From positions 1 through 49,996 of IMG/VR virus record IMGVR_UViG_3300020045_001042: a stretch of 49,996 nucleotides of DNA; one strand, 5' to 3'. Origin of the DNA: a virus (taxonomy: Duplodnaviria > Caudoviricetes). Positions 1 through 49,996 of this stretch are shown one piece after another (position 1 is the stretch's first letter; each line of letters opens with the position of its first letter). The notes below the pieces were generated by a model, which was not told the origin of the DNA, searched no databases, and was given only the letters and a program-made list of their open reading frames with translations. The translations under genes were made by a program, and so were the position numbers.

Positions 1-121
1 ACAGTGGTACTTCCTTTAGACAGCACGACACAATTACCAAGAGTAGCTACTGAGTGGCTGGAACGATATGAATTTGACCATAACACCATAAACAATAACC
101 ATATTATGTGGTCAGATAAGT
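1..121. repeat. Terminal overlap of circular assembly (copy 1)
   Basis: 1-121 is identical to 49876-49996 and falls inside the primase ORF, so it is an assembly overlap rather than a biological terminal repeat. Confidence 0.95.
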
Positions 122-549
122 ACCAGAAATTAATCTTCCCATACTTTATAGATGGAGTGTTGGTAGCATGGCAAGGGAGAGTCTTTGACTCAAAAGAAAA
201 AGAAAAAAGGAAGTGGTTCTCACAAGGAGCTTTAGATTCCTTTATCTATACACGAGGCAAGGATTCTCCCGCCATTGTATTAACTGAAAGTATTATTAGT
301 GCAATCAAAACAGGAAGGCATCAAAAGAGTAGCCCTATATATGGGTCGGTCATATCTACATACAGATGGTCTGCTCTTAGTCACCTAACAGATCACATAA
401 TCTTATGGTTAGATCCAGATAAAAAGAAAGAAGCACTCAAGCAAGCTAACACTGGTGGACTATTTATCCCTAAGATATCAATTATATTTAGTGACAAGAA
501 ACCTAAAGATTATACATACGATGAAATAAAGGAGTATATAAATGTGTAA
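1..549 (+). CDS. DNA primase, catalytic/TOPRIM part
   Basis: LIFPYF...WQGR, IVLTES and LWLDPD TOPRIM motifs; lies upstream of the helicase. Confidence 0.85.
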   Translation, partial: TVVLPLDSTTQLPRVATEWLERYEFDHNTINNNHIMWSDKYQKLIFPYFIDGVLVAWQGRVFDSKEKEKRKWFSQGALDSFIYTRGKDSPAIVLTESIISAIKTGRHQKSSPIYGSVISTYRWSALSHLTDHIILWLDPDKKKEALKQANTGGLFIPKISIIFSDKKPKDYTYDEIKEYINV

Positions 550-733
550 AATTAATTGTAATGGTGGATGCCGTGAATGTGCTCCAGAAGATCATCTAGA
601 GGAATATAAATTACTATTAAAAGAATCTTTAGTACATTTAAAGAACTTGAATGAATATCCTTGGTCTGACTTTCCAGATGTAACAGAAGCTACTGAGTTC
701 ATAAATAAATTAGAAAAGCTATTGAATGACTAG
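542..733 (+). CDS. Hypothetical protein
   Basis: 63-aa ORF overlapping both neighbours in the operon; N-terminal Cys cluster. Confidence 0.6.
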   Translation: MCKINCNGGCRECAPEDHLEEYKLLLKESLVHLKNLNEYPWSDFPDVTEATEFINKLEKLLND

Positions 734-1955
734 ACCCGAATTATCTCTAATTAAGTTACTTCTTAATCAAGAATTATATGACAAGTATCGTAGTTATATT
801 ACTCTTCCTAAAGAAGAGATAGAACTACAGAATTTATATAAACACCTTGATACTCTTATCTTAGAATATAAAAGAGATATATCTTTTGAAGAGTTCTGTA
901 TTTATGTACAAACTAATACGTTTAATAAACAAGATACAACCAACGCTCTACTAGATATCCTTAAACAACAGGATATCCAGCTGGATCTTGCACAATCCCT
1001 CTTGGTTCAATTAAAAGAGCGTAACCTAGCCAATGCTATAGCCTTACAAGCTATTAAGATTACAGAAGGTACTGGATCTCTCAACGATCTATCCAAATTA
1101 TTAGAAGATCACGAAGAAGATGTAGAAGATACCATTGAAGATCCATTTGTATCAACAGACTTAAAGGAATTATATGAACAACGAGTCCTTAAACATGGAT
1201 TACGATGGAGACTTAGAACTCTTAACCGAATGCTTGGATCTCTTAGAAAAGGAGATTTCGGATTTATCTTTGCGAGGCCGGAGACAGGCAAAACTACTTT
1301 CCTTGCATCTGAAATTAGTTTCTTTGCGGGACAGCTTAAGGAAGAAGACGGACCAATCCTCTGGTTCAATAATGAGGAAGATGGACAAAAAGTCCAACTC
1401 AGAATCTTCCAATCCACCCTTGGATTATCTCATCTAGATCTATTCAAGGATATCAAATCCTCCAATGAAGAATATTACAATCTAACTAAAGATAAGATTA
1501 AGATTATAGATTCAGCACAAACATCTAAATCAGATGTCGAACGTATCTGTAAGAAATATAATCCATCTCTTATTGTTTTCGATCAGATTGATAAAGTAAA
1601 AGGATTTGACGGAGATAGAGAAGATTTACGCTTAGGAGGTATCTATATATGGGCACGTGAATTAGCCAAAACTTATTGTCCGGTGATTGGTGTTACGCAA
1701 GCAGACGGAACAGCAGAAGGCAAGAAGTGGCTTACTATGGATAATGTATCTAATGCTAAGACTGCCAAACAAGCAGAAGCAGATTGGATCTTAGGTATAG
1801 GTGCTACTCATCAAGATGGATTTGAATTCATACGACATCTACATGCATCTAAGAATAAACTAGATGGAGATGAAGATAGTGATCCAGCCCTACGGCACGG
1901 AAAATGTGACGTGATAATACAGCCTGATACGGCACGATATAGGGACTACGACTAA
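726..1955 (+). CDS. SF4 (DnaB/T7 gp4-like) replicative helicase
   Basis: Walker A ARPETGKT, Walker B IVFDQ, later VTQA and KNK motifs. Confidence 0.9.
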   Translation: MTRPELSLIKLLLNQELYDKYRSYITLPKEEIELQNLYKHLDTLILEYKRDISFEEFCIYVQTNTFNKQDTTNALLDILKQQDIQLDLAQSLLVQLKERNLANAIALQAIKITEGTGSLNDLSKLLEDHEEDVEDTIEDPFVSTDLKELYEQRVLKHGLRWRLRTLNRMLGSLRKGDFGFIFARPETGKTTFLASEISFFAGQLKEEDGPILWFNNEEDGQKVQLRIFQSTLGLSHLDLFKDIKSSNEEYYNLTKDKIKIIDSAQTSKSDVERICKKYNPSLIVFDQIDKVKGFDGDREDLRLGGIYIWARELAKTYCPVIGVTQADGTAEGKKWLTMDNVSNAKTAKQAEADWILGIGATHQDGFEFIRHLHASKNKLDGDEDSDPALRHGKCDVIIQPDTARYRDYD

Positions 1956-2167
1956 TGTTACAACTAGAAGCTGATATAGTAGCTAAGGCTATTCGCAACT
2001 CATCTAAAACCCTAAAAGATAAAAAGGAAATAGCTAATGTAATTGTAAATGAAATGTTAAAACGAGATCAATTCTTTAATTGGAAACGATTTAATAACTT
2101 AGCTTTACATGAGTTCCCAGAGGGATGGCCCAATCGAGTCGATGATGCTTGGTTAAAGGATAATTAA
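1955..2167 (+). CDS. Hypothetical protein
   Basis: 70-aa ORF translationally coupled to both neighbours. Confidence 0.6.
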   Translation: MLQLEADIVAKAIRNSSKTLKDKKEIANVIVNEMLKRDQFFNWKRFNNLALHEFPEGWPNRVDDAWLKDN

Positions 2168-2695
2168 ATGAGCAGACAAACTTTCTTTGTTTCAGATATG
2201 CATTTTGGACATAAGAATATAATTGAATATTGTAATCGTCCGTATGTAACAGTAGATGGAATGAACAATGATCTTATTCTTAAATGGAACAAAACTGTTA
2301 ACAAAGAAGATTTAGTTTATCATTTAGGTGATTGGGCCTTTAATGACTATTGGTGTATTGGAGAATTAAATGGAACTATCATATCTATCCCCGGAAATCA
2401 TGACCACGAAAGAAAAAAGAAATTGGATCCGTTTGTTACATTAGAACAAAATGAAATCTTATATTTAAAAATTACACCTGAAATTAGATTTGTTCTTTGT
2501 CACTATCCACTAGATGCTTGGAGAAGAGAATATAAATACCATTTACATGGTCATAATCATGGTATGACTGGAGTAAAAACTAATAGATTAGATGTAGGTA
2601 TTGATGCAAGTAAATTGTATAGACCAATGCATATAGATGAAGTAATGGATAAGATGAAATTAAATAATCTTTGGGCAGAGGAAATGAAACAATGA
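2168..2695 (+). CDS. Calcineurin-like metallophosphoesterase
   Basis: SDMHFGH, HLGDW, GNHD, HYP and HGHNH motifs. Confidence 0.9.
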   Translation: MSRQTFFVSDMHFGHKNIIEYCNRPYVTVDGMNNDLILKWNKTVNKEDLVYHLGDWAFNDYWCIGELNGTIISIPGNHDHERKKKLDPFVTLEQNEILYLKITPEIRFVLCHYPLDAWRREYKYHLHGHNHGMTGVKTNRLDVGIDASKLYRPMHIDEVMDKMKLNNLWAEEMKQ

Positions 2696-2868
2696 GTAAA
2701 GATAGAAAACAAGTTACTGTTGTATTTGATATACAAACTGTTGATGAGTTCCATAAAAATAAACAGATTAATGAATACCTTAGCCGTTGCTTTCGTGATT
2801 TTGCTGCTACTTACAACATTATTAATTATGAAATCTTGAATTCAGATAGTGAATTTAAATCTAAATGA
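2692..2868 (+). CDS. Hypothetical protein
   Basis: ATG 2692 (MSKDRK) after GAGG; ATGA overlaps with both neighbours. Confidence 0.55.
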   Translation: MSKDRKQVTVVFDIQTVDEFHKNKQINEYLSRCFRDFAATYNIINYEILNSDSEFKSK

Positions 2869-4007
2869 GGATCTTCGCGCTCGACGTTGAAACAACTATA
2901 AATCATAAGGGTAATGCATTCGATGAAACTAATAATCTTGTTCTGGGCGGCTATGGTAGTGATTCCTATTATGATATATTCATTCCAAATGATGTGGGAA
3001 GAATACAGGAAGTTTTGGATCAAGCAAGGCTTGTGGTTTTATTTAATGCAAAGTTTGATCTTCATTGGATTAGGAGGATTGGTGTTAAGTTTAACATACG
3101 TCTCCCTATATGGGATTGCCAACTAGCTGAGTTCGTTCTATCTAATCAACAATGGAAGTATCCATCCCTAGAGGAAGCTTGTGCTAAACGTGGATTAGGC
3201 CATAAGATTGACGTAATTAAAGAAGAGTATTGGAATAAGGGAATAGATACAAACATGATTCCTTTTGATGTTCTCACTACTTATCTTAGACAAGATATTA
3301 ATCTTACTTATCTTCTATATCTAGCCCAAGTAGAAGAGTTTAAAAAGCTAGAGCATAGAGATAAGTTAAAGCTATTCCGATTACAGTGCTATGATCTTAT
3401 GGTCTTACAGGAAATGGAATATAACGGATACAAATTCAATGTGGAACAAGCAAAGATTGAAGTTACTAAGATGGAAGAAGCCACCACTAGAATCGTGGAT
3501 GCTCTTACTGTTATGTTTCCTGATGTTCCCCTCAATTATTCTTCTAACGATCATATTAGCTGTCTCTTATATGGTGGGGATCTTATACACGAGTACCGTG
3601 TGCCTGTGGGAGTCTATAAAAGTGGAGGTAAGATCGGAGAGACACGATACAAAATAATGGAACAACGTTACACCTTCCCTAGATTAGTAGAACCTCTAAA
3701 GGGAAGTGAGTTAGCTAAAGAAGGTTACTTCTCTACTAATGAGGATGTTCTCAAGAATCTAAACGCAACCGGTAAAGCTAAGAAGTTAATAGATCTTCTA
3801 TTAGAACGAAGAGGAATTGAGAAACTACGAGGAACTTACTATGATGGTATTCCAAACTTAATTAAAGATATGAATTGGAAGGATGAGATTGTGCATGGTC
3901 AATTAAATCAATGTGTTACAAGCACAGGTAGATTAAGTGCTACAAAACCTAATAGCCAGAATATGCCAAGTGATTGTAAACGTCTTTGTATAAGTCGTTA
4001 TGACTAG
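2865..4007 (+). CDS. Family A DNA polymerase, part I (3'-5' exonuclease and thumb)
   Basis: ExoI DVET, ExoII FNAKFD, ExoIII YLRQD; TSTGRLSATKPNSQN motif at the C-terminus. Confidence 0.9.
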   Translation: MRIFALDVETTINHKGNAFDETNNLVLGGYGSDSYYDIFIPNDVGRIQEVLDQARLVVLFNAKFDLHWIRRIGVKFNIRLPIWDCQLAEFVLSNQQWKYPSLEEACAKRGLGHKIDVIKEEYWNKGIDTNMIPFDVLTTYLRQDINLTYLLYLAQVEEFKKLEHRDKLKLFRLQCYDLMVLQEMEYNGYKFNVEQAKIEVTKMEEATTRIVDALTVMFPDVPLNYSSNDHISCLLYGGDLIHEYRVPVGVYKSGGKIGETRYKIMEQRYTFPRLVEPLKGSELAKEGYFSTNEDVLKNLNATGKAKKLIDLLLERRGIEKLRGTYYDGIPNLIKDMNWKDEIVHGQLNQCVTSTGRLSATKPNSQNMPSDCKRLCISRYD

Positions 4008-4022
4008 AAAGAGAGGTAAGAC

Positions 4023-4760
4023 TTGATCGTTAATTTAGACGCCAAGTCGCTTTAGCTGGAATGGATTTCATACCTATATCTATCCCAAGATAAGAATGGT
4101 ATTCAAGAATGGCTAGAGTTCGTAGATAACCAGAAACTAAATGACATACATACAAAAAATCAAAAGGATCTTAACCTTATATCAAGGCTTATCAGTAAGA
4201 TCTTTCTTTTCAGATGCATTTATCGTGGCCCTGCTTTTGCCTATGCTCGTGATCCTGATTTCTCTAGTGTATCTACTAGTGTAAAATACTGGCAGAAAGT
4301 AATAGATAATTTCTTTGAGAAATACTATGGACTAAATCAAAAACACCTTGAACTTATACGAGAAGCTACTACTACTGGACAAACAGTTAGTCCTTTTGGT
4401 AGAGTACATGAACATAAGCAACGACAGACGAAACAAGGTTTAGATTGGAATGTCTCGGACATTACTAATCATATCAATCAAGGATGTGGTGCTGATGTAA
4501 TGGCTGTTGCTCGTGTGATCTTTGCTAGTCGTTGGATGGATAGTGGATTAGAAGGTAAGTTAATCTCTACTGTACATGACAGCATCGTAACAGACGTACC
4601 AGAGAAGAATGTAAAGGCTTGTGCTGAGATTATGTTTGATACCTTTAGAGATCTACCTAAGAGTATTAGTAAAGCATATGGAGTAGATTGGAATCTTCCC
4701 CTAATTTGCGAGGTAGCTTATGGGCCAAACATGAAAGAACAAACAGTAATAACTCTATGA
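4023..4760 (+). CDS. Family A DNA polymerase, part II (palm/fingers), interrupted by in-frame TAG at 4053-4055
   Basis: RBS GAGAGGT 4011-4017 and TTG 4023; reads MIVNLDAKSL*LEWISYL (motif A), RLISKIFLFRCIY (motif B), NQGCGADV, TVHDS (motif C); frame is open from 4056 to 4760. Confidence 0.85.
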
Positions 4761-5206
4761 TAACCTGTACTAAATGTAAACAAGAAAAAAATGAATCTGA
4801 ATTCTACAATAGAAAGGATACTAAGACCAAGAAAACAGAGAAATGTAAATTATGTGTTAATCTAACACATGCGGAATGGGAAAAACGAAATCCACATTAC
4901 CAACGAGATTATTGTAATGCTCGCAGACTTAAAAATAAATTAAGTATTATAGAAAAATTAGGGGGTAAATGTGTTCATTGTGGTTTGGTGGATAATCATG
5001 TTGTTTATGATCTACATCATCTTGATCCATCAATAAAAGAATACTCTTTAGGATTAATTCTAGATCATTCTCAAAATAAAATACAATCTGAATTAGATAA
5101 GTGTATTCTACTATGTTCAAATTGCCATAGAAAAGAGCATGATAGATTAAGAAAAGAAGTTGGTTACGGCCCTAATCAAAAAGATCTAACTGAAATAAAG
5201 ATGTAA
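4757..5206 (+). CDS. Free-standing HNH endonuclease with Zn ribbons
   Basis: CxxC pairs, DLHHLDP...LCSNCHRKEH; ATG 4757 overlaps the polymerase stop (ATGA). Confidence 0.85.
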   Translation: MITCTKCKQEKNESEFYNRKDTKTKKTEKCKLCVNLTHAEWEKRNPHYQRDYCNARRLKNKLSIIEKLGGKCVHCGLVDNHVVYDLHHLDPSIKEYSLGLILDHSQNKIQSELDKCILLCSNCHRKEHDRLRKEVGYGPNQKDLTEIKM

Positions 5207-5212
5207 AAATGC

Positions 5213-5241
5213 TTGACAAGATTAGATACTTACTGTATAAT
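5213..5241 (+). promoter_or_regulatory. Consensus sigma70 promoter
   Basis: TTGACA (5213-5218), 17 nt, TATAAT (5236-5241). Confidence 0.85.
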
Positions 5242-5254
5242 AATCTTATTGATT

Positions 5255-5288
5255 AAAGAGAAGACCCCTTAGAGGGTCTTTCTCTTTT
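5255..5288 (+). terminator. Intrinsic terminator-like hairpin
   Basis: AAAGAGAAGACCC-CTTAGA-GGGTCTTTCTCTTTT. Confidence 0.6.
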
Positions 5289-5320
5289 ATATATAAACTA
5301 ATTAAAAGGAATTAAAAAGA

Positions 5321-5857
5321 ATGAAGTTTCAGATCGAAGTCATCAACGTACAATCATCTACCAAACCAGCTAAGAATGGTACATACACTCAGCTAGATGT
5401 TGCGTATAAGCGTGTAGATACAGGTAAGATTGAAGGTAAGAAGGTTATGTCTTTTGTTAATAAAGATATCTTTAATCTATTTAGTAAGGCTACTACAGGT
5501 CAAGTCTACGATATTAATACTGAGAAAGTTGGTGAGTATTGGCAATGGACAGAAGCTAGTCTATCTAGTGGTGGTACTAGTGTAGGGCAAGAAGCCTCAG
5601 CTAAATCATTCAGTGCCTCTCCTGCACCTAAGAGTACCTATGAGACTGCTGAAGAACGTGCCAAGCGTCAAATCCTTATTGTTCGTCAATCTAGTCTAGC
5701 ACAAGCAGTAGATATCCTATCCGTTAATCCGGGTAAGGAGAAGCTACAACTAAGTGATGTGTTAGATCTAGCAGATCGTCTTGTTGGTTGGGTATTTGAG
5801 ACTCCACCTCCTCCATCAATGGATATTGGTGAGATGGATTCGGATATTCCTTACTAA
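5321..5857 (+). CDS. Putative single-stranded DNA-binding protein
   Basis: Position in the replication module, beta-rich N-terminus, acidic tail ending DSDIPY; strong RBS AAGGA. Confidence 0.55.
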   Translation: MKFQIEVINVQSSTKPAKNGTYTQLDVAYKRVDTGKIEGKKVMSFVNKDIFNLFSKATTGQVYDINTEKVGEYWQWTEASLSSGGTSVGQEASAKSFSASPAPKSTYETAEERAKRQILIVRQSSLAQAVDILSVNPGKEKLQLSDVLDLADRLVGWVFETPPPPSMDIGEMDSDIPY

Positions 5858-5870
5858 TATAAGGATTTAA

Positions 5871-6782
5871 ATGATAGGCAATATAGATGGCGACCTAGTA
5901 GGATTCAGGTGTGCTGCATCAGTCGGAGATGGTGAGGAAGAGATTGCTATTCTCCGTACTGATCGGCTAATGAGAGAACTAATTCATTCAACAGAAGTAG
6001 ATGGTTATAATTGTTTCATCTCTGGTGGTGGTAACTTCCGTAAGAAAGTTAACCCACTATACAAAGCTAATAGAACTACTGAACCACCTAAATATTTACA
6101 AGCGTGTCGTGAATTCTTATTAAGGGAATGGAACGCAGTCTTAGCTAACGGATGTGAGGCAGATGATCTCCTTGGGATTAATCAAAAGATTATCAATGAC
6201 TCATATCATTCTATGATTCTAGAGGGGCAGCAACAAGGCTGCCACGAATCTATTATTATTTCCCTTGATAAAGATCTTTTAATGATTCCGGGGTGGCATT
6301 ATTCATGGGAGATTAGTGGTGCAACATGGACTAAGGATGCATCTAAAACTTTCACTACACCATTAGAGGGACTACGCACATTCTATAAGCAAATGCTTAT
6401 TGGCGATAAAACAGATAACATCTTTGGTGTTACTGGAATTGGAAAAGTAAAAGCAGCCAAGATCCTTGATGACATCGAAGATGAAGAAGAGATGATTGAT
6501 ATAGTACATGATCTATACAACGAAGATAGTGCCCGCTTCTTAATGAACGCTCAATGTTTATGGATTATGCAACGAGAAGGAGAAACATGGGTAAGTCGAA
6601 TAAAGCACTTGATTTTACCAGATCTATTGAAACAAGAGGTGGATGCGAAGTACGATTTTATGACATCTTTGATGGACGATACATCAATGGAGCCTATTAC
6701 GACTCCTCAGATGACATCTACTATCCTCTCCAATGGGGAGTTGATGGCATGTACGGTTCTACCCGAAGTGATCTTGATCTAG
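5871..6782 (+). CDS. 5'-3' exonuclease (T7 gp6/FEN-like)
   Basis: IDGD, YKANR, EADD, DKDL, GDKTDNIFGVTGIGKVKA (H3TH). Confidence 0.9.
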   Translation: MIGNIDGDLVGFRCAASVGDGEEEIAILRTDRLMRELIHSTEVDGYNCFISGGGNFRKKVNPLYKANRTTEPPKYLQACREFLLREWNAVLANGCEADDLLGINQKIINDSYHSMILEGQQQGCHESIIISLDKDLLMIPGWHYSWEISGATWTKDASKTFTTPLEGLRTFYKQMLIGDKTDNIFGVTGIGKVKAAKILDDIEDEEEMIDIVHDLYNEDSARFLMNAQCLWIMQREGETWVSRIKHLILPDLLKQEVDAKYDFMTSLMDDTSMEPITTPQMTSTILSNGELMACTVLPEVILI

Positions 6783-6814
6783 TAAATGTAAATGATAAAA
6801 CAAAAGAAGATTAA
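6587..6814 (+). CDS. Small conserved-looking phage protein overlapping the exonuclease 3' end
   Basis: RBS GAAGGAG then ATG 6587; TRGG.EVR...W...G...DLDL pattern seen in small phage proteins. Confidence 0.55.
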   Translation: MGKSNKALDFTRSIETRGGCEVRFYDIFDGRYINGAYYDSSDDIYYPLQWGVDGMYGSTRSDLDLVNVNDKTKED

Positions 6815-7181
6815 AGTACCAAACTATAAGAGTAAATTTGAAGTAGAAGTAGCTAGTAAATTAGGAGATCTTGCAGTATATGAACCAGATAAACTTAAAT
6901 TTATTCAACCGCCTAAGAACCGCAATTATTGTCCTGACTTTAAATTGCTATCCAATGGAATATATATTGAGGCCAAGGGTAAATTTACCTATGAAGATAT
7001 GGACAAGATGTTATGGGTTAAAGAACAACATCCAGACAAACAATTCTATATCTTGTTTATGAATGCTCGTAATAAGATTCGTAAAGGTAGTCTTACAACT
7101 TATGGTGATTGGGCTACCAAGAAGGGTTTCATTTGGGCTGACTGGAAAACACAAGGAATACCAGAAGAATGGATAAAATAA
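6792..7181 (+). CDS. T7 endonuclease I-like Holliday junction resolvase
   Basis: YKSKFE...YCPDF...IEAKG...TTYGDWA. Confidence 0.85.
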   Translation: MIKQKKIKVPNYKSKFEVEVASKLGDLAVYEPDKLKFIQPPKNRNYCPDFKLLSNGIYIEAKGKFTYEDMDKMLWVKEQHPDKQFYILFMNARNKIRKGSLTTYGDWATKKGFIWADWKTQGIPEEWIK

Positions 7182-7982
7182 ATGGCGACGCATTTAGTAT
7201 TACCGGATTGTCAAATCAAACCAGAGCAAGATGTATCCTATCTTAAATGTATAGGTGAGTATATAGTAGAAAAGAAGCCAGATGTTATAATTAATATCGG
7301 TGACTTCGGAGATATGCCTTCTCTTAGTTCATATGATTTTGGTAAGAAGTCATTTGAAGGGCGTAGATATCGTGATGATGTGCAAGCTACACGAGATGCT
7401 ATGCAGATTCTAATGCAACCTATTATAGATTATAATAAGAATGCCGTAAAGAATAAAAAGAAAGTATATCGCCCACGTCTCGTGTTAACCTTAGGGAATC
7501 ATGAACATCGTATTGTGCGTGCCGTAGAAAATGATGCTAAGTTAGATGGCACAATAGGAATAGATGATCTTCACTATGAACAGTTCGGTTGGGAAGTATA
7601 TCCTTATCAAGAAGTAGTATTTATTGATGGTATTGCTTATTCCCATGTGTTTACTACTGGAGTAATGGGACGACCAGTTACATCTGCTCGTGCTCTTGTT
7701 ACTAAAAAACATATGAGTTGCATTCAGGGACACAACCAGAAAATGGAGATCTATAGTGAGTATCGTGCAGATGGAACCATGCTTACCGGGCTCTTCGCCG
7801 GATGTTGTTACCAACATGACGAAGCATACCTCGGTCCTCAAGGGAATAATTACTTCCGAGGAATCCACATGCTCTACGATGTCAATGAAGGACACTTCCA
7901 TTGCCATTCCATTACTCTGGACTATCTCCTTGCTAGAACTAAACGAAGGTTACGTGATGGATCTATGGAAGGAATACAATGA
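7182..7982 (+). CDS. Second metallophosphoesterase
   Basis: PDCQ, IGDFGD, GNHE, SH and QGH motifs. Confidence 0.8.
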   Translation: MATHLVLPDCQIKPEQDVSYLKCIGEYIVEKKPDVIINIGDFGDMPSLSSYDFGKKSFEGRRYRDDVQATRDAMQILMQPIIDYNKNAVKNKKKVYRPRLVLTLGNHEHRIVRAVENDAKLDGTIGIDDLHYEQFGWEVYPYQEVVFIDGIAYSHVFTTGVMGRPVTSARALVTKKHMSCIQGHNQKMEIYSEYRADGTMLTGLFAGCCYQHDEAYLGPQGNNYFRGIHMLYDVNEGHFHCHSITLDYLLARTKRRLRDGSMEGIQ

Positions 7983-8161
7983 AATCGGTTGGCAATAAAT
8001 ATTCTAAATATAAATGTCTTCTCTGTGGTGATATAATCTCATCTTCTTATGAAGGTGAATTTGTTACTTGCTCATGTAAGAAATGTTCTATAGATCAAAC
8101 TAAGTCTTATATGAGATTAATAGGTAACATCCATGATATGGAGTTAGTTAAAGATGAGTGA
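7979..8161 (+). CDS. Small Zn-finger protein
   Basis: CLLCGD...CSC. Confidence 0.6.
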   Translation: MKSVGNKYSKYKCLLCGDIISSSYEGEFVTCSCKKCSIDQTKSYMRLIGNIHDMELVKDE

Positions 8162-8531
8162 GCAGGTATGGCCTATGGTAGTACGAGATATGCTGAATCG
8201 TAATGAAGCTGGTGCTGTTAAATACAACAGATATCTACGAACAGACTGTCCAGACAATATGCTCCAACATGCATACGAAGAATCATTAGATCTCTGTGTA
8301 TATCTAAAAACACAGATAGAGAAAGAGAATCAAACACGCCGTGAGGCGCTATTAAAGGAAAAAGAAGAATGGATGTTAAAAAGTATCAGGACTGGACTAT
8401 CACAACAGCAGTCTACCCCAATGCAGGAGAGCATGGATTTAACGAAGCTTTGTATCTCACCCTCGGACTTTCAAGTGAAGCTGGTGAGGTCGCTGGAAAG
8501 ATTAAGAAAATCATCCGAGGAGACAAGGTAG
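8154..8531 (+). CDS. Hypothetical protein, possibly all-alpha NTP pyrophosphohydrolase-like
   Basis: GAVKY...LQHAYEESLDLCVYL. Confidence 0.5.
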   Translation: MSEQVWPMVVRDMLNRNEAGAVKYNRYLRTDCPDNMLQHAYEESLDLCVYLKTQIEKENQTRREALLKEKEEWMLKSIRTGLSQQQSTPMQESMDLTKLCISPSDFQVKLVRSLERLRKSSEETR

Positions 8532-8722
8532 AACCGGAAGCTCTTGTATCTGAACTAAGTGATGTTCTATGGTATCTTACCCGTATGTGTGATAACTTAG
8601 GTTTCAGCCTAGAAGATCTAGCAGATTATAGTTATAATAAACTAGAGAAAAGAAAAGAGATGGATGTTATTAAAGGAGATGGCGACACAAATGAAAGTCG
8701 AATTATTACAGATAACACCTGA
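8369..8722 (+). CDS. MazG-like nucleotide pyrophosphohydrolase
   Basis: GLSSEAGEVAGKIKK...ELSDVLWY. Confidence 0.85.
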   Translation: MDVKKYQDWTITTAVYPNAGEHGFNEALYLTLGLSSEAGEVAGKIKKIIRGDKVEPEALVSELSDVLWYLTRMCDNLGFSLEDLADYSYNKLEKRKEMDVIKGDGDTNESRIITDNT

Positions 8723-9251
8723 TGCAGAATCCTTCATAGGCAAGTGTGCTAGTATCTGTTATGATTCTTCTATAGAGCGGGAGGCGTGCATCAAGCGCGC
8801 CACCGCTTGTGTAGATAAGGGGCATCTAGCAACCCTAAGATTTGCGCATGCTACATTTAAAGTAACTGGTATTAGTAGAGCATGTAGTCATCAATTTGTG
8901 AGATCTAAACATCTAGACTTCTTACAACGATCACAACGATATTGTAATGAAGATGATACTACTTTTGTATACCCTATACATAGTATAGCACTCTCCGCTT
9001 ATTATTATAAATGTCTTGATTTATATCAGGATCTTATTTCTTGTGGAGTTAAGAAAGAAGATGCTCGTTATGTATTACCTGAAGCTACTTGTACAGAGTT
9101 AATAGTAACAGGTAACTTTCAAGCTTGGCTAGACTTCCTTGAACTAAGATCGGGTAAGGAAGTACAATGGGAAATACGCCATGTTGCACAAGAGATTAAT
9201 AAACTTCTTATGCAAGAATGTCCAAATATATTCAGAGGATTAAAAGAATGA
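8691..9251 (+). CDS. thyX: Flavin-dependent thymidylate synthase
   Basis: GH, SRACSHQFVR, SQRY, EDARYVLP and QWEIR motifs. Confidence 0.88.
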   Translation: MKVELLQITPDAESFIGKCASICYDSSIEREACIKRATACVDKGHLATLRFAHATFKVTGISRACSHQFVRSKHLDFLQRSQRYCNEDDTTFVYPIHSIALSAYYYKCLDLYQDLISCGVKKEDARYVLPEATCTELIVTGNFQAWLDFLELRSGKEVQWEIRHVAQEINKLLMQECPNIFRGLKE

Positions 9252-9628
9252 GTCTTCTATTAACTACTCTCCTATCTGCCTTGGTGCCAGTAGGAGTTGA
9301 AGGACTTAAACAGGGGATTACTACTTTAGTTGGTGGTGTCAAACCCACTACAGTAGCAGAACAACTCCAACTAGATGATCAAGAGATCAAGCGTCTAAAC
9401 GCTATAGCAACATTAGACAATCCGGGTGGTACTCCTAGTCAATGGGTTATAGATCTACGTGCCAGTGCACGTTACATCGGTGCAGGTATGGTTATAGCAT
9501 CCGGTATTACTGCGTTATTTGTTCCAAACTTAGATCTTACCGTTAAGACCATTGCATTTGAGGGTGCAAACATAGCATTTGGATTTTTATTTGGAGCCCG
9601 CATCGTAAATGGTATAGGTAAAAAATAA
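9248..9628 (+). CDS. Membrane protein, holin-like
   Basis: Hydrophobic segments and C-terminal FGFLFGAR...KK resembling 3TM holin families. Confidence 0.5.
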   Translation: MSLLLTTLLSALVPVGVEGLKQGITTLVGGVKPTTVAEQLQLDDQEIKRLNAIATLDNPGGTPSQWVIDLRASARYIGAGMVIASGITALFVPNLDLTVKTIAFEGANIAFGFLFGARIVNGIGKK

Positions 9629-9799
9629 ATGAAAACAATCCAAGATTATAAAGAAGAACTTATTGAGCAAGATCAAGTAGAACTAATTGATATCCTTGAT
9701 ATTAGTTCTTCTGATTTGGTGGACAGATTTGATGATCGGGTAGAGGATAGGTTCGATGAACTATATGACGAAAGTGATGACGAAAAAGAAGAAACCTAA
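9629..9799 (+). CDS. Small acidic protein (56 aa)
   Basis: MKTIQDYKEELIEQDQVELIDILDISSSDLVDRFDDRVE...; directly follows the previous stop. Confidence 0.55.
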   Translation: MKTIQDYKEELIEQDQVELIDILDISSSDLVDRFDDRVEDRFDELYDESDDEKEET

Positions 9800-9897
9800 C
9801 CGTCAATTAGAACGGGAATTAAAACAAGGTAAACGATCTTATCGTCTGCGTCTAGATGAAGAAGTATTAAATAAAAAAGAAATTAAAGACTATACGA

Positions 9898-12314
9898 ATG
9901 CAAATAAATAGATTTAAAAATGACTTCTCCGAACGAATCTTCAAGCTCAAATACGCGCAAGGAGTTAACGATACATGGGACGCGCTCTCCGAGAGGCTGG
10001 TGTCTGATGTCTGTGGAACACGGGGTGGGCGAGACAAAGCTCTTATGTCTGAACAAGATAGAGAGCAGCTTACAGACTATATTAAACGCATGTTGTTTAT
10101 CCCCGGAGGCCGTTATCTCTACTATGCTGGCAGACCCAACTCTTACTATAACAATTGCTTTCTCCTACGAGGGGAAGAAGATACCCGAGAAGAATGGGCA
10201 GAATTAATTAAACGAGCAGCAAGTTGTTTACTTACAGGAGGTGGAATTGGAATTGATTATTCGCGCTTCAGGCCAGCAGGTAAACCTTTATCCCGTACAG
10301 GGGGAATCAGCTCAGGTCCTATACCGCTTATGCAAGCAATTAATGGAATCGGAGCGGGAATTATGCAGGGAGGTTCAAGGCGTTCTGCAATTTACGCCTC
10401 GCTCAACTGGCTCCACGAAGACATACCCGACTTTCTAAAGATTAAGAACTGGTCACAACAGATCAAGGATCTTAAAGCAAACGATTTTAATTTCCCGGCT
10501 ACTCTGGACATGACTAACATCAGTATCAACTACGATGATAAGTGGTTGTACAATGCTGATAGAGCTAATCTTAATACGTTCGTTGAGAACTGTCGTCAAG
10601 CAATGATGACTGGTGAGCCAGGATTTAGTTTTAACTTTGGAGATAAACAAAACGAGACTCTTCGCAACGCGTGTGACTGAAGTAACAAGCGAAGATGATT
10701 CAGATGTGTAAATCAGTGCACCTTCAGAGAGGAATCTCTGTAGCAAATTTCCTAATATCGGTGGAAGCATGTTATGATGTAACACCGAGCCAGCCTATTA
10801 AGGGGGCGTAACGACTATGAAGACTAATATGATGCAGTTATCTAAGTTTTTAACTTGGAGTGTTTCTGGTGATGGATATATTGGATATTCTACTAATAAT
10901 AAGAATGCTCATTATTCTATTTCTAGAAGTGCAGAACATAAAGATTACTTAGATGTAATCGCCAATAAATTTATTGGTTTACAAGAATGTAGTGTAAGGA
11001 TTGATGAATACGTACGAAAGGATAATAACAAACTTGTATTGGATCTAAGAACAAATAGTCATCCAATATTTAGTAGAGTACGTGAACGTCAGTATATTCA
11101 AAATCATAAAGTAATAGATCCACATCAACTTACAATGTTAGATTGGGAGGCAGCAGCTTTCTTATTTATGGATGATGGATCTACTTGTTATAATAATAAA
11201 GGATCTATGATTGTTAGACTTTCTACTTGTCATTTCTCTTATGGAGATAATGAATTACTTAGAAAAGCATTCATAGAAAAATTAGGAATGATTTGGAATA
11301 TAAATCGTAATGGAAATGTTTGGCAATTAAATCTAGCTAAACAATCTAAAGATGAGTGGTTTGATAAAATTACTCCCTACATAGTAGATTCTTATAAATA
11401 TAAACTGCCTGAGTCTTTGCAAAAGGAAACATCCAGAACGGATGGTGATCTTGTCTATATTGGAAGCTCCCCCGATAGGTAATTTAGGGAGTGTAAATCT
11501 AGGAAACATAAATTCCATAGAAGAATTAAAACATGTAGTTGAATTAGCAAGTAAGTTCCTTGTTTGTGGAACACTGCGTGCTGATTTACCTTATGATAAA
11601 GTATATAAAGTTCGAGAAAAGAATCGACGCCTTGGTTTAGGTTTAATGGGCATCCATGAGTGGCTCCTCAAACGTGGATACGGATATGAAGTAACACCTG
11701 AATTGCATAAATGGTTGGAGGTATATGAAACAATTTCTAAAGAAGCTGCTGACGAACATTGTGATAGGTTATTTATCAATCGGCCTATTGCTTACCGTGC
11801 CATTGCTCCTACAGGTTCTATCGGGATTCTGGCAGGGACTACTACTGGTATTGAGCCGCTGTTTGCTGTGGCCTATAAGCGTCGTTACCTCACAGACGGG
11901 ACAAGGTGGAAGTATGAATATGTTGTCGACAGTACAGCAGATCTTCTCATAAAAGAGTATGGATTAGATCCAGATAAAATTGAGACAGCTTATAAACTAA
12001 GTCACGACTATGAAAAACGAATTAAGTTCCAATCTGAGATCCAGCAATATGTCGATATGTCAATTTCAAGCACGATTAACTTACCTGCTTGGGGATCAAA
12101 AGAAAATAATGAATCAAAAGTCAACGAGTTTGCTAACATACTCTCCAAATATGCTCCGACTTTACGCGGCTTTACTTGCTACCCAGACGGAAGTAGAGGA
12201 GGTCAACCCCTCACTGAAGTAAGTTATAAAGAAGCAGTTCAACATAAAGGAACTGTGTATGAAGAGAACGATGTTTGTATCATTACAGGTAAGGGAGGAT
12301 CTTGCGGAGTATGA
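9898..12314 (+). CDS. nrdJ: Class II-type ribonucleotide reductase; predicted exons 9898-10674, 10676-10709, 11479-12314 (548 aa)
   Basis: PGGR, NNC, GGGIG, RRSA, GEPG, NAC/TE...VC/NLGSVNL, RRLGLG, IAPTGS, GIEP and C-terminal CxxxxxxxxC; no beta-subunit gene in the genome. Confidence 0.85.
10710..11478 (+). mobile_element. Group I intron in the RNR gene
   Basis: Removal joins GTG T|GT AAT (V-C-N-L-G-S); 5' exon ends in U and intron ends in G; P1 GUGU/GCAC, P2 CAGAGA-GGAA-UCUCUG, P3 UUUCCU/AGGAAA, P4 UCGGUG/CACCGA, P7 GACUA/UUGUC, P8 CAUCC-AGAAC-GGAUG. Confidence 0.9.
10817..11482 (+). CDS. Intron-encoded two-motif LAGLIDADG homing endonuclease
   Basis: FLTWSVSGDG and AAFLFMDDG motifs; lies inside the RNR intron. 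Confidence 0.85.
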   Translation: MKTNMMQLSKFLTWSVSGDGYIGYSTNNKNAHYSISRSAEHKDYLDVIANKFIGLQECSVRIDEYVRKDNNKLVLDLRTNSHPIFSRVRERQYIQNHKVIDPHQLTMLDWEAAAFLFMDDGSTCYNNKGSMIVRLSTCHFSYGDNELLRKAFIEKLGMIWNINRNGNVWQLNLAKQSKDEWFDKITPYIVDSYKYKLPESLQKETSRTDGDLVYIGSSPDR

Positions 12315-12457
12315 GTGAACTCTTCCTTACAGTAAGATGGATATCAGGTGTATGTATTGGTATAGAAGTCTTATGGGGCCATAATATGATGGTTGTAGAC
12401 TTAGGAATTATACGGATTTATGTAGGTATCAGAGAAAGTGATAATAAAAATGACTGA
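12311..12457 (+). CDS. Small hypothetical protein
   Basis: ATGA overlap with the RNR stop; MSELFLTVRWISGVCIGIEV...DLGIIRIY. Confidence 0.5.
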   Translation: MSELFLTVRWISGVCIGIEVLWGHNMMVVDLGIIRIYVGIRESDNKND

Positions 12458-12624
12458 TTTAAATGATGTATTCTGTGCACAAATAGCAACTGACTTTGAA
12501 GTATTCATGTTTCTTCGTAGTAACTAATAGTTAGCAACGTGGCGTTTGTAATCCTCTCTGTATTGCTACATGATGATTAATCTGATAAGACGAAACATTA
12601 TCCTAGTATTCTAGTAAGCTAGAC

Positions 12625-12666
12625 AAAAAGAAGCCCCAATCCTATAAAAAGGAAAGGGGCTTTTTC
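12625..12666. terminator. Bidirectional intrinsic terminator between the convergent arms
   Basis: AAAAAGAAGCCCC...TCCT-ATAAA-AGGA...GGGGCTTTTTC located where + and - genes converge. Confidence 0.75.
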
Positions 12667-13095
12667 TTATTCAACTGGAGTATTAAATACTCTCTTCTCA
12701 TCTAGTCGTCGATTGGTAAGACCCACTATGACCTGTCCATTATCTTTATTCCATCTTTCAAATTGATCAGATGCTTCTAAGAATCTACCTTGATGTAATA
12801 GTTTTAATAGCGTACTATTTTTATAGGCATTGATTCCCACATTATAAACAAAAGAAGTAATAGCAGCTAACTGATTAGGATTAAGTCCGACATTGGTCAG
12901 AGATAGAATACCAAATACGAATTCATTTAGCTCCTTATCTAACCATTCCTCTGCTTGTTGTTGTGTACAAGTATTACCTAACTTAACGTCTTTAGTATGA
13001 CCATATCCAATAGTGGGGACACTCCCACCATCTAAATACGCTTGTAACTTACAACCTTCCCACTTCTTTATTAGATCTCTAGCTTCTATAATCAT
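12667..13095 (-). CDS. Endolysin, GH24 (T4-like) lysozyme
   Basis: EGCKLQAYLDGGSVPTIGYGHT (E-x8-D-x5-T), FVYNVG, GLTNRR. Confidence 0.92.
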   Translation of the reverse strand: MIIEARDLIKKWEGCKLQAYLDGGSVPTIGYGHTKDVKLGNTCTQQQAEEWLDKELNEFVFGILSLTNVGLNPNQLAAITSFVYNVGINAYKNSTLLKLLHQGRFLEASDQFERWNKDNGQVIVGLTNRRLDEKRVFNTPVE

Positions 13096-16000
13096 TCACT
13101 ACCTCTAAAGTTAAATAGACCTTGTGCAGCACGTTGGCCTTTACCTCGTTGTATCTTACCATTCTTGTTTAACATGAGACGCACATCCTGTGGAACAACA
13201 CGATTGAATACTTCCAATCCTATCTTATCCTCCATCTCCTTAGCAGTCATCCCTAGTTCAGCCATTTGTTTAGCGTACTTAGGATCACCTGTTTCAACAA
13301 GTCTAACACCTAGTCTATCTTTCTTAGCAGTTAGATTCTTCTCATCTTCAGCTACTTGGAATTGAACTTGATCTTGATAACGTTGCTTGGTTGTTTTGGT
13401 ACCTAACAGACCAGCAGCTATATCCATTCCAGTACGCTCTCCATTAGCTTGTGCCTCTTTTCCTAATATCTTCTGGTTAGTTTCCTTACCAAATATATTA
13501 GTCTTATTAACACCAGCTAACTCCTTCATACCATATCCAATAGGCCCAGCAGGGGCCAGCACATCAATAGCCTTAGCTGTATCTGCTACACCTACACTAC
13601 CACCAACTGATTTACCTAGTGTGACGGCTGCTCCGGGTACGGAGGCGGCCCATCCATATATAGATGCTACATCACTAGGAGCATCGTTACCAGATAGCAC
13701 TCCTAGGATAAGAGATGGTAGAGTTTCATTAGCTCTAGCGGATGATCCTAAATCTAATCCAGTTGCACTTGGTAATCCAAACATAGCTATACCACGTTGA
13801 GTATCACTCATCTCTCCCGGAATCATACGATCTAGGAAGCCCTCATCCTTAGCAAAGATATCAAGGATAGTAGGCAGAGTGTAGTCATTCATTGTTTTGT
13901 TAGCCCAACGTCTAAACTTTTCATACTCCTGAACAAATGGCATACCCATAACACCAGTAGTAGCAACAGTTAATAGAGTAAAATTAACCATTGGCCCCCA
14001 AGTCTTATAGTCAGTAGGTTTAATGTCACTAGCCATTGCTAAGATTTGACCCAACATATTCTGACCAAAACCCTGTAGAGGCTTAGCTACATCACCGATG
14101 GCACCAAGATGGTCAAAAACTGGAGCTGAGTTAGCCTTATCATATAGATTAAGAATCTTACCTACACCATCAATGGCTAGTCGTTCGGCTTGTGTCGCCG
14201 ACTTACCTAAATCCATATAATGGGTTCTTAGGATAGCATATGTACCGATACGGGATGCAGCTTCAGAAGCCTTACCCGGTGCTTGTAAGAATAACCAATC
14301 CTTCAGTCCTTTATAGATAGGATGTGGAGCATCCTTCAAAGATAGAGACTCTACGAACTGTGGTTCAAATGTATTAGTTCTTTGTGATACATCTTTAATG
14401 CTATTCCATAACTCAACATCACCTGATGTAAGTTTTAGTATCCCTTTAGTAAATGACTTATAAGCCATCACTCCATGACCACCTTCAGACATATGAGCAA
14501 CAGTCATTGGTGCAGTAAGGAACTGACTTATGATAGAGAATACTGGCTTAGACATCATCTTCAAGAAGTAGAATCCTTCCTTAACAGAAGCCTCGGTGAT
14601 CTTACCGAGAGACATATCAGAAGTCTTACCACTCTCACTGAATGCTTTCATAATTTCATTAGCAGCTAGATCAGTTATATAATCTACTTGTTTACCTACT
14701 TCACCTAGTACATTTTTATTACGACCAAGAGAGGAATCATACATCTGTTTAATAACTGCATGCGAGTTAGGTTTGTTCGATAGAAAGTCCGGGTTATTAA
14801 TCAACGGATCAAACGTAGTCTTATACATCAACTGTTTAATCTGCATTCCCTTTTCAGCAATGGACTGTTCAATAGCTTGTCCAAATGAATCTCCTAATTC
14901 CTCAACGGACTTAAAGAACTCACTACCTTTATATCCTTGCACATTTAAACGATACTTGTGATGCTGACCTAACTTACCACCACGTTCTGCCATACTATCT
15001 AATAGACGTTGTGTTTCCTTAGCTATGAAGTCCTTAGCAGAAGGTAACTTCCTAGATAAGATATCACTAATAATAGTAGCCATCTCAGCATTAGGTTGAA
15101 ACTGTTGATCTGCCATATCCATTACTTCAGATACAGTGTGATGCTTTAATCCTTGTGCATCTAGTTGAGCCTTAAACTTCTCAGCTTGTAGCTTAGTATT
15201 GAAGTTCTGTACATGAGAAACGATATCCCCATAATTAACAGATACAGCATAGTTACCTGCTCGTGTTGATGGATACCAACCTGCCCGTTGTGGGAGGATA
15301 TGCTTCTTATCTAAACCTTCTTGAACTCTAACACTCTCTTCATACATACGTGTGAATAGCTTACTGAGAGTATTGTAATACTTTACTTGATCTGGACTAA
15401 GATGATTACCATTCTTAGCTAGGTTCTCTTCATAAGACAATCCCTCATCAAAGCCCTTCTTGAATACTTCGTGTAGAAGATACTTATCTTTAGATGTAGA
15501 TTTAGCTAGAGCTATATAAGGACTATCTGCATTCTTTACTTTAGAGAAAGAGTTAAACCATTTAATATCTTTAGACTTAACATCACCATACCAAAGACGA
15601 TTAACTATCTGCTCTGCTTGTATATCTATATCTTTCATCTTCCAATAAGCAGAATTAACATGAGGATCATTTATATTAAACGCATGTTGGTTCATCTTAG
15701 CAAAGAACTTACGTGATAGGAAAGCCTTACCGTTACCCAACGCTTGTGCTAACCTAACACTAACTGCTGGTATATCTTTTAAATCTAATCCCATAAAAGG
15801 ATTATCTTTTAGTAGCATACCACGTTCTCTAGCAGTATCTAATACATTCTCTAACGTTCGGCCTTGAAATAATTTTGGCTCTTTACCAGCAAACACCGCA
15901 TCATTATTACGACGTTCCATTGCTTCAAAGATAGTCTCTCCTGTATCAGCAATGGACTTTTCATTAGCCTTAATTATATCATTCACTAATTTAGAGGCAA

Positions 16001-17996
16001 AGTTATCCCGTTTAATATCCACTCCAACCTTGCGTAGTACCTCGACAGACGCATCAATTAATGTGCTGAATACCTTGGATACACCTTTACTAAATGCGCC
16101 TAATACGTGGTCATGTAGAAGCACCCGTGTAGTCTGTTCAGCAAAGAATTCATGGAAGGATGCTTGGTTCTCTAAGATTCTCTCACTACCCCCCTTACGG
16201 AAATCAAACATAGAAACTGGTGTTGCTTTATTCTGGGTTTTGTATGTATTAAACTTACGTATAAATGAATCTATATGATCTGTGGATTTAATTACAGACT
16301 TTAAATACCTATTAAATAAAATGTGACCCACTTCATGAGAGGCAACACGCACCTGCATAAAGGTAGCCTTAGCCGTCTCTAATCTCTTACCTTGTAAGTT
16401 ACCAAAATCAATGCCTTCTAATTTAGCACCAGAGATGCTATCATTAATACGCTCCCGACTTATTCGGATAACAGATGAATCTCCGTAGTGATTTGCATCA
16501 GCAAGGACACCTCTACTGGCTTTATTCGCCATAAGATCATCTATAATAACATAAAGGTTGTCTTTACCTAGACCAACTTTATTAATGAGGTGCTGTGTTA
16601 TCTTCTGGAAGTCTCGGCCTTGTTGTGTTTCACTTATGATTCTATCAAACTTAGTGGCTGAGATACCGTCATTCGTAAATAAATCAGGTGAGTTATCAAA
16701 GTGAGATACAATATCTCCACCATTAATAATTATATCTTGTATCGATTGCACCTTAGGTATAGGAGCGTCTATGTTAATAGTCTCTACTTCACCCATAGGT
16801 TTAGTATTCTCGAACCAAGACATATCCGGTTCCCGGCCAGCTTTAATATCCTCATAAGCGGATAGTTCTGCTATAAGATTCTCTTTTAAAGATGAGGCAC
16901 TTGGTTCATCTCCTACTAACTTAATACGTTCTTGAGTAGTAGTAATACGATCTCCTAGTTCTTCAGGAGTCATATTCTTTGCTTCAGTAATCTTCTGTAA
17001 AGCTATCTCAGTTGGAGTAGTCTTACGTTCAACTACTTCAGGTATAGTTATTTCATCTAGACCATTCGCAATAGGAGCAACACCTTCCTCATTAGGAATA
17101 GGTTGCTTACGTAAAGTCTCATCTATCTGTGCTAAATCCTCTAAGGAAGGTTCTCCTAGTTGTTTAGCAGCACTCGGATTACGTGCTTTGATTTCTTCGA
17201 TTAATTGCTGCTTACGTACATCTTTAGTAACATCCGGTATAACTTCTTCACCAGATAGGATACGTTCTAATTCTACCTTCTTATCGGCCAGAGCAGTTAG
17301 TTTCTCATTTAGACCTGAGATAACGACAGTTTTAGACTCGTCAAACTTACCATCAGACATTAGCTGTTCAACAGTATTAGCGATGTTCTCAATATTAGTA
17401 TCTACTTGTCTAAGAGTATTCTTAGTTAGTTCCATCTCTATAGGTAGATTAACTTTACCTACAGAAGGTTCTACTTTAGGAGTAACCTCACGTGCACCTC
17501 TCTTAGGCATACTGGGATGCAGTCCTCCCATGATAGGAGCTAGTGGGAGTAGAAGGTTATTAATTACTGGAGCAACAACCTTTTCCGTAAGCTGTAGACC
17601 AGTCTCCGTCTTAGGTTGATATGTACCTGATTCCATTCCTTCCATGAATCCAGATTCAAGAGCCTTAGAGAATTCATCATAGGATCGTATGTTTCCTGTA
17701 AGAGCCTCCCCTAGTGGTTTATTAACCATACCCATAGTACCACCTATCATACCAGACGTGGCACTAGTAACTACATTACCTATAGTCTCATTAATGCCTT
17801 TATAGTAATCTAGCATTGATGGGTCTGGTGCAGGTATTACTTGTGGAGCTAATCCCGGTATTTGATCTACACGGGATAGAGGAGCAGTTGTCTTTGAGAC
17901 GCCAAGACTTTTTTCTGCCTCTTCTATATCAGCTTGGGTAGGTTCATTAGCGAAGTCTACTTCTTGGCCTGTCTCAAATTTAACTGTATAACTCAT
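13092..17996 (-). CDS. Large internal virion/ejection protein
   Basis: 1634 aa, last structural gene before lysis as in podoviruses; contains HEVGH (HExxH). Confidence 0.6.
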   Translation of the reverse strand: MSYTVKFETGQEVDFANEPTQADIEEAEKSLGVSKTTAPLSRVDQIPGLAPQVIPAPDPSMLDYYKGINETIGNVVTSATSGMIGGTMGMVNKPLGEALTGNIRSYDEFSKALESGFMEGMESGTYQPKTETGLQLTEKVVAPVINNLLLPLAPIMGGLHPSMPKRGAREVTPKVEPSVGKVNLPIEMELTKNTLRQVDTNIENIANTVEQLMSDGKFDESKTVVISGLNEKLTALADKKVELERILSGEEVIPDVTKDVRKQQLIEEIKARNPSAAKQLGEPSLEDLAQIDETLRKQPIPNEEGVAPIANGLDEITIPEVVERKTTPTEIALQKITEAKNMTPEELGDRITTTQERIKLVGDEPSASSLKENLIAELSAYEDIKAGREPDMSWFENTKPMGEVETINIDAPIPKVQSIQDIIINGGDIVSHFDNSPDLFTNDGISATKFDRIISETQQGRDFQKITQHLINKVGLGKDNLYVIIDDLMANKASRGVLADANHYGDSSVIRISRERINDSISGAKLEGIDFGNLQGKRLETAKATFMQVRVASHEVGHILFNRYLKSVIKSTDHIDSFIRKFNTYKTQNKATPVSMFDFRKGGSERILENQASFHEFFAEQTTRVLLHDHVLGAFSKGVSKVFSTLIDASVEVLRKVGVDIKRDNFASKLVNDIIKANEKSIADTGETIFEAMERRNNDAVFAGKEPKLFQGRTLENVLDTARERGMLLKDNPFMGLDLKDIPAVSVRLAQALGNGKAFLSRKFFAKMNQHAFNINDPHVNSAYWKMKDIDIQAEQIVNRLWYGDVKSKDIKWFNSFSKVKNADSPYIALAKSTSKDKYLLHEVFKKGFDEGLSYEENLAKNGNHLSPDQVKYYNTLSKLFTRMYEESVRVQEGLDKKHILPQRAGWYPSTRAGNYAVSVNYGDIVSHVQNFNTKLQAEKFKAQLDAQGLKHHTVSEVMDMADQQFQPNAEMATIISDILSRKLPSAKDFIAKETQRLLDSMAERGGKLGQHHKYRLNVQGYKGSEFFKSVEELGDSFGQAIEQSIAEKGMQIKQLMYKTTFDPLINNPDFLSNKPNSHAVIKQMYDSSLGRNKNVLGEVGKQVDYITDLAANEIMKAFSESGKTSDMSLGKITEASVKEGFYFLKMMSKPVFSIISQFLTAPMTVAHMSEGGHGVMAYKSFTKGILKLTSGDVELWNSIKDVSQRTNTFEPQFVESLSLKDAPHPIYKGLKDWLFLQAPGKASEAASRIGTYAILRTHYMDLGKSATQAERLAIDGVGKILNLYDKANSAPVFDHLGAIGDVAKPLQGFGQNMLGQILAMASDIKPTDYKTWGPMVNFTLLTVATTGVMGMPFVQEYEKFRRWANKTMNDYTLPTILDIFAKDEGFLDRMIPGEMSDTQRGIAMFGLPSATGLDLGSSARANETLPSLILGVLSGNDAPSDVASIYGWAASVPGAAVTLGKSVGGSVGVADTAKAIDVLAPAGPIGYGMKELAGVNKTNIFGKETNQKILGKEAQANGERTGMDIAAGLLGTKTTKQRYQDQVQFQVAEDEKNLTAKKDRLGVRLVETGDPKYAKQMAELGMTAKEMEDKIGLEVFNRVVPQDVRLMLNKNGKIQRGKGQRAAQGLFNFRGSE

Positions 17997-18005
17997 ACTT
18001 CTCCT

Positions 18006-18947
18006 TTAATCGTTTTTACGGATTGTAAATTTATTTCCAGATGCCGTTGTATTTGTAGTTGCTTGTGGTATTCCACCAGCTTTAGCTCTATCAATAATAG
18101 ATGGAGCCATTTGAAGTCCTAGTTTCCCCATATCTAATCCTTCCTGCCAAGCAGATGGATTACTATATAGTTTATTCATTCGATGCATATCTAATACTTG
18201 TTGTGCCACTTGTTTATCTTGAGGAGAAGCGCCCGGATCAGCTAGAATCTGCATTTGTTGCATAAGGATCTCATTATACTTAGCATCCTTCTTACCTGCT
18301 TGTGCCCGTAGTTCAGCAGCATCCACTTGACCTTGCATACGTAAGCGTTGTGCTTCTAACTGAGCCTCTAGCTTATCATCACTGAGTTCTTTTTTACCAG
18401 CAAACTCAGGTGTACTCTTCAATTGTTGAACTAATTGCTCTCGTTTATTTTGCATAAACATCTTCTGCATTGGATTGAATGGAACAACATTTCCGTTCTC
18501 ATCCGTACCACCACCCGAAGCTAACTGTTTATCTATATCTTTAATAGTCCATAGAGTCTCGTCAGTTCCCCTTTGATTATCTAATGCTAACTTCTCTGCC
18601 TGTTGTTTAAAGGGTTGTAAAGCGGTAGCAGTTTTACCTGCCGCTTCCTGTGTTTGCATCTGACCAATCTGACCAGCTATATTAGCATCCATATAGTTAG
18701 GATCTCTTAGCTTCTTCTGTGCATAAGCAGCATCATACTCAGCAACCTGATTAGATTTCTCCTTAGCAAATACATCTAAAGGATTCGTACGTTCAGTTTG
18801 CTGATAAGATTGTTGGGCTTTCATTTGGTCTAGTAAAGCTTTAATCTGTTCCTGTTGATTACTAGCCTCCGCATTAGCTGCATTCTGTCCCGCAAAATAA
18901 GCTCCTAATCCAAACTCAGGTTGATAACCTGTATTAATTGTTTGCAT
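18006..18947 (-). CDS. Putative ejection protein
   Basis: Gln/Ala-rich, helical-looking; position in the module. Confidence 0.55.
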   Translation of the reverse strand: MQTINTGYQPEFGLGAYFAGQNAANAEASNQQEQIKALLDQMKAQQSYQQTERTNPLDVFAKEKSNQVAEYDAAYAQKKLRDPNYMDANIAGQIGQMQTQEAAGKTATALQPFKQQAEKLALDNQRGTDETLWTIKDIDKQLASGGGTDENGNVVPFNPMQKMFMQNKREQLVQQLKSTPEFAGKKELSDDKLEAQLEAQRLRMQGQVDAAELRAQAGKKDAKYNEILMQQMQILADPGASPQDKQVAQQVLDMHRMNKLYSNPSAWQEGLDMGKLGLQMAPSIIDRAKAGGIPQATTNTTASGNKFTIRKND

Positions 18948-19783
18948 TATTGATTACCTTGTAAAAACTTCTGTAGTGCCTCTAATCCATTAGTAGAGGA
19001 GTTAGTTGCTGTCTGTTGAGTATTACCTAACAAAGATAACAGAGGTGATATATAACCATTAACACCAGCGTTAGCTCCACTAGTAGCAGCACTTATACCA
19101 GCAGCAGACGGAGCAATATTAGCTCCACCTTGTGTAGCCATTTGATTTTGATACTGTTGAGTAATTTGCGCCATCTGTGCCATCACAGCTGGACTAGAGG
19201 TAAGAGTATTACTTCGTCTTCCAGCCGCCGCATCCTTGATAGATTGGGCACGTTGTAGTTGCTCTATTTGTGCTTTAACTATTGGAGAATTATATGGGTT
19301 AGTAACAGCATTTCTAGCTTGTGTTTGATAGAAACTTCGTTGAGATCCAAATGGATCTGATGTAGTTGCTATCTTATTCATGGCAGCTTGTTTCTGTTTA
19401 TTCTGATAACCTTCCATTAAGGCAGATAAACCTTTACCAATTAGGGGATTACTTAGTCCACCTGAAAAAATACCAGCTAATGTATTCTGGATACCGCCAG
19501 CATTAGGAGCATTCCATGTTGCACCTGTTCCTGTATCTAATCCTGTAGTATCTATACCACCAAAGAAGTTATTACTATTGGTCGTATCTCCACCTTCCGA
19601 TCCAAAAGAATTCCAGAAGTCGTCGTAATTAAAATCATCATACGATGTATCTATATTTGTATTATCACCTCCGGGAGTGTATCCATCATACTCATTCCCT
19701 ATAGAAGTGTCCCCACCATTATTCAGATCTGTTTGATCTTCAAATTCAATATCACTACCGTAATCATCATCCCACCATGCCAT
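18947..19783 (-). CDS. Putative ejection/pilot protein
   Basis: Acidic N-terminus, Gly/Gln/Ala-rich C-terminus; position in the module. Confidence 0.5.
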   Translation of the reverse strand: MAWWDDDYGSDIEFEDQTDLNNGGDTSIGNEYDGYTPGGDNTNIDTSYDDFNYDDFWNSFGSEGGDTTNSNNFFGGIDTTGLDTGTGATWNAPNAGGIQNTLAGIFSGGLSNPLIGKGLSALMEGYQNKQKQAAMNKIATTSDPFGSQRSFYQTQARNAVTNPYNSPIVKAQIEQLQRAQSIKDAAAGRRSNTLTSSPAVMAQMAQITQQYQNQMATQGGANIAPSAAGISAATSGANAGVNGYISPLLSLLGNTQQTATNSSTNGLEALQKFLQGNQ

Positions 19784-19803
19784 ATTAAAATCTCCTTGTT
19801 TGT

Positions 19804-19832
19804 ATTGTACTACACTTTATATATTCTGTCAA
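19804..19832 (-). promoter_or_regulatory. sigma70 promoter upstream of the ejection-protein genes
   Basis: Minus strand TTGACA (19832-19827), 17 nt, TACAAT (19809-19804). Confidence 0.75.
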
Positions 19833-19835
19833 GCA

Positions 19836-20534
19836 TTACAAACCACCTTCCCAAGATACACGTATAGCTGGTGTAGTTACTGTACCATCCGTAGTACCCG
19901 GAAGATTTGTAGAATTTAATGTGATGGTTGCATCTGCCCAAATATTATGTCGAGTCTTTGTTCCAGGATTATAAAAAACAGAAGCAGTAAATACTGTTTG
20001 CTCCTCTGTTAATACACCTATCCGTTTATATCTTGCAGAATATCTACGTATATCCCATCCACTACCTGTATCTTCCTCTGCATAAAAGTAAATTACCTTA
20101 TTAACACCAGATGCAGTAGCATTTAAAGATATATTTAAAGAATACGTACCTCCATTTACCATTGTATATTCACCCGTACTACTATCATATGTTATACCAT
20201 TATTTGCTACAGTGGTCACTGGTTTAATTATTGTTGGTACTGTAGGTAAAGCTATTCCAGATGTGGTCGTTTGTACATCACAATAGTTATTTGCTCTGTT
20301 ATATTGAGATAAAGATAAATGATACCTTTCATTAGTGCTACCTCCTTGGAGATTCTGTAATTGATTATGTGATCTAGAAGCTATATCAGTTATATTAGAT
20401 CCTGAGAAATTAATAATATACCAAGGAACAGAACCAGAAGTAGAGACATAATTACGTAATTGTCGATACCATTCTAACCAAGTAAAACTACCGGGAGCAT
20501 CATTAACCGGAGGTGGAGGTAATCCACTAGCCAT
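19836..20534 (-). CDS. Tail-associated protein
   Basis: Follows the gp10-like gene; HNQLQNLQGG...YHL motif typical of tail proteins. Confidence 0.5.
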   Translation of the reverse strand: MASGLPPPPVNDAPGSFTWLEWYRQLRNYVSTSGSVPWYIINFSGSNITDIASRSHNQLQNLQGGSTNERYHLSLSQYNRANNYCDVQTTTSGIALPTVPTIIKPVTTVANNGITYDSSTGEYTMVNGGTYSLNISLNATASGVNKVIYFYAEEDTGSGWDIRRYSARYKRIGVLTEEQTVFTASVFYNPGTKTRHNIWADATITLNSTNLPGTTDGTVTTPAIRVSWEGGL

Positions 20535-20535
20535 A

Positions 20536-22428
20536 TTAACTATCTCCTTCGTAGAAAGAAACTTCCATAGATTCTAGACGCAATGGATAACCTGTAGAAT
20601 GTTTAATGTTGAAGGCTCTTCGTCTGAAAGATCCTAACCTAGCAACATTAGGAAAGTCATCATTGAGGGGGACTACCTTTGTATTGGACCACGTTTGATA
20701 ATCATCATCCGACCACTTAATATCTATAGTATCAGATCTATCTCCAACTAATCTCATATTACGCATGAACTTCCTTTTGTATGTATCCATATCATATTTA
20801 TTTGTAGTGAGATCCACTAGAATTTCTACACCATCATCTTGATAAACAGTTGGATCTACTTTATATATACACCCATTAGTAGTATGTAATATGTAAGCTG
20901 CTCCTGTGTGAAGATCAGTCATGTAATTATATGAGAATACTGAATGAGAGCCACTGTTATTTGTTGACCATTCATGCCATAATTTTTCCTCTGCATCATA
21001 CACTAACGTTCTATTTGAGGTAGGTAAATTTATTAAATAAAATAAATGTCCCATAGATCTAAAACCAAATCCATAACAATTCATTGGATCAGTTTCTTGA
21101 TCTAAGATACGTTCAATAAATTCATCACTTATCTTAGTTGGTTTAAATCCTTCTACTTGCCAAACAGATCTACCTCCAGATTCAGATTGACCAGTGAAAA
21201 CGAATGTACCTTCATTTTGATATATGGCATATGGAAAAGCACATCCAATCTGTATAATAGTAGAGTCATTTCTACTTAATGGAGATCCACTTGCATTAGC
21301 GGCATCGTAGAAAAACTCAATAGATGTTTCACCAAAAACAACGACTTGATTATTTTGTCTAGCCAATCCAACAACAGGATCAGGGAACATCTCAGCAGAT
21401 AGATACTCTCCAGCATTCCATATATAAGGTTCATCTAAAGAGCAATTATAAACATCACTTCCTTTCGCTAATAGAATATAACCATCTATATATGTAGGGA
21501 TGGGTATATGTGGAGTAGGAAAATTATTAACTACTGCTGTTGCTGTTCCTTGTGTAGTAGGACCGCCCGTACTAATAGAATGTGTTCCTGTTCCATTAGT
21601 TGTAAAGTTTACAGCAGCACCTCCAGAAGTTAGACTTACTTGGAATGTATAAGTAGTTGGGTTAACTATATAGTATATAGTTGCTGTACTCAATCCAGTA
21701 GGTAGTCCACCAGTAGTTTTTAGTTTTATTCTATCGCTTGTTGTTAGTTGATGTGGAACAACACTAGTCAGTAGATCTGTTGTAGAATCGGCTGTTACTG
21801 CGGTAGTAAATGTTATTGTGGGTAGTGTTGTATAACCACTACCAGAAGATGTTATATTTATTTCTGTTAATAATCCTCCAGATATAACAGCATCGGCTGC
21901 TGCTCCAGTTCCACTACCTCCAGTAAAATAAACTTTAGGGGCAGTAACATACACAGATCCAGCAGTAACCACTGTAACACTGCCTATACCATCAGCACCA
22001 ACATTCAGAACAGATCCATCTGATTTTACAATCCATGCGGAGGTTCCATCACAAATAAAAAGATAGTCTCCAATAATAGTAGAATTGGCTACCAACATAC
22101 CAACCTTACTAGTTGCATCTGTTAATGTAATAACAGATGTTGGTGGAGTTCCATCCTCATATACATGTCCATCTACACAAGCATAAATCTTATTTCGAAA
22201 GTAAGCAATACCTCTACCAGTACCCTCTCCAAAATCTTTATATAAAGTAAGACCCGGCCTCTTATTTAGAAAGATACGGGTGCTTTCTATTGCCTCTACT
22301 TTTCGTGTTTCTGGGAAGATGTTAATAAATCGTTGATCTTTAGTTGCAACTGCATTACGATTAGTCATGGAGCCGAGCAAGGGTAATCGTATATTTTGCT
22401 CTTGATATTTATTCCTTTGTTGTGCCAT
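20536..22428 (-). CDS. P22 gp10-like tail hub/packaged DNA stabilisation protein
   Basis: KRPGL, YIDGY, SAEMFPD, FGETSIEF, WSDD..TW...RLG..RRRAF motifs. Confidence 0.75.
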   Translation of the reverse strand: MAQQRNKYQEQNIRLPLLGSMTNRNAVATKDQRFINIFPETRKVEAIESTRIFLNKRPGLTLYKDFGEGTGRGIAYFRNKIYACVDGHVYEDGTPPTSVITLTDATSKVGMLVANSTIIGDYLFICDGTSAWIVKSDGSVLNVGADGIGSVTVVTAGSVYVTAPKVYFTGGSGTGAAADAVISGGLLTEINITSSGSGYTTLPTITFTTAVTADSTTDLLTSVVPHQLTTSDRIKLKTTGGLPTGLSTATIYYIVNPTTYTFQVSLTSGGAAVNFTTNGTGTHSISTGGPTTQGTATAVVNNFPTPHIPIPTYIDGYILLAKGSDVYNCSLDEPYIWNAGEYLSAEMFPDPVVGLARQNNQVVVFGETSIEFFYDAANASGSPLSRNDSTIIQIGCAFPYAIYQNEGTFVFTGQSESGGRSVWQVEGFKPTKISDEFIERILDQETDPMNCYGFGFRSMGHLFYLINLPTSNRTLVYDAEEKLWHEWSTNNSGSHSVFSYNYMTDLHTGAAYILHTTNGCIYKVDPTVYQDDGVEILVDLTTNKYDMDTYKRKFMRNMRLVGDRSDTIDIKWSDDDYQTWSNTKVVPLNDDFPNVARLGSFRRRAFNIKHSTGYPLRLESMEVSFYEGDS

Positions 22429-22432
22429 TTTA

Positions 22433-23299
22433 TTACCAAGAATAATTAGAGGGGATACCCCCAGACAAACCCGACGATCCGTTATTAGATATACCTGATC
22501 CTAAATCTCCAGAGGAGAATCCAGCCGGAGATGTATAATTATTTTGAGTTGTATAACTACTCCCGCTCTTATCTGTTATACCAGAACCCATCCCAGGTTT
22601 ACCCCAATACCCACCTTGGTATCCCGGAGTTCCTGTGTAGTTAATAGATTCACTTATCCCTTGGGCGGGATCAAATCCAAATAATCTAGCTAAACCATAC
22701 AAGCTGCCTAATGCTGGATTAGCCAAAGATAACCCAGTTCCAAGTAAGGTGTTACCCATATCCATACCGATTTGTTCTTTTGATTTCTCTCCGAGTAATC
22801 CACTTGTTAGAGACCCAACTATTCCACCCAATCCGGGTGTTTTACTAAACATGCTTGTTAATGTCCCAGCACCTTGAGCAGCAGCACCTTTCCAATTACC
22901 AGATAATCCTGTTAGAGCCATATTTGTCAATGCACCATACAAACCGTTACCTGAGATAAGACTCATCCCCTTACCTGCTAATGCAGGCACATATCCCGGC
23001 ATCTTACCCATAGATGTGTTACTTGTTGTCTCTGATGGGGAGTTACCACTATTACTAGTTAAATTTAAAACCTTTGCATTATTTAATAGATTAGAATATG
23101 TATTTGCTAAAGTGCCTGTTCCCTTAGATACATCCATTAAAGAGGATGGAGTCGTTCCACTAGGAGTCTGGCTAGTGGCTTCTTCTGGAGCAGACCATGG
23201 ATCTTGCATACCCTTACGGATAGCCTCGTTCCGTAGTCTTTGATTACCTATCTTCTCTTGTGCTACTTGGTTAGCTACATCTTCGTATTGAGTTACCAT
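22433..23299 (-). CDS. Gly/Ser-rich virion protein
   Basis: Low-complexity 288-aa ORF inside the tail operon. Confidence 0.5.
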   Translation of the reverse strand: MVTQYEDVANQVAQEKIGNQRLRNEAIRKGMQDPWSAPEEATSQTPSGTTPSSLMDVSKGTGTLANTYSNLLNNAKVLNLTSNSGNSPSETTSNTSMGKMPGYVPALAGKGMSLISGNGLYGALTNMALTGLSGNWKGAAAQGAGTLTSMFSKTPGLGGIVGSLTSGLLGEKSKEQIGMDMGNTLLGTGLSLANPALGSLYGLARLFGFDPAQGISESINYTGTPGYQGGYWGKPGMGSGITDKSGSSYTTQNNYTSPAGFSSGDLGSGISNNGSSGLSGGIPSNYSW

Positions 23300-24012
23300 G
23301 ATCTATAATCGGCTTGCAGATAAAGCGAGCCCTCCTCAGTGCCAAACGACATAGCTATAAGTTTAATGTCGAGAGCCTCTTGTAATAGAACCCTACGTTG
23401 ATCTATAGGAAGTCCGTACTCAGGAGCTAATCTACTGGCTAGTCCATATACTACTGCATCATACCATTCTTGTGGGAAGTCCGGGACATCCGTTGAGATA
23501 TTAAAATCTTCAAAGGGTCTTTGATAAGTTATGTAAATAACACTACCACTTGCGTCTATAGTACCCGGAGTGGGAAACAAACTTAAACTCCCTTGATCTA
23601 GCTGTGGCTCATAGTAGATCTGAATTGGCTTACTAGATGTAGTCTTATTCCCTAAGATAGCATACTCTTGTTTAGTGATAATCCGCATAGGGATATCAAC
23701 ATTAGATACTGGATCTCTGTTCCAAGCTTGTATTACTTTAAGAGGCTTATCTGTTACTATATCACAAGAAAGATCATTGCCTATTGTGTACGTAGTTTGT
23801 CCTGCAACTAGGGGAACTGGAGTGGTGCGTAATGCCCATAGAGGCATACCATCAGCCTCCCAAGCCTTAACCATAAGATTAAGAGCAAAGGCTGCTTCAG
23901 AGACTTGATCTGGGGTGGGTACTTCACCTTGAGCAACTACACCTATCTTACGCAAAGCACCTTTAATAATATCATCTCTGGTAATAGAGAATGTAGTTGT
24001 TCCACTGGTCAT
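23293..24012 (-). CDS. P22 gp4-like head-tail adaptor
   Basis: DIIKGALRKIGV...LNLMVKAW...YGLASRLAPEYG. Confidence 0.75.
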   Translation of the reverse strand: MTSGTTTFSITRDDIIKGALRKIGVVAQGEVPTPDQVSEAAFALNLMVKAWEADGMPLWALRTTPVPLVAGQTTYTIGNDLSCDIVTDKPLKVIQAWNRDPVSNVDIPMRIITKQEYAILGNKTTSSKPIQIYYEPQLDQGSLSLFPTPGTIDASGSVIYITYQRPFEDFNISTDVPDFPQEWYDAVVYGLASRLAPEYGLPIDQRRVLLQEALDIKLIAMSFGTEEGSLYLQADYRSW

Positions 24013-24242
24013 TTGATATGATCCCTTATAAAGAGCAGTAAAGCTGTAATACCACCAGCTATACTAACTACCCACTTAACAAAAGTAACTACTCCTTTAG
24101 CTTGTTGCCACGCCTCAGTGAAAGCAGTCATCTCTTTTCTTAGTTCTTTTATATCAGTGAATAATTGTTCAAATTTTAGATTCTCTTCTTCTATATGTTT
24201 AGATAGAAGATCATCTAATTCTTTTCTTATTTCATAATTCAT
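24009..24242 (-). CDS. Small coiled-coil plus single-TM protein (holin/antiholin-like)
   Basis: C-terminal hydrophobic helix. Confidence 0.5.
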   Translation of the reverse strand: MNYEIRKELDDLLSKHIEEENLKFEQLFTDIKELRKEMTAFTEAWQQAKGVVTFVKWVVSIAGGITALLLFIRDHIK

Positions 24243-24248
24243 AAGAGA

Positions 24249-24845
24249 TTAATTAAATTCAGGTAAAAAGAATCCAACGAACTCTTCTCGTGTAGAGAAG
24301 TTGCGAACAACCTCATGACCAAAAACAGATAAATGTGTTATATCATTGGTTGCAAAGATTTTTACCCAAGACGTTGGATTGTAGAACCATTGACAAGCCA
24401 TAGTTCTATAAAAATCCATATATCGCACACCAAGCCGTAAAGTCAGTGCGTCGAGTTTCAATAAATACTCTCTATATTCATTCACCACAGCTGCTGTGCC
24501 TCTGCGGAATTGCGACGACATAACAACCGGAGTTGCACCAGCAGCCCGGATAAGTCCAATAATGGCCTCGATATTTGTTCCAGATTCTTCTGGAGTTAGT
24601 CCAGCACGGTAATCATTTATTCCTATCATTACCGAAACAACAACTGGTGAATACTCAGTGAGGAGAGCCGGAAGGCGCTCAAGTGCTTGAGCGCTTGTGT
24701 CACCATTAACACCTGCGTTAATAATATCATCATAAGTGTATCCGTTAAGTTCACCAATGAGTTTTGCAAATGTCTGTGGAAGAGTAACCCCTCCATAGGA
24801 AATACCACGTGTAATACTGTCGCCAAGAAAGACGATTTTAGACAT
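24249..24845 (-). CDS. SGNH/GDSL esterase
   Basis: GDSIT, NAGVNG, IGIND and DITH blocks. Confidence 0.88.
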   Translation of the reverse strand: MSKIVFLGDSITRGISYGGVTLPQTFAKLIGELNGYTYDDIINAGVNGDTSAQALERLPALLTEYSPVVVSVMIGINDYRAGLTPEESGTNIEAIIGLIRAAGATPVVMSSQFRRGTAAVVNEYREYLLKLDALTLRLGVRYMDFYRTMACQWFYNPTSWVKIFATNDITHLSVFGHEVVRNFSTREEFVGFFLPEFN

Positions 24846-24875
24846 AGATACCTTTCTTAATATTATTTATTAAAC

Positions 24876-25769
24876 TTATTCATATTGAATGTTTACGGTG
24901 CCACTATCAAATGTCCCTGTCGGCATAACAATTGAAATCAAATCTAATGCACCAGCCAATGTCTTACCACCTTCACCAACGAAAATAGCAGCAGAAGAAC
25001 CATCTCCTATGTGGGATGATTTCCATACGTTACCCGTTTGTCGAACGATAGTCATTACACCAGAATACAAAGTAGCCGCCGTATTTCCGCCAATATAGAA
25101 GCCTGTTGTTTGTGCTGTAAACGCAGCAGCAGCGACATTCACAATACCTCCAGAATATCCAGTCGTTTCTGCTACACCACTTGTCCCTAATCGTACCTGT
25201 GCGTATCCGGTAGATGTTCCACTAGCATCTGTAATTATTATCTTTATACAATTAGCCCATGTTGGAATGGTGAAATTAACAGCCGTACCAGTTAATGATG
25301 CCACAGTACTAAGATTAATACTACTTCCCCAAGACACTACTGTACCATTCGTAATAAGAGATGTACCAGCATTACCTGTTTGAGATGGTAAATCATTTGG
25401 ATTCGCTGTACTAGTCCAGATGGTTCCATTACTAGTTAGTAGATTTCCAGTAGTACCCGGAGCAACCCAAGGCATTACAGTAGAACTAATATCTGTAGTT
25501 ACTACTAATGTTTTACTTGTTGGAATAGTAGTTCCATTAATACTAGTAATATCTGTATTGGCCCCGGATTTCGCTTTTTCTGTATCTAATTCATTAATAG
25601 CGGTTTGCACATTAATAGCTGAAATACTACCTGCTGGGGTATTAACAATGTTAGTTGCTATTAGAGAGGATACTTCTAACTTATCATTATTGAGGTTATT
25701 AAAGTTAGCATCCATCTCAGCGTACGTGAGGGCAGATCCCTTCCCTGCTCTTGTTACAATTGTACTCAT
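24876..25769 (-). CDS. Tail fibre protein
   Basis: KGSALTYAEMDANF N-terminus, NVQTAINEL, GANTDITS and GNAGTSLITNG tail-fibre motifs. Confidence 0.75.
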   Translation of the reverse strand: MSTIVTRAGKGSALTYAEMDANFNNLNNDKLEVSSLIATNIVNTPAGSISAINVQTAINELDTEKAKSGANTDITSINGTTIPTSKTLVVTTDISSTVMPWVAPGTTGNLLTSNGTIWTSTANPNDLPSQTGNAGTSLITNGTVVSWGSSINLSTVASLTGTAVNFTIPTWANCIKIIITDASGTSTGYAQVRLGTSGVAETTGYSGGIVNVAAAAFTAQTTGFYIGGNTAATLYSGVMTIVRQTGNVWKSSHIGDGSSAAIFVGEGGKTLAGALDLISIVMPTGTFDSGTVNIQYE

Positions 25770-26063
25770 TTATATACTTTCTATAATGTATTGTTGATTT
25801 GGAGGATTAGCATAATAACCATCCACCACATATAAAGGATATGTTATATTAGTAAATACAAATGTGGGAATAGGTCTACTAAATGGAACACTAATCTTAT
25901 CTTGACGTGCCCTTACAAAGTCTTGTGGGTGTCTCTCCTCGAAGTCATCCGGACATACTATAAAACCATCCCATCTTTTTTTTGCTAGAGATGATTTTAT
26001 TTTCTTGGAACAGACATCACACGTAACATTATGCTCACCGGAATTGTAATAGTTTTTATTCAT
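25770..26063 (-). CDS. Hypothetical morphogenesis protein
   Basis: CDVC...WDGFIVCPDDFEERHPQD. Confidence 0.6.
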   Translation of the reverse strand: MNKNYYNSGEHNVTCDVCSKKIKSSLAKKRWDGFIVCPDDFEERHPQDFVRARQDKISVPFSRPIPTFVFTNITYPLYVVDGYYANPPNQQYIIESI

Positions 26064-26094
26064 AGGTGCCTTTCAAAGCTTCGTGAAGAGGGGA

Positions 26095-27306
26095 TTAGAA
26101 AATCACCGGAACACCGTTGGAAAGCATTCGCAGCGAGTTATCTTGAGCGACATAAGCGCCGCTCAATTGATTGCCGCTTAACTTTCCAGCCGTGTCCAGT
26201 GCGTTAGCGATAACAGCATTGGCCGAGGGTGCGCCCACGTATTCCTCGGTGTGGTCGTACCAGATCACACCTTGCCAGCCACGCGCCGCCAGATAAGCCG
26301 ACACGCGCTTGATCGTTGCCGCCTGTGATGCCCGGTCAGACTGTTGCGCCCAGAATGACCAGCCAGACGTAAACCCGGCCTCGCTGGCAATCTTAGGCAC
26401 GCCACCACGACCCCGCGCCGACAGGATTAAATCGAGGTCCTCGCACCGCTGAATAATCGAGTAGGCATCAGCCGATTTGGTTGTGGGTCGAATGTCGTAG
26501 TTGTAGAAGTGGTAGGCCAGTGCATCAAAATATGGAGTTCCGCCTGCGTCCATCCATGTGGCAAGCCACTCCTCTTCACCACTGACATTCGAACCTTCAA
26601 CAAAATCCGGAGTCGTAACGATGATCGAGCTTCGCACCGCTTTCGCCGATGAGAAAACGGCTTGACAATGCGTCACCAATTGCTCTTTCGTGCCAAACCA
26701 ATAATGCACGGCGTTCTGCGTCGTGTTGACAAACTTATTACTGGCGTCCTTCTGAATCGTCTCGGCATTGCTGAATGGCGTAGCCGAATACGCAGGACCG
26801 GACAACCTGACGAGCAACAGAGTAGACGTGCAACTGACCACCGTTCCTGTTGCGCCAGAAGTAAGCCCCGTCACAGCATCGCCAGCAACCAGCGTTCCCG
26901 TCAATGTTCCGGGGAATTTAACGACCGGGTTACCCCACTTCGTTTCGTTCCACGGACTCAACCACTTGATCTGTGGATACCGCGTCAGTAAGGCAGTGAC
27001 GAACCGGGCGAGCTTGATTTGATCTGGTACGCAGCCAGCTCCAACAGAGCCGTCCTGATCTGGAACACTTGTCCATGTTGCGCCCGAAATGCGAGCCGAA
27101 GCCGGGCACCCGTAAAGCTGGTAATAGATGTCCTGCCCTTGCCCGTCGAAGTACGCAACCATTGCGTCCATCGTCGTCCAGGTGAAAACACCGTCACTCA
27201 GTTCAATCTGATTCCAATCGACACCAGCCGAGTGATTTCGCCAAATTTTCGGCGAATACGTCGGAAGCGGCGTAGGTGCGCCACCTGAAAAATTCTTGTA
27301 ATGCAT
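26095..27306 (-). CDS. Clan GH-A glycoside hydrolase domain (GH39/GH5-like), probable depolymerase
   Basis: WNQIE...GVFTW, WNE (acid/base), FDALAYHFY, SEAG (nucleophile), VIWY. Confidence 0.7.
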   Translation of the reverse strand: MHYKNFSGGAPTPLPTYSPKIWRNHSAGVDWNQIELSDGVFTWTTMDAMVAYFDGQGQDIYYQLYGCPASARISGATWTSVPDQDGSVGAGCVPDQIKLARFVTALLTRYPQIKWLSPWNETKWGNPVVKFPGTLTGTLVAGDAVTGLTSGATGTVVSCTSTLLLVRLSGPAYSATPFSNAETIQKDASNKFVNTTQNAVHYWFGTKEQLVTHCQAVFSSAKAVRSSIIVTTPDFVEGSNVSGEEEWLATWMDAGGTPYFDALAYHFYNYDIRPTTKSADAYSIIQRCEDLDLILSARGRGGVPKIASEAGFTSGWSFWAQQSDRASQAATIKRVSAYLAARGWQGVIWYDHTEEYVGAPSANAVIANALDTAGKLSGNQLSGAYVAQDNSLRMLSNGVPVIF

Positions 27307-27377
27307 CCCGATAAACTTACTTGTAACACTAACTGCCGGCAGAAGGCTCCCCGCCGTGGCGGGGTTATACAGGGAGC

Positions 27378-28199
27378 CTAGAGAAAAACAGGCAGGGCCG
27401 AGATGCCGCTGATTCTCCGTGCGTTGTCCTGCGTCACCAGTTCGCTGATGTTTTTAGGCAGGCCACTGGCCGTGAATCTGGCGAACTCAAACCCTGAGAA
27501 CTTGCCATCGACCGTGTTGCCTGTTGCACTTCGACCGAGTGCAAATGGGCTTGTCATGATGTCTGTTGCAAGCACAGTTGTCGCCGTCTGCACGAGGGCG
27601 GAAACGCCGTCAATGTAGGCTGTGAATGCCTTGCTGACAGCATCCCACGACACCAGAACTCGGTGGTCTGATCCATTCGCAGCTACCGCAGTCGAGTACG
27701 TGACAGCGACGAATGCGCCATTTACCCACAAACGCGGGCCAACTTGACCGGATGCGTTGATGTTGATGTTGACACCCGGAAGCAATGAACCATCAGCACA
27801 TCCCGCGACTGTTTCGGTTCCGGCTGGCGTTGCTTTGTTCAATGTAAACGCAACGATAAACGAATCAGTTGATAGATTCAAATTCACGGCGCTGTTTGGC
27901 ACGATTAACGATGAATTACCGGCACCTGCAACGGATGTGAAATACCCAGCATTCGCCCAAGGCGTCGCTGCTGATGCGCCGAACGCAATGGGGACAGACA
28001 ACCCGCTGTAATCAGTAGGCAAGACGCTAGAGCCGCCACTCTGATTCAGGGGTAGTAAAACAGAGGTGTAGTCCATGCCCGAAGGCTGCACCAAAGGCTG
28101 ACCATTCACGGGTGAAAATTTAATCCTCCCGGTGACAGGATTAGTCTCTGCTGTTATGATATTACCTGTTGATACACCACTTCCAATAGAAACAGACAT
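27378..28199 (-). CDS. LamG/ConA-like lectin domain virion protein
   Basis: DYSG, DHRVLVSWD...AYIDG...ALGR...FSG pattern. Confidence 0.65.
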   Translation of the reverse strand: MSVSIGSGVSTGNIITAETNPVTGRIKFSPVNGQPLVQPSGMDYTSVLLPLNQSGGSSVLPTDYSGLSVPIAFGASAATPWANAGYFTSVAGAGNSSLIVPNSAVNLNLSTDSFIVAFTLNKATPAGTETVAGCADGSLLPGVNININASGQVGPRLWVNGAFVAVTYSTAVAANGSDHRVLVSWDAVSKAFTAYIDGVSALVQTATTVLATDIMTSPFALGRSATGNTVDGKFSGFEFARFTASGLPKNISELVTQDNARRISGISALPVFL

Positions 28200-28201
28200 G
28201 A

Positions 28202-28510
28202 TTATCGTAGTCCTTGTAAGAGTGTAACAGTCGTTGTTCCTGTTCCTGCTGTATTATTAATTCGCATTGCCCTAATAGGGAATGCATAATTACCGTCGAA
28301 GTTTGCAGACTTCCCAGTAATTATAGAATTCTTAAAAGCTGTAGGTGTTATAGTAGAATCGAATACATCATCAAATGTATGCTCTATATCATATGTAATA
28401 GTTCCAGTAACAACACATCCCATACCTACATTGAAGGGAGCTTGTTTATAATCTAGTGGAATCCATGCGCTCTGTCCTGTACCAGTTAGCGAAATTACTT
28501 GTGGTCGCAT
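28202..28510 (-). CDS. Small structural protein
   Basis: Beta-rich; directly downstream of the capsid genes. Confidence 0.55.
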   Translation of the reverse strand: MRPQVISLTGTGQSAWIPLDYKQAPFNVGMGCVVTGTITYDIEHTFDDVFDSTITPTAFKNSIITGKSANFDGNYAFPIRAMRINNTAGTGTTTVTLLQGLR

Positions 28511-28526
28511 TTTATTTCCTTTAATA

Positions 28527-28572
28527 AAAGAAAGGGGAAGAGTCCAGCGATTAAGCTATCATCTCCCCCTTT
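28527..28572 (-). terminator. Intrinsic terminator after the capsid genes
   Basis: Minus strand AAAGGGGAG...CTTCCCCTTTCTTTT. Confidence 0.55.
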
Positions 28573-28579
28573 GGGTTTG

Positions 28580-28984
28580 TTACAGTGTAAGCCCTTGTGG
28601 CGGAATGTAATATTCCACTTTAACAATAACTGGTGTAGTTAATGTTGCACTAGCTTTAATGTACACAGGTTTATCTGAGGTCTGTTGAACACCTACGGAT
28701 GTACCTGTCTGTGCCCCAGATGGAGCGTAGCCAGTTGAGTTAGGAGCAAAGGCATTTACAAGCTCTGTTCCACCATCAGTAAACCCTACATTAATAGTCT
28801 GAGTGGTATTAGCACCTGTACATATCGTATAGATACCCATAACTACTGCATACTTAGGAAGTTTAAATGCTAATACACCTGTGGTGCCATCAGCTACTTC
28901 CACAATACCTAACTTTGTATAACCATGTCTTGGGACTGGGGTGATTGTAGAAACACCCCCCGGCCCTACGCCATATACTGCCAT
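28580..28984 (-). CDS. Probable capsid decoration protein
   Basis: Follows the major capsid gene; FKLPKYA.V, INVG beta-sandwich pattern. Confidence 0.5.
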   Translation of the reverse strand: MAVYGVGPGGVSTITPVPRHGYTKLGIVEVADGTTGVLAFKLPKYAVVMGIYTICTGANTTQTINVGFTDGGTELVNAFAPNSTGYAPSGAQTGTSVGVQQTSDKPVYIKASATLTTPVIVKVEYYIPPQGLTL

Positions 28985-29049
28985 ATCTTATTCTCCTTTG
29001 AAGAGAACTACCACGTACCCAATAGCAGAGGTGGTAGCTATGTTATTTG

Positions 29050-29958
29050 TTAAGCCCCGGAGCTACCGTAGATAGCCCTTGGATCTGACCAACCAAAGGA
29101 GTAACGCGCCGTAGCCTTGAACTTAGCATTCTCGGTATCGAAGTCATTGTCCATCTCGAAGGCATCTCCGCGACGTTCAAAATACTTCAGACCATCCTTA
29201 ACGTTAGTAAGAATGAACCAAGCATCTGGATCAGTTAGGTAGTGATTAACAACGACGTTGCTGAAGATACCCATATCTTTAAGAACATTAGGATCATTCA
29301 GATCAGTACCAACACGACCATCTGCACCAAGAATACGTTTAGCTTCAAACTGGAGTTGATACGGAATAACTAACTTCTCCGGACGAGCAGCGATCAGTAA
29401 ACCACGATCATCACGGAAACCAGCAATATCAATAACAGCTTGCTCAAGAGCAGCTTCACTGAGATCAGCATCAACTGAGATCTTGTTAGAGAAAGTACCA
29501 CCAGCCACATTCGGGTGGGATGCACTCAGAAGAGTAACACCATCACCACCAGTATAACCGGTTGTAGTAGCACGGTTATAGATGTTAGCCCCGATGATTT
29601 CCTTAGTCTGACGCATTGAACGCGCAAGAGCCTTAGCCTTTTGAGAGCCAACCTTACCATACTGATCATCTTCAAAGATTTCACGAGTAACGATAAAACC
29701 AAGTGCATACACAACATGGTTGTAACGTGAGGTGAAGCCTTGCCGCTCAGTATCGTAAGTGATCGGAGCACCTTCATTCTTAACAGACGCAAGTCCGAAA
29801 GAACTAAGACCTAGATCCTCTTCATACGCCTTGTCGGAACTATTCTTTTCAAATAGTTTATCCCATTCTACAGGATAATCAGCATAAGCTTTACCGTAGA
29901 TTGAGTTAAGGCCCGGCCATAATAGCTTGGCAAAGCTTGACGAAGTAATAATACCCAT
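29050..29958 (-). CDS. Major capsid protein
   Basis: LWPGL, EGAPITYD, GGDGV.L.S.SHP, YLTDPDAWF, RYSFGWSDPR. Confidence 0.88.
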   Translation of the reverse strand: MGIITSSSFAKLLWPGLNSIYGKAYADYPVEWDKLFEKNSSDKAYEEDLGLSSFGLASVKNEGAPITYDTERQGFTSRYNHVVYALGFIVTREIFEDDQYGKVGSQKAKALARSMRQTKEIIGANIYNRATTTGYTGGDGVTLLSASHPNVAGGTFSNKISVDADLSEAALEQAVIDIAGFRDDRGLLIAARPEKLVIPYQLQFEAKRILGADGRVGTDLNDPNVLKDMGIFSNVVVNHYLTDPDAWFILTNVKDGLKYFERRGDAFEMDNDFDTENAKFKATARYSFGWSDPRAIYGSSGA

Positions 29959-29971
29959 ATTCTATTCTCCC

Positions 29972-30607
29972 TTAAACGCCGACGATGGCATTACCTTGGG
30001 CACTGGTAGTCAGTTGCACAAGAATCTTATTGTAGGCTGCTGGAGCCTCATTGTCTGGACGCTTAACATACCCAACGATATGCACAGGACGAGTAGCCGA
30101 GGCTGTTGGTGCTGTAGCATTTACATACATAGGTGAAGTACCTGTAACTAGTGCTGAGGTATTAGCCAAAACACCTACGTCCCCATTAAGACCAATATCC
30201 GCAAGAGCAAAAGAAGCAGTAGATTCTACTTCATAAATGATATCTGGACTATCTGCAACTAAAACAAAACTCTTAGTAGAAGCAGGAGCATATTGAGGGG
30301 TGTCAAGAGCGATGCTACCCGCAGTCATCTTACCATCAAGAGGATCTTGTTTAGCATTAACAACCCCAACAACTGCACCTAATACAACACCAGCAACCAC
30401 ATCATTTGCAGATGCAGAAGCAGATAAAGATTTAACAGTTACCAGACCAGAGGTGGATGCATTCGTAGAACGAACTACTAAATCACCAACAAAGATCGGA
30501 ATAGTCTCACTAACGGAGACTTCATAAATATTGGCTTGACCACTGTAGGGCGCGCCAGTAAAGTGCTTCACGGGTTTAAAACCGTTAACACGGCTTACAT
30601 TTGCCAT
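29972..30607 (-). CDS. Capsid-associated (cement/decoration-like) protein
   Basis: MAN...GFKPV, IFVGDLV, VADSPD; sits directly upstream of the major capsid gene. Confidence 0.6.
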   Translation of the reverse strand: MANVSRVNGFKPVKHFTGAPYSGQANIYEVSVSETIPIFVGDLVVRSTNASTSGLVTVKSLSASASANDVVAGVVLGAVVGVVNAKQDPLDGKMTAGSIALDTPQYAPASTKSFVLVADSPDIIYEVESTASFALADIGLNGDVGVLANTSALVTGTSPMYVNATAPTASATRPVHIVGYVKRPDNEAPAAYNKILVQLTTSAQGNAIVGV

Positions 30608-30620
30608 AAATTATTTCCTT

Positions 30621-31013
30621 TTAAGTTTTCCCATCTATCTTCAGACTACCATAGTCAGCAGCAGATTGGGCTTCTTTTCTCATAGATTGTTCGAGTTCTT
30701 TAAGTTTCTGTTCTTTGTAAGCTTGATCTTCTTTGTAGTATTCATCCTTAATTCGCATAAGGAATCCATCAATCCCACCCCCAACAGCAACCTGAACAGG
30801 AGAACCATCAGCAGATGCTCTCCCAACTCGTCGATCACCAATTGTTATTGAACTGTCAGTGACAATCTCATAGCCCTGTTCTTGGAACGAGGCAACACGA
30901 TCACCAGTGTCATTCACAATTCTATAAACATAGCCGGGTTCTTTACCCTTTATTCCTAGAACGGAACGGTTCGCTAGTGATGTACGCTGTGTACGTGTGG
31001 TCTTAGTTACCAT
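30621..31013 (-). CDS. Conserved head-module hypothetical protein
   Basis: PGYVYRIVND...GYE...LMRI. Confidence 0.6.
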   Translation of the reverse strand: MVTKTTRTQRTSLANRSVLGIKGKEPGYVYRIVNDTGDRVASFQEQGYEIVTDSSITIGDRRVGRASADGSPVQVAVGGGIDGFLMRIKDEYYKEDQAYKEQKLKELEQSMRKEAQSAADYGSLKIDGKT

Positions 31014-31841
31014 TTACTTATTCCCTCTTAGTTGTTTAACTTGTTCGATATATTCTTCTTTAGTTAGAATACCTTGACGTACAAAAGTATTCATTACCTT
31101 ACGCTCATCTTCTGTTAGTTCAAAAGATGTCTTTCCCTTTGCAACGCCTCTAGGAGTCTCTCCTTCGACTGCTGCGGAACGCTCTCTATTTGGATTCTGG
31201 AAGGAGTCTTTAAACTTAGACTTAACTTCTCGTGTCACATATTTCAAGACTAGCTCAGGATCAATGCCCGGATTCTTGGACGCATATCCTTGTCCGATAA
31301 TATCAGCATAGTCTCGCATATCTTGATTCTTTTCATACCAAGAGTTTGATTGTGCCCAATCCACAAATCGAGGATCAATTTGATTCTTAGGTTGGGTTTC
31401 TGCTACAACTTCACGAGCCTTTTGTTCTGCACGAAGATCCGTTAGAAGTTCAGTAGTCTCGATGTAACCATCAGAGTCTCCGCTTTCTAAGTGCTTCTTC
31501 TGTAGAGCTTTAAGCTCCTCCACCGCACGCTTATATTCAGTTTCCTTTACCTTCGTGTGATGCTCTTGTAACATCTTTAGAGCTTTGCGTGTTTCCTTTA
31601 GCTCCTTACCCATTGTATCAATCTTGCCATACAACTCACCACGTTCTACGAACTCTTTACTATCACGCCATTTCTCAGGATCGCCATCCCATTCATCTTT
31701 AGGACGCCATCCCATCTCACGGGCTTCTTGCTCGTAATGCGATACTTGTGTAGTATCTCCTGTTTCTTGTTGTGTTTCGTCTTGGTCGTTTGTTTCAATA
31801 GAAGTATCTACTACTCCACCATCCAAATTTTCAACTGACAT
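31014..31841 (-). CDS. Scaffolding protein
   Basis: Acidic N-terminus, AREMGWRP, coiled coil, N.WY, C-terminal LTEDERK...EEY; lies between portal and capsid. Confidence 0.7.
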   Translation of the reverse strand: MSVENLDGGVVDTSIETNDQDETQQETGDTTQVSHYEQEAREMGWRPKDEWDGDPEKWRDSKEFVERGELYGKIDTMGKELKETRKALKMLQEHHTKVKETEYKRAVEELKALQKKHLESGDSDGYIETTELLTDLRAEQKAREVVAETQPKNQIDPRFVDWAQSNSWYEKNQDMRDYADIIGQGYASKNPGIDPELVLKYVTREVKSKFKDSFQNPNRERSAAVEGETPRGVAKGKTSFELTEDERKVMNTFVRQGILTKEEYIEQVKQLRGNK

Positions 31842-31844
31842 CTT

Positions 31845-32144
31845 TTATTCCTTAATAATAACTAAGAGGTCCTCATCATTGCAGACGACGTACTTAGTGT
31901 TGTCTATATCTTGTACTTCCTTGCCACTATATTTGGCAATAATAACTCGATCACCAACCTTAACTGTATCCTTAGAACCACCATAGTCCTTGAATACCGT
32001 ATCTCCAATTGAGACAACAGTACCAATTTCAACAGCCTTACGTTCTTTTTCGATTAAGTCTTTTGGAATTACAATACCACTCGCTGTAACCTCTTCAATA
32101 TCATCTAACTTCAATATAATCCGGTGCAGGATCGGAGCTAACAT
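31845..32144 (-). CDS. groES: GroES-like co-chaperonin
   Basis: PILHRI, TASGIVIP mobile loop, GTVVSIG, VKVGDRV...KYSG, NDEDLL. Confidence 0.88.
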   Translation of the reverse strand: MLAPILHRIILKLDDIEEVTASGIVIPKDLIEKERKAVEIGTVVSIGDTVFKDYGGSKDTVKVGDRVIIAKYSGKEVQDIDNTKYVVCNDEDLLVIIKE

Positions 32145-32362
32145 TATTCGCTTTCCTCCATATCCTCAAATCCAACGCCTAAGATATCATTGTTAGCGGA
32201 GATATACCCACGAAGATAGTTATCAAACGTTGGATCTAATCCAGCATTACCTGCAAGAGTATTCTTTGCATCTTCAATTCGTTCATTAATCTTAATCATT
32301 ACCATAGTGGTAACTGGATCGGCCTTCCAATTTAAAAAATCACTAGAACTTATTACGGACAT
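32144..32362 (-). CDS. Hypothetical protein
   Basis: 72-aa ORF coupled between portal and GroES. Confidence 0.6.
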   Translation of the reverse strand: MSVISSSDFLNWKADPVTTMVMIKINERIEDAKNTLAGNAGLDPTFDNYLRGYISANNDILGVGFEDMEESE

Positions 32363-32365
32363 GTC

Positions 32366-34417
32366 TTATTTTCCCTTTGGAATTTGTTTTTCTTTACTTT
32401 GCTTCAGTTTTTGCTCATGTTGTGCTACCATCGTAGCTAATTTTACGTTACCCTCTACAGCTTTTTGTTTTGTTGCTTGTTGTGCGCTAACTGCTTTGAG
32501 GAAACCTTCTACTTGCTTACTCTTTGCCTCTAATTCTGCTGACTGAGCCTTCATTTGTAGGTCATTCTGCATACCAGCCGCTCGAAGTTGAGCTTCTCGT
32601 TCTTTAATCTGCATATCTTGAGTAGCTTTTTGTGTATCTAACTGTGCTTTCATCTTCATAGCCTCTACCTTTGGATCAGGTGGGGGTGGAGATGGTTGTT
32701 TAATGTACTTCTCGGCATTAGGAATCTCAAATGCTTCAAGATAAGCCTGTGTAACTTCCATTGGATCAAGAGTACCTAGCTGGAGGATCTGCATCATAGC
32801 TTGTACTCTGGCCTGCTTCTCTTGATTAGAAGAGGCGGTTGGGTCAGCGCCCGGAACTATATCATTTTCAGAACCTTGGTAGTCATCTTGACCTACTTCC
32901 AGATCTAGAACATCTATATATTCCTGTGGATTCAGATAGGTCTTATTAAGACGATACAGCTTTCGGAATTCCTTCTGTAGAGAACGATATACTCGTTTAT
33001 ATACAGCCGTAAAAACCTTCATCCCTTGATCTATAGAAGCCATCGTAGTAGTTGCAGGGGTATTCTGCCCCGGCATCTTACCAGTCATAATCTCAGCAAC
33101 AGAAGCTAGTTCCTTACCAGACTTCAGAAGGAGATCTAGTAGATTAAATAGAACTGAGCTAGGTTCACGTACAGGTAATGGGAAGATCTGCTTCTTGATG
33201 TCATCTCCAGTAGCATTAACTGCTTTCCACTCACCGGGAGTAAACTTAGCTTCTCCCATCTTGATACGAAGACCTTTACCTATGAAACCTGCTTGTAGAT
33301 TACTTAGAGAACCTGCATCCACCAGTTGATTAATAATCGTATTTGCTGATTCATTAATGGGGCCAAGAAGCCTACCAAAACCAATGTCGTAAAAACCACC
33401 GTCAGGGTTTGGTATAAATGAATATTTCGTGTAATACTGGATTGGATCAATGTAAATAACTTTAGATTTCTCATCTACTTGTACATCTTCTTCAAGAAAG
33501 CGTGGGACAAGTCGTAAGACCTTTTTACTATTAAGTTCTACAGTAGCAACATAAGGTTCAGGATAATCATCACCATCAAGGTCAAAGAAGCAATGCTGCT
33601 CTAACATTGTATATGGAGTAGTCTCATCCATTGTTGCTCGATGTTGCATTGAATCTTTAATCTTAGAACTATCAAAGGGATCTTGTTCAGTAGGATCACC
33701 TAGATTAATATCTAGATAGAGTCCACTGTTAACTCGTTCCTTTACTTGTCGCTTAGATAGAGGAAGTACCTCAGTAACTCGTTCAGCATCCTCAAGAGAT
33801 CTAGCATTATAATTAACGACTAGATACTTTGGTAAGATAAGCTTAGAACAGTTCTGTTGCTTGATAGGATTCCAGTAAGTCTTCTTAAAACATGTACCAG
33901 CAATCGGAAGGGATAAAAGTAACTTATCCATATCCTCTTCCCAATCTTCCATCTCATCTAAGATCTGGTAAGACATATGGGTTGATATACGGAAAGCTCG
34001 TTCAGCCTTCTCACCTGTAGGATCAGAACCTACTGTTTTACAGTGCACTATCTTACCATTAGCAGGAACTAAGGTAGGATAGGCACGGGCCTCGAACTGC
34101 ATAGCAGCAGTAGCGAGAAGTGGAAACTTGATATTAGCTGCCCCTTGCCACGGGTACGTTTTCTTTTCCCCGATTTGCAGAGCAAGCTTAGTCCAAGTCT
34201 CCAGATCTTTTTCCCACGGTTCACGTGACGCTAAATCTGTTTCATAACCAGAGACTACGTCATCTCCGATTATTTGTAAATCATCTTCATCTAGAAGGCT
34301 GGCAATATTCTTTGAAGCAAGGATATCCTCTAGTGTTAGGTAGTCATCAAACTCTTGGTTTGTACCTTGGAATGTTTCATCCTTAGTATCCACAGATAGA
34401 ACTTCGTCCTTCTTCAT
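32366..34417 (-). CDS. Portal protein
   Basis: PWQGAANI, GTCFKK, GGFYDIGFG, long Gln-rich C-terminal barrel; follows the terminase. Confidence 0.85.
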   Translation of the reverse strand: MKKDEVLSVDTKDETFQGTNQEFDDYLTLEDILASKNIASLLDEDDLQIIGDDVVSGYETDLASREPWEKDLETWTKLALQIGEKKTYPWQGAANIKFPLLATAAMQFEARAYPTLVPANGKIVHCKTVGSDPTGEKAERAFRISTHMSYQILDEMEDWEEDMDKLLLSLPIAGTCFKKTYWNPIKQQNCSKLILPKYLVVNYNARSLEDAERVTEVLPLSKRQVKERVNSGLYLDINLGDPTEQDPFDSSKIKDSMQHRATMDETTPYTMLEQHCFFDLDGDDYPEPYVATVELNSKKVLRLVPRFLEEDVQVDEKSKVIYIDPIQYYTKYSFIPNPDGGFYDIGFGRLLGPINESANTIINQLVDAGSLSNLQAGFIGKGLRIKMGEAKFTPGEWKAVNATGDDIKKQIFPLPVREPSSVLFNLLDLLLKSGKELASVAEIMTGKMPGQNTPATTTMASIDQGMKVFTAVYKRVYRSLQKEFRKLYRLNKTYLNPQEYIDVLDLEVGQDDYQGSENDIVPGADPTASSNQEKQARVQAMMQILQLGTLDPMEVTQAYLEAFEIPNAEKYIKQPSPPPPDPKVEAMKMKAQLDTQKATQDMQIKEREAQLRAAGMQNDLQMKAQSAELEAKSKQVEGFLKAVSAQQATKQKAVEGNVKLATMVAQHEQKLKQSKEKQIPKGK

Positions 34418-36542
34418 TTAAGCCACTCTCTTCTTTTTCTCGTTCATAATCATCATCGTCCATCTCTTCCTTGGTGGGGGCTTCAATAATCTTATCAATC
34501 ATTAGACCCAAATAAGCCATACTATCAACCTGATCGTCATGCTTATCTCTAGGGAACCTCATTAGCTCATCTTCTAATGCTTGATACCATTCAGCAGTCT
34601 TATCAAACTTAACTGCACCAGCCCTCATCCGGGCTTGTATAGATTTGGCTCTTGTTTTCTTATCTGCTTTATGGGGCTTGAGTGGAATGATATTAAGGAA
34701 AGTATTCCGTTCTATCATTGTTCGATTAAGGAAAGGCCCAATGGCCTTACTTACTTGCATATCCTCAATACCAAAAGCAATCGGATCATATAGATTCTGT
34801 AGAGCTAGTAGAGTATCTACAATCTCCATACCATCCATACGATCTCGGATAACGTTTATGATATGAAGAACACCATCCTCATCCATACCACCTACGATCA
34901 TTACTGTGTAATCTGCACGCTCTGATTCAGAGATAGCAAAGTCACCTGAGATGTAGTAATTTAGTTTCTTCTTCTTATCGTCTTCCCGGCGAGAGGCGAA
35001 GTCATTCTTCTTAAAGAAGGTATTAGCTTCATCTATCGGAACATTCAGATACTCCTGAGAGTAGACATCAGCTAGGCCACGATCTATATAATCCTGACGG
35101 ATTAATCGGAATTCATTAGCTGTTCTACGTTCAGGCCATAGAATCTGAGAGAAGTCTTGGTTATGTGCTCTGTACTTAACTGTCTTCCACTGTGAAGCAG
35201 ATCTAGTTGAGTACATCTTTAACTCTTCTTGTACAGTATATTTGTCTGTATCTCTAGGCATTAGATTCTCTAAGAAGGAATCCATATGTAGCACAGTACC
35301 TACTATTCGTATAATACCATTCTGAGATCTACAGGGGATCAGGGCACCATACACCCATCTCTTAAACTTCTCACGACGATCTTTATTCATAACGACTTCA
35401 TCATTCTCTAAGTCATCACAAACAATCAGATCAGGTCGAGATCCATTCCACAACATACCACGTAGTTTTTGTTCACTACCTTTAGCAACTATTCGGAACT
35501 TAGTTCCATCAGCAAAAGAAACAATGATGTCGGTCGCTGAATCCTTTTCAAAGGAAACCTCACCCTTCTCATTCTTCTTTAAATTGAATAGTTCTATAAT
35601 GTCTTGATTCTCTTGCAACTCTTGTGTTATCTGCCCAAGGAACATCGCCGCTTGGGATTCCGTATCGCTTACCAGCAATACAAATCTTCGATTACGAAAT
35701 AGAACATTTGCTAGTACATAACTAAGGGAAATGGCCGTAGATTTTGCGTGCTTAACTGTAATCCCAGATTCCTCTGGGTGCCGGACTATACCTTCTTCAA
35801 TCTAAGGAGTTAATTTCTTGTATCTTATCTTTTAATAATCCACGTAAGAGGATTACATCATCTGATGTTCTCTTAGTAGTTCCCATAGTTTCTTGGAATT
35901 CTATGCCTAAAAGAGCAACTTCCTTTTTATGAATGAGATAAGGTACTAACTGCACCAAAGCATCTTTAGCTTGATTACAACTTAAAGTCCAAACCCACTG
36001 TTCTTTTCTATTATAACCTTCTCTATTGGGGCCACTATTCTTTACCCTTATAGTACCACCAAACAAGGATTGTAATTCTTGTAATGGGGGTTGCTGTGCT
36101 TGACAAGCTCCTACCCTAAGATATAAACTTGTATATACAGTTTCTTTTACTTTCTGTGTTCTACGTTGGACAGTAATAAAACCATCGCCATCAATAAAAC
36201 CAGCGGCCCACGCAAGCCGATGCGATTTAGACATAGTGTCTTCTCCTTAATAATTACTTTGATGATCCCCGTCTAGTCTCTACACCTTCCACGGTATGTG
36301 GCTTGGCTCGGTATTGTCCGTTCTGGAGTTCACCGAATTTGAGGATTGTTTAACGCGAGGCCATGCTGTTAACCACGCGGTGCTGATATAGCAACAAATC
36401 TACTTTTAGAAGTACACAGTTCCCACATTTCATCATGGAACTGGGGTATTTGTGACGCATCATCAAACCTGTTTATCAGACATGTTCCAACGAATCCGTG
36501 GATCACATCCTTAGTAAGTTGTACTACATCATTTACAGCCAT
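34383..36542 (-). CDS. Terminase large subunit; exons 36542-36372 and 35750-34383 (512 aa)
   Basis: Spliced Walker A SAPRG|HAKST, Walker B VCDDLE, coupling motif GTVLH, nuclease SGDFA and HDDQVD. Confidence 0.9.
35751..36371 (-). mobile_element. Group I intron in terminase Walker A
   Basis: GGU|UAA...UAAG|CAC boundaries; P1 CGCGUGGU/GCCUCGCG, P4 UUCGGUG/UACCGAG, P7 GACUA/UAGUC, P9 CCCAGA-GGAA-UCUGGG. Confidence 0.92.
35797..36234 (-). CDS. Intron-encoded single-motif LAGLIDADG homing endonuclease
   Basis: LAWAAGFIDGDG; RBS AAGGAG; lies inside the terminase intron. Confidence 0.9.
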   Translation of the reverse strand: MSKSHRLAWAAGFIDGDGFITVQRRTQKVKETVYTSLYLRVGACQAQQPPLQELQSLFGGTIRVKNSGPNREGYNRKEQWVWTLSCNQAKDALVQLVPYLIHKKEVALLGIEFQETMGTTKRTSDDVILLRGLLKDKIQEINSLD

Positions 36543-36545
36543 ACA

Positions 36546-36845
36546 TTACTTACCTTTCTTACTCCGCTCGGAGCGCATTGAGCCATCTTTATTTCTTGAG
36601 AATGCTCTGTTATTACTGGGGTTCTGGATAAATAAATTTGCGAGTACAGATTTACCGCCCTTGCCAATAGCCTTCTTATGACCTACATCCCCATTAATAG
36701 ATGTAGCCTTAACACCTTTTTTAGTAGCAACCATAGCCCTCGCCTTATTTCTAGCAGCCCGATCTTTAACCCGATTAGGTTTCTTTTTCTTTTCCCAGTT
36801 TAATTCTTTTTTATAATCTCTGGAACCGTTAGTCATGAAGGGCAT
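36546..36845 (-). CDS. Small basic HNH-like protein
   Basis: DVGHKKAIGKGG...NL...NNR; lies between the terminase subunits. Confidence 0.6.
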   Translation of the reverse strand: MPFMTNGSRDYKKELNWEKKKKPNRVKDRAARNKARAMVATKKGVKATSINGDVGHKKAIGKGGKSVLANLFIQNPSNNRAFSRNKDGSMRSERSKKGK

Positions 36846-36892
36846 ATTACTTACAACCCTTCTTGCCCTTTCCGGTGCTGCGGCCCTGTCCC

Positions 36893-37480
36893 TTACATTT
36901 CTTTGCCATCTTCAATTACCTCCGCGTCTACTACGTTGTTGTATTCACCTTCAATGTACTGATCCACAGTAGCATCCTTTTCTACCCTCTTACCAGCAAA
37001 GGCTGCGAACTGCTCGGCTAACTTTAAAAGTCTACCTGCTTGATTCAGATCATCTACTTTAATGTTTGTTGGTTTCTTGCGTATCAATTGCCGTTTATCA
37101 AATAACCCGGATGTAACTCTTTCTAAATCCCTAGCTTTAAGGGGAACCTTTACTAGTCTACCTGTCCTTTGGTCGTACTGATAATCACCTTCGTCTATTC
37201 GATCTACTAACATATCAAGGGCTTTATCTATAACCTTTGACATCTTATTATCTTGACGTTGACCTTCACCTGACTGAATCTCCTCAATCAGTTCCTTCCA
37301 CCAATCCGATGTCTTCCACTTGTCTAGTGTACTCTTCGGAATGTTCATCATTCTAGAAGTCTCTGCCATGTTACCTGTTGCCAGATACGTGGTTACTGCT
37401 TCTAGTTGTTTGCGTTTGTCCCAGTGGCCGGGATCGTGCGGCCGTACCTTACGGCTTCTTACATAAACCAGCTTCCCCAA
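36893..37480 (-). CDS. Probable terminase small subunit
   Basis: N-terminal HTH-like region (TGNMAETSRMMNIPKSTLDKW), first late gene; TTG start after AAGGAG. Confidence 0.6.
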   Translation of the reverse strand: MGKLVYVRSRKVRPHDPGHWDKRKQLEAVTTYLATGNMAETSRMMNIPKSTLDKWKTSDWWKELIEEIQSGEGQRQDNKMSKVIDKALDMLVDRIDEGDYQYDQRTGRLVKVPLKARDLERVTSGLFDKRQLIRKKPTNIKVDDLNQAGRLLKLAEQFAAFAGKRVEKDATVDQYIEGEYNNVVDAEVIEDGKEM

Positions 37481-37543
37481 TGTGAATCTCCTTAGATGTG
37501 AGGTGTATTAGTCTTTCTCTTGAAGACTAAATCCAATACAGTA

Positions 37544-37572
37544 ATTATACCACACAAAAGCCTAAATGTCAA
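37544..37572 (-). promoter_or_regulatory. Consensus sigma70 promoter driving the morphogenesis arm
   Basis: Minus strand TTGACA (37572-37567), 17 nt, TATAAT (37549-37544). Confidence 0.85.
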
Positions 37573-37607
37573 TAGGTAAGTGAAAATAAATATTTTTAGA
37601 TGAAGTA

Positions 37608-37636
37608 TTGACAAACACTAAAAGATGTAGTATAAT
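37608..37636 (+). promoter_or_regulatory. Consensus sigma70 promoter (divergent)
   Basis: TTGACA (37608-37613), 17 nt, TATAAT (37631-37636). Confidence 0.85.
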
Positions 37637-37736
37637 AAGATTTATAGTAAGTAGTTATTATATTTATTTATATTCTATTTATTATATTGTTTTTTATTTA
37701 TTTATATTTTTTATTTTATTTATATAGGAGTTTACC

Positions 37737-38096
37737 ATGAAACAAGATCAATGGAAGATATGGCACGATACAAACTGGACTGAATTTGAAACACACTCTC
37801 TTATCTTTGGTATACTTAGAAAAACATTAAAAGGTAAATATATCGTTAGAGGAGAGTACACCTTTATGACTTCTGATGGAAATAGATTTCAACCGGATAT
37901 ATCTATCTTTGAATTATTAGAGAGAGGTAAACCAGCAGAACTTATCTTAACTATAGAAGTTAAGAAAGAGTCTAGTAGACAAGATACCTATGTACAGAAA
38001 ACTAAATATGAATTATTAGGTGTACCTTGTTTAGTAGTTACAGGTAAAGAGGGAACTAATATTATTGACATGCTTACTCCCTATTTAAATATATAA
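37737..38096 (+). CDS. PD-(D/E)xK restriction-endonuclease-fold protein
   Basis: GEY...FQPDISIF...IEVK; RBS AGGAG. Confidence 0.65.
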   Translation: MKQDQWKIWHDTNWTEFETHSLIFGILRKTLKGKYIVRGEYTFMTSDGNRFQPDISIFELLERGKPAELILTIEVKKESSRQDTYVQKTKYELLGVPCLVVTGKEGTNIIDMLTPYLNI

Positions 38097-38100
38097 GATA

Positions 38101-38125
38101 AAAGGGCTCCCGCGAGGGGGCCTTT
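38101..38125 (+). terminator. Terminator-like hairpin
   Basis: AAAGGGCTCCC-GCGA-GGGGGCCTTT. Confidence 0.55.
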
Positions 38126-38802
38126 GTCGTTTCCCCGAGCCACAATCTGTACAATACCCCGTAAAGGGGCTTCCTAGCCTCGCCATTCAATTTATATCCC
38201 CCTACCCTTATCCCTCTATCAATTAACTAAAACAAACTCAATGTACCCCCTTAGCAACTTTAGTTGCAATTGAGGGTACCCCTCTTGTTTTGAAAAAGTA
38301 TTAAAATTATAGTAAGCCTTGTATCACCATTTAATCAACCTACAAAGTTTCCCCCCGTACCCCCTTAATTTATTAATAGCCTACTCCTCCTATAACTAAT
38401 AAAAACAATAACTTAGTTTGATTGAACGCACGAACAATGATTTGGTTGACACGATTGTAAAATATAGTTTGTTTTACGATGTGAAATACCTCTATAAACA
38501 ATCAATAGGTTATAGATGTATCCCCCATGTTAGTATAACTAAAGTAATAGAGTATGGATGCGTAGCATACGAAGTACAAGTCCATAAGATAGAAAGGAAT
38601 AGATCATGTGGTATGTATCCCCCAGAAGAATGTGGATTAATCAACCATCAACACTTCAACCTCTTCATAAACTACACGGTACTAATGTACTAGCTATGCC
38701 AATTAACAACGATAGATTTAATCAAACATATCAGATATATTTCTTATCTGGATGTTTAATCTCTATGTTATGTAATAAACGATCACTATCGGAAGGATGG
38801 AA

Positions 38803-38976
38803 ATGAGTAAAGAGAAAGCTAGTCTCGACATATGGATCAACCAGCATTTAGAAGCACGAGAAGAACGGATGCGAAGTATGGATAGTCCGTTCAATTGGCA
38901 TCAGCCATCCGCTAATGATCTACGACCAACAACTGTTGAGGTTGTTGATCTTAACCAACCAATTGAGTTTAAATAG
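38803..38976 (+). CDS. Small hypothetical early protein
   Basis: GGAAGGA upstream; MSKEKASLDIWINQHLEARE... Confidence 0.45.
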   Translation: MSKEKASLDIWINQHLEAREERMRSMDSPFNWHQPSANDLRPTTVEVVDLNQPIEFK

Positions 38977-39002
38977 ATGTACGAAAGAGCAACCCTCTCT
39001 AA

Positions 39003-39235
39003 GACAACAAGCACTAAAGATGCTTGTCGTCATCCAACGATAAGATTCAAGTGACGATGAAACACATCACTTGACCTAGTAAATCACATCCAACCCACAC
39101 AAAACGTGGGTCGGCTGCTCAACTAGGCATCTGTGATGATCTTATTATTCTTAACTGATACGCTCATTCTGTCTATAAAAGGGAGATAAGCAAACATCGT
39201 GCCTGACAAAGTAATTTGTCAATTGCTAAAGCACG
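39003..39235 (+). ncRNA. Candidate structured RNA or DNA element
   Basis: Several complementary stems including a pseudoknot and a GUAA-capped hairpin in an intergenic region (see findings). Confidence 0.35.
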
Positions 39236-39557
39236 CAACAAAAGCCATTTTATCCATAAAGTCAGCTCCCTAGTCATATTGACAGAGGTATAATGATGTT
39301 TTCAACGAAGAGGACAACGAAATGAAACAGATAAATGCTCAACAGGAACTCAACGATTGCGACATGTATCCCTCCACGGATAGTATTATTTATACACTCA
39401 TCGAAGGAGTTAAAACTCTAGTAGTTATCGGTTGTGTCTTGTCATTATTCTTACATCTGTATTACTGAGTGCTACCTCTTACTATATATACTCACGTGTA
39501 TATAGTAGGTCGGTCATTCGTCCGACACTTCCATCTACATACTTGAAAGGTTTCATC

Positions 39558-40328
39558 ATGTTCAACTCTATCCGCAAGTCGTTAGCTAACCTGATCGCTC
39601 CATCGGCAGTTGTGATTAATATCCCGAAGGATGCTAAGTCTCTCACGATTCAACAAATCCCAATGCATGTTCGCACTCAATCAGAACGCGTCAATCGTCA
39701 AGAAGTCATCCAAGGTAAGTTCCACCTCTCTCACTTGGAACTGATGAACAGCCAATATCTCAAAGATGCAATTGCTCAACTTGGTGCATGGGGCAGTTTA
39801 GCTCGTGTATTCTCAGAGTATGAGCGTACGTACAACAAAAAGAATGCTGACTTCGGTAAGTATCATAGTTACTTAAATGAGTTCCACGCTTGGAATGCTG
39901 CTACCTCAACAGACAAGCAAATGGACGATGAAACAGTGCTTTTGACTCTCAATCGAATGGCCGATCCAGTTGTTCCAAAGGGTAACAAAGACACAGACGC
40001 AATCATCGCACGTATTCGTAAAATGACTGTGCAAGAAATCACGCAAGAGCGCATTGCGAAGGCCGAGAAGAAATCAGCCTTGCGTAAAGAAATGCTTTCT
40101 AGTCTAGCGGCTGAGATCTGGCAATATGACTCCGATGATCTTGATCCATTCCTCGCATCCGCAAAGGTTGCAGCCAAGGCAATTCAGACTCTCGAGTGGA
40201 TTGCTAATAATTGGCAAGGTGAGCCGGCTGGGATCGCCGCTGAATTGCTATTGATTGAGGCTGATATCAAGGTTATTGAAGAACTCGCCAAGAAGGAAGA
40301 AGCCCACGAAGGTGAGTCAAACCTGTAA
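39558..40328 (+). CDS. Early hypothetical protein
   Basis: AAAGG RBS then ATG 39558; helical-looking 256 aa; followed by a terminator. Confidence 0.65.
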   Translation: MFNSIRKSLANLIAPSAVVINIPKDAKSLTIQQIPMHVRTQSERVNRQEVIQGKFHLSHLELMNSQYLKDAIAQLGAWGSLARVFSEYERTYNKKNADFGKYHSYLNEFHAWNAATSTDKQMDDETVLLTLNRMADPVVPKGNKDTDAIIARIRKMTVQEITQERIAKAEKKSALRKEMLSSLAAEIWQYDSDDLDPFLASAKVAAKAIQTLEWIANNWQGEPAGIAAELLLIEADIKVIEELAKKEEAHEGESNL

Positions 40329-40346
40329 CAAATAGAGAAGTTAATC

Positions 40347-40380
40347 GACCAGATGGCTTGTATAGCATCTGGTCTTTTTT
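40347..40380 (+). terminator. Intrinsic terminator
   Basis: GACCAGATG...CATCTGGTC-TTTTTT. Confidence 0.8.
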
Positions 40381-40953
40381 CGTCCTCAATAACACACGCA
40401 CCAATGTGGTGCATACCCCCATATAAAAAATTTTTTACGCGGCTTCGCCGCTCGCTAAAACCCATTGGAGACTGATATGCTCACCAAACAGATCCCCTTA
40501 CCGTTAAGGCAGACAAGCCTGCCATTGCAACGTAGCTGCTTCACTAACCGCTTATCTGAACAGATGTACACAAAACCTTGGGATCATCTAGCCTTCTCCG
40601 CTGGTGCCAGCTACGGACAAGCCAAGAGGCGGGCTAGTATCAACCAACAGTGCCAGTCGGTAAGGCACCAGCCCATTGAGGGTCGGTCATATCAAACGCT
40701 TTTTAAGGAATTAAAATGTCATGTTTGCTACATCACACATTAACCGCCTTCATCGTACGTTAAACTCACACAAGGAGCCTCAAATGCTACGAAATATCTA
40801 TACTAATCAAGTTGTTCATATTCCACATAACAAAGAGATGTCGGATCACATGAAGCGTAGTGTGCGTGAAACAAAAGAAGTCCTCGATCATAAAGGTGAT
40901 AAGTTCTTTCGCCTAGAAGAACGAGCACACATCAAGAAGTAATTAAGATTAAC

Positions 40954-41054
40954 GGGCGGGTTGCTAATGTTGGCCTAAGGGCGAGACTTATAAACTCGTA
41001 AGCACTGTCTAGATAAGGCAGTTAACGTGGGTTCGATTCCCACCCCGCCTACCA
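40954..41054 (+). tRNA. tRNA with UAU anticodon (Ile codon AUA) and a long variable arm
   Basis: Acceptor GGGCGGG/CCCGCCT-A-CCA, T arm GTGGG-TTCGATT-CCCAC, anticodon loop CT-TAT-AA, variable stem ACTGTCT/AGGCAGT. Confidence 0.8.
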
Positions 41055-41057
41055 ATT

Positions 41058-41143
41058 AGGATAGTAGCTCAGCGAAAGAGCAACTGTTCATAGCCGGCCT
41101 TGAGAACAGCATGTCGTAGGTTAAATTCCTACCTATCCTACCA
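41058..41143 (+). tRNA. tRNA-like RNA with an aberrant anticodon arm
   Basis: Acceptor AGGATAG/CTATCCT-A-CCA, D arm GCTC/GAGC, T arm GTAGG/CCTAC; anticodon stem CTGTTC/GAACAG closes a 14-nt loop. Confidence 0.7.
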
Positions 41144-41164
41144 AACAAATAAATGGAGATTAAC

Positions 41165-41440
41165 ATGAGTATCCGATTTGCGCATATTCGCATCATCGCA
41201 CCAGATGGTCACATTGACTCTAAGGGTGGACTAACCATTGCCTATGAACAACAAGGTAATACAATTAACTATGCTATTGCTCGTTGTCATGAGCGGGACA
41301 ACTTTGTTAAATCACAGGGACGTGTAAAAGCAGCCGGTCGTCTCCTATCAGACAAGCACCGACAATCTACAACCCTTGATATTACTAGCTTTAAAGAGAA
41401 GATCTATAAGATGCCGCTTAATTATGTCGGCAATGTATAA
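41165..41440 (+). CDS. Hypothetical phage protein
   Basis: GGAG RBS; GGLTIAY...ARC...DNF.K..GR..A. Confidence 0.65.
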   Translation: MSIRFAHIRIIAPDGHIDSKGGLTIAYEQQGNTINYAIARCHERDNFVKSQGRVKAAGRLLSDKHRQSTTLDITSFKEKIYKMPLNYVGNV

Positions 41441-41887
41441 GAACCCCATAGAATAAGGTCGGTCATCACTATTGAAAACAATTCTACTACTTATTCTATC
41501 TTTTATCCTCTTCTCTTTTAGTGCTATTGTAGGAATCGTAAGTTATAAAATATATTTGCAGCAGACTATACAATGTTCATTAGAAGAGAACGGACATTCT
41601 CTAGTACAATCCATGTCTGATGGTAACGAAGTAATATGTACCTACACGAAAGACACCCTTCAACATAAAAGATTAAAATACAAAAAAGGAGCTCTTAAAT
41701 GAATATTATCTTTTGTATATTAGCAACAATAATCTTACTATGTCTTATATACTATGATGACAACTTCTACACCCATGTAGGTTGGCTTACATATGTATTA
41801 TTAGTTGTCTTAGCTATATCAGGCTGTGCATCATTTCCCACATCTAATTTTGAGGAAGAGCCATTTGTATATATGGATTATCCTTAA

Positions 41888-42238
41888 ATGAAAACTAGAT
41901 ACTACATCTATGCAACAGCTACCAATAAACATGGTACAACTATAAGTAAAGGTAAAAATAGTTATACTAAATCTCATCCACTTCAAGCCTACTTTGCAAA
42001 GAAAGTAGGAAGACCTGAACAGATATACCTTCATGCAGAAATTCAATGTATTCTTAATGCAAAAGGAGATGAGATTTATGAGCTAAAAGTAGAACGAGAC
42101 GATAGAAAATCTCTCTGTAATGCACGCCCATGTCCTATTTGTATGGAGGCCATTCGCGCTTTTGGTATCAAAAAACTTACATACACAACTGAATCTGGAT
42201 ATAAAACAATATGGGTAAAAGATGGAACAGACGTTTAG
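41888..42238 (+). CDS. Cytidine/dCMP deaminase-like Zn protein
   Basis: HAE...PCPIC signature. Confidence 0.8.
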   Translation: MKTRYYIYATATNKHGTTISKGKNSYTKSHPLQAYFAKKVGRPEQIYLHAEIQCILNAKGDEIYELKVERDDRKSLCNARPCPICMEAIRAFGIKKLTYTTESGYKTIWVKDGTDV

Positions 42239-42779
42239 AGGTTGAAGATTCAACAGGAATCCAACCTATTAAACAACGAATGATTGAGCACACAATCTCC
42301 CCCTATCAAACACAAACTACATCATATTCTAACACAACATATCGACGTGTTATGAGTGTTGAAGAATACAATACATATCTTAAACAAGCAGAAGAAAAAG
42401 GATTTAAAATCGGAGCAAAGGTACGGACAGGATATGGAGCAGAAGCTCATATCGTAAGTGTTAAACCTACAGATAAACCTATTGATGTATGGAGTGGTAA
42501 AACTCTACCAGATTGCTTCCTCATCCATAGAGTAGATCAACCTACACCCATTCAAATGGGTTACAATGAAACAGAACTTACTTTAATCTAAAGGGACAGA
42601 CATCATGCTAATTAAACATATCAATAAAAATACCTTCGACCTATTCTTTAATAATGGTTGGGATAATTGGGCACGATTTGAAGTAAAAGGAACACAACTC
42701 CATCAAGTTAACGGAGTACAAGTACCAACTAACATTACATCCTTCCTTAATAAGCGCTATTGTAAATAAGGGATCATCA

Positions 42780-43412
42780 ATGAAAAGAGTTGCTGCTAAT
42801 TGTGGATATCAATCATCTACCATCTTCCCTTGTTTTAATGTGGGAGTAGGTCTTACACATCCAGATCAACTCAAAGAAGATCATGTATTGATCCTACATG
42901 GAGGCGGGGATATCTCCCCTTCCCTATACGGATCGAAGAAATCTAAACGAGGATACGGATTCGATGATCCTACTGATCGTGATCTACTTGAATGGGAAAT
43001 GATTACTCAAGCAGTAAAGATGGGTATCCCCATTGTTGGTATCTGTCGGGGTGCTCAAATGTTATGTGCCTTTGATGGTGGTACATTAACTCAACATATA
43101 ACAGGCCACCAAGGGTCTGACCATCGTATCATTGATACACGAACAGATCAAGTGCTCATAGCTAATAGTTGCCATCACCAAATGATGAATGTGAAGGACG
43201 GTCATAAGAATCTCACCCTTGCTCATACCATTGGAGAAGTTACAGGCTATGATGATAATGATAAAGCATTCACTATCATTAATGTGCCTGAAGTAGTCTA
43301 TTTCCCACTACTAAAAGCAATTGGTATTCAAGGACATCCTGAATGGATGCCCGGATCGCTATTCACTCGCTACTGTAGTAATCTTATTAAAGACTTCCTA
43401 TTAGGAGAATAA
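42780..43412 (+). CDS. Class I glutamine amidotransferase (peptidase C26-like)
   Basis: GGGDISP, GICRGAQ, NSCHHQ, QGHPE. Confidence 0.9.
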   Translation: MKRVAANCGYQSSTIFPCFNVGVGLTHPDQLKEDHVLILHGGGDISPSLYGSKKSKRGYGFDDPTDRDLLEWEMITQAVKMGIPIVGICRGAQMLCAFDGGTLTQHITGHQGSDHRIIDTRTDQVLIANSCHHQMMNVKDGHKNLTLAHTIGEVTGYDDNDKAFTIINVPEVVYFPLLKAIGIQGHPEWMPGSLFTRYCSNLIKDFLLGE

Positions 43413-43415
43413 TAA

Positions 43416-43757
43416 GTGAAAACTCTAGAAGAAAAGATTAAAGTAATGCAAGCAATGCTTGACGGTAAACCCATAGAAATGAAAGCCCATGCGTGTTTAG
43501 TATATAACACTTGGAATGGCATCCGTCCCCCTAATTTTAATTGGGACCTTAATGATTACCGCATCAAAGAAGAACCTAAAAAGAAAATAAAGTTATATCA
43601 AGCTTTACTTCACTACAAAGATTCTATGTGTTATCAACTAACACCTCAATTATATAAAACAGTAGAACAAGTAACAGAGATATACAAGCATTCTAACTAT
43701 GAAGTAATTAAACTCTTACCCCATACTGAAATAGAAGTGGAGATTGACAATGAGTAA
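43416..43757 (+). CDS. Hypothetical phage protein
   Basis: DGKPIE...PNFNW...YRIK pattern; RBS AGGAG. Confidence 0.6.
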   Translation: MKTLEEKIKVMQAMLDGKPIEMKAHACLVYNTWNGIRPPNFNWDLNDYRIKEEPKKKIKLYQALLHYKDSMCYQLTPQLYKTVEQVTEIYKHSNYEVIKLLPHTEIEVEIDNE

Positions 43758-44514
43758 ATTCACACTGGGTGCTGACCCGGAACTGTTCCTTCTTAAGAAC
43801 GGTAAACCCTTCTCAGCTATTGGGCTTATCGGTGGTACGAAGGAAGAACCTAAACCTATGCAGAAACGAGGCTTCTTTGTTCAAGAAGATAACGTATCTG
43901 TTGAATTTAATGTACCACCTGCCTACAATCACCAAGAGTTTATTGATAACATTCAATATGTTATGACTTCTCTTAAGAAGAAACTCAAGAAGTTTGAGCT
44001 TAGTGAAGATAGTGCTCTAGTTTTTCCAGAGGAACAACTCATTCATCCACAAGCACAGGAATTTGGATGTGAACCTGACTATAATGCATGGACTAAGGAG
44101 ATGAACCCTCGTCCAAAAGCTACTGATGCTTCTCTACGTAGTGCTGGTGGTCACGTACATATTGGTACAAAAGAAGATCCTATTGAGGTTATTCGTGCAA
44201 TGGATCTATTTGTTGGTTGTCCATCTATTAAGTTAGATAAAGGATTACTTCGCCGTCAATTGTACGGAAAGGCTGGTGCCTTCCGTCCAAAGAGATACGG
44301 CTGTGAGTATCGTACCCTTAGTAACTTCTGGATCTTCTCAAAAGAAAAGATTCAATGGGTCTACGATCAAACAGCACGTGCCATTGACTTCGTGGAATCA
44401 GGTGAGACTATTGATCCTAAGCACGCTGATATCATCCAAGAATGTATTAACAATTCAAGTGAGAAAGCATATGAATTTCTTCGAGAAAATTATAGACTTG
44501 CCGAAAACCAGTGA
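43750..44514 (+). CDS. phiEco32-like COOH-NH2 ligase type 2
   Basis: LGADPELFL, DNVSVEFN, FGCEPD, RSAGGHVHIG, RRQLYGKAG, EYRTLSNFW. Confidence 0.9.
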   Translation: MSKFTLGADPELFLLKNGKPFSAIGLIGGTKEEPKPMQKRGFFVQEDNVSVEFNVPPAYNHQEFIDNIQYVMTSLKKKLKKFELSEDSALVFPEEQLIHPQAQEFGCEPDYNAWTKEMNPRPKATDASLRSAGGHVHIGTKEDPIEVIRAMDLFVGCPSIKLDKGLLRRQLYGKAGAFRPKRYGCEYRTLSNFWIFSKEKIQWVYDQTARAIDFVESGETIDPKHADIIQECINNSSEKAYEFLRENYRLAENQ

Positions 44515-45127
44515 GTCTTTCGTATCGGATATGGAGAAAAGGTTCCATAGAACCTTTCTCCTTTGTCGTGCTAACCCAAAAGAAGACTTCTATCCTGTAG
44601 AAGTAAGGGATAGAGTAGATGCTTCCTTGTTTTTATTTATAAGTCCATTCAGTAATAGTGAAGTTAATATCAAAACGTCTACTCTAGAAGTACAACCTTT
44701 TTTACCAGACACAGGTTATTATAATCTCAAAACAAGATTATTCTATCTTACGAAAGATCCACAACGTCAATGGAAACGTAGCTTCTGTCCTAGTATCTAC
44801 ACATTAAATTCCCCCATCAATACTGATATGCAATGGGGTCGTACAAACACAGCCAGTTGGACTGAATGTGCACGTGCAATATGTAACAATAAATACACAT
44901 CTTTAGATTCCATTAAACAAAAAGACGCCGTACCAACAGCCCTTAGTCTTTCATTTGCTTTTTCTTATAATGAACGTGAGAATAAGCACCAGCTTATCTA
45001 TCGTCGAGTACCAGTAGCTACCTTAGACTTTGAGAAAAAAGAAATAGTAGATGTAGTAGATTTTATGCATCAAGAAATTCAAGATCTTTTATATAGGACT
45101 AATGTTAAATCATGGAAACTAACATGA
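44471..45127 (+). CDS. Hypothetical protein of the amidoligase cluster
   Basis: P.TGYYN...PQRQWKRS; ATG 44471. Confidence 0.6.
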   Translation: MNFFEKIIDLPKTSESFVSDMEKRFHRTFLLCRANPKEDFYPVEVRDRVDASLFLFISPFSNSEVNIKTSTLEVQPFLPDTGYYNLKTRLFYLTKDPQRQWKRSFCPSIYTLNSPINTDMQWGRTNTASWTECARAICNNKYTSLDSIKQKDAVPTALSLSFAFSYNERENKHQLIYRRVPVATLDFEKKEIVDVVDFMHQEIQDLLYRTNVKSWKLT

Positions 45128-46371
45128 ACAAACAAAAACTAAGTGATTACTTCAATCTTACTCCTCTCAAAATGACAAGTCAATTAGAGGAATACAAACA
45201 AGAAGATGCACTATATAAAAATACTATCCCACTAGTTAATCCGAACTATATCTTTGGTTTAGAAATTGAAGTAGAACAAATCCATCAAGTAGACAAACCT
45301 AAATTTAAATCTTACTGGGATGTCACACCAGACAACAGCTTACGCAATAGTGGAATTGAATTCGTATCCAAACCTCTCAAAGCATTTCAAATTGAAGGGG
45401 CTTTAGATCAATTAGTAGATAACCTTAAGATTAATGGCAACCCTCCAGAATTTACACCTCGCACATCTACACATATACATATGAATGTACGGGACTTAAC
45501 TATCTCCCAAATCTTTAACTTAGTTCTTATCTATACTAGTGTTGAGAATGTATTATTTAATTGGGTCGGTCATGGACGAGATAAAAATATCTTCTGTATT
45601 AAATTAACTGATACAGAATACATTCATCAATATACCACACTACTTAATGATCCAGCCCGTGCAACACGTTACTGGAATAAATACACAGCACTTAATTTAA
45701 AACCAATGGAATCCAAGGGTACAATTGAATTCCGACATATGTATGGTACTATGGATAAAGAGATTATCCTTCCATGGATCAACTTTATATCTTGTATTAA
45801 AGCTTATGCTAAAACTGTAACTACCCAAGATTTATACGCCCAACTTAGAGAATTAAATACCAATTCATTATATGAAGAGTATCTCTATTCTATCTTTGGT
45901 AATTACACTAAATATTTACTCCTAGATATTACTAATCTACAAACTCTATTAGAAGACACTATTACATATGTTAAATTGAGTACATTAGTAAAAAAACAAC
46001 CTACCACAATAGATTGGGAGACTCCTCCTGCCATTAGATTCACTGACACAAATAGGGAACAACGTACTATTGGTAGAGCTATTCTAGACGAGGTAGATCC
46101 CCAAGAAATACCACCTACACCATATACCCCTCCACTTGAATACCAACCAATAGACCCAACACTAACAGTAAATCCTATACCCAATATAAGACAAACAGTT
46201 GAATTTAATCGTATGGCAGAACAATTCAGATTATTCGAACAACAACTAGGAAATACAACACATACACCTGTAAATAGACCCACACGTCGCCCTGTGCCTA
46301 CCATAGAAGAACGTGTACAACAACGAGCAGCGGCCCGTCAACGTATGATTAATAACGAAAGAGGTATCTAA
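45112..46371 (+). CDS. Putative amidoligase (COOH-NH2 ligase)
   Basis: FGLEIEVE, DNSLR..GIEF, STHIHMN, KYTALN, GTIEFRH. Confidence 0.88.
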   Translation: METNMNKQKLSDYFNLTPLKMTSQLEEYKQEDALYKNTIPLVNPNYIFGLEIEVEQIHQVDKPKFKSYWDVTPDNSLRNSGIEFVSKPLKAFQIEGALDQLVDNLKINGNPPEFTPRTSTHIHMNVRDLTISQIFNLVLIYTSVENVLFNWVGHGRDKNIFCIKLTDTEYIHQYTTLLNDPARATRYWNKYTALNLKPMESKGTIEFRHMYGTMDKEIILPWINFISCIKAYAKTVTTQDLYAQLRELNTNSLYEEYLYSIFGNYTKYLLLDITNLQTLLEDTITYVKLSTLVKKQPTTIDWETPPAIRFTDTNREQRTIGRAILDEVDPQEIPPTPYTPPLEYQPIDPTLTVNPIPNIRQTVEFNRMAEQFRLFEQQLGNTTHTPVNRPTRRPVPTIEERVQQRAAARQRMINNERGI

Positions 46372-46372
46372 A

Positions 46373-47752
46373 TTGTGTGGAATCGTCGGGTTACTAACCA
46401 AAAGAATGAATGGCTTCTTTAGTCCAGAAGTAGAAACATTCCAACAAATGTTATATGCTGATGCTGTTCGTGGTTGGGATGCAACAGGAGCCATGGGCAT
46501 TACAAAAGAAGGTAATGTAGATATTAAGAAACAAGCAGCAGCAGCTAGTATCTTTGTATCTTCTACTGAATTTGATGCCTTCAAAAAGAAGATGTTATCT
46601 TCCTACCACGCAGTAATTGGACACAATCGTAAAGCTACTCATGGTGAGAAACGCCATGAAGATGCTCACCCTTTCTGGGATAAAGATAATAAGATTGTTC
46701 TTGTACATAATGGAATGATTAGTAATCACAAAGAACTCTGTACTAACTCTACAGTTGATTCTGCGGCTGTAGCTAATGCATTCGCAGATAAAGAAAGTTT
46801 AGAAGTTCTTCCATCTGTTCAAGGTGCATACGCTTTCATTTGGTATGATGTTAAACAGAAAAAGGTGTTCTTCTGCAGAAATGAGTCACGTCCTCTTTTC
46901 TTAGTAGAAACAGACGATCTTTTTGCTCTTATGTCTGAGCCTTCTCTAGCTGTATGGACTCTTGGTCGTAACAATATTAAGATCACATCTATCAAACAAA
47001 TAGAAGATCACACACTATTTGAATACGACCTTGCTTCACATAAGATTGAGGTAGTACAAAAATACGAACAAAAAAAAACCGTTACAACATACAACAAGTA
47101 CAATGGGGGTACTGGGACTACTAGCAACAATATTATCTATTTACCTTCTCAACATAAACAAGAATTAGTTACTCCCCCATTTAAGAAAACACTTGGTGTT
47201 CTCTATAACACTATGGAAGTTATTGAAGTAGATCCTAAATGTTTTCTAACTAATAAAGATATACCTACTAGAGAAAGAGCCGTAGATATATACAACAACA
47301 GACAACTTATATACATTCAAATCTCAACCTACGAAGAGATTGTAAATAAAACTACAGGAGTTGTGTCTGTAACAGTTAAAGGACAACCCATTAATATTAA
47401 TCATCAGTGGTTAATTTGTAAAGCTCACATGAGTAAACATGAGTTTGATCTTATTGATCTTACTGAAGTATTTGAATTTCAAATTGCTTCTATTATTCGT
47501 GGTAAGGATATGAATGTCTTGATGTATGGTAAAATAGGTAATATCCTTGATGCAAAAGAAACAAACAACGGATGTACTGTAACAGAATCTATGTGGTTTG
47601 ATTCAGTATTCCCTGATAAGTGTGATCTCTGTCGCTTACCTCTACATTACAAAGATCTACCAGAATCTACAATTGAGTATGAGAATTACCAAGTTAAACA
47701 TGCACTTTGTCCAGCTTGTACAGTTAAATATGAATCATCTAAGGAGAAGTAA
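46373..47752 (+). CDS. Class II (Ntn) glutamine amidotransferase
   Basis: MCGIVG, RGWDATG, GHNRKAT, AHPF, HNG, VDS, RPL. Confidence 0.9.
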   Translation: MCGIVGLLTKRMNGFFSPEVETFQQMLYADAVRGWDATGAMGITKEGNVDIKKQAAAASIFVSSTEFDAFKKKMLSSYHAVIGHNRKATHGEKRHEDAHPFWDKDNKIVLVHNGMISNHKELCTNSTVDSAAVANAFADKESLEVLPSVQGAYAFIWYDVKQKKVFFCRNESRPLFLVETDDLFALMSEPSLAVWTLGRNNIKITSIKQIEDHTLFEYDLASHKIEVVQKYEQKKTVTTYNKYNGGTGTTSNNIIYLPSQHKQELVTPPFKKTLGVLYNTMEVIEVDPKCFLTNKDIPTRERAVDIYNNRQLIYIQISTYEEIVNKTTGVVSVTVKGQPININHQWLICKAHMSKHEFDLIDLTEVFEFQIASIIRGKDMNVLMYGKIGNILDAKETNNGCTVTESMWFDSVFPDKCDLCRLPLHYKDLPESTIEYENYQVKHALCPACTVKYESSKEK

Positions 47753-47817
47753 ATGATCTTTTTATTAGGTTTTATTATAGGTTTTCTATTAATAGAATTA
47801 TATTTTTGGATTATAGA

Positions 47818-48579
47818 ATGAAATACGTAATCATTCCATACAAGATTGGTAGTCAATCAGCTAAGAAATTACAAGAAAGTATCAAAGCAGCCGGACATCG
47901 CTGTGTGCGAGTCCGCCCAGATAGCACTACCTATCGCGCACGCCCTACAGATAAGATCATCTACTATGGTGGATCTACTTTTAACTTCCATTCTAATAAG
48001 ATCATCAATCGTACTCGTGGAACTGCTAACAACAAGTTATATACCTTCCGTAAACTACAAGAAGCCGGTCTATCTACTGTAGAATGGACTACAGATCCAG
48101 CCTATGCGCGGCAACAGTGGGACATAGTTGTTATTAGAGAGACCCTACACGGACATAGTGGCGAAGGTATTAGAATGTGGTACAAAGAGGACGCAAATGC
48201 TGGGGATGATTTAGGACACGCCCTTCTCTATACTAAGTATCAGAAGAAAACCTATGAATGTCGTGTGCATGTCTTTAATGGAGTAGTTATTGATGCACAG
48301 ATCAAGCGTAAGAAAGTTACAGATGCTACCCAAGAAACGAACACTACTATCCGCAATGTGCATACTGGTTGGGTATACTGTAGGGAAGATTTCGTACTAC
48401 CAGACGAGGCTGCCCAACTTAGCATTGCCGCCGTACAAGCCGTAGGTTTAGACTTCGGAGCAGTTGACTTAATCTACAATAAGCATTATAATAAATTTTA
48501 TATCCTCGAGATCAATTCTGCACCTGGAATTGAAGGTACTACCCTTAATAACTACGTTCAAACTATTCTAGCTGTTTAA
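47818..48579 (+). CDS. ATP-grasp (RimK-like) ligase
   Basis: NK..TF, GHSGEGI, ECRVHVF, GLDFGAVD, LEINSAPG. Confidence 0.9.
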   Translation: MKYVIIPYKIGSQSAKKLQESIKAAGHRCVRVRPDSTTYRARPTDKIIYYGGSTFNFHSNKIINRTRGTANNKLYTFRKLQEAGLSTVEWTTDPAYARQQWDIVVIRETLHGHSGEGIRMWYKEDANAGDDLGHALLYTKYQKKTYECRVHVFNGVVIDAQIKRKKVTDATQETNTTIRNVHTGWVYCREDFVLPDEAAQLSIAAVQAVGLDFGAVDLIYNKHYNKFYILEINSAPGIEGTTLNNYVQTILAV

Positions 48580-48594
48580 AAAAAGGAAATAACT

Positions 48595-49569
48595 ATGCAG
48601 ACTTTACAAGCCATTACAAATCCACTTCGCCGGGTGAATGGAAACTATATAAGCAAATTTTTATTTGCAGATAAGTATTATAACGGGATTAGTTGGGGTA
48701 AATGTGTAATAAACGATGAGAATAAAACAGTGGAGTTCATGCAGACTCCTGGATCTTGTAAGGATTACGTAGTTGATACACGTTATCGTAACGTATCCAA
48801 TGGATGGGATAAGTATTTATGGACACAAGAAGAGATTGAATACCCATCCGTATATTTCTGGATGTCTTCTCCTATGTATGATAGAATCACACAGAAGATT
48901 AAAGAAATTCTTAATCCTTGGGAAGAAAAAAATGGGTTTCTACCATCTGAAACCTTAGCTGTAAACTTTAATGGCACACAATTAGTAGATAAGACTAATA
49001 CAGAAAAGCATGTACTTATTCTTAAATTTGATCCTGTATGGATGCAGAACTCTATGTGTATGAGTTTCTTTCTCTCTGTTGTACGTCATGCTATATTACA
49101 AGAGAAGATTCAATTTAAAGACATTACTAATACTGAATATTCTAAACCTGAACATGCTTATCGTGACAGGTTAGTACCTGAATGTAAACAAGTAATAGAT
49201 TATACAATTGATAATCCAAGAACCTTGTTAGAATTTACTAAAGATTCTAATGCGCATGGATATAAAGTTAATCCACAAACTCATGGTTGTACTGGTTTGT
49301 TTTATATCTTTAATCCTCTTGTATATAAATACCATAAAGACTATGCAGAATCGGATACACTAAAAAGATGCTATCCAGCAGTCTGTAGTCATATATTAAC
49401 TGCTTATGCTGACCATGTACTAGAACTACTATCACCTAAGAAAGAAGAACTCCCAGATGTCAAGATGCAAAGCCTGCAACCAAAAGTTACAAAACCACGA
49501 ACTCATAAGACAACTCCAAAAAGTACCACCACACTTATCTGGCCAACAACACCAGAAGCTATCTTCTAG
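48595..49569 (+). CDS. Hypothetical protein
   Basis: 324-aa ORF with AAGGA RBS, at the end of the ligase cluster. Confidence 0.6.
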   Translation: MQTLQAITNPLRRVNGNYISKFLFADKYYNGISWGKCVINDENKTVEFMQTPGSCKDYVVDTRYRNVSNGWDKYLWTQEEIEYPSVYFWMSSPMYDRITQKIKEILNPWEEKNGFLPSETLAVNFNGTQLVDKTNTEKHVLILKFDPVWMQNSMCMSFFLSVVRHAILQEKIQFKDITNTEYSKPEHAYRDRLVPECKQVIDYTIDNPRTLLEFTKDSNAHGYKVNPQTHGCTGLFYIFNPLVYKYHKDYAESDTLKRCYPAVCSHILTAYADHVLELLSPKKEELPDVKMQSLQPKVTKPRTHKTTPKSTTTLIWPTTPEAIF

Positions 49570-49690
49570 CACGACAGGACAAATAGAGTACGCTGATCTA
49601 TGTACTAACTGTCTTAAGCAATCTGATCTCTCGATGTTTAATGTAATTGATAGATGTCCTAATTACAAAGACTACCAAGAAGATGAATAA
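49457..49690 (+). CDS. Small Zn-binding hypothetical protein
   Basis: CKACN...LCTNC; coupled to the primase start (TAATG). Confidence 0.55.
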   Translation: MSRCKACNQKLQNHELIRQLQKVPPHLSGQQHQKLSSSTTGQIEYADLCTNCLKQSDLSMFNVIDRCPNYKDYQEDE

Positions 49691-49996
49691 TGGAATCACA
49701 TCTAATACGCCACGAACAATGTCCAAGATGTAAAAGTGAAGGCCGAGATACTAGTAAAAATAATCTTGCTATATACTCGGATGGACATAAGTTCTGTTAT
49801 TCTTGTCGATATGTTGAACATGCTAACAAGATTACATCGTTTAAAAACAAGGAAACGACTAGAGACGAAGCACCTACAGTGGTACTTCCTTTAGACAGCA
49901 CGACACAATTACCAAGAGTAGCTACTGAGTGGCTGGAACGATATGAATTTGACCATAACACCATAAACAATAACCATATTATGTGGTCAGATAAGT
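49690..49996 (+). CDS. DNA primase, N-terminal Zn-binding domain (continues in frame into 1..549)
   Basis: ATG 49690: MESHLIRHEQCPRCKSEGRDTSKNNLAIYSDGHKFCYSC, a T7-type primase Zn ribbon (CPxC...Y.DGH.FC..C); in frame with ORF 4..549 through the overlap. Confidence 0.85.
   Translation, partial: MESHLIRHEQCPRCKSEGRDTSKNNLAIYSDGHKFCYSCRYVEHANKITSFKNKETTRDEAPTVVLPLDSTTQLPRVATEWLERYEFDHNTINNNHIMWSDK
49876..49996. repeat. Terminal overlap of circular assembly (copy 2)
   Basis: Identical to 1-121. Confidence 0.95.

Follow-up and report, generated by a model that had tools for sequence, protein, structure and literature searches.

Phage Twort reportedly carries genes with several introns, tiny exons, and exon skipping, and each of its introns is said to have a core of its own. 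Phage group I introns bearing LAGLIDADG endonucleases have been described in nrd, pol, and terminase genes (PMC3984707). Trans excision-splicing (TES) is performed by engineered group I ribozymes of Pneumocystis, Tetrahymena, and Candida (PMC2532722; reviewed in PMC6155759), and the removal of one nucleotide by TES has been reported in vitro and in E. coli (PMC6155759). Natural trans excision-splicing was not found in the literature searched, which included few subscription papers. At the level of translation, ribosomes bypass part of T4 gene 60, a system involving the MobA endonuclease (10.1101/2022.08.31.505936; PMC5009743), and hops across in-frame stops have been obtained in synthetic constructs, a 2016 review listing no natural example (PMC5009743).

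The stretch analyzed here, a window of 49,996 nt of viral DNA, contains four interruptions of 6, 1, 769, and 621 nt, and open frames are restored in polA, nrdJ (two interruptions), and terL once all four are deleted. The four are real, as a sequence-only reading of this DNA had stated when it proposed one genome-wide system of full group I ribozymes and minimal satellite introns. That the other conserved genes are free of comparable lesions was also borne out, as a comparison with seven related records, a noisy screen read by eye, revealed no further broken gene. The sole other difference from these records was an in-frame insertion of 453 nt in the gene at 20536-22428. Since every sequence is a metagenomic assembly, and one relative (L019) has an unrelated frameshift elsewhere in nrd, assembly or sequencing errors were considered as the origin of the interruptions. 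However, the tiny inserts of both nrdJ and polA recur in other phage contigs, the six-nucleotide Leu-stop-Leu form in L085 and L091 and the single G in L129, in agreement with the earlier dismissal of random error. Divergent contigs share the insert sites together with a covarying guide or matched codons, and error is extremely improbable. Among cultured phages, the DNA of the nrd junction and intron start found no match, and the best protein matches reached 42% (polymerase) and 55% (ribonucleotide reductase) identity. We consider it probable that the nrdJ intron works twice, on itself and on an upstream G, that the polymerase insert is an unrelated element hopped by ribosomes, and that the terL intron is an ordinary one; the interruptions were not supported as one system. 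The features of the nrdJ region are as follows.

9898..10674, + strand: exon 1 of a class II (B12-type) ribonucleotide reductase, with the Cys codon of NxCxE at its end
10671-10674, + strand: end of exon 1, predicted to pair with the intron guide (second P1)
10675, + strand: single inserted G, candidate 1-nt coreless intron, causing a frameshift to an immediate stop
10676..10709, + strand: 34-nt micro-exon carrying the catalytic Glu
10676-10680, + strand: part of the micro-exon predicted to pair with the guide (P10)
10706-10709, + strand: part of the micro-exon forming the intron's own P1
10710-11478, + strand: group I intron of 769 nt (P1, P2, and P4-P6 by alignment folding; P3, P7, and P8 by alignment)
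10713..10721, + strand: internal guide sequence, the complement of the upstream junction without its G, with the wobble G at 10718
10817..11482, + strand: intron-encoded LAGLIDADG endonuclease (PF03161, E 2e-20)
11479..12314, + strand: exon 3 of the ribonucleotide reductase

The intron is assigned to group I by its core and splice sites, and self-splicing is predicted. A P1 with a U.G pair at the 5' splice site is invariant in its eight members, a terminal G is present in the seven complete ones, and compensatory changes occur at 13 of the 27 predicted P1-P6 pairs. The P3-P8 core, with the G-binding G:C pair in P7, was recognized in the alignment, where P7 also carries a U.U opposition common to all seven aligned members. 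This intron was undetected by the Rfam model RF00028, and an Rfam search of the whole window reported two tRNA-like elements and nothing else. A genome scan for the intron gave four matches, one nearly identical to that of L134 and three unrelated.

The extra G lies 34 nt upstream of this complete intron and separates the Cys codon of N-A-C-T-E from the Thr codon. Once the G is left out, the guide and the junction form a gap-free P1+P10 duplex of 9 bp, covering the 4 nt that precede the G and the 5 nt that follow it, with the G bulged and a U.G pair at the cut, while the guide has no Watson-Crick P10 to its own 3' exon. Inserts occur in three of the eight intron-bearing alleles (G in the window and in L129, UG in L138), and these three are the only insert alleles known; none was present in the 90 rows lacking the nrd intron. 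The guide matches the junction in the three insert alleles and is mismatched in the five intron-bearing alleles without an insert, with Watson-Crick P10 runs of 5, 6, and 5 against 1, 3, 1, 0, and 1, and predicted duplex energies of -13.9, -14.8, and -13.9 kcal/mol against -5.2, -6.9, -2.2, -8.0, and -1.8 kcal/mol. At its own junction, the guide of the window and of L129 reaches only -4.8 kcal/mol. The 4-nt P1 word before the site is present in 3/3 insert alleles versus 0/70 intronless ones, and in all three the 5' exon ends in a guide-paired U and the piece to be excised ends in G, as in a TES substrate. Unguided folding of L129 and L138 bulged the insert out of the guide duplex; the lowest-energy fold of the window fragment preferred the intron's own P1. 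When inserts of 1-30 nt at the nrd site were sought in the viral collection, 41 matches were obtained, the L129 contig and L138 being the only nrd ones among them; a metagenome scan gave four, one with the length and allele of L129 and three unrelated.

As the insert occurs only beside the intron, and the guide pairs exactly across it, the intron likely cuts out the base or, in the relative, the two bases, and the reaction is likely the natural equivalent of trans excision-splicing by engineered ribozymes. Several features define the weight of these counts. The introns of the window and of L129 are sister branches (97/97), which leaves at most two independent insert cases, and the intron tree neither joined L138 to this pair nor separated it from them. 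The L138 intron is cut off at about position 1396 in a chimeric-looking contig, so the completeness of its core is not evident. One of the five P10 pairs doubles in the ordinary P1 extension, leaving four informative pairs. Matches of 9 bp are not rare genome-wide, and when the whole window was scanned the guide came 10th in rank, so that the argument is one of position and covariation.

Two other explanations of the nrd insert were weighed. The first is that a ribosomal frameshift or hop, or transcription slippage, reads through it and that the match to the guide is incidental, an option suggested by the apparent recoding of the polymerase gene in the same phages and by the stop codon directly behind the insert in all three alleles. 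However, the site has neither a matched codon for re-pairing nor a homopolymer run, the 1-nt and 2-nt inserts, which both fit U...G, would require opposite shifts, and the restriction of the insert to alleles with the intron and a matching guide would be left unexplained; this explanation is unlikely. Compensation of the frameshift at the intron junction was rejected, because the stop comes at once after the insert. According to the second, the insert alleles are dead, with dNTPs supplied by the host, and the complementarity is a relic of a former upstream intron or of a hairpin event in the DNA. L033 does carry a full intron within this Cys codon, at a distance of 2 nt, and in L137 the P1 word is found together with a partial duplex but no insert. 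Yet the guide and cut position of L033 differ from those of the insert junction, and the exons are open on both sides of the lesion. The window and L129 retain this lesion although the DNA identity of their 5' exons is only 66%, the flanking exons having 69% and 75% protein identity. Judged by these open frames and identities, the insert alleles appear to be under purifying selection, and their being dead is slightly less likely still than read-through.

For the excision by the nrdJ intron, the following course is proposed. The intron would splice itself out and, from 34 nt upstream, would also remove the G (in one relative, two bases). The cut after U could be made by the released linear intron with its own 3' G as nucleophile or, alternatively, by the still-tethered intron with free GTP; the 3' OH of the exon would then attack behind the G and NxCxE would be restored. 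Loss of the intron from an insert allele would mean loss of the enzyme, and a possible benefit would be immunity to the endonuclease of another intron, the one inserting 2 nt away in L033. The addiction suggested in the sequence-only reading follows logically, for nrdJ only. Its pairing of an intron with a satellite has a local core here, since the coreless insert occurs only with a full intron and covaries with the guide; the partner is the intron of the same gene 34 nt away, not a genome-wide pool. More tentatively, such inserts may be one-base coreless introns cut by the released linear neighbor as a guided editor, which would shield the gene from a rival endonuclease and make the intron unlosable, and they may form a class extending beyond nrdJ and deposited in databases as frameshifted pseudogenes; we find this broader proposal possible but somewhat doubtful.

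The insert in the polymerase gene lies in the following region.

2865..4007, + strand: N-terminal half of DNA polymerase A (3'-5' exonuclease and start of the polymerase domain; PF00476, weak PF01612)
4023..4760, + strand: C-terminal half of DNA polymerase A, with a TTG start, interrupted after codon 10
4014..4052, + strand: predicted stem-loop that extends from the region of the start codon as far as the take-off Leu codon (-10.2 kcal/mol)
4053-4058, + strand: 6-nt insert in motif A, an amber stop and the landing Leu codon
4757..5206, + strand: free-standing HNH endonuclease directly after the polymerase (phrog_2255, E 7e-33)

The split of the polymerase is common to relatives. In the window the insert reads Leu-stop-Leu, and relatives carry versions of 2, 4, 6, and 8 nt. 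All six 6-nt inserts read Leu-stop-Leu, with the three stops all represented, and 12 of the 14 Leu-site inserts have CUN for landing, the landing codon being imperfect in L077 and L188. The take-off codon is followed by a stop in the six 6-nt inserts and L188, and by sense codons in the other seven. The two 8-nt inserts (L082 and L096) are not fitted by a Leu-to-Leu hop. The predicted stem-loop averages -11.0 kcal/mol in the 14 insert alleles versus -5.0 kcal/mol in 27 insert-free ones (p 1e-5), and at least five stem pairs are predicted in 12/14 insert regions versus 11/27 controls. An endonuclease gene adjoins 13/16 insert loci versus 5/36 insert-free loci, two sets that are differently sampled and mutually related, and three of the 16 insert loci are without a recognized endonuclease. 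In the window, the HNH gene is situated downstream of the insert, and its target may be a different site; the tail of this endonuclease is similar to the C-terminus of the polymerase. Pattern scans of the polymerase site gave 29 matches and at least 119 loci, mostly unrelated, and the 18-nt "inserts" of L168 and L213 were discarded, being uninterrupted genes on which the pattern had been mis-registered.

Matched take-off and landing codons, a stop or another codon between them, the predicted 5' stem-loop, and the usually adjacent endonuclease suggest that the insert is likely skipped by ribosomes rather than spliced. The ribosome would hop from the Leu codon across the stop to the next Leu codon, as in a miniature T4 gene 60-type bypass, so that the target of a nuclease would be broken and the protein left unchanged. 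Insertion of an amino acid at the stop, or a restart of translation behind it, would be an alternative to hopping, and read-through is most simply envisaged at an in-frame amber codon. However, all three stops and the frame-changing 2- and 4-nt inserts occur at one site, the motif A Asp and Glu, which keep a constant spacing in insert-free alleles, would be moved apart by two residues upon read-through, and a restart would lose the motif A Asp; this alternative is improbable. Recoding of TAG was rejected, since TAA and TGA are found at the same position.

The sequence-only reading had instead placed the polymerase insert among satellite introns that full ribozymes remove in trans, and had described all the interruptions as fitting U...G. 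All four in the window can be written so, as can the polymerase inserts of L085, L091, and L214 and the 8-nt inserts, the latter giving a Trp-to-Leu product, and the nrdJ case makes the principle plausible. Counted by eye, however, only 4 of the 14 Leu-site inserts fit U...G and 10 do not, against 3/3 for nrd; both tiny inserts recur, as expected under the earlier proposal, but only the nrd insert follows its rule throughout and accompanies an intron with a matching guide. Neither the 1-nt nor the 6-nt insert has a catalytic core of its own, only two ribozyme cores were found in the window, and a whole-window scan found a guide to the polymerase junction at the 5' end of neither intron. Furthermore, three records 93-100% complete (G013, G014, and G016) have the polymerase insert with no group I intron detected, and L085 combines it with an uninterrupted nrd gene. 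U...G in all homologs together with a matching guide in the genome, which would mark a TES-type insert, was not observed for the polymerase, and its removal as a satellite intron is very improbable. A polymerase intron in L096, whose guide has an 11-bp complement to motif A, was rejected as a second case, as L080 has the same intron and guide but no insert and L082 has the insert but no intron. Immunity to homing endonucleases, another suggestion of that reading, is plausible for both tiny inserts.

The fourth interruption is located in the terminase gene.

36372..36542, - strand: exon 1 of the terminase large subunit
35751..36371, - strand: group I intron of 621 nt in the Walker A region of terL (RF00028, E 2.8e-8)
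35797..36234, - strand: intron-encoded LAGLIDADG endonuclease (PF00961, E 5e-6)
34383..35750, - strand: exon 2 of the terminase large subunit (PF17289)

This intron scored 32.7 bits against RF00028, below the cut-off of 50, and its homolog in G007 scored 52.4 bits. Its guide pairs with its own 5' exon in the P1 fold, and the core and terminal G are present. Among 11 related records, terL is an open frame of 497-521 aa in ten, and G007 carries the same intron at the same site, with no tiny insert seen. By these sequence features, it is an ordinary self-guided mobile intron serving its own junction.

If the nrdJ excision is real, it would be a natural use of a reaction described, in searchable papers, only for engineered ribozymes, and would involve the smallest possible intervening sequence. 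It would also show how a selfish intron can come to be indispensable and provide a naturally tuned ribozyme for single-base RNA repair, and some "frameshifted" phage genes beside introns would be functional. The polymerase series provides candidates for natural hops of 2-6 nt, including in-frame Leu-stop-Leu hops.

Compared with the described systems, the nrdJ locus resembles TES in the predicted removal of a single G between a P1-held 5' exon ending in U and a P10-held 3' exon. It differs from the engineered reactions in that the ribozyme would be a natural, unmodified, endonuclease-bearing intron with its target 34 nt upstream in its own transcript, and in that one relative has a 2-nt insert. 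With the described LAGLIDADG-bearing phage introns it shares the U.G at the 5' splice site, the terminal G, the P1-P9 core, the endonuclease ORF, and insertion in a catalytic motif; unlike them, it has the U.U opposition in P7 and a P10 strand whose fit is better to the second, coreless site than to the intron's own 3' exon. As in Twort, short exons lie beside group I introns and one ribozyme would use the splice site of another; unlike in Twort, the upstream "intron" is 1-2 nt long and coreless. The polymerase insert resembles gene 60 in its matched take-off and landing codons, an A-site stop in 7 of the 14 Leu-site inserts, predicted upstream structure, a usually neighboring free-standing endonuclease, and split essential gene, but the gap is 2-8 nt instead of 50 nt, the site is motif A of a family A polymerase, ten codons into the frame, the endonucleases belong to several families, and bypass and protection are putative.

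The window, an entire 49,996-nt virus record that carries direct terminal repeats and was rated 100% complete, encodes a split family A polymerase (pol), a class II ribonucleotide reductase (nrd), ThyX and a terminase (terL). The class II identity of the reductase was seen from an intact relative that aligns to Thermotoga NrdJ (1XJK) over NxCxE and the second Cys, and cultured relatives are remote (42% for pol, 55% for nrd). The four interruptions claimed in the sequence-only reading were confirmed in position, and open frames were regained once all four were taken out:

4053-4058, 6-nt insert in pol motif A
10675, 1-nt insert in nrd
10710-11478, 769-nt nrd intron
36371-35751, minus strand, 621-nt terL intron

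Its statement that the other conserved genes are unbroken also held, with none damaged relative to seven related records in a noisy comparison judged by eye. The window yielded no ribozyme core beyond two under Rfam, a motif scan and a model derived from the nrd introns; Rfam on its own misses the nrd-type intron, which both other methods detect. Separately, compared with the related records G002 and G006, 20536-22428 (minus strand) carries about 453 extra in-frame nucleotides, probably an added virion-protein domain.

In NxCxE, the inserted G separates the Cys codon from the Thr codon and creates an immediate stop, and the nrd intron starts 34 nt downstream. The 4 nt preceding the G are identical to those ending the intron's own 5' exon, so that at either site the intron guide is able to form P1 (the 5' exon pairing), including its U.G pair. 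On the 5' side of its wobble G, the guide has five bases that are perfectly complementary to the five nucleotides after the inserted G (the P10, or 3' exon, pairing); with the 3' exon of the intron itself they give no Watson-Crick run. The guide duplex was predicted at -13.9 kcal/mol at the insert junction versus -4.8 at the intron's own. This match ranked tenth in a whole-window scan and alone is not rare; the weight of the pairing should be seen in its position at the guide and in its covariation. Unguided folding bulged the insert from the guide duplex in two related contigs, L129 and L138, but not in the window fragment, where the intron's own P1 was favoured.

Seven further phage lineages were found, through searches with the intron endonuclease and a junction pattern, to carry this intron at this site, giving eight alleles with the window; L308 is a near-duplicate of L134. 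The L129 insert is a G, as in the window, and that of L138 is UG. P10 runs at the insert junction were 5, 6 and 5 in the window, L129 and L138, and 1, 3, 1, 0 and 1 in the five insert-free alleles, a 3/3 versus 0/5 association that comes to 1 in 56 by plain arithmetic among alleles that are related. The introns of the window and L129 group as sisters, that of L138 forms a long branch of no supported placement, and the nrd exon tree has no supported fork. Rows without this intron had no insert at the nrd site (0/90, some contigs repeated and two rows ending at the intron site). Inserts of 1-30 nt were also sought across the viral collection, with 41 matches, of which the contig of L129 and L138 alone were nrd. 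In 70 distinct intronless alleles, the P1 word was never found ahead of the site. Several points count against the association: one of the P10 pairs also acts as the normal P1 extension, the insert-free L137 combines the P1 word with a partial duplex, and the L138 intron is broken off in a contig that appears chimeric. As side observations, L308 comes from a record whose title names an archaeal metagenome-assembled genome and which may be misbinned, and contigs L003 and L045 end a few bases from the intron site, perhaps reflecting mixed intron-plus and intron-minus populations.

The intron would self-splice and then excise the G, or excise it first while still tethered; the order is not readable from sequence. 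Passage of the insert by recoding fits poorly, since the site lacks a codon for re-pairing and the 1-nt and 2-nt inserts require opposite shifts. A dead gene likewise fits poorly: both exons are open (69% and 75% protein identity between the window and L129), and remain so although 5' exon DNA identity is 66%. If the G is excised by the intron, the insert allele would depend on it. The insert is unnecessary for the intron's own spread, because five of eight alleles lack it. In another related contig, this Cys codon is interrupted, at a distance of 2 nt from the insert site, by a different group I intron:

L033, 8771-9573, full group I intron in nrd with an endonuclease-like ORF

Immunity to this rival would therefore be a plausible benefit of the insert.

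The terL intron is ordinary: it has a guide that pairs with the 5' exon of terL itself, codes for a LAGLIDADG protein, and is present at the same position in the related record G007, where no tiny insert was noticed. Additional introns, or gaps of intron size, occur in this phage group in the major capsid gene, in the polymerase (two sites) and at a third nrd site, around residue 390:

G001, 1335-2133, minus strand
G007, about 28060-28720
G002/L096, 7284-8000
L080, 1833-2062
also L059, L060 and L218

Two tRNA-like elements were noted in the window:

40954-41054, plus strand, readable with a UAU anticodon and a long variable arm
41058-41143, plus strand, 47 bits with Rfam, missed by ARAGORN

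The layout of the former is similar to a tRNA-Ile(TAT) called in G001. The latter has an oversized anticodon loop, which can be divided into a CAU anticodon and, after it, a 13-nt U...G insert; no matching guide was seen for this insert, whose position resembles the Azoarcus tRNA-Ile intron site.

The pol insert was found in 16 distinct loci, window included, with lengths of 6 nt (six), 4 nt (five), 2 nt (three) and 8 nt (two). All six 6-nt inserts read Leu-stop-Leu, with all three stops represented, and CUN stands immediately before Glu in 12 of the 14 inserts at the Leu site. A stem-loop reaching from the start-codon region as far as the take-off codon is predicted, averaging -11.0 kcal/mol over 14 distinct regions with an insert versus -5.0 over 27 controls (p 1e-5, kinship ignored). 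An endonuclease gene is adjacent in 13/16 insert loci versus 5/36 insert-free loci, two groups sampled differently (53 of 57 listed ORFs and one L091 ORF were scanned). The HNH gene of the window (4757-5206) lies downstream of the polymerase, which leaves any link with motif A putative; the gene ends in a near copy of the polymerase C-terminal residues, which suggests insertion into the 3' end of the polymerase gene with a replacement tail. The 8-nt inserts are shifted by one codon to a later position in motif A; both have a strong 5' stem, and an HNH gene lies directly upstream:

L082, about 2410-2420
L096, about 7120-7132

They fit neither a clean hop nor a U...G excision that would keep the Trp. 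In L091 and L088-L090, the polymerase C-half lacks ATG, GTG or TTG at the expected start, and non-standard initiation or coupling may operate there.

The proposed genome-wide system of full ribozymes and satellite introns is not supported, since pol inserts are mostly not U...G and three near- or fully complete insert-bearing records, G013 (93% complete), G014 and G016 (100%), gave no group I intron by Rfam, the nrd-intron model or the motif scan. Tiny inserts do recur, with a matching guide at nrd in L129 and L138, but at pol in these three records with no intron detected; likewise the U...G ends extend to the nrd inserts (G, G and UG), but are writable, by eye, for just 4 of the 14 Leu-site pol inserts. 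What survives is local: at nrdJ, where the insert occurs only with the intron and covaries with its guide, a satellite system is well supported by sequence comparison, the covariation coming from a small sample. We consider it probable that two mechanisms operate, the nrd G being excised by the intron and the pol insert being hopped by ribosomes.

For excision of the nrd type, the literature searched (main texts, with few subscription papers) gives engineered cases only, and the phrase "in trans" is absent from the available text of a group I intron review (PMC3984707) and of a 2025 phage intron survey (PMC11878797). Judged from sequence alone, the nrd insert has the geometry of trans excision-splicing, in which, according to PMC2532722, a group I ribozyme holds the 5' exon by P1 and the 3' exon by P10 and uses its own 3' G as nucleophile, a single G being excised; single-nucleotide excision was also demonstrated in E. 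coli, as given in PMC6155759. According to PMC5009743, stop-hops across nine bases were reported from synthetic constructs and, as of 2016, were not known in nature. The pol insert, by sequence and predicted RNA structure, is arranged like a miniature form of the gene 60 bypass. The gene 60 insert, per a preprint (10.1101/2022.08.31.505936), guards against MobA, and the preprint finds conservation of the take-off stem-loop but not of the 5' one; upstream pairing has been argued, in 10.1101/2024.12.09.627546, to help drive bypass.

Follow-up and report, generated by a model that had tools for sequence, protein, structure and literature searches.

An extra G in the active-site loop of a phage ribonucleotide reductase and a neighbouring group I intron predicted to excise it

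The reductase gene and its intron

The DNA analysed in this study (referred to as the window) is a complete virus record of 49,996 nt with terminal repeats, which encodes a T7-like replication set, ThyX and a NrdJ-like ribonucleotide reductase (RNR). No DNA match to any cultured phage was found. The nearest cultured RNRs are those of the Roseobacter phages CRP-212 and CRP-3 (65%), and a distant relative of the intron-encoded endonuclease described below is present in four Pseudomonas phage records.

The RNR gene and all other features of this locus lie on the plus strand. The gene is predicted to consist of three exons: exon 1 (9898-10674), of class II (NrdJ-like), which matches Pfam Ribonuc_red_lgC and ends with N-A-C; exon 2 (10676-10709; 34 nt), encoding T-E-V-T-S-E-D-D-S-D-V plus the first base of the second catalytic Cys codon; and exon 3 (11479-12314). 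When the exons were scanned one by one, NrdJ_Z was the top NCBIfam match for both RNR exons, far under its equivalog cutoff. The signature of class II enzymes, i.e. the N-x-C-x-E finger loop and the second Cys, is present, and the nearest solved relatives are B12-dependent. An alignment that used an intact relative places NACTE opposite NPCGE in Thermotoga NrdJ, with the second Cys opposite C333; the loop Glu and this Cys presumably have catalytic roles in the window RNR as well. The finger loop is described as carrying the essential thiyl radical of RNR (PMC9531940).

Analysis of the reading frame revealed that this loop is broken. The codons AAC GCG TGT (10666-10674) are followed by an additional G (G10675), which results in a premature TGA at 10678-10680, 34 nt upstream of a group I intron. 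The first-pass annotation had already reported the interruption of N-A-C-T-E, the TGA and the 34-nt spacing, and every coordinate was checked and found to be correct. Removal of both G10675 and the intron yields one open frame in which the two catalytic cysteines are kept, while the stop persists if the intron is removed without G10675. Eight candidate 3' ends of the intron were tested: with G10675 removed, 11478 and 11481 alone gave a stop-free frame, and it is 11478, not 11481, that retains the second catalytic Cys. G10675 is a predicted 1-nt intron, which would act as its own terminal G.

The large intron (10710-11478; 769 nt) is inserted in the second catalytic Cys codon (T/GT) and its terminal G is at 11478. 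The 5' strand of P3 (10748-10753) pairs with 11424-11429 (6/6 pairs in all 12 complete introns, with compensatory pair types at five of the six positions), and is followed by the P4/P5 domain (10757-10789; conserved P4, strands 10757-10763 and 10783-10789) and by the 5' strand of P7 (10811-10817), which carries the G-binding G-C pair and has its partner at 11451-11456 (five of six pairs, the single pyrimidine mismatch being conserved). Between P7 5' and P3 3' lies an ORF for a LAGLIDADG_2 homing endonuclease (10817-11482; 221 aa), and the region 11430-11478 comprises P8, the 3' strand of P7, P9 (recognized by eye from the sequence) and the terminal G. P1 (GTGT/GCAC) is invariant across all 15 intron carriers; in each of the 12 complete copies, all of which end in G, it forms 4/4 pairs that include a U.G at the 5' splice site. 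The exon junction left after removal of the intron restores V-C-N-L-G, and the core motif is common to introns in rRNA genes. By its anatomy the element is a group I intron, for which splicing is predicted. The Rfam group I model gave no match to it at the gathering score or at E up to 10, which is likely due to the 660-nt ORF within the intron core.

Trees of the introns were poorly resolved: a single clade of the copies that accompany an insertion (see below) was rejected by the 5' part (AU p = 0.016) and was not rejected by the full-intron tree (p = 0.19).

The guide, the insertion and their distribution among relatives

The intron begins with the guide UCAGU-GCAC (TCAGTGCAC; 10713-10721), in which GCAC could form P1 at two sites. 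One is the intron's own 5' splice site (GTGT, 10706-10709; 4/4 pairs) and the other the GUGU at 10671-10674, where U10674 is the predicted partner of guide G10718 at the cut site. UCAGU faces ACUGA (10676-10680), a P10-like target that includes the premature TGA. With G10675 looped out, the guide and the upstream site form 4/4 P1 pairs, with U.G at the cut, and five contiguous pairs beyond it (-9.3 kcal/mol), as compared with -4.0 kcal/mol and only two contiguous pairs to the 3' exon at the intron's own spliced junction. Pairing across the looped-out base, the double use of GCAC and the poor fit of UCAGU to the intron's own 3' exon had all been proposed from the sequence, and were borne out. 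A P10 with the own 3' exon is likewise short (0-2 contiguous pairs) in 10/12 complete introns, and reaches five pairs in L004 and L138. It is not obligatory in every group I intron.

The geometry of GUGU, G and four or five further pairs occurs once in the genome (both strands scanned). Genome-wide duplex energy does not pick out the upstream site, as several other 17-mers bind the guide more tightly, and the fold of the region is not exceptional (z = -1.3). The distal helix, i.e. that between guide and upstream site, is part of the minimum-energy fold; it outweighs the local P1 in four of the five insertion carriers, where the probability of the distal U.G pair is 0.66-0.87, while the guide of the fifth (L131) is weak (0.02). 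Since the helix by itself is unexceptional, the argument for editing stands on covariation across relatives.

At least 15 distinct intron carriers, including the window, were found among the matches listed after duplicate contigs had been collapsed; L107 proved to be a false parse and was dropped. Five of the 15 have an insertion after TGT, which is G in the window, L001, L131 and L193, and TG in L007. An AGU-GCAC guide was present in 5/5 insertion carriers and in 0/10 of the listed carriers without an insertion. In each of the five, the guide forms 4/4 P1 pairs and 4-6 contiguous P10-like pairs with the upstream site (the sixth pair, in L001, comes from a longer guide), as opposed to 0-1 contiguous pairs in nine of the ten others. 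The tenth, L004, has four contiguous pairs at the upstream site and five with its own 3' exon. The association of guide and insertion is significant (Fisher p = 3.3e-4, or 2e-3 with L004 counted as guide-like) if independence is assumed; as site and guide are 35 nt apart and may be inherited together, the five cases are not necessarily independent. Among the carriers, the distal helix showed no compensatory double change. All insertions known from DNA, among them the 2-nt TG of L007, come after a U and have G as their last base, and the U.G wobble 5' of the piece predicted to be excised is present in 5/5 insertion carriers. It is worth mentioning that the sequence of L007 stops within the endonuclease gene, and that this copy may be dead or misassembled.

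In L006, which has no insertion, the distal P1 forms (0.67). At its junction (near 2346-2400) the exact edited target GCGTGT ACTGA is present, and its guide is one change off the matching type, which breaks the first P10-like pair. This copy may represent a precursor state or, alternatively, a reversion by loss of the G.

Wherever DNA could be read, the extra G thus lies beside an intron with an AGU-GCAC guide and intron copies without an insertion lack this guide, in agreement with the co-occurrence predicted in the first-pass annotation. A scan of viral contigs for a single extra base gave one match (L001), and no 1-nt insertion without the intron. None of 80 further RNR relatives has an insertion: 77 have uninterrupted junctions (61 distinct), one does not cover the site, and in two the NAC Cys codon is interrupted (T/GT) by a different group I intron with a related endonuclease (approximately L048:964-1766 and L086:2637-3460). 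The genome scan likewise gave no RNR with an insertion among the 120 matches listed.

Gene callers truncate the RNR at the break, and therefore the ending of a predicted protein reveals the inserted base. With a profile stopping at NAC, 26 of the best 120 of 636 matches (protein clusters) ended with NACD followed by a stop (NACD-stop). The combined set of 269 clusters, i.e. three top-120 lists plus one representative (NACD-stop was present in two of the three queries), contained 28 NACD-stop endings, 36 breaks at DSDV, 59 breaks in the NAC codon, 137 proteins intact through the second Cys and nine others. Readings expected for an inserted A, C or T (NACN, NACH or NACY before the stop) were found in 0 of the 269 clusters listed, and one protein ends with NACRLK, which fits the reading of a 2-nt insert ending in G. 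The median identity of the NACD-stop proteins (27 clusters and one cluster member compared) is 70%. One of these clusters is the window itself and another is probably L131; the remaining ones are known from their protein endings alone, without DNA context. Asp follows NAC in 0/143 intact loops. Many RNRs in clusters of approximately 390-410 aa break again just past R-A-I-A-P-T-G, with varied tails, pointing to further intron sites.

In a FastTree phylogeny of 227 rows, the 28 rows with the NACD-stop state require 24 changes, against a mean of 25.4 after shuffling, and supported branches force at least 11 of them. The scatter resembles that of the other introns, and +G, other-intron and intact forms occur side by side in clusters at 90% identity. 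The state behaves, in this tree, as a mobile cassette would.

The exons of the carriers bear marks of selection. GCG TGT and ACT GAA are fixed in 5/5 insertion carriers, whereas in the 61 distinct intronless junctions GCG occurs in none, ACT in 11 and GCG-TGT in none; GCG TGT is found in 2/10 intron carriers without an insertion. Neighbouring synonymous sites vary among the insertion carriers, unlike the paired third positions of GCG, TGT and ACT. Between these carriers, exon 2 differs at 3-10 of its 34 nt (in each pair, 2-5 codons changed synonymously and 0-1 nonsynonymously), and the exons share 66-82% amino acid identity (pS 0.68-0.85, i.e. saturated; pN 0.13-0.25). No further stops were detected in exons 1 and 3 in the available carrier DNA (that of L007 and L193 being without exon 3). 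Intact exons and synonymous divergence suggest that the frame past the stop is still translated, barring a recent arrival of the cassette in each lineage. The carrier endonucleases are 67-87% identical to that of the window, values which argue against one recent sweep.

Contigs of four public sequencing runs (X1, X4, X15 and X18) were aligned to the region; none of the sequencing runs contained half of the words of this region. One contig of X4 and one of X18, an RNA library, span the site and the guide without gaps, and the latter retains both the G and the intron. The single gap in one X1 contig is explained by an extra base in the guide loop, and hence the G appears to be kept there. Two X1 contigs without the G do not reach the guide, which is what intronless relatives would give in a DNA run; a contig of X15 has a non-matching guide and its alignment ends at 10679. 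In total, contigs from three further studies have the extra G and retain the intron. Neither edited or spliced RNR RNA nor a spliced intron junction was seen among the contigs of the four runs, which does not demonstrate its absence. Depth was below 5 in two of the three contigs supporting the G, as might be expected of a sequencing or assembly error. Such an error would have had to place an identical base at the same position in four distinct contigs, the contigs of three other studies and 28 protein clusters, and the inserted base is never A, C or T; we regard it as a negligible prospect. The recurrence of the same G in independent assemblies, together with the state of the exons, indicates that G10675 is an authentic and inherited insertion and that the gene which carries it is under selection.

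Predicted excision of G10675 and competing explanations

We propose, with a probability of roughly 0.75, that the intron excises G10675 as a 1-nt intron by the chemistry of excision-splicing. One guide would serve two sites. At the upstream GUGU, P1 would be formed by GCAC, placing U.G at the cut, and UCAGU would pair with ACUGA in a P10-like helix that leaves G10675 looped out; attack by guanosine would cut after U10674, G10675 would enter the G-binding site as a terminal G, and the freed U would attack the next phosphate, joining TGT to ACT. In cis, the precursor would use free G and release GpG before the intron self-splices. In trans, the released intron would use the G at its 3' end, as happens in the engineered form of excision-splicing. 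We favour the cis route by a narrow preference, as the distal helix is part of the minimum-energy fold and outweighs the local P1 in most insertion carriers. However, an upstream cut in the precursor risks a skip from that cut to the 3' end of the intron, joining exon 1 to exon 3 in an out-of-frame, dead product, and the trans route avoids such skipping.

The G, the guide and the intron would spread together by homing as a single cassette, and the likely benefit would be that endonucleases directed at the N-A-C-T-E loop find their DNA target disrupted by the extra G. Six of 23 scan matches are RNRs in which an intein ends immediately before the NAC Cys, and in 39 of 76 distant representatives that could be parsed the loop gives way to other, mostly intein-like, sequence. 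Since introns and inteins occupy this loop in relatives, shielding from competing homing elements is plausible. The earlier suggestion that the G makes the gene dependent on the intron holds only in part: splicing is needed, and for that very reason the G adds little to the dependence. It is possible that the G originated as the terminal-G remnant of a lost intron, although this candidate origin is unsupported among the 80 RNR relatives, none of which has a full intron at the TGT/ACT position. Taken as a whole, we consider it likely that a mobile phage intron carries a guide that deletes a satellite intron of 1-2 nt, the shortest possible, from the RNR catalytic loop, i.e. that it is a natural ribozyme-guided deletion editor, maintained as an editor-plus-lesion cassette across dozens of phage lineages in a turf war of homing elements.

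An improbable but serious competitor is correction by the ribosome, which would stall at GAC-UGA and slip +1 to give N-A-C-D-E-V, the guide helix being a by-product or a tuner of splicing. The stop lies directly after GAC in all 28 protein cases, and the invariant ACT also creates a stop suited to frameshifting. Furthermore, short inserts in polymerase motif A, in the window and in 3/25 parsed relatives, are independent of the RNR intron, so that this phage family seems tolerant of recoding at catalytic motifs, and the bypassed protective insert of T4 gene 60 provides a precedent (PMC5009743). Yet the product would carry the Asp that intact loops lack, the shift from GAC to ACU leaves tRNA-Asp almost no re-pairing, no matched landing codon or homopolymer is visible in the sequence, and the 2-nt cases would require another shift. 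The fixed GCG-TGT, the covariation of the guide and the restriction of the insert to G are also left unexplained.

Two further readings dispense with repair altogether. The +G allele might be dead or nearly dead and spread by homing with the intron, the RNR of the host or of a co-infecting phage compensating for it. The scatter of NACD-stop over the RNR tree and the mixed clusters at 90% identity are what a mobile allele of this kind would give, but a second lesion is absent from the exons of all five carriers, the cassette is old judging by its divergent endonucleases, exon 2 diverges synonymously past the stop, and the covariation of the guide again finds no explanation; this makes the reading quite unlikely. 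Still more doubtful, to the point of being very hard to sustain, is a split enzyme without repair, composed of an N-terminal piece ending with NACD and a piece restarting at ATG 11442, inside the 3' end of the intron. An in-frame ORF of 290 aa does start there, and split RNRs occur in phages (Aeh1 nrdA). However, the Glu of exon 2 and the second catalytic Cys would be in neither piece, 5/12 complete introns have a short upstream open frame or none at all, and exon 2 is under selection at the protein level. Excision of the G by the intron would account for the covariation that these readings leave aside, and the arrangement of G, intron and guide is, on comparative evidence, real, conserved and very unusual, with a predicted mechanism that is well supported by comparison.

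Comparable systems and further observations in the window

Excision of a single G via P1 and P10, with ligation of the flanks, has been described in vitro for three engineered group I ribozymes, from Pneumocystis, Tetrahymena and Candida (PMC2532722), and engineered excision-splicing is also described as working in E. coli, where the efficiency of such ribozymes in cells is limited (PMC6155759). The window shares with this trans excision-splicing (TES) the P1 with U.G at the cut, the P10 on the 3' flank and one looped-out G, its activity being predicted. The TES ribozymes were built in the laboratory, without exons and with a P10 guide added, whereas the arrangement in the window is natural, in cis and 34 nt from an intron that also needs to self-splice. 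In the literature searched, which included few subscription papers and no supplements, so that a prior description is possible, we found neither natural excision-splicing nor a 1-nt group I intron.

Group I introns with homing endonucleases are known from phage RNR genes (T4 nrdB, T4 nrdD and Twort nrdE). Phage introns in RNR genes have also been surveyed in Bastillevirinae (PMC11878797). The window intron resembles these in its core, its endonuclease ORF and its insertion in a conserved catalytic motif; their guides match their own two splice sites, whereas the 5' part of the window guide fits a second site. Guide-RNA deletion editing of kinetoplastid mitochondria, in which protein enzymes remove U, also employs a guide that spans the looped-out base, whose removal restores the frame, but in the window an RNA catalyst with a built-in guide would remove G. 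T4 gene 60 contains a bypassed insert of 50 nt associated with a homing endonuclease, for which protection against cleavage was proposed (PMC5009743, citing Bonocora 2011). In both cases an insert that breaks the frame and an endonuclease gene move together as a mobile cassette, and the insert may confer protection from cleavage and is (in the window, by prediction) corrected in expression; unlike gene 60, where the ribosome bypasses the insert between matched codons, the window has an insert of 1-2 nt, no matched codons and a ribozyme guide.

If G10675 is indeed excised, a reaction known from engineered ribozymes exists naturally and is kept by selection in the codons of an active site. This would represent a one-nucleotide intron and protein-free guided deletion editing, and would make naturally optimised excision ribozymes available. 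For annotation, it would mean that apparent frameshift pseudogenes beside group I introns may be functional.

Several other features of the window were observed. A second group I intron (approximately 35750-36372, minus strand), with an endonuclease ORF at 35797-36234, splits the Walker A motif of the terminase (APRG/HAKST), and its guide, examined by eye, fits its own splice sites. Two tRNA-like genes (40954-41140, plus strand) have extra loop sequence of 32 and 17 nt outside the Rfam alignment.

The DNA polymerase (2865-4760, plus strand) is encoded in two ORFs: the first ends at a stop at 4005-4007, followed by a Shine-Dalgarno-like AGAGAGG and a TTG at 4023, and polymerase relatives likewise restart just 5' of motif A. 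At its 3' end there is an ORF for an HNH endonuclease (4688-5206, plus strand) and then an apparent duplicate of the polymerase C-terminus. Motif A (4047-4064, plus strand) reads D-A-K-S-L-stop-L-E-W (CTT TAG CTG). Of 38 polymerase relatives fetched, 25 could be parsed and three of these have inserts in motif A: L380 (76% identical) has the same Leu-stop-Leu insert with TAA as the stop, in L394 the insert is 2 nt long and lies at CTT TAG, and in L361 it is 8 nt long and lies just downstream. The RNR junctions of all three are intronless, and no guide matching the polymerase inserts was found in the introns of the window. The Leu-stop-Leu cases look like natural stop-hopping, a process for which, according to PMC5009743, no natural occurrence was known as of 2016.
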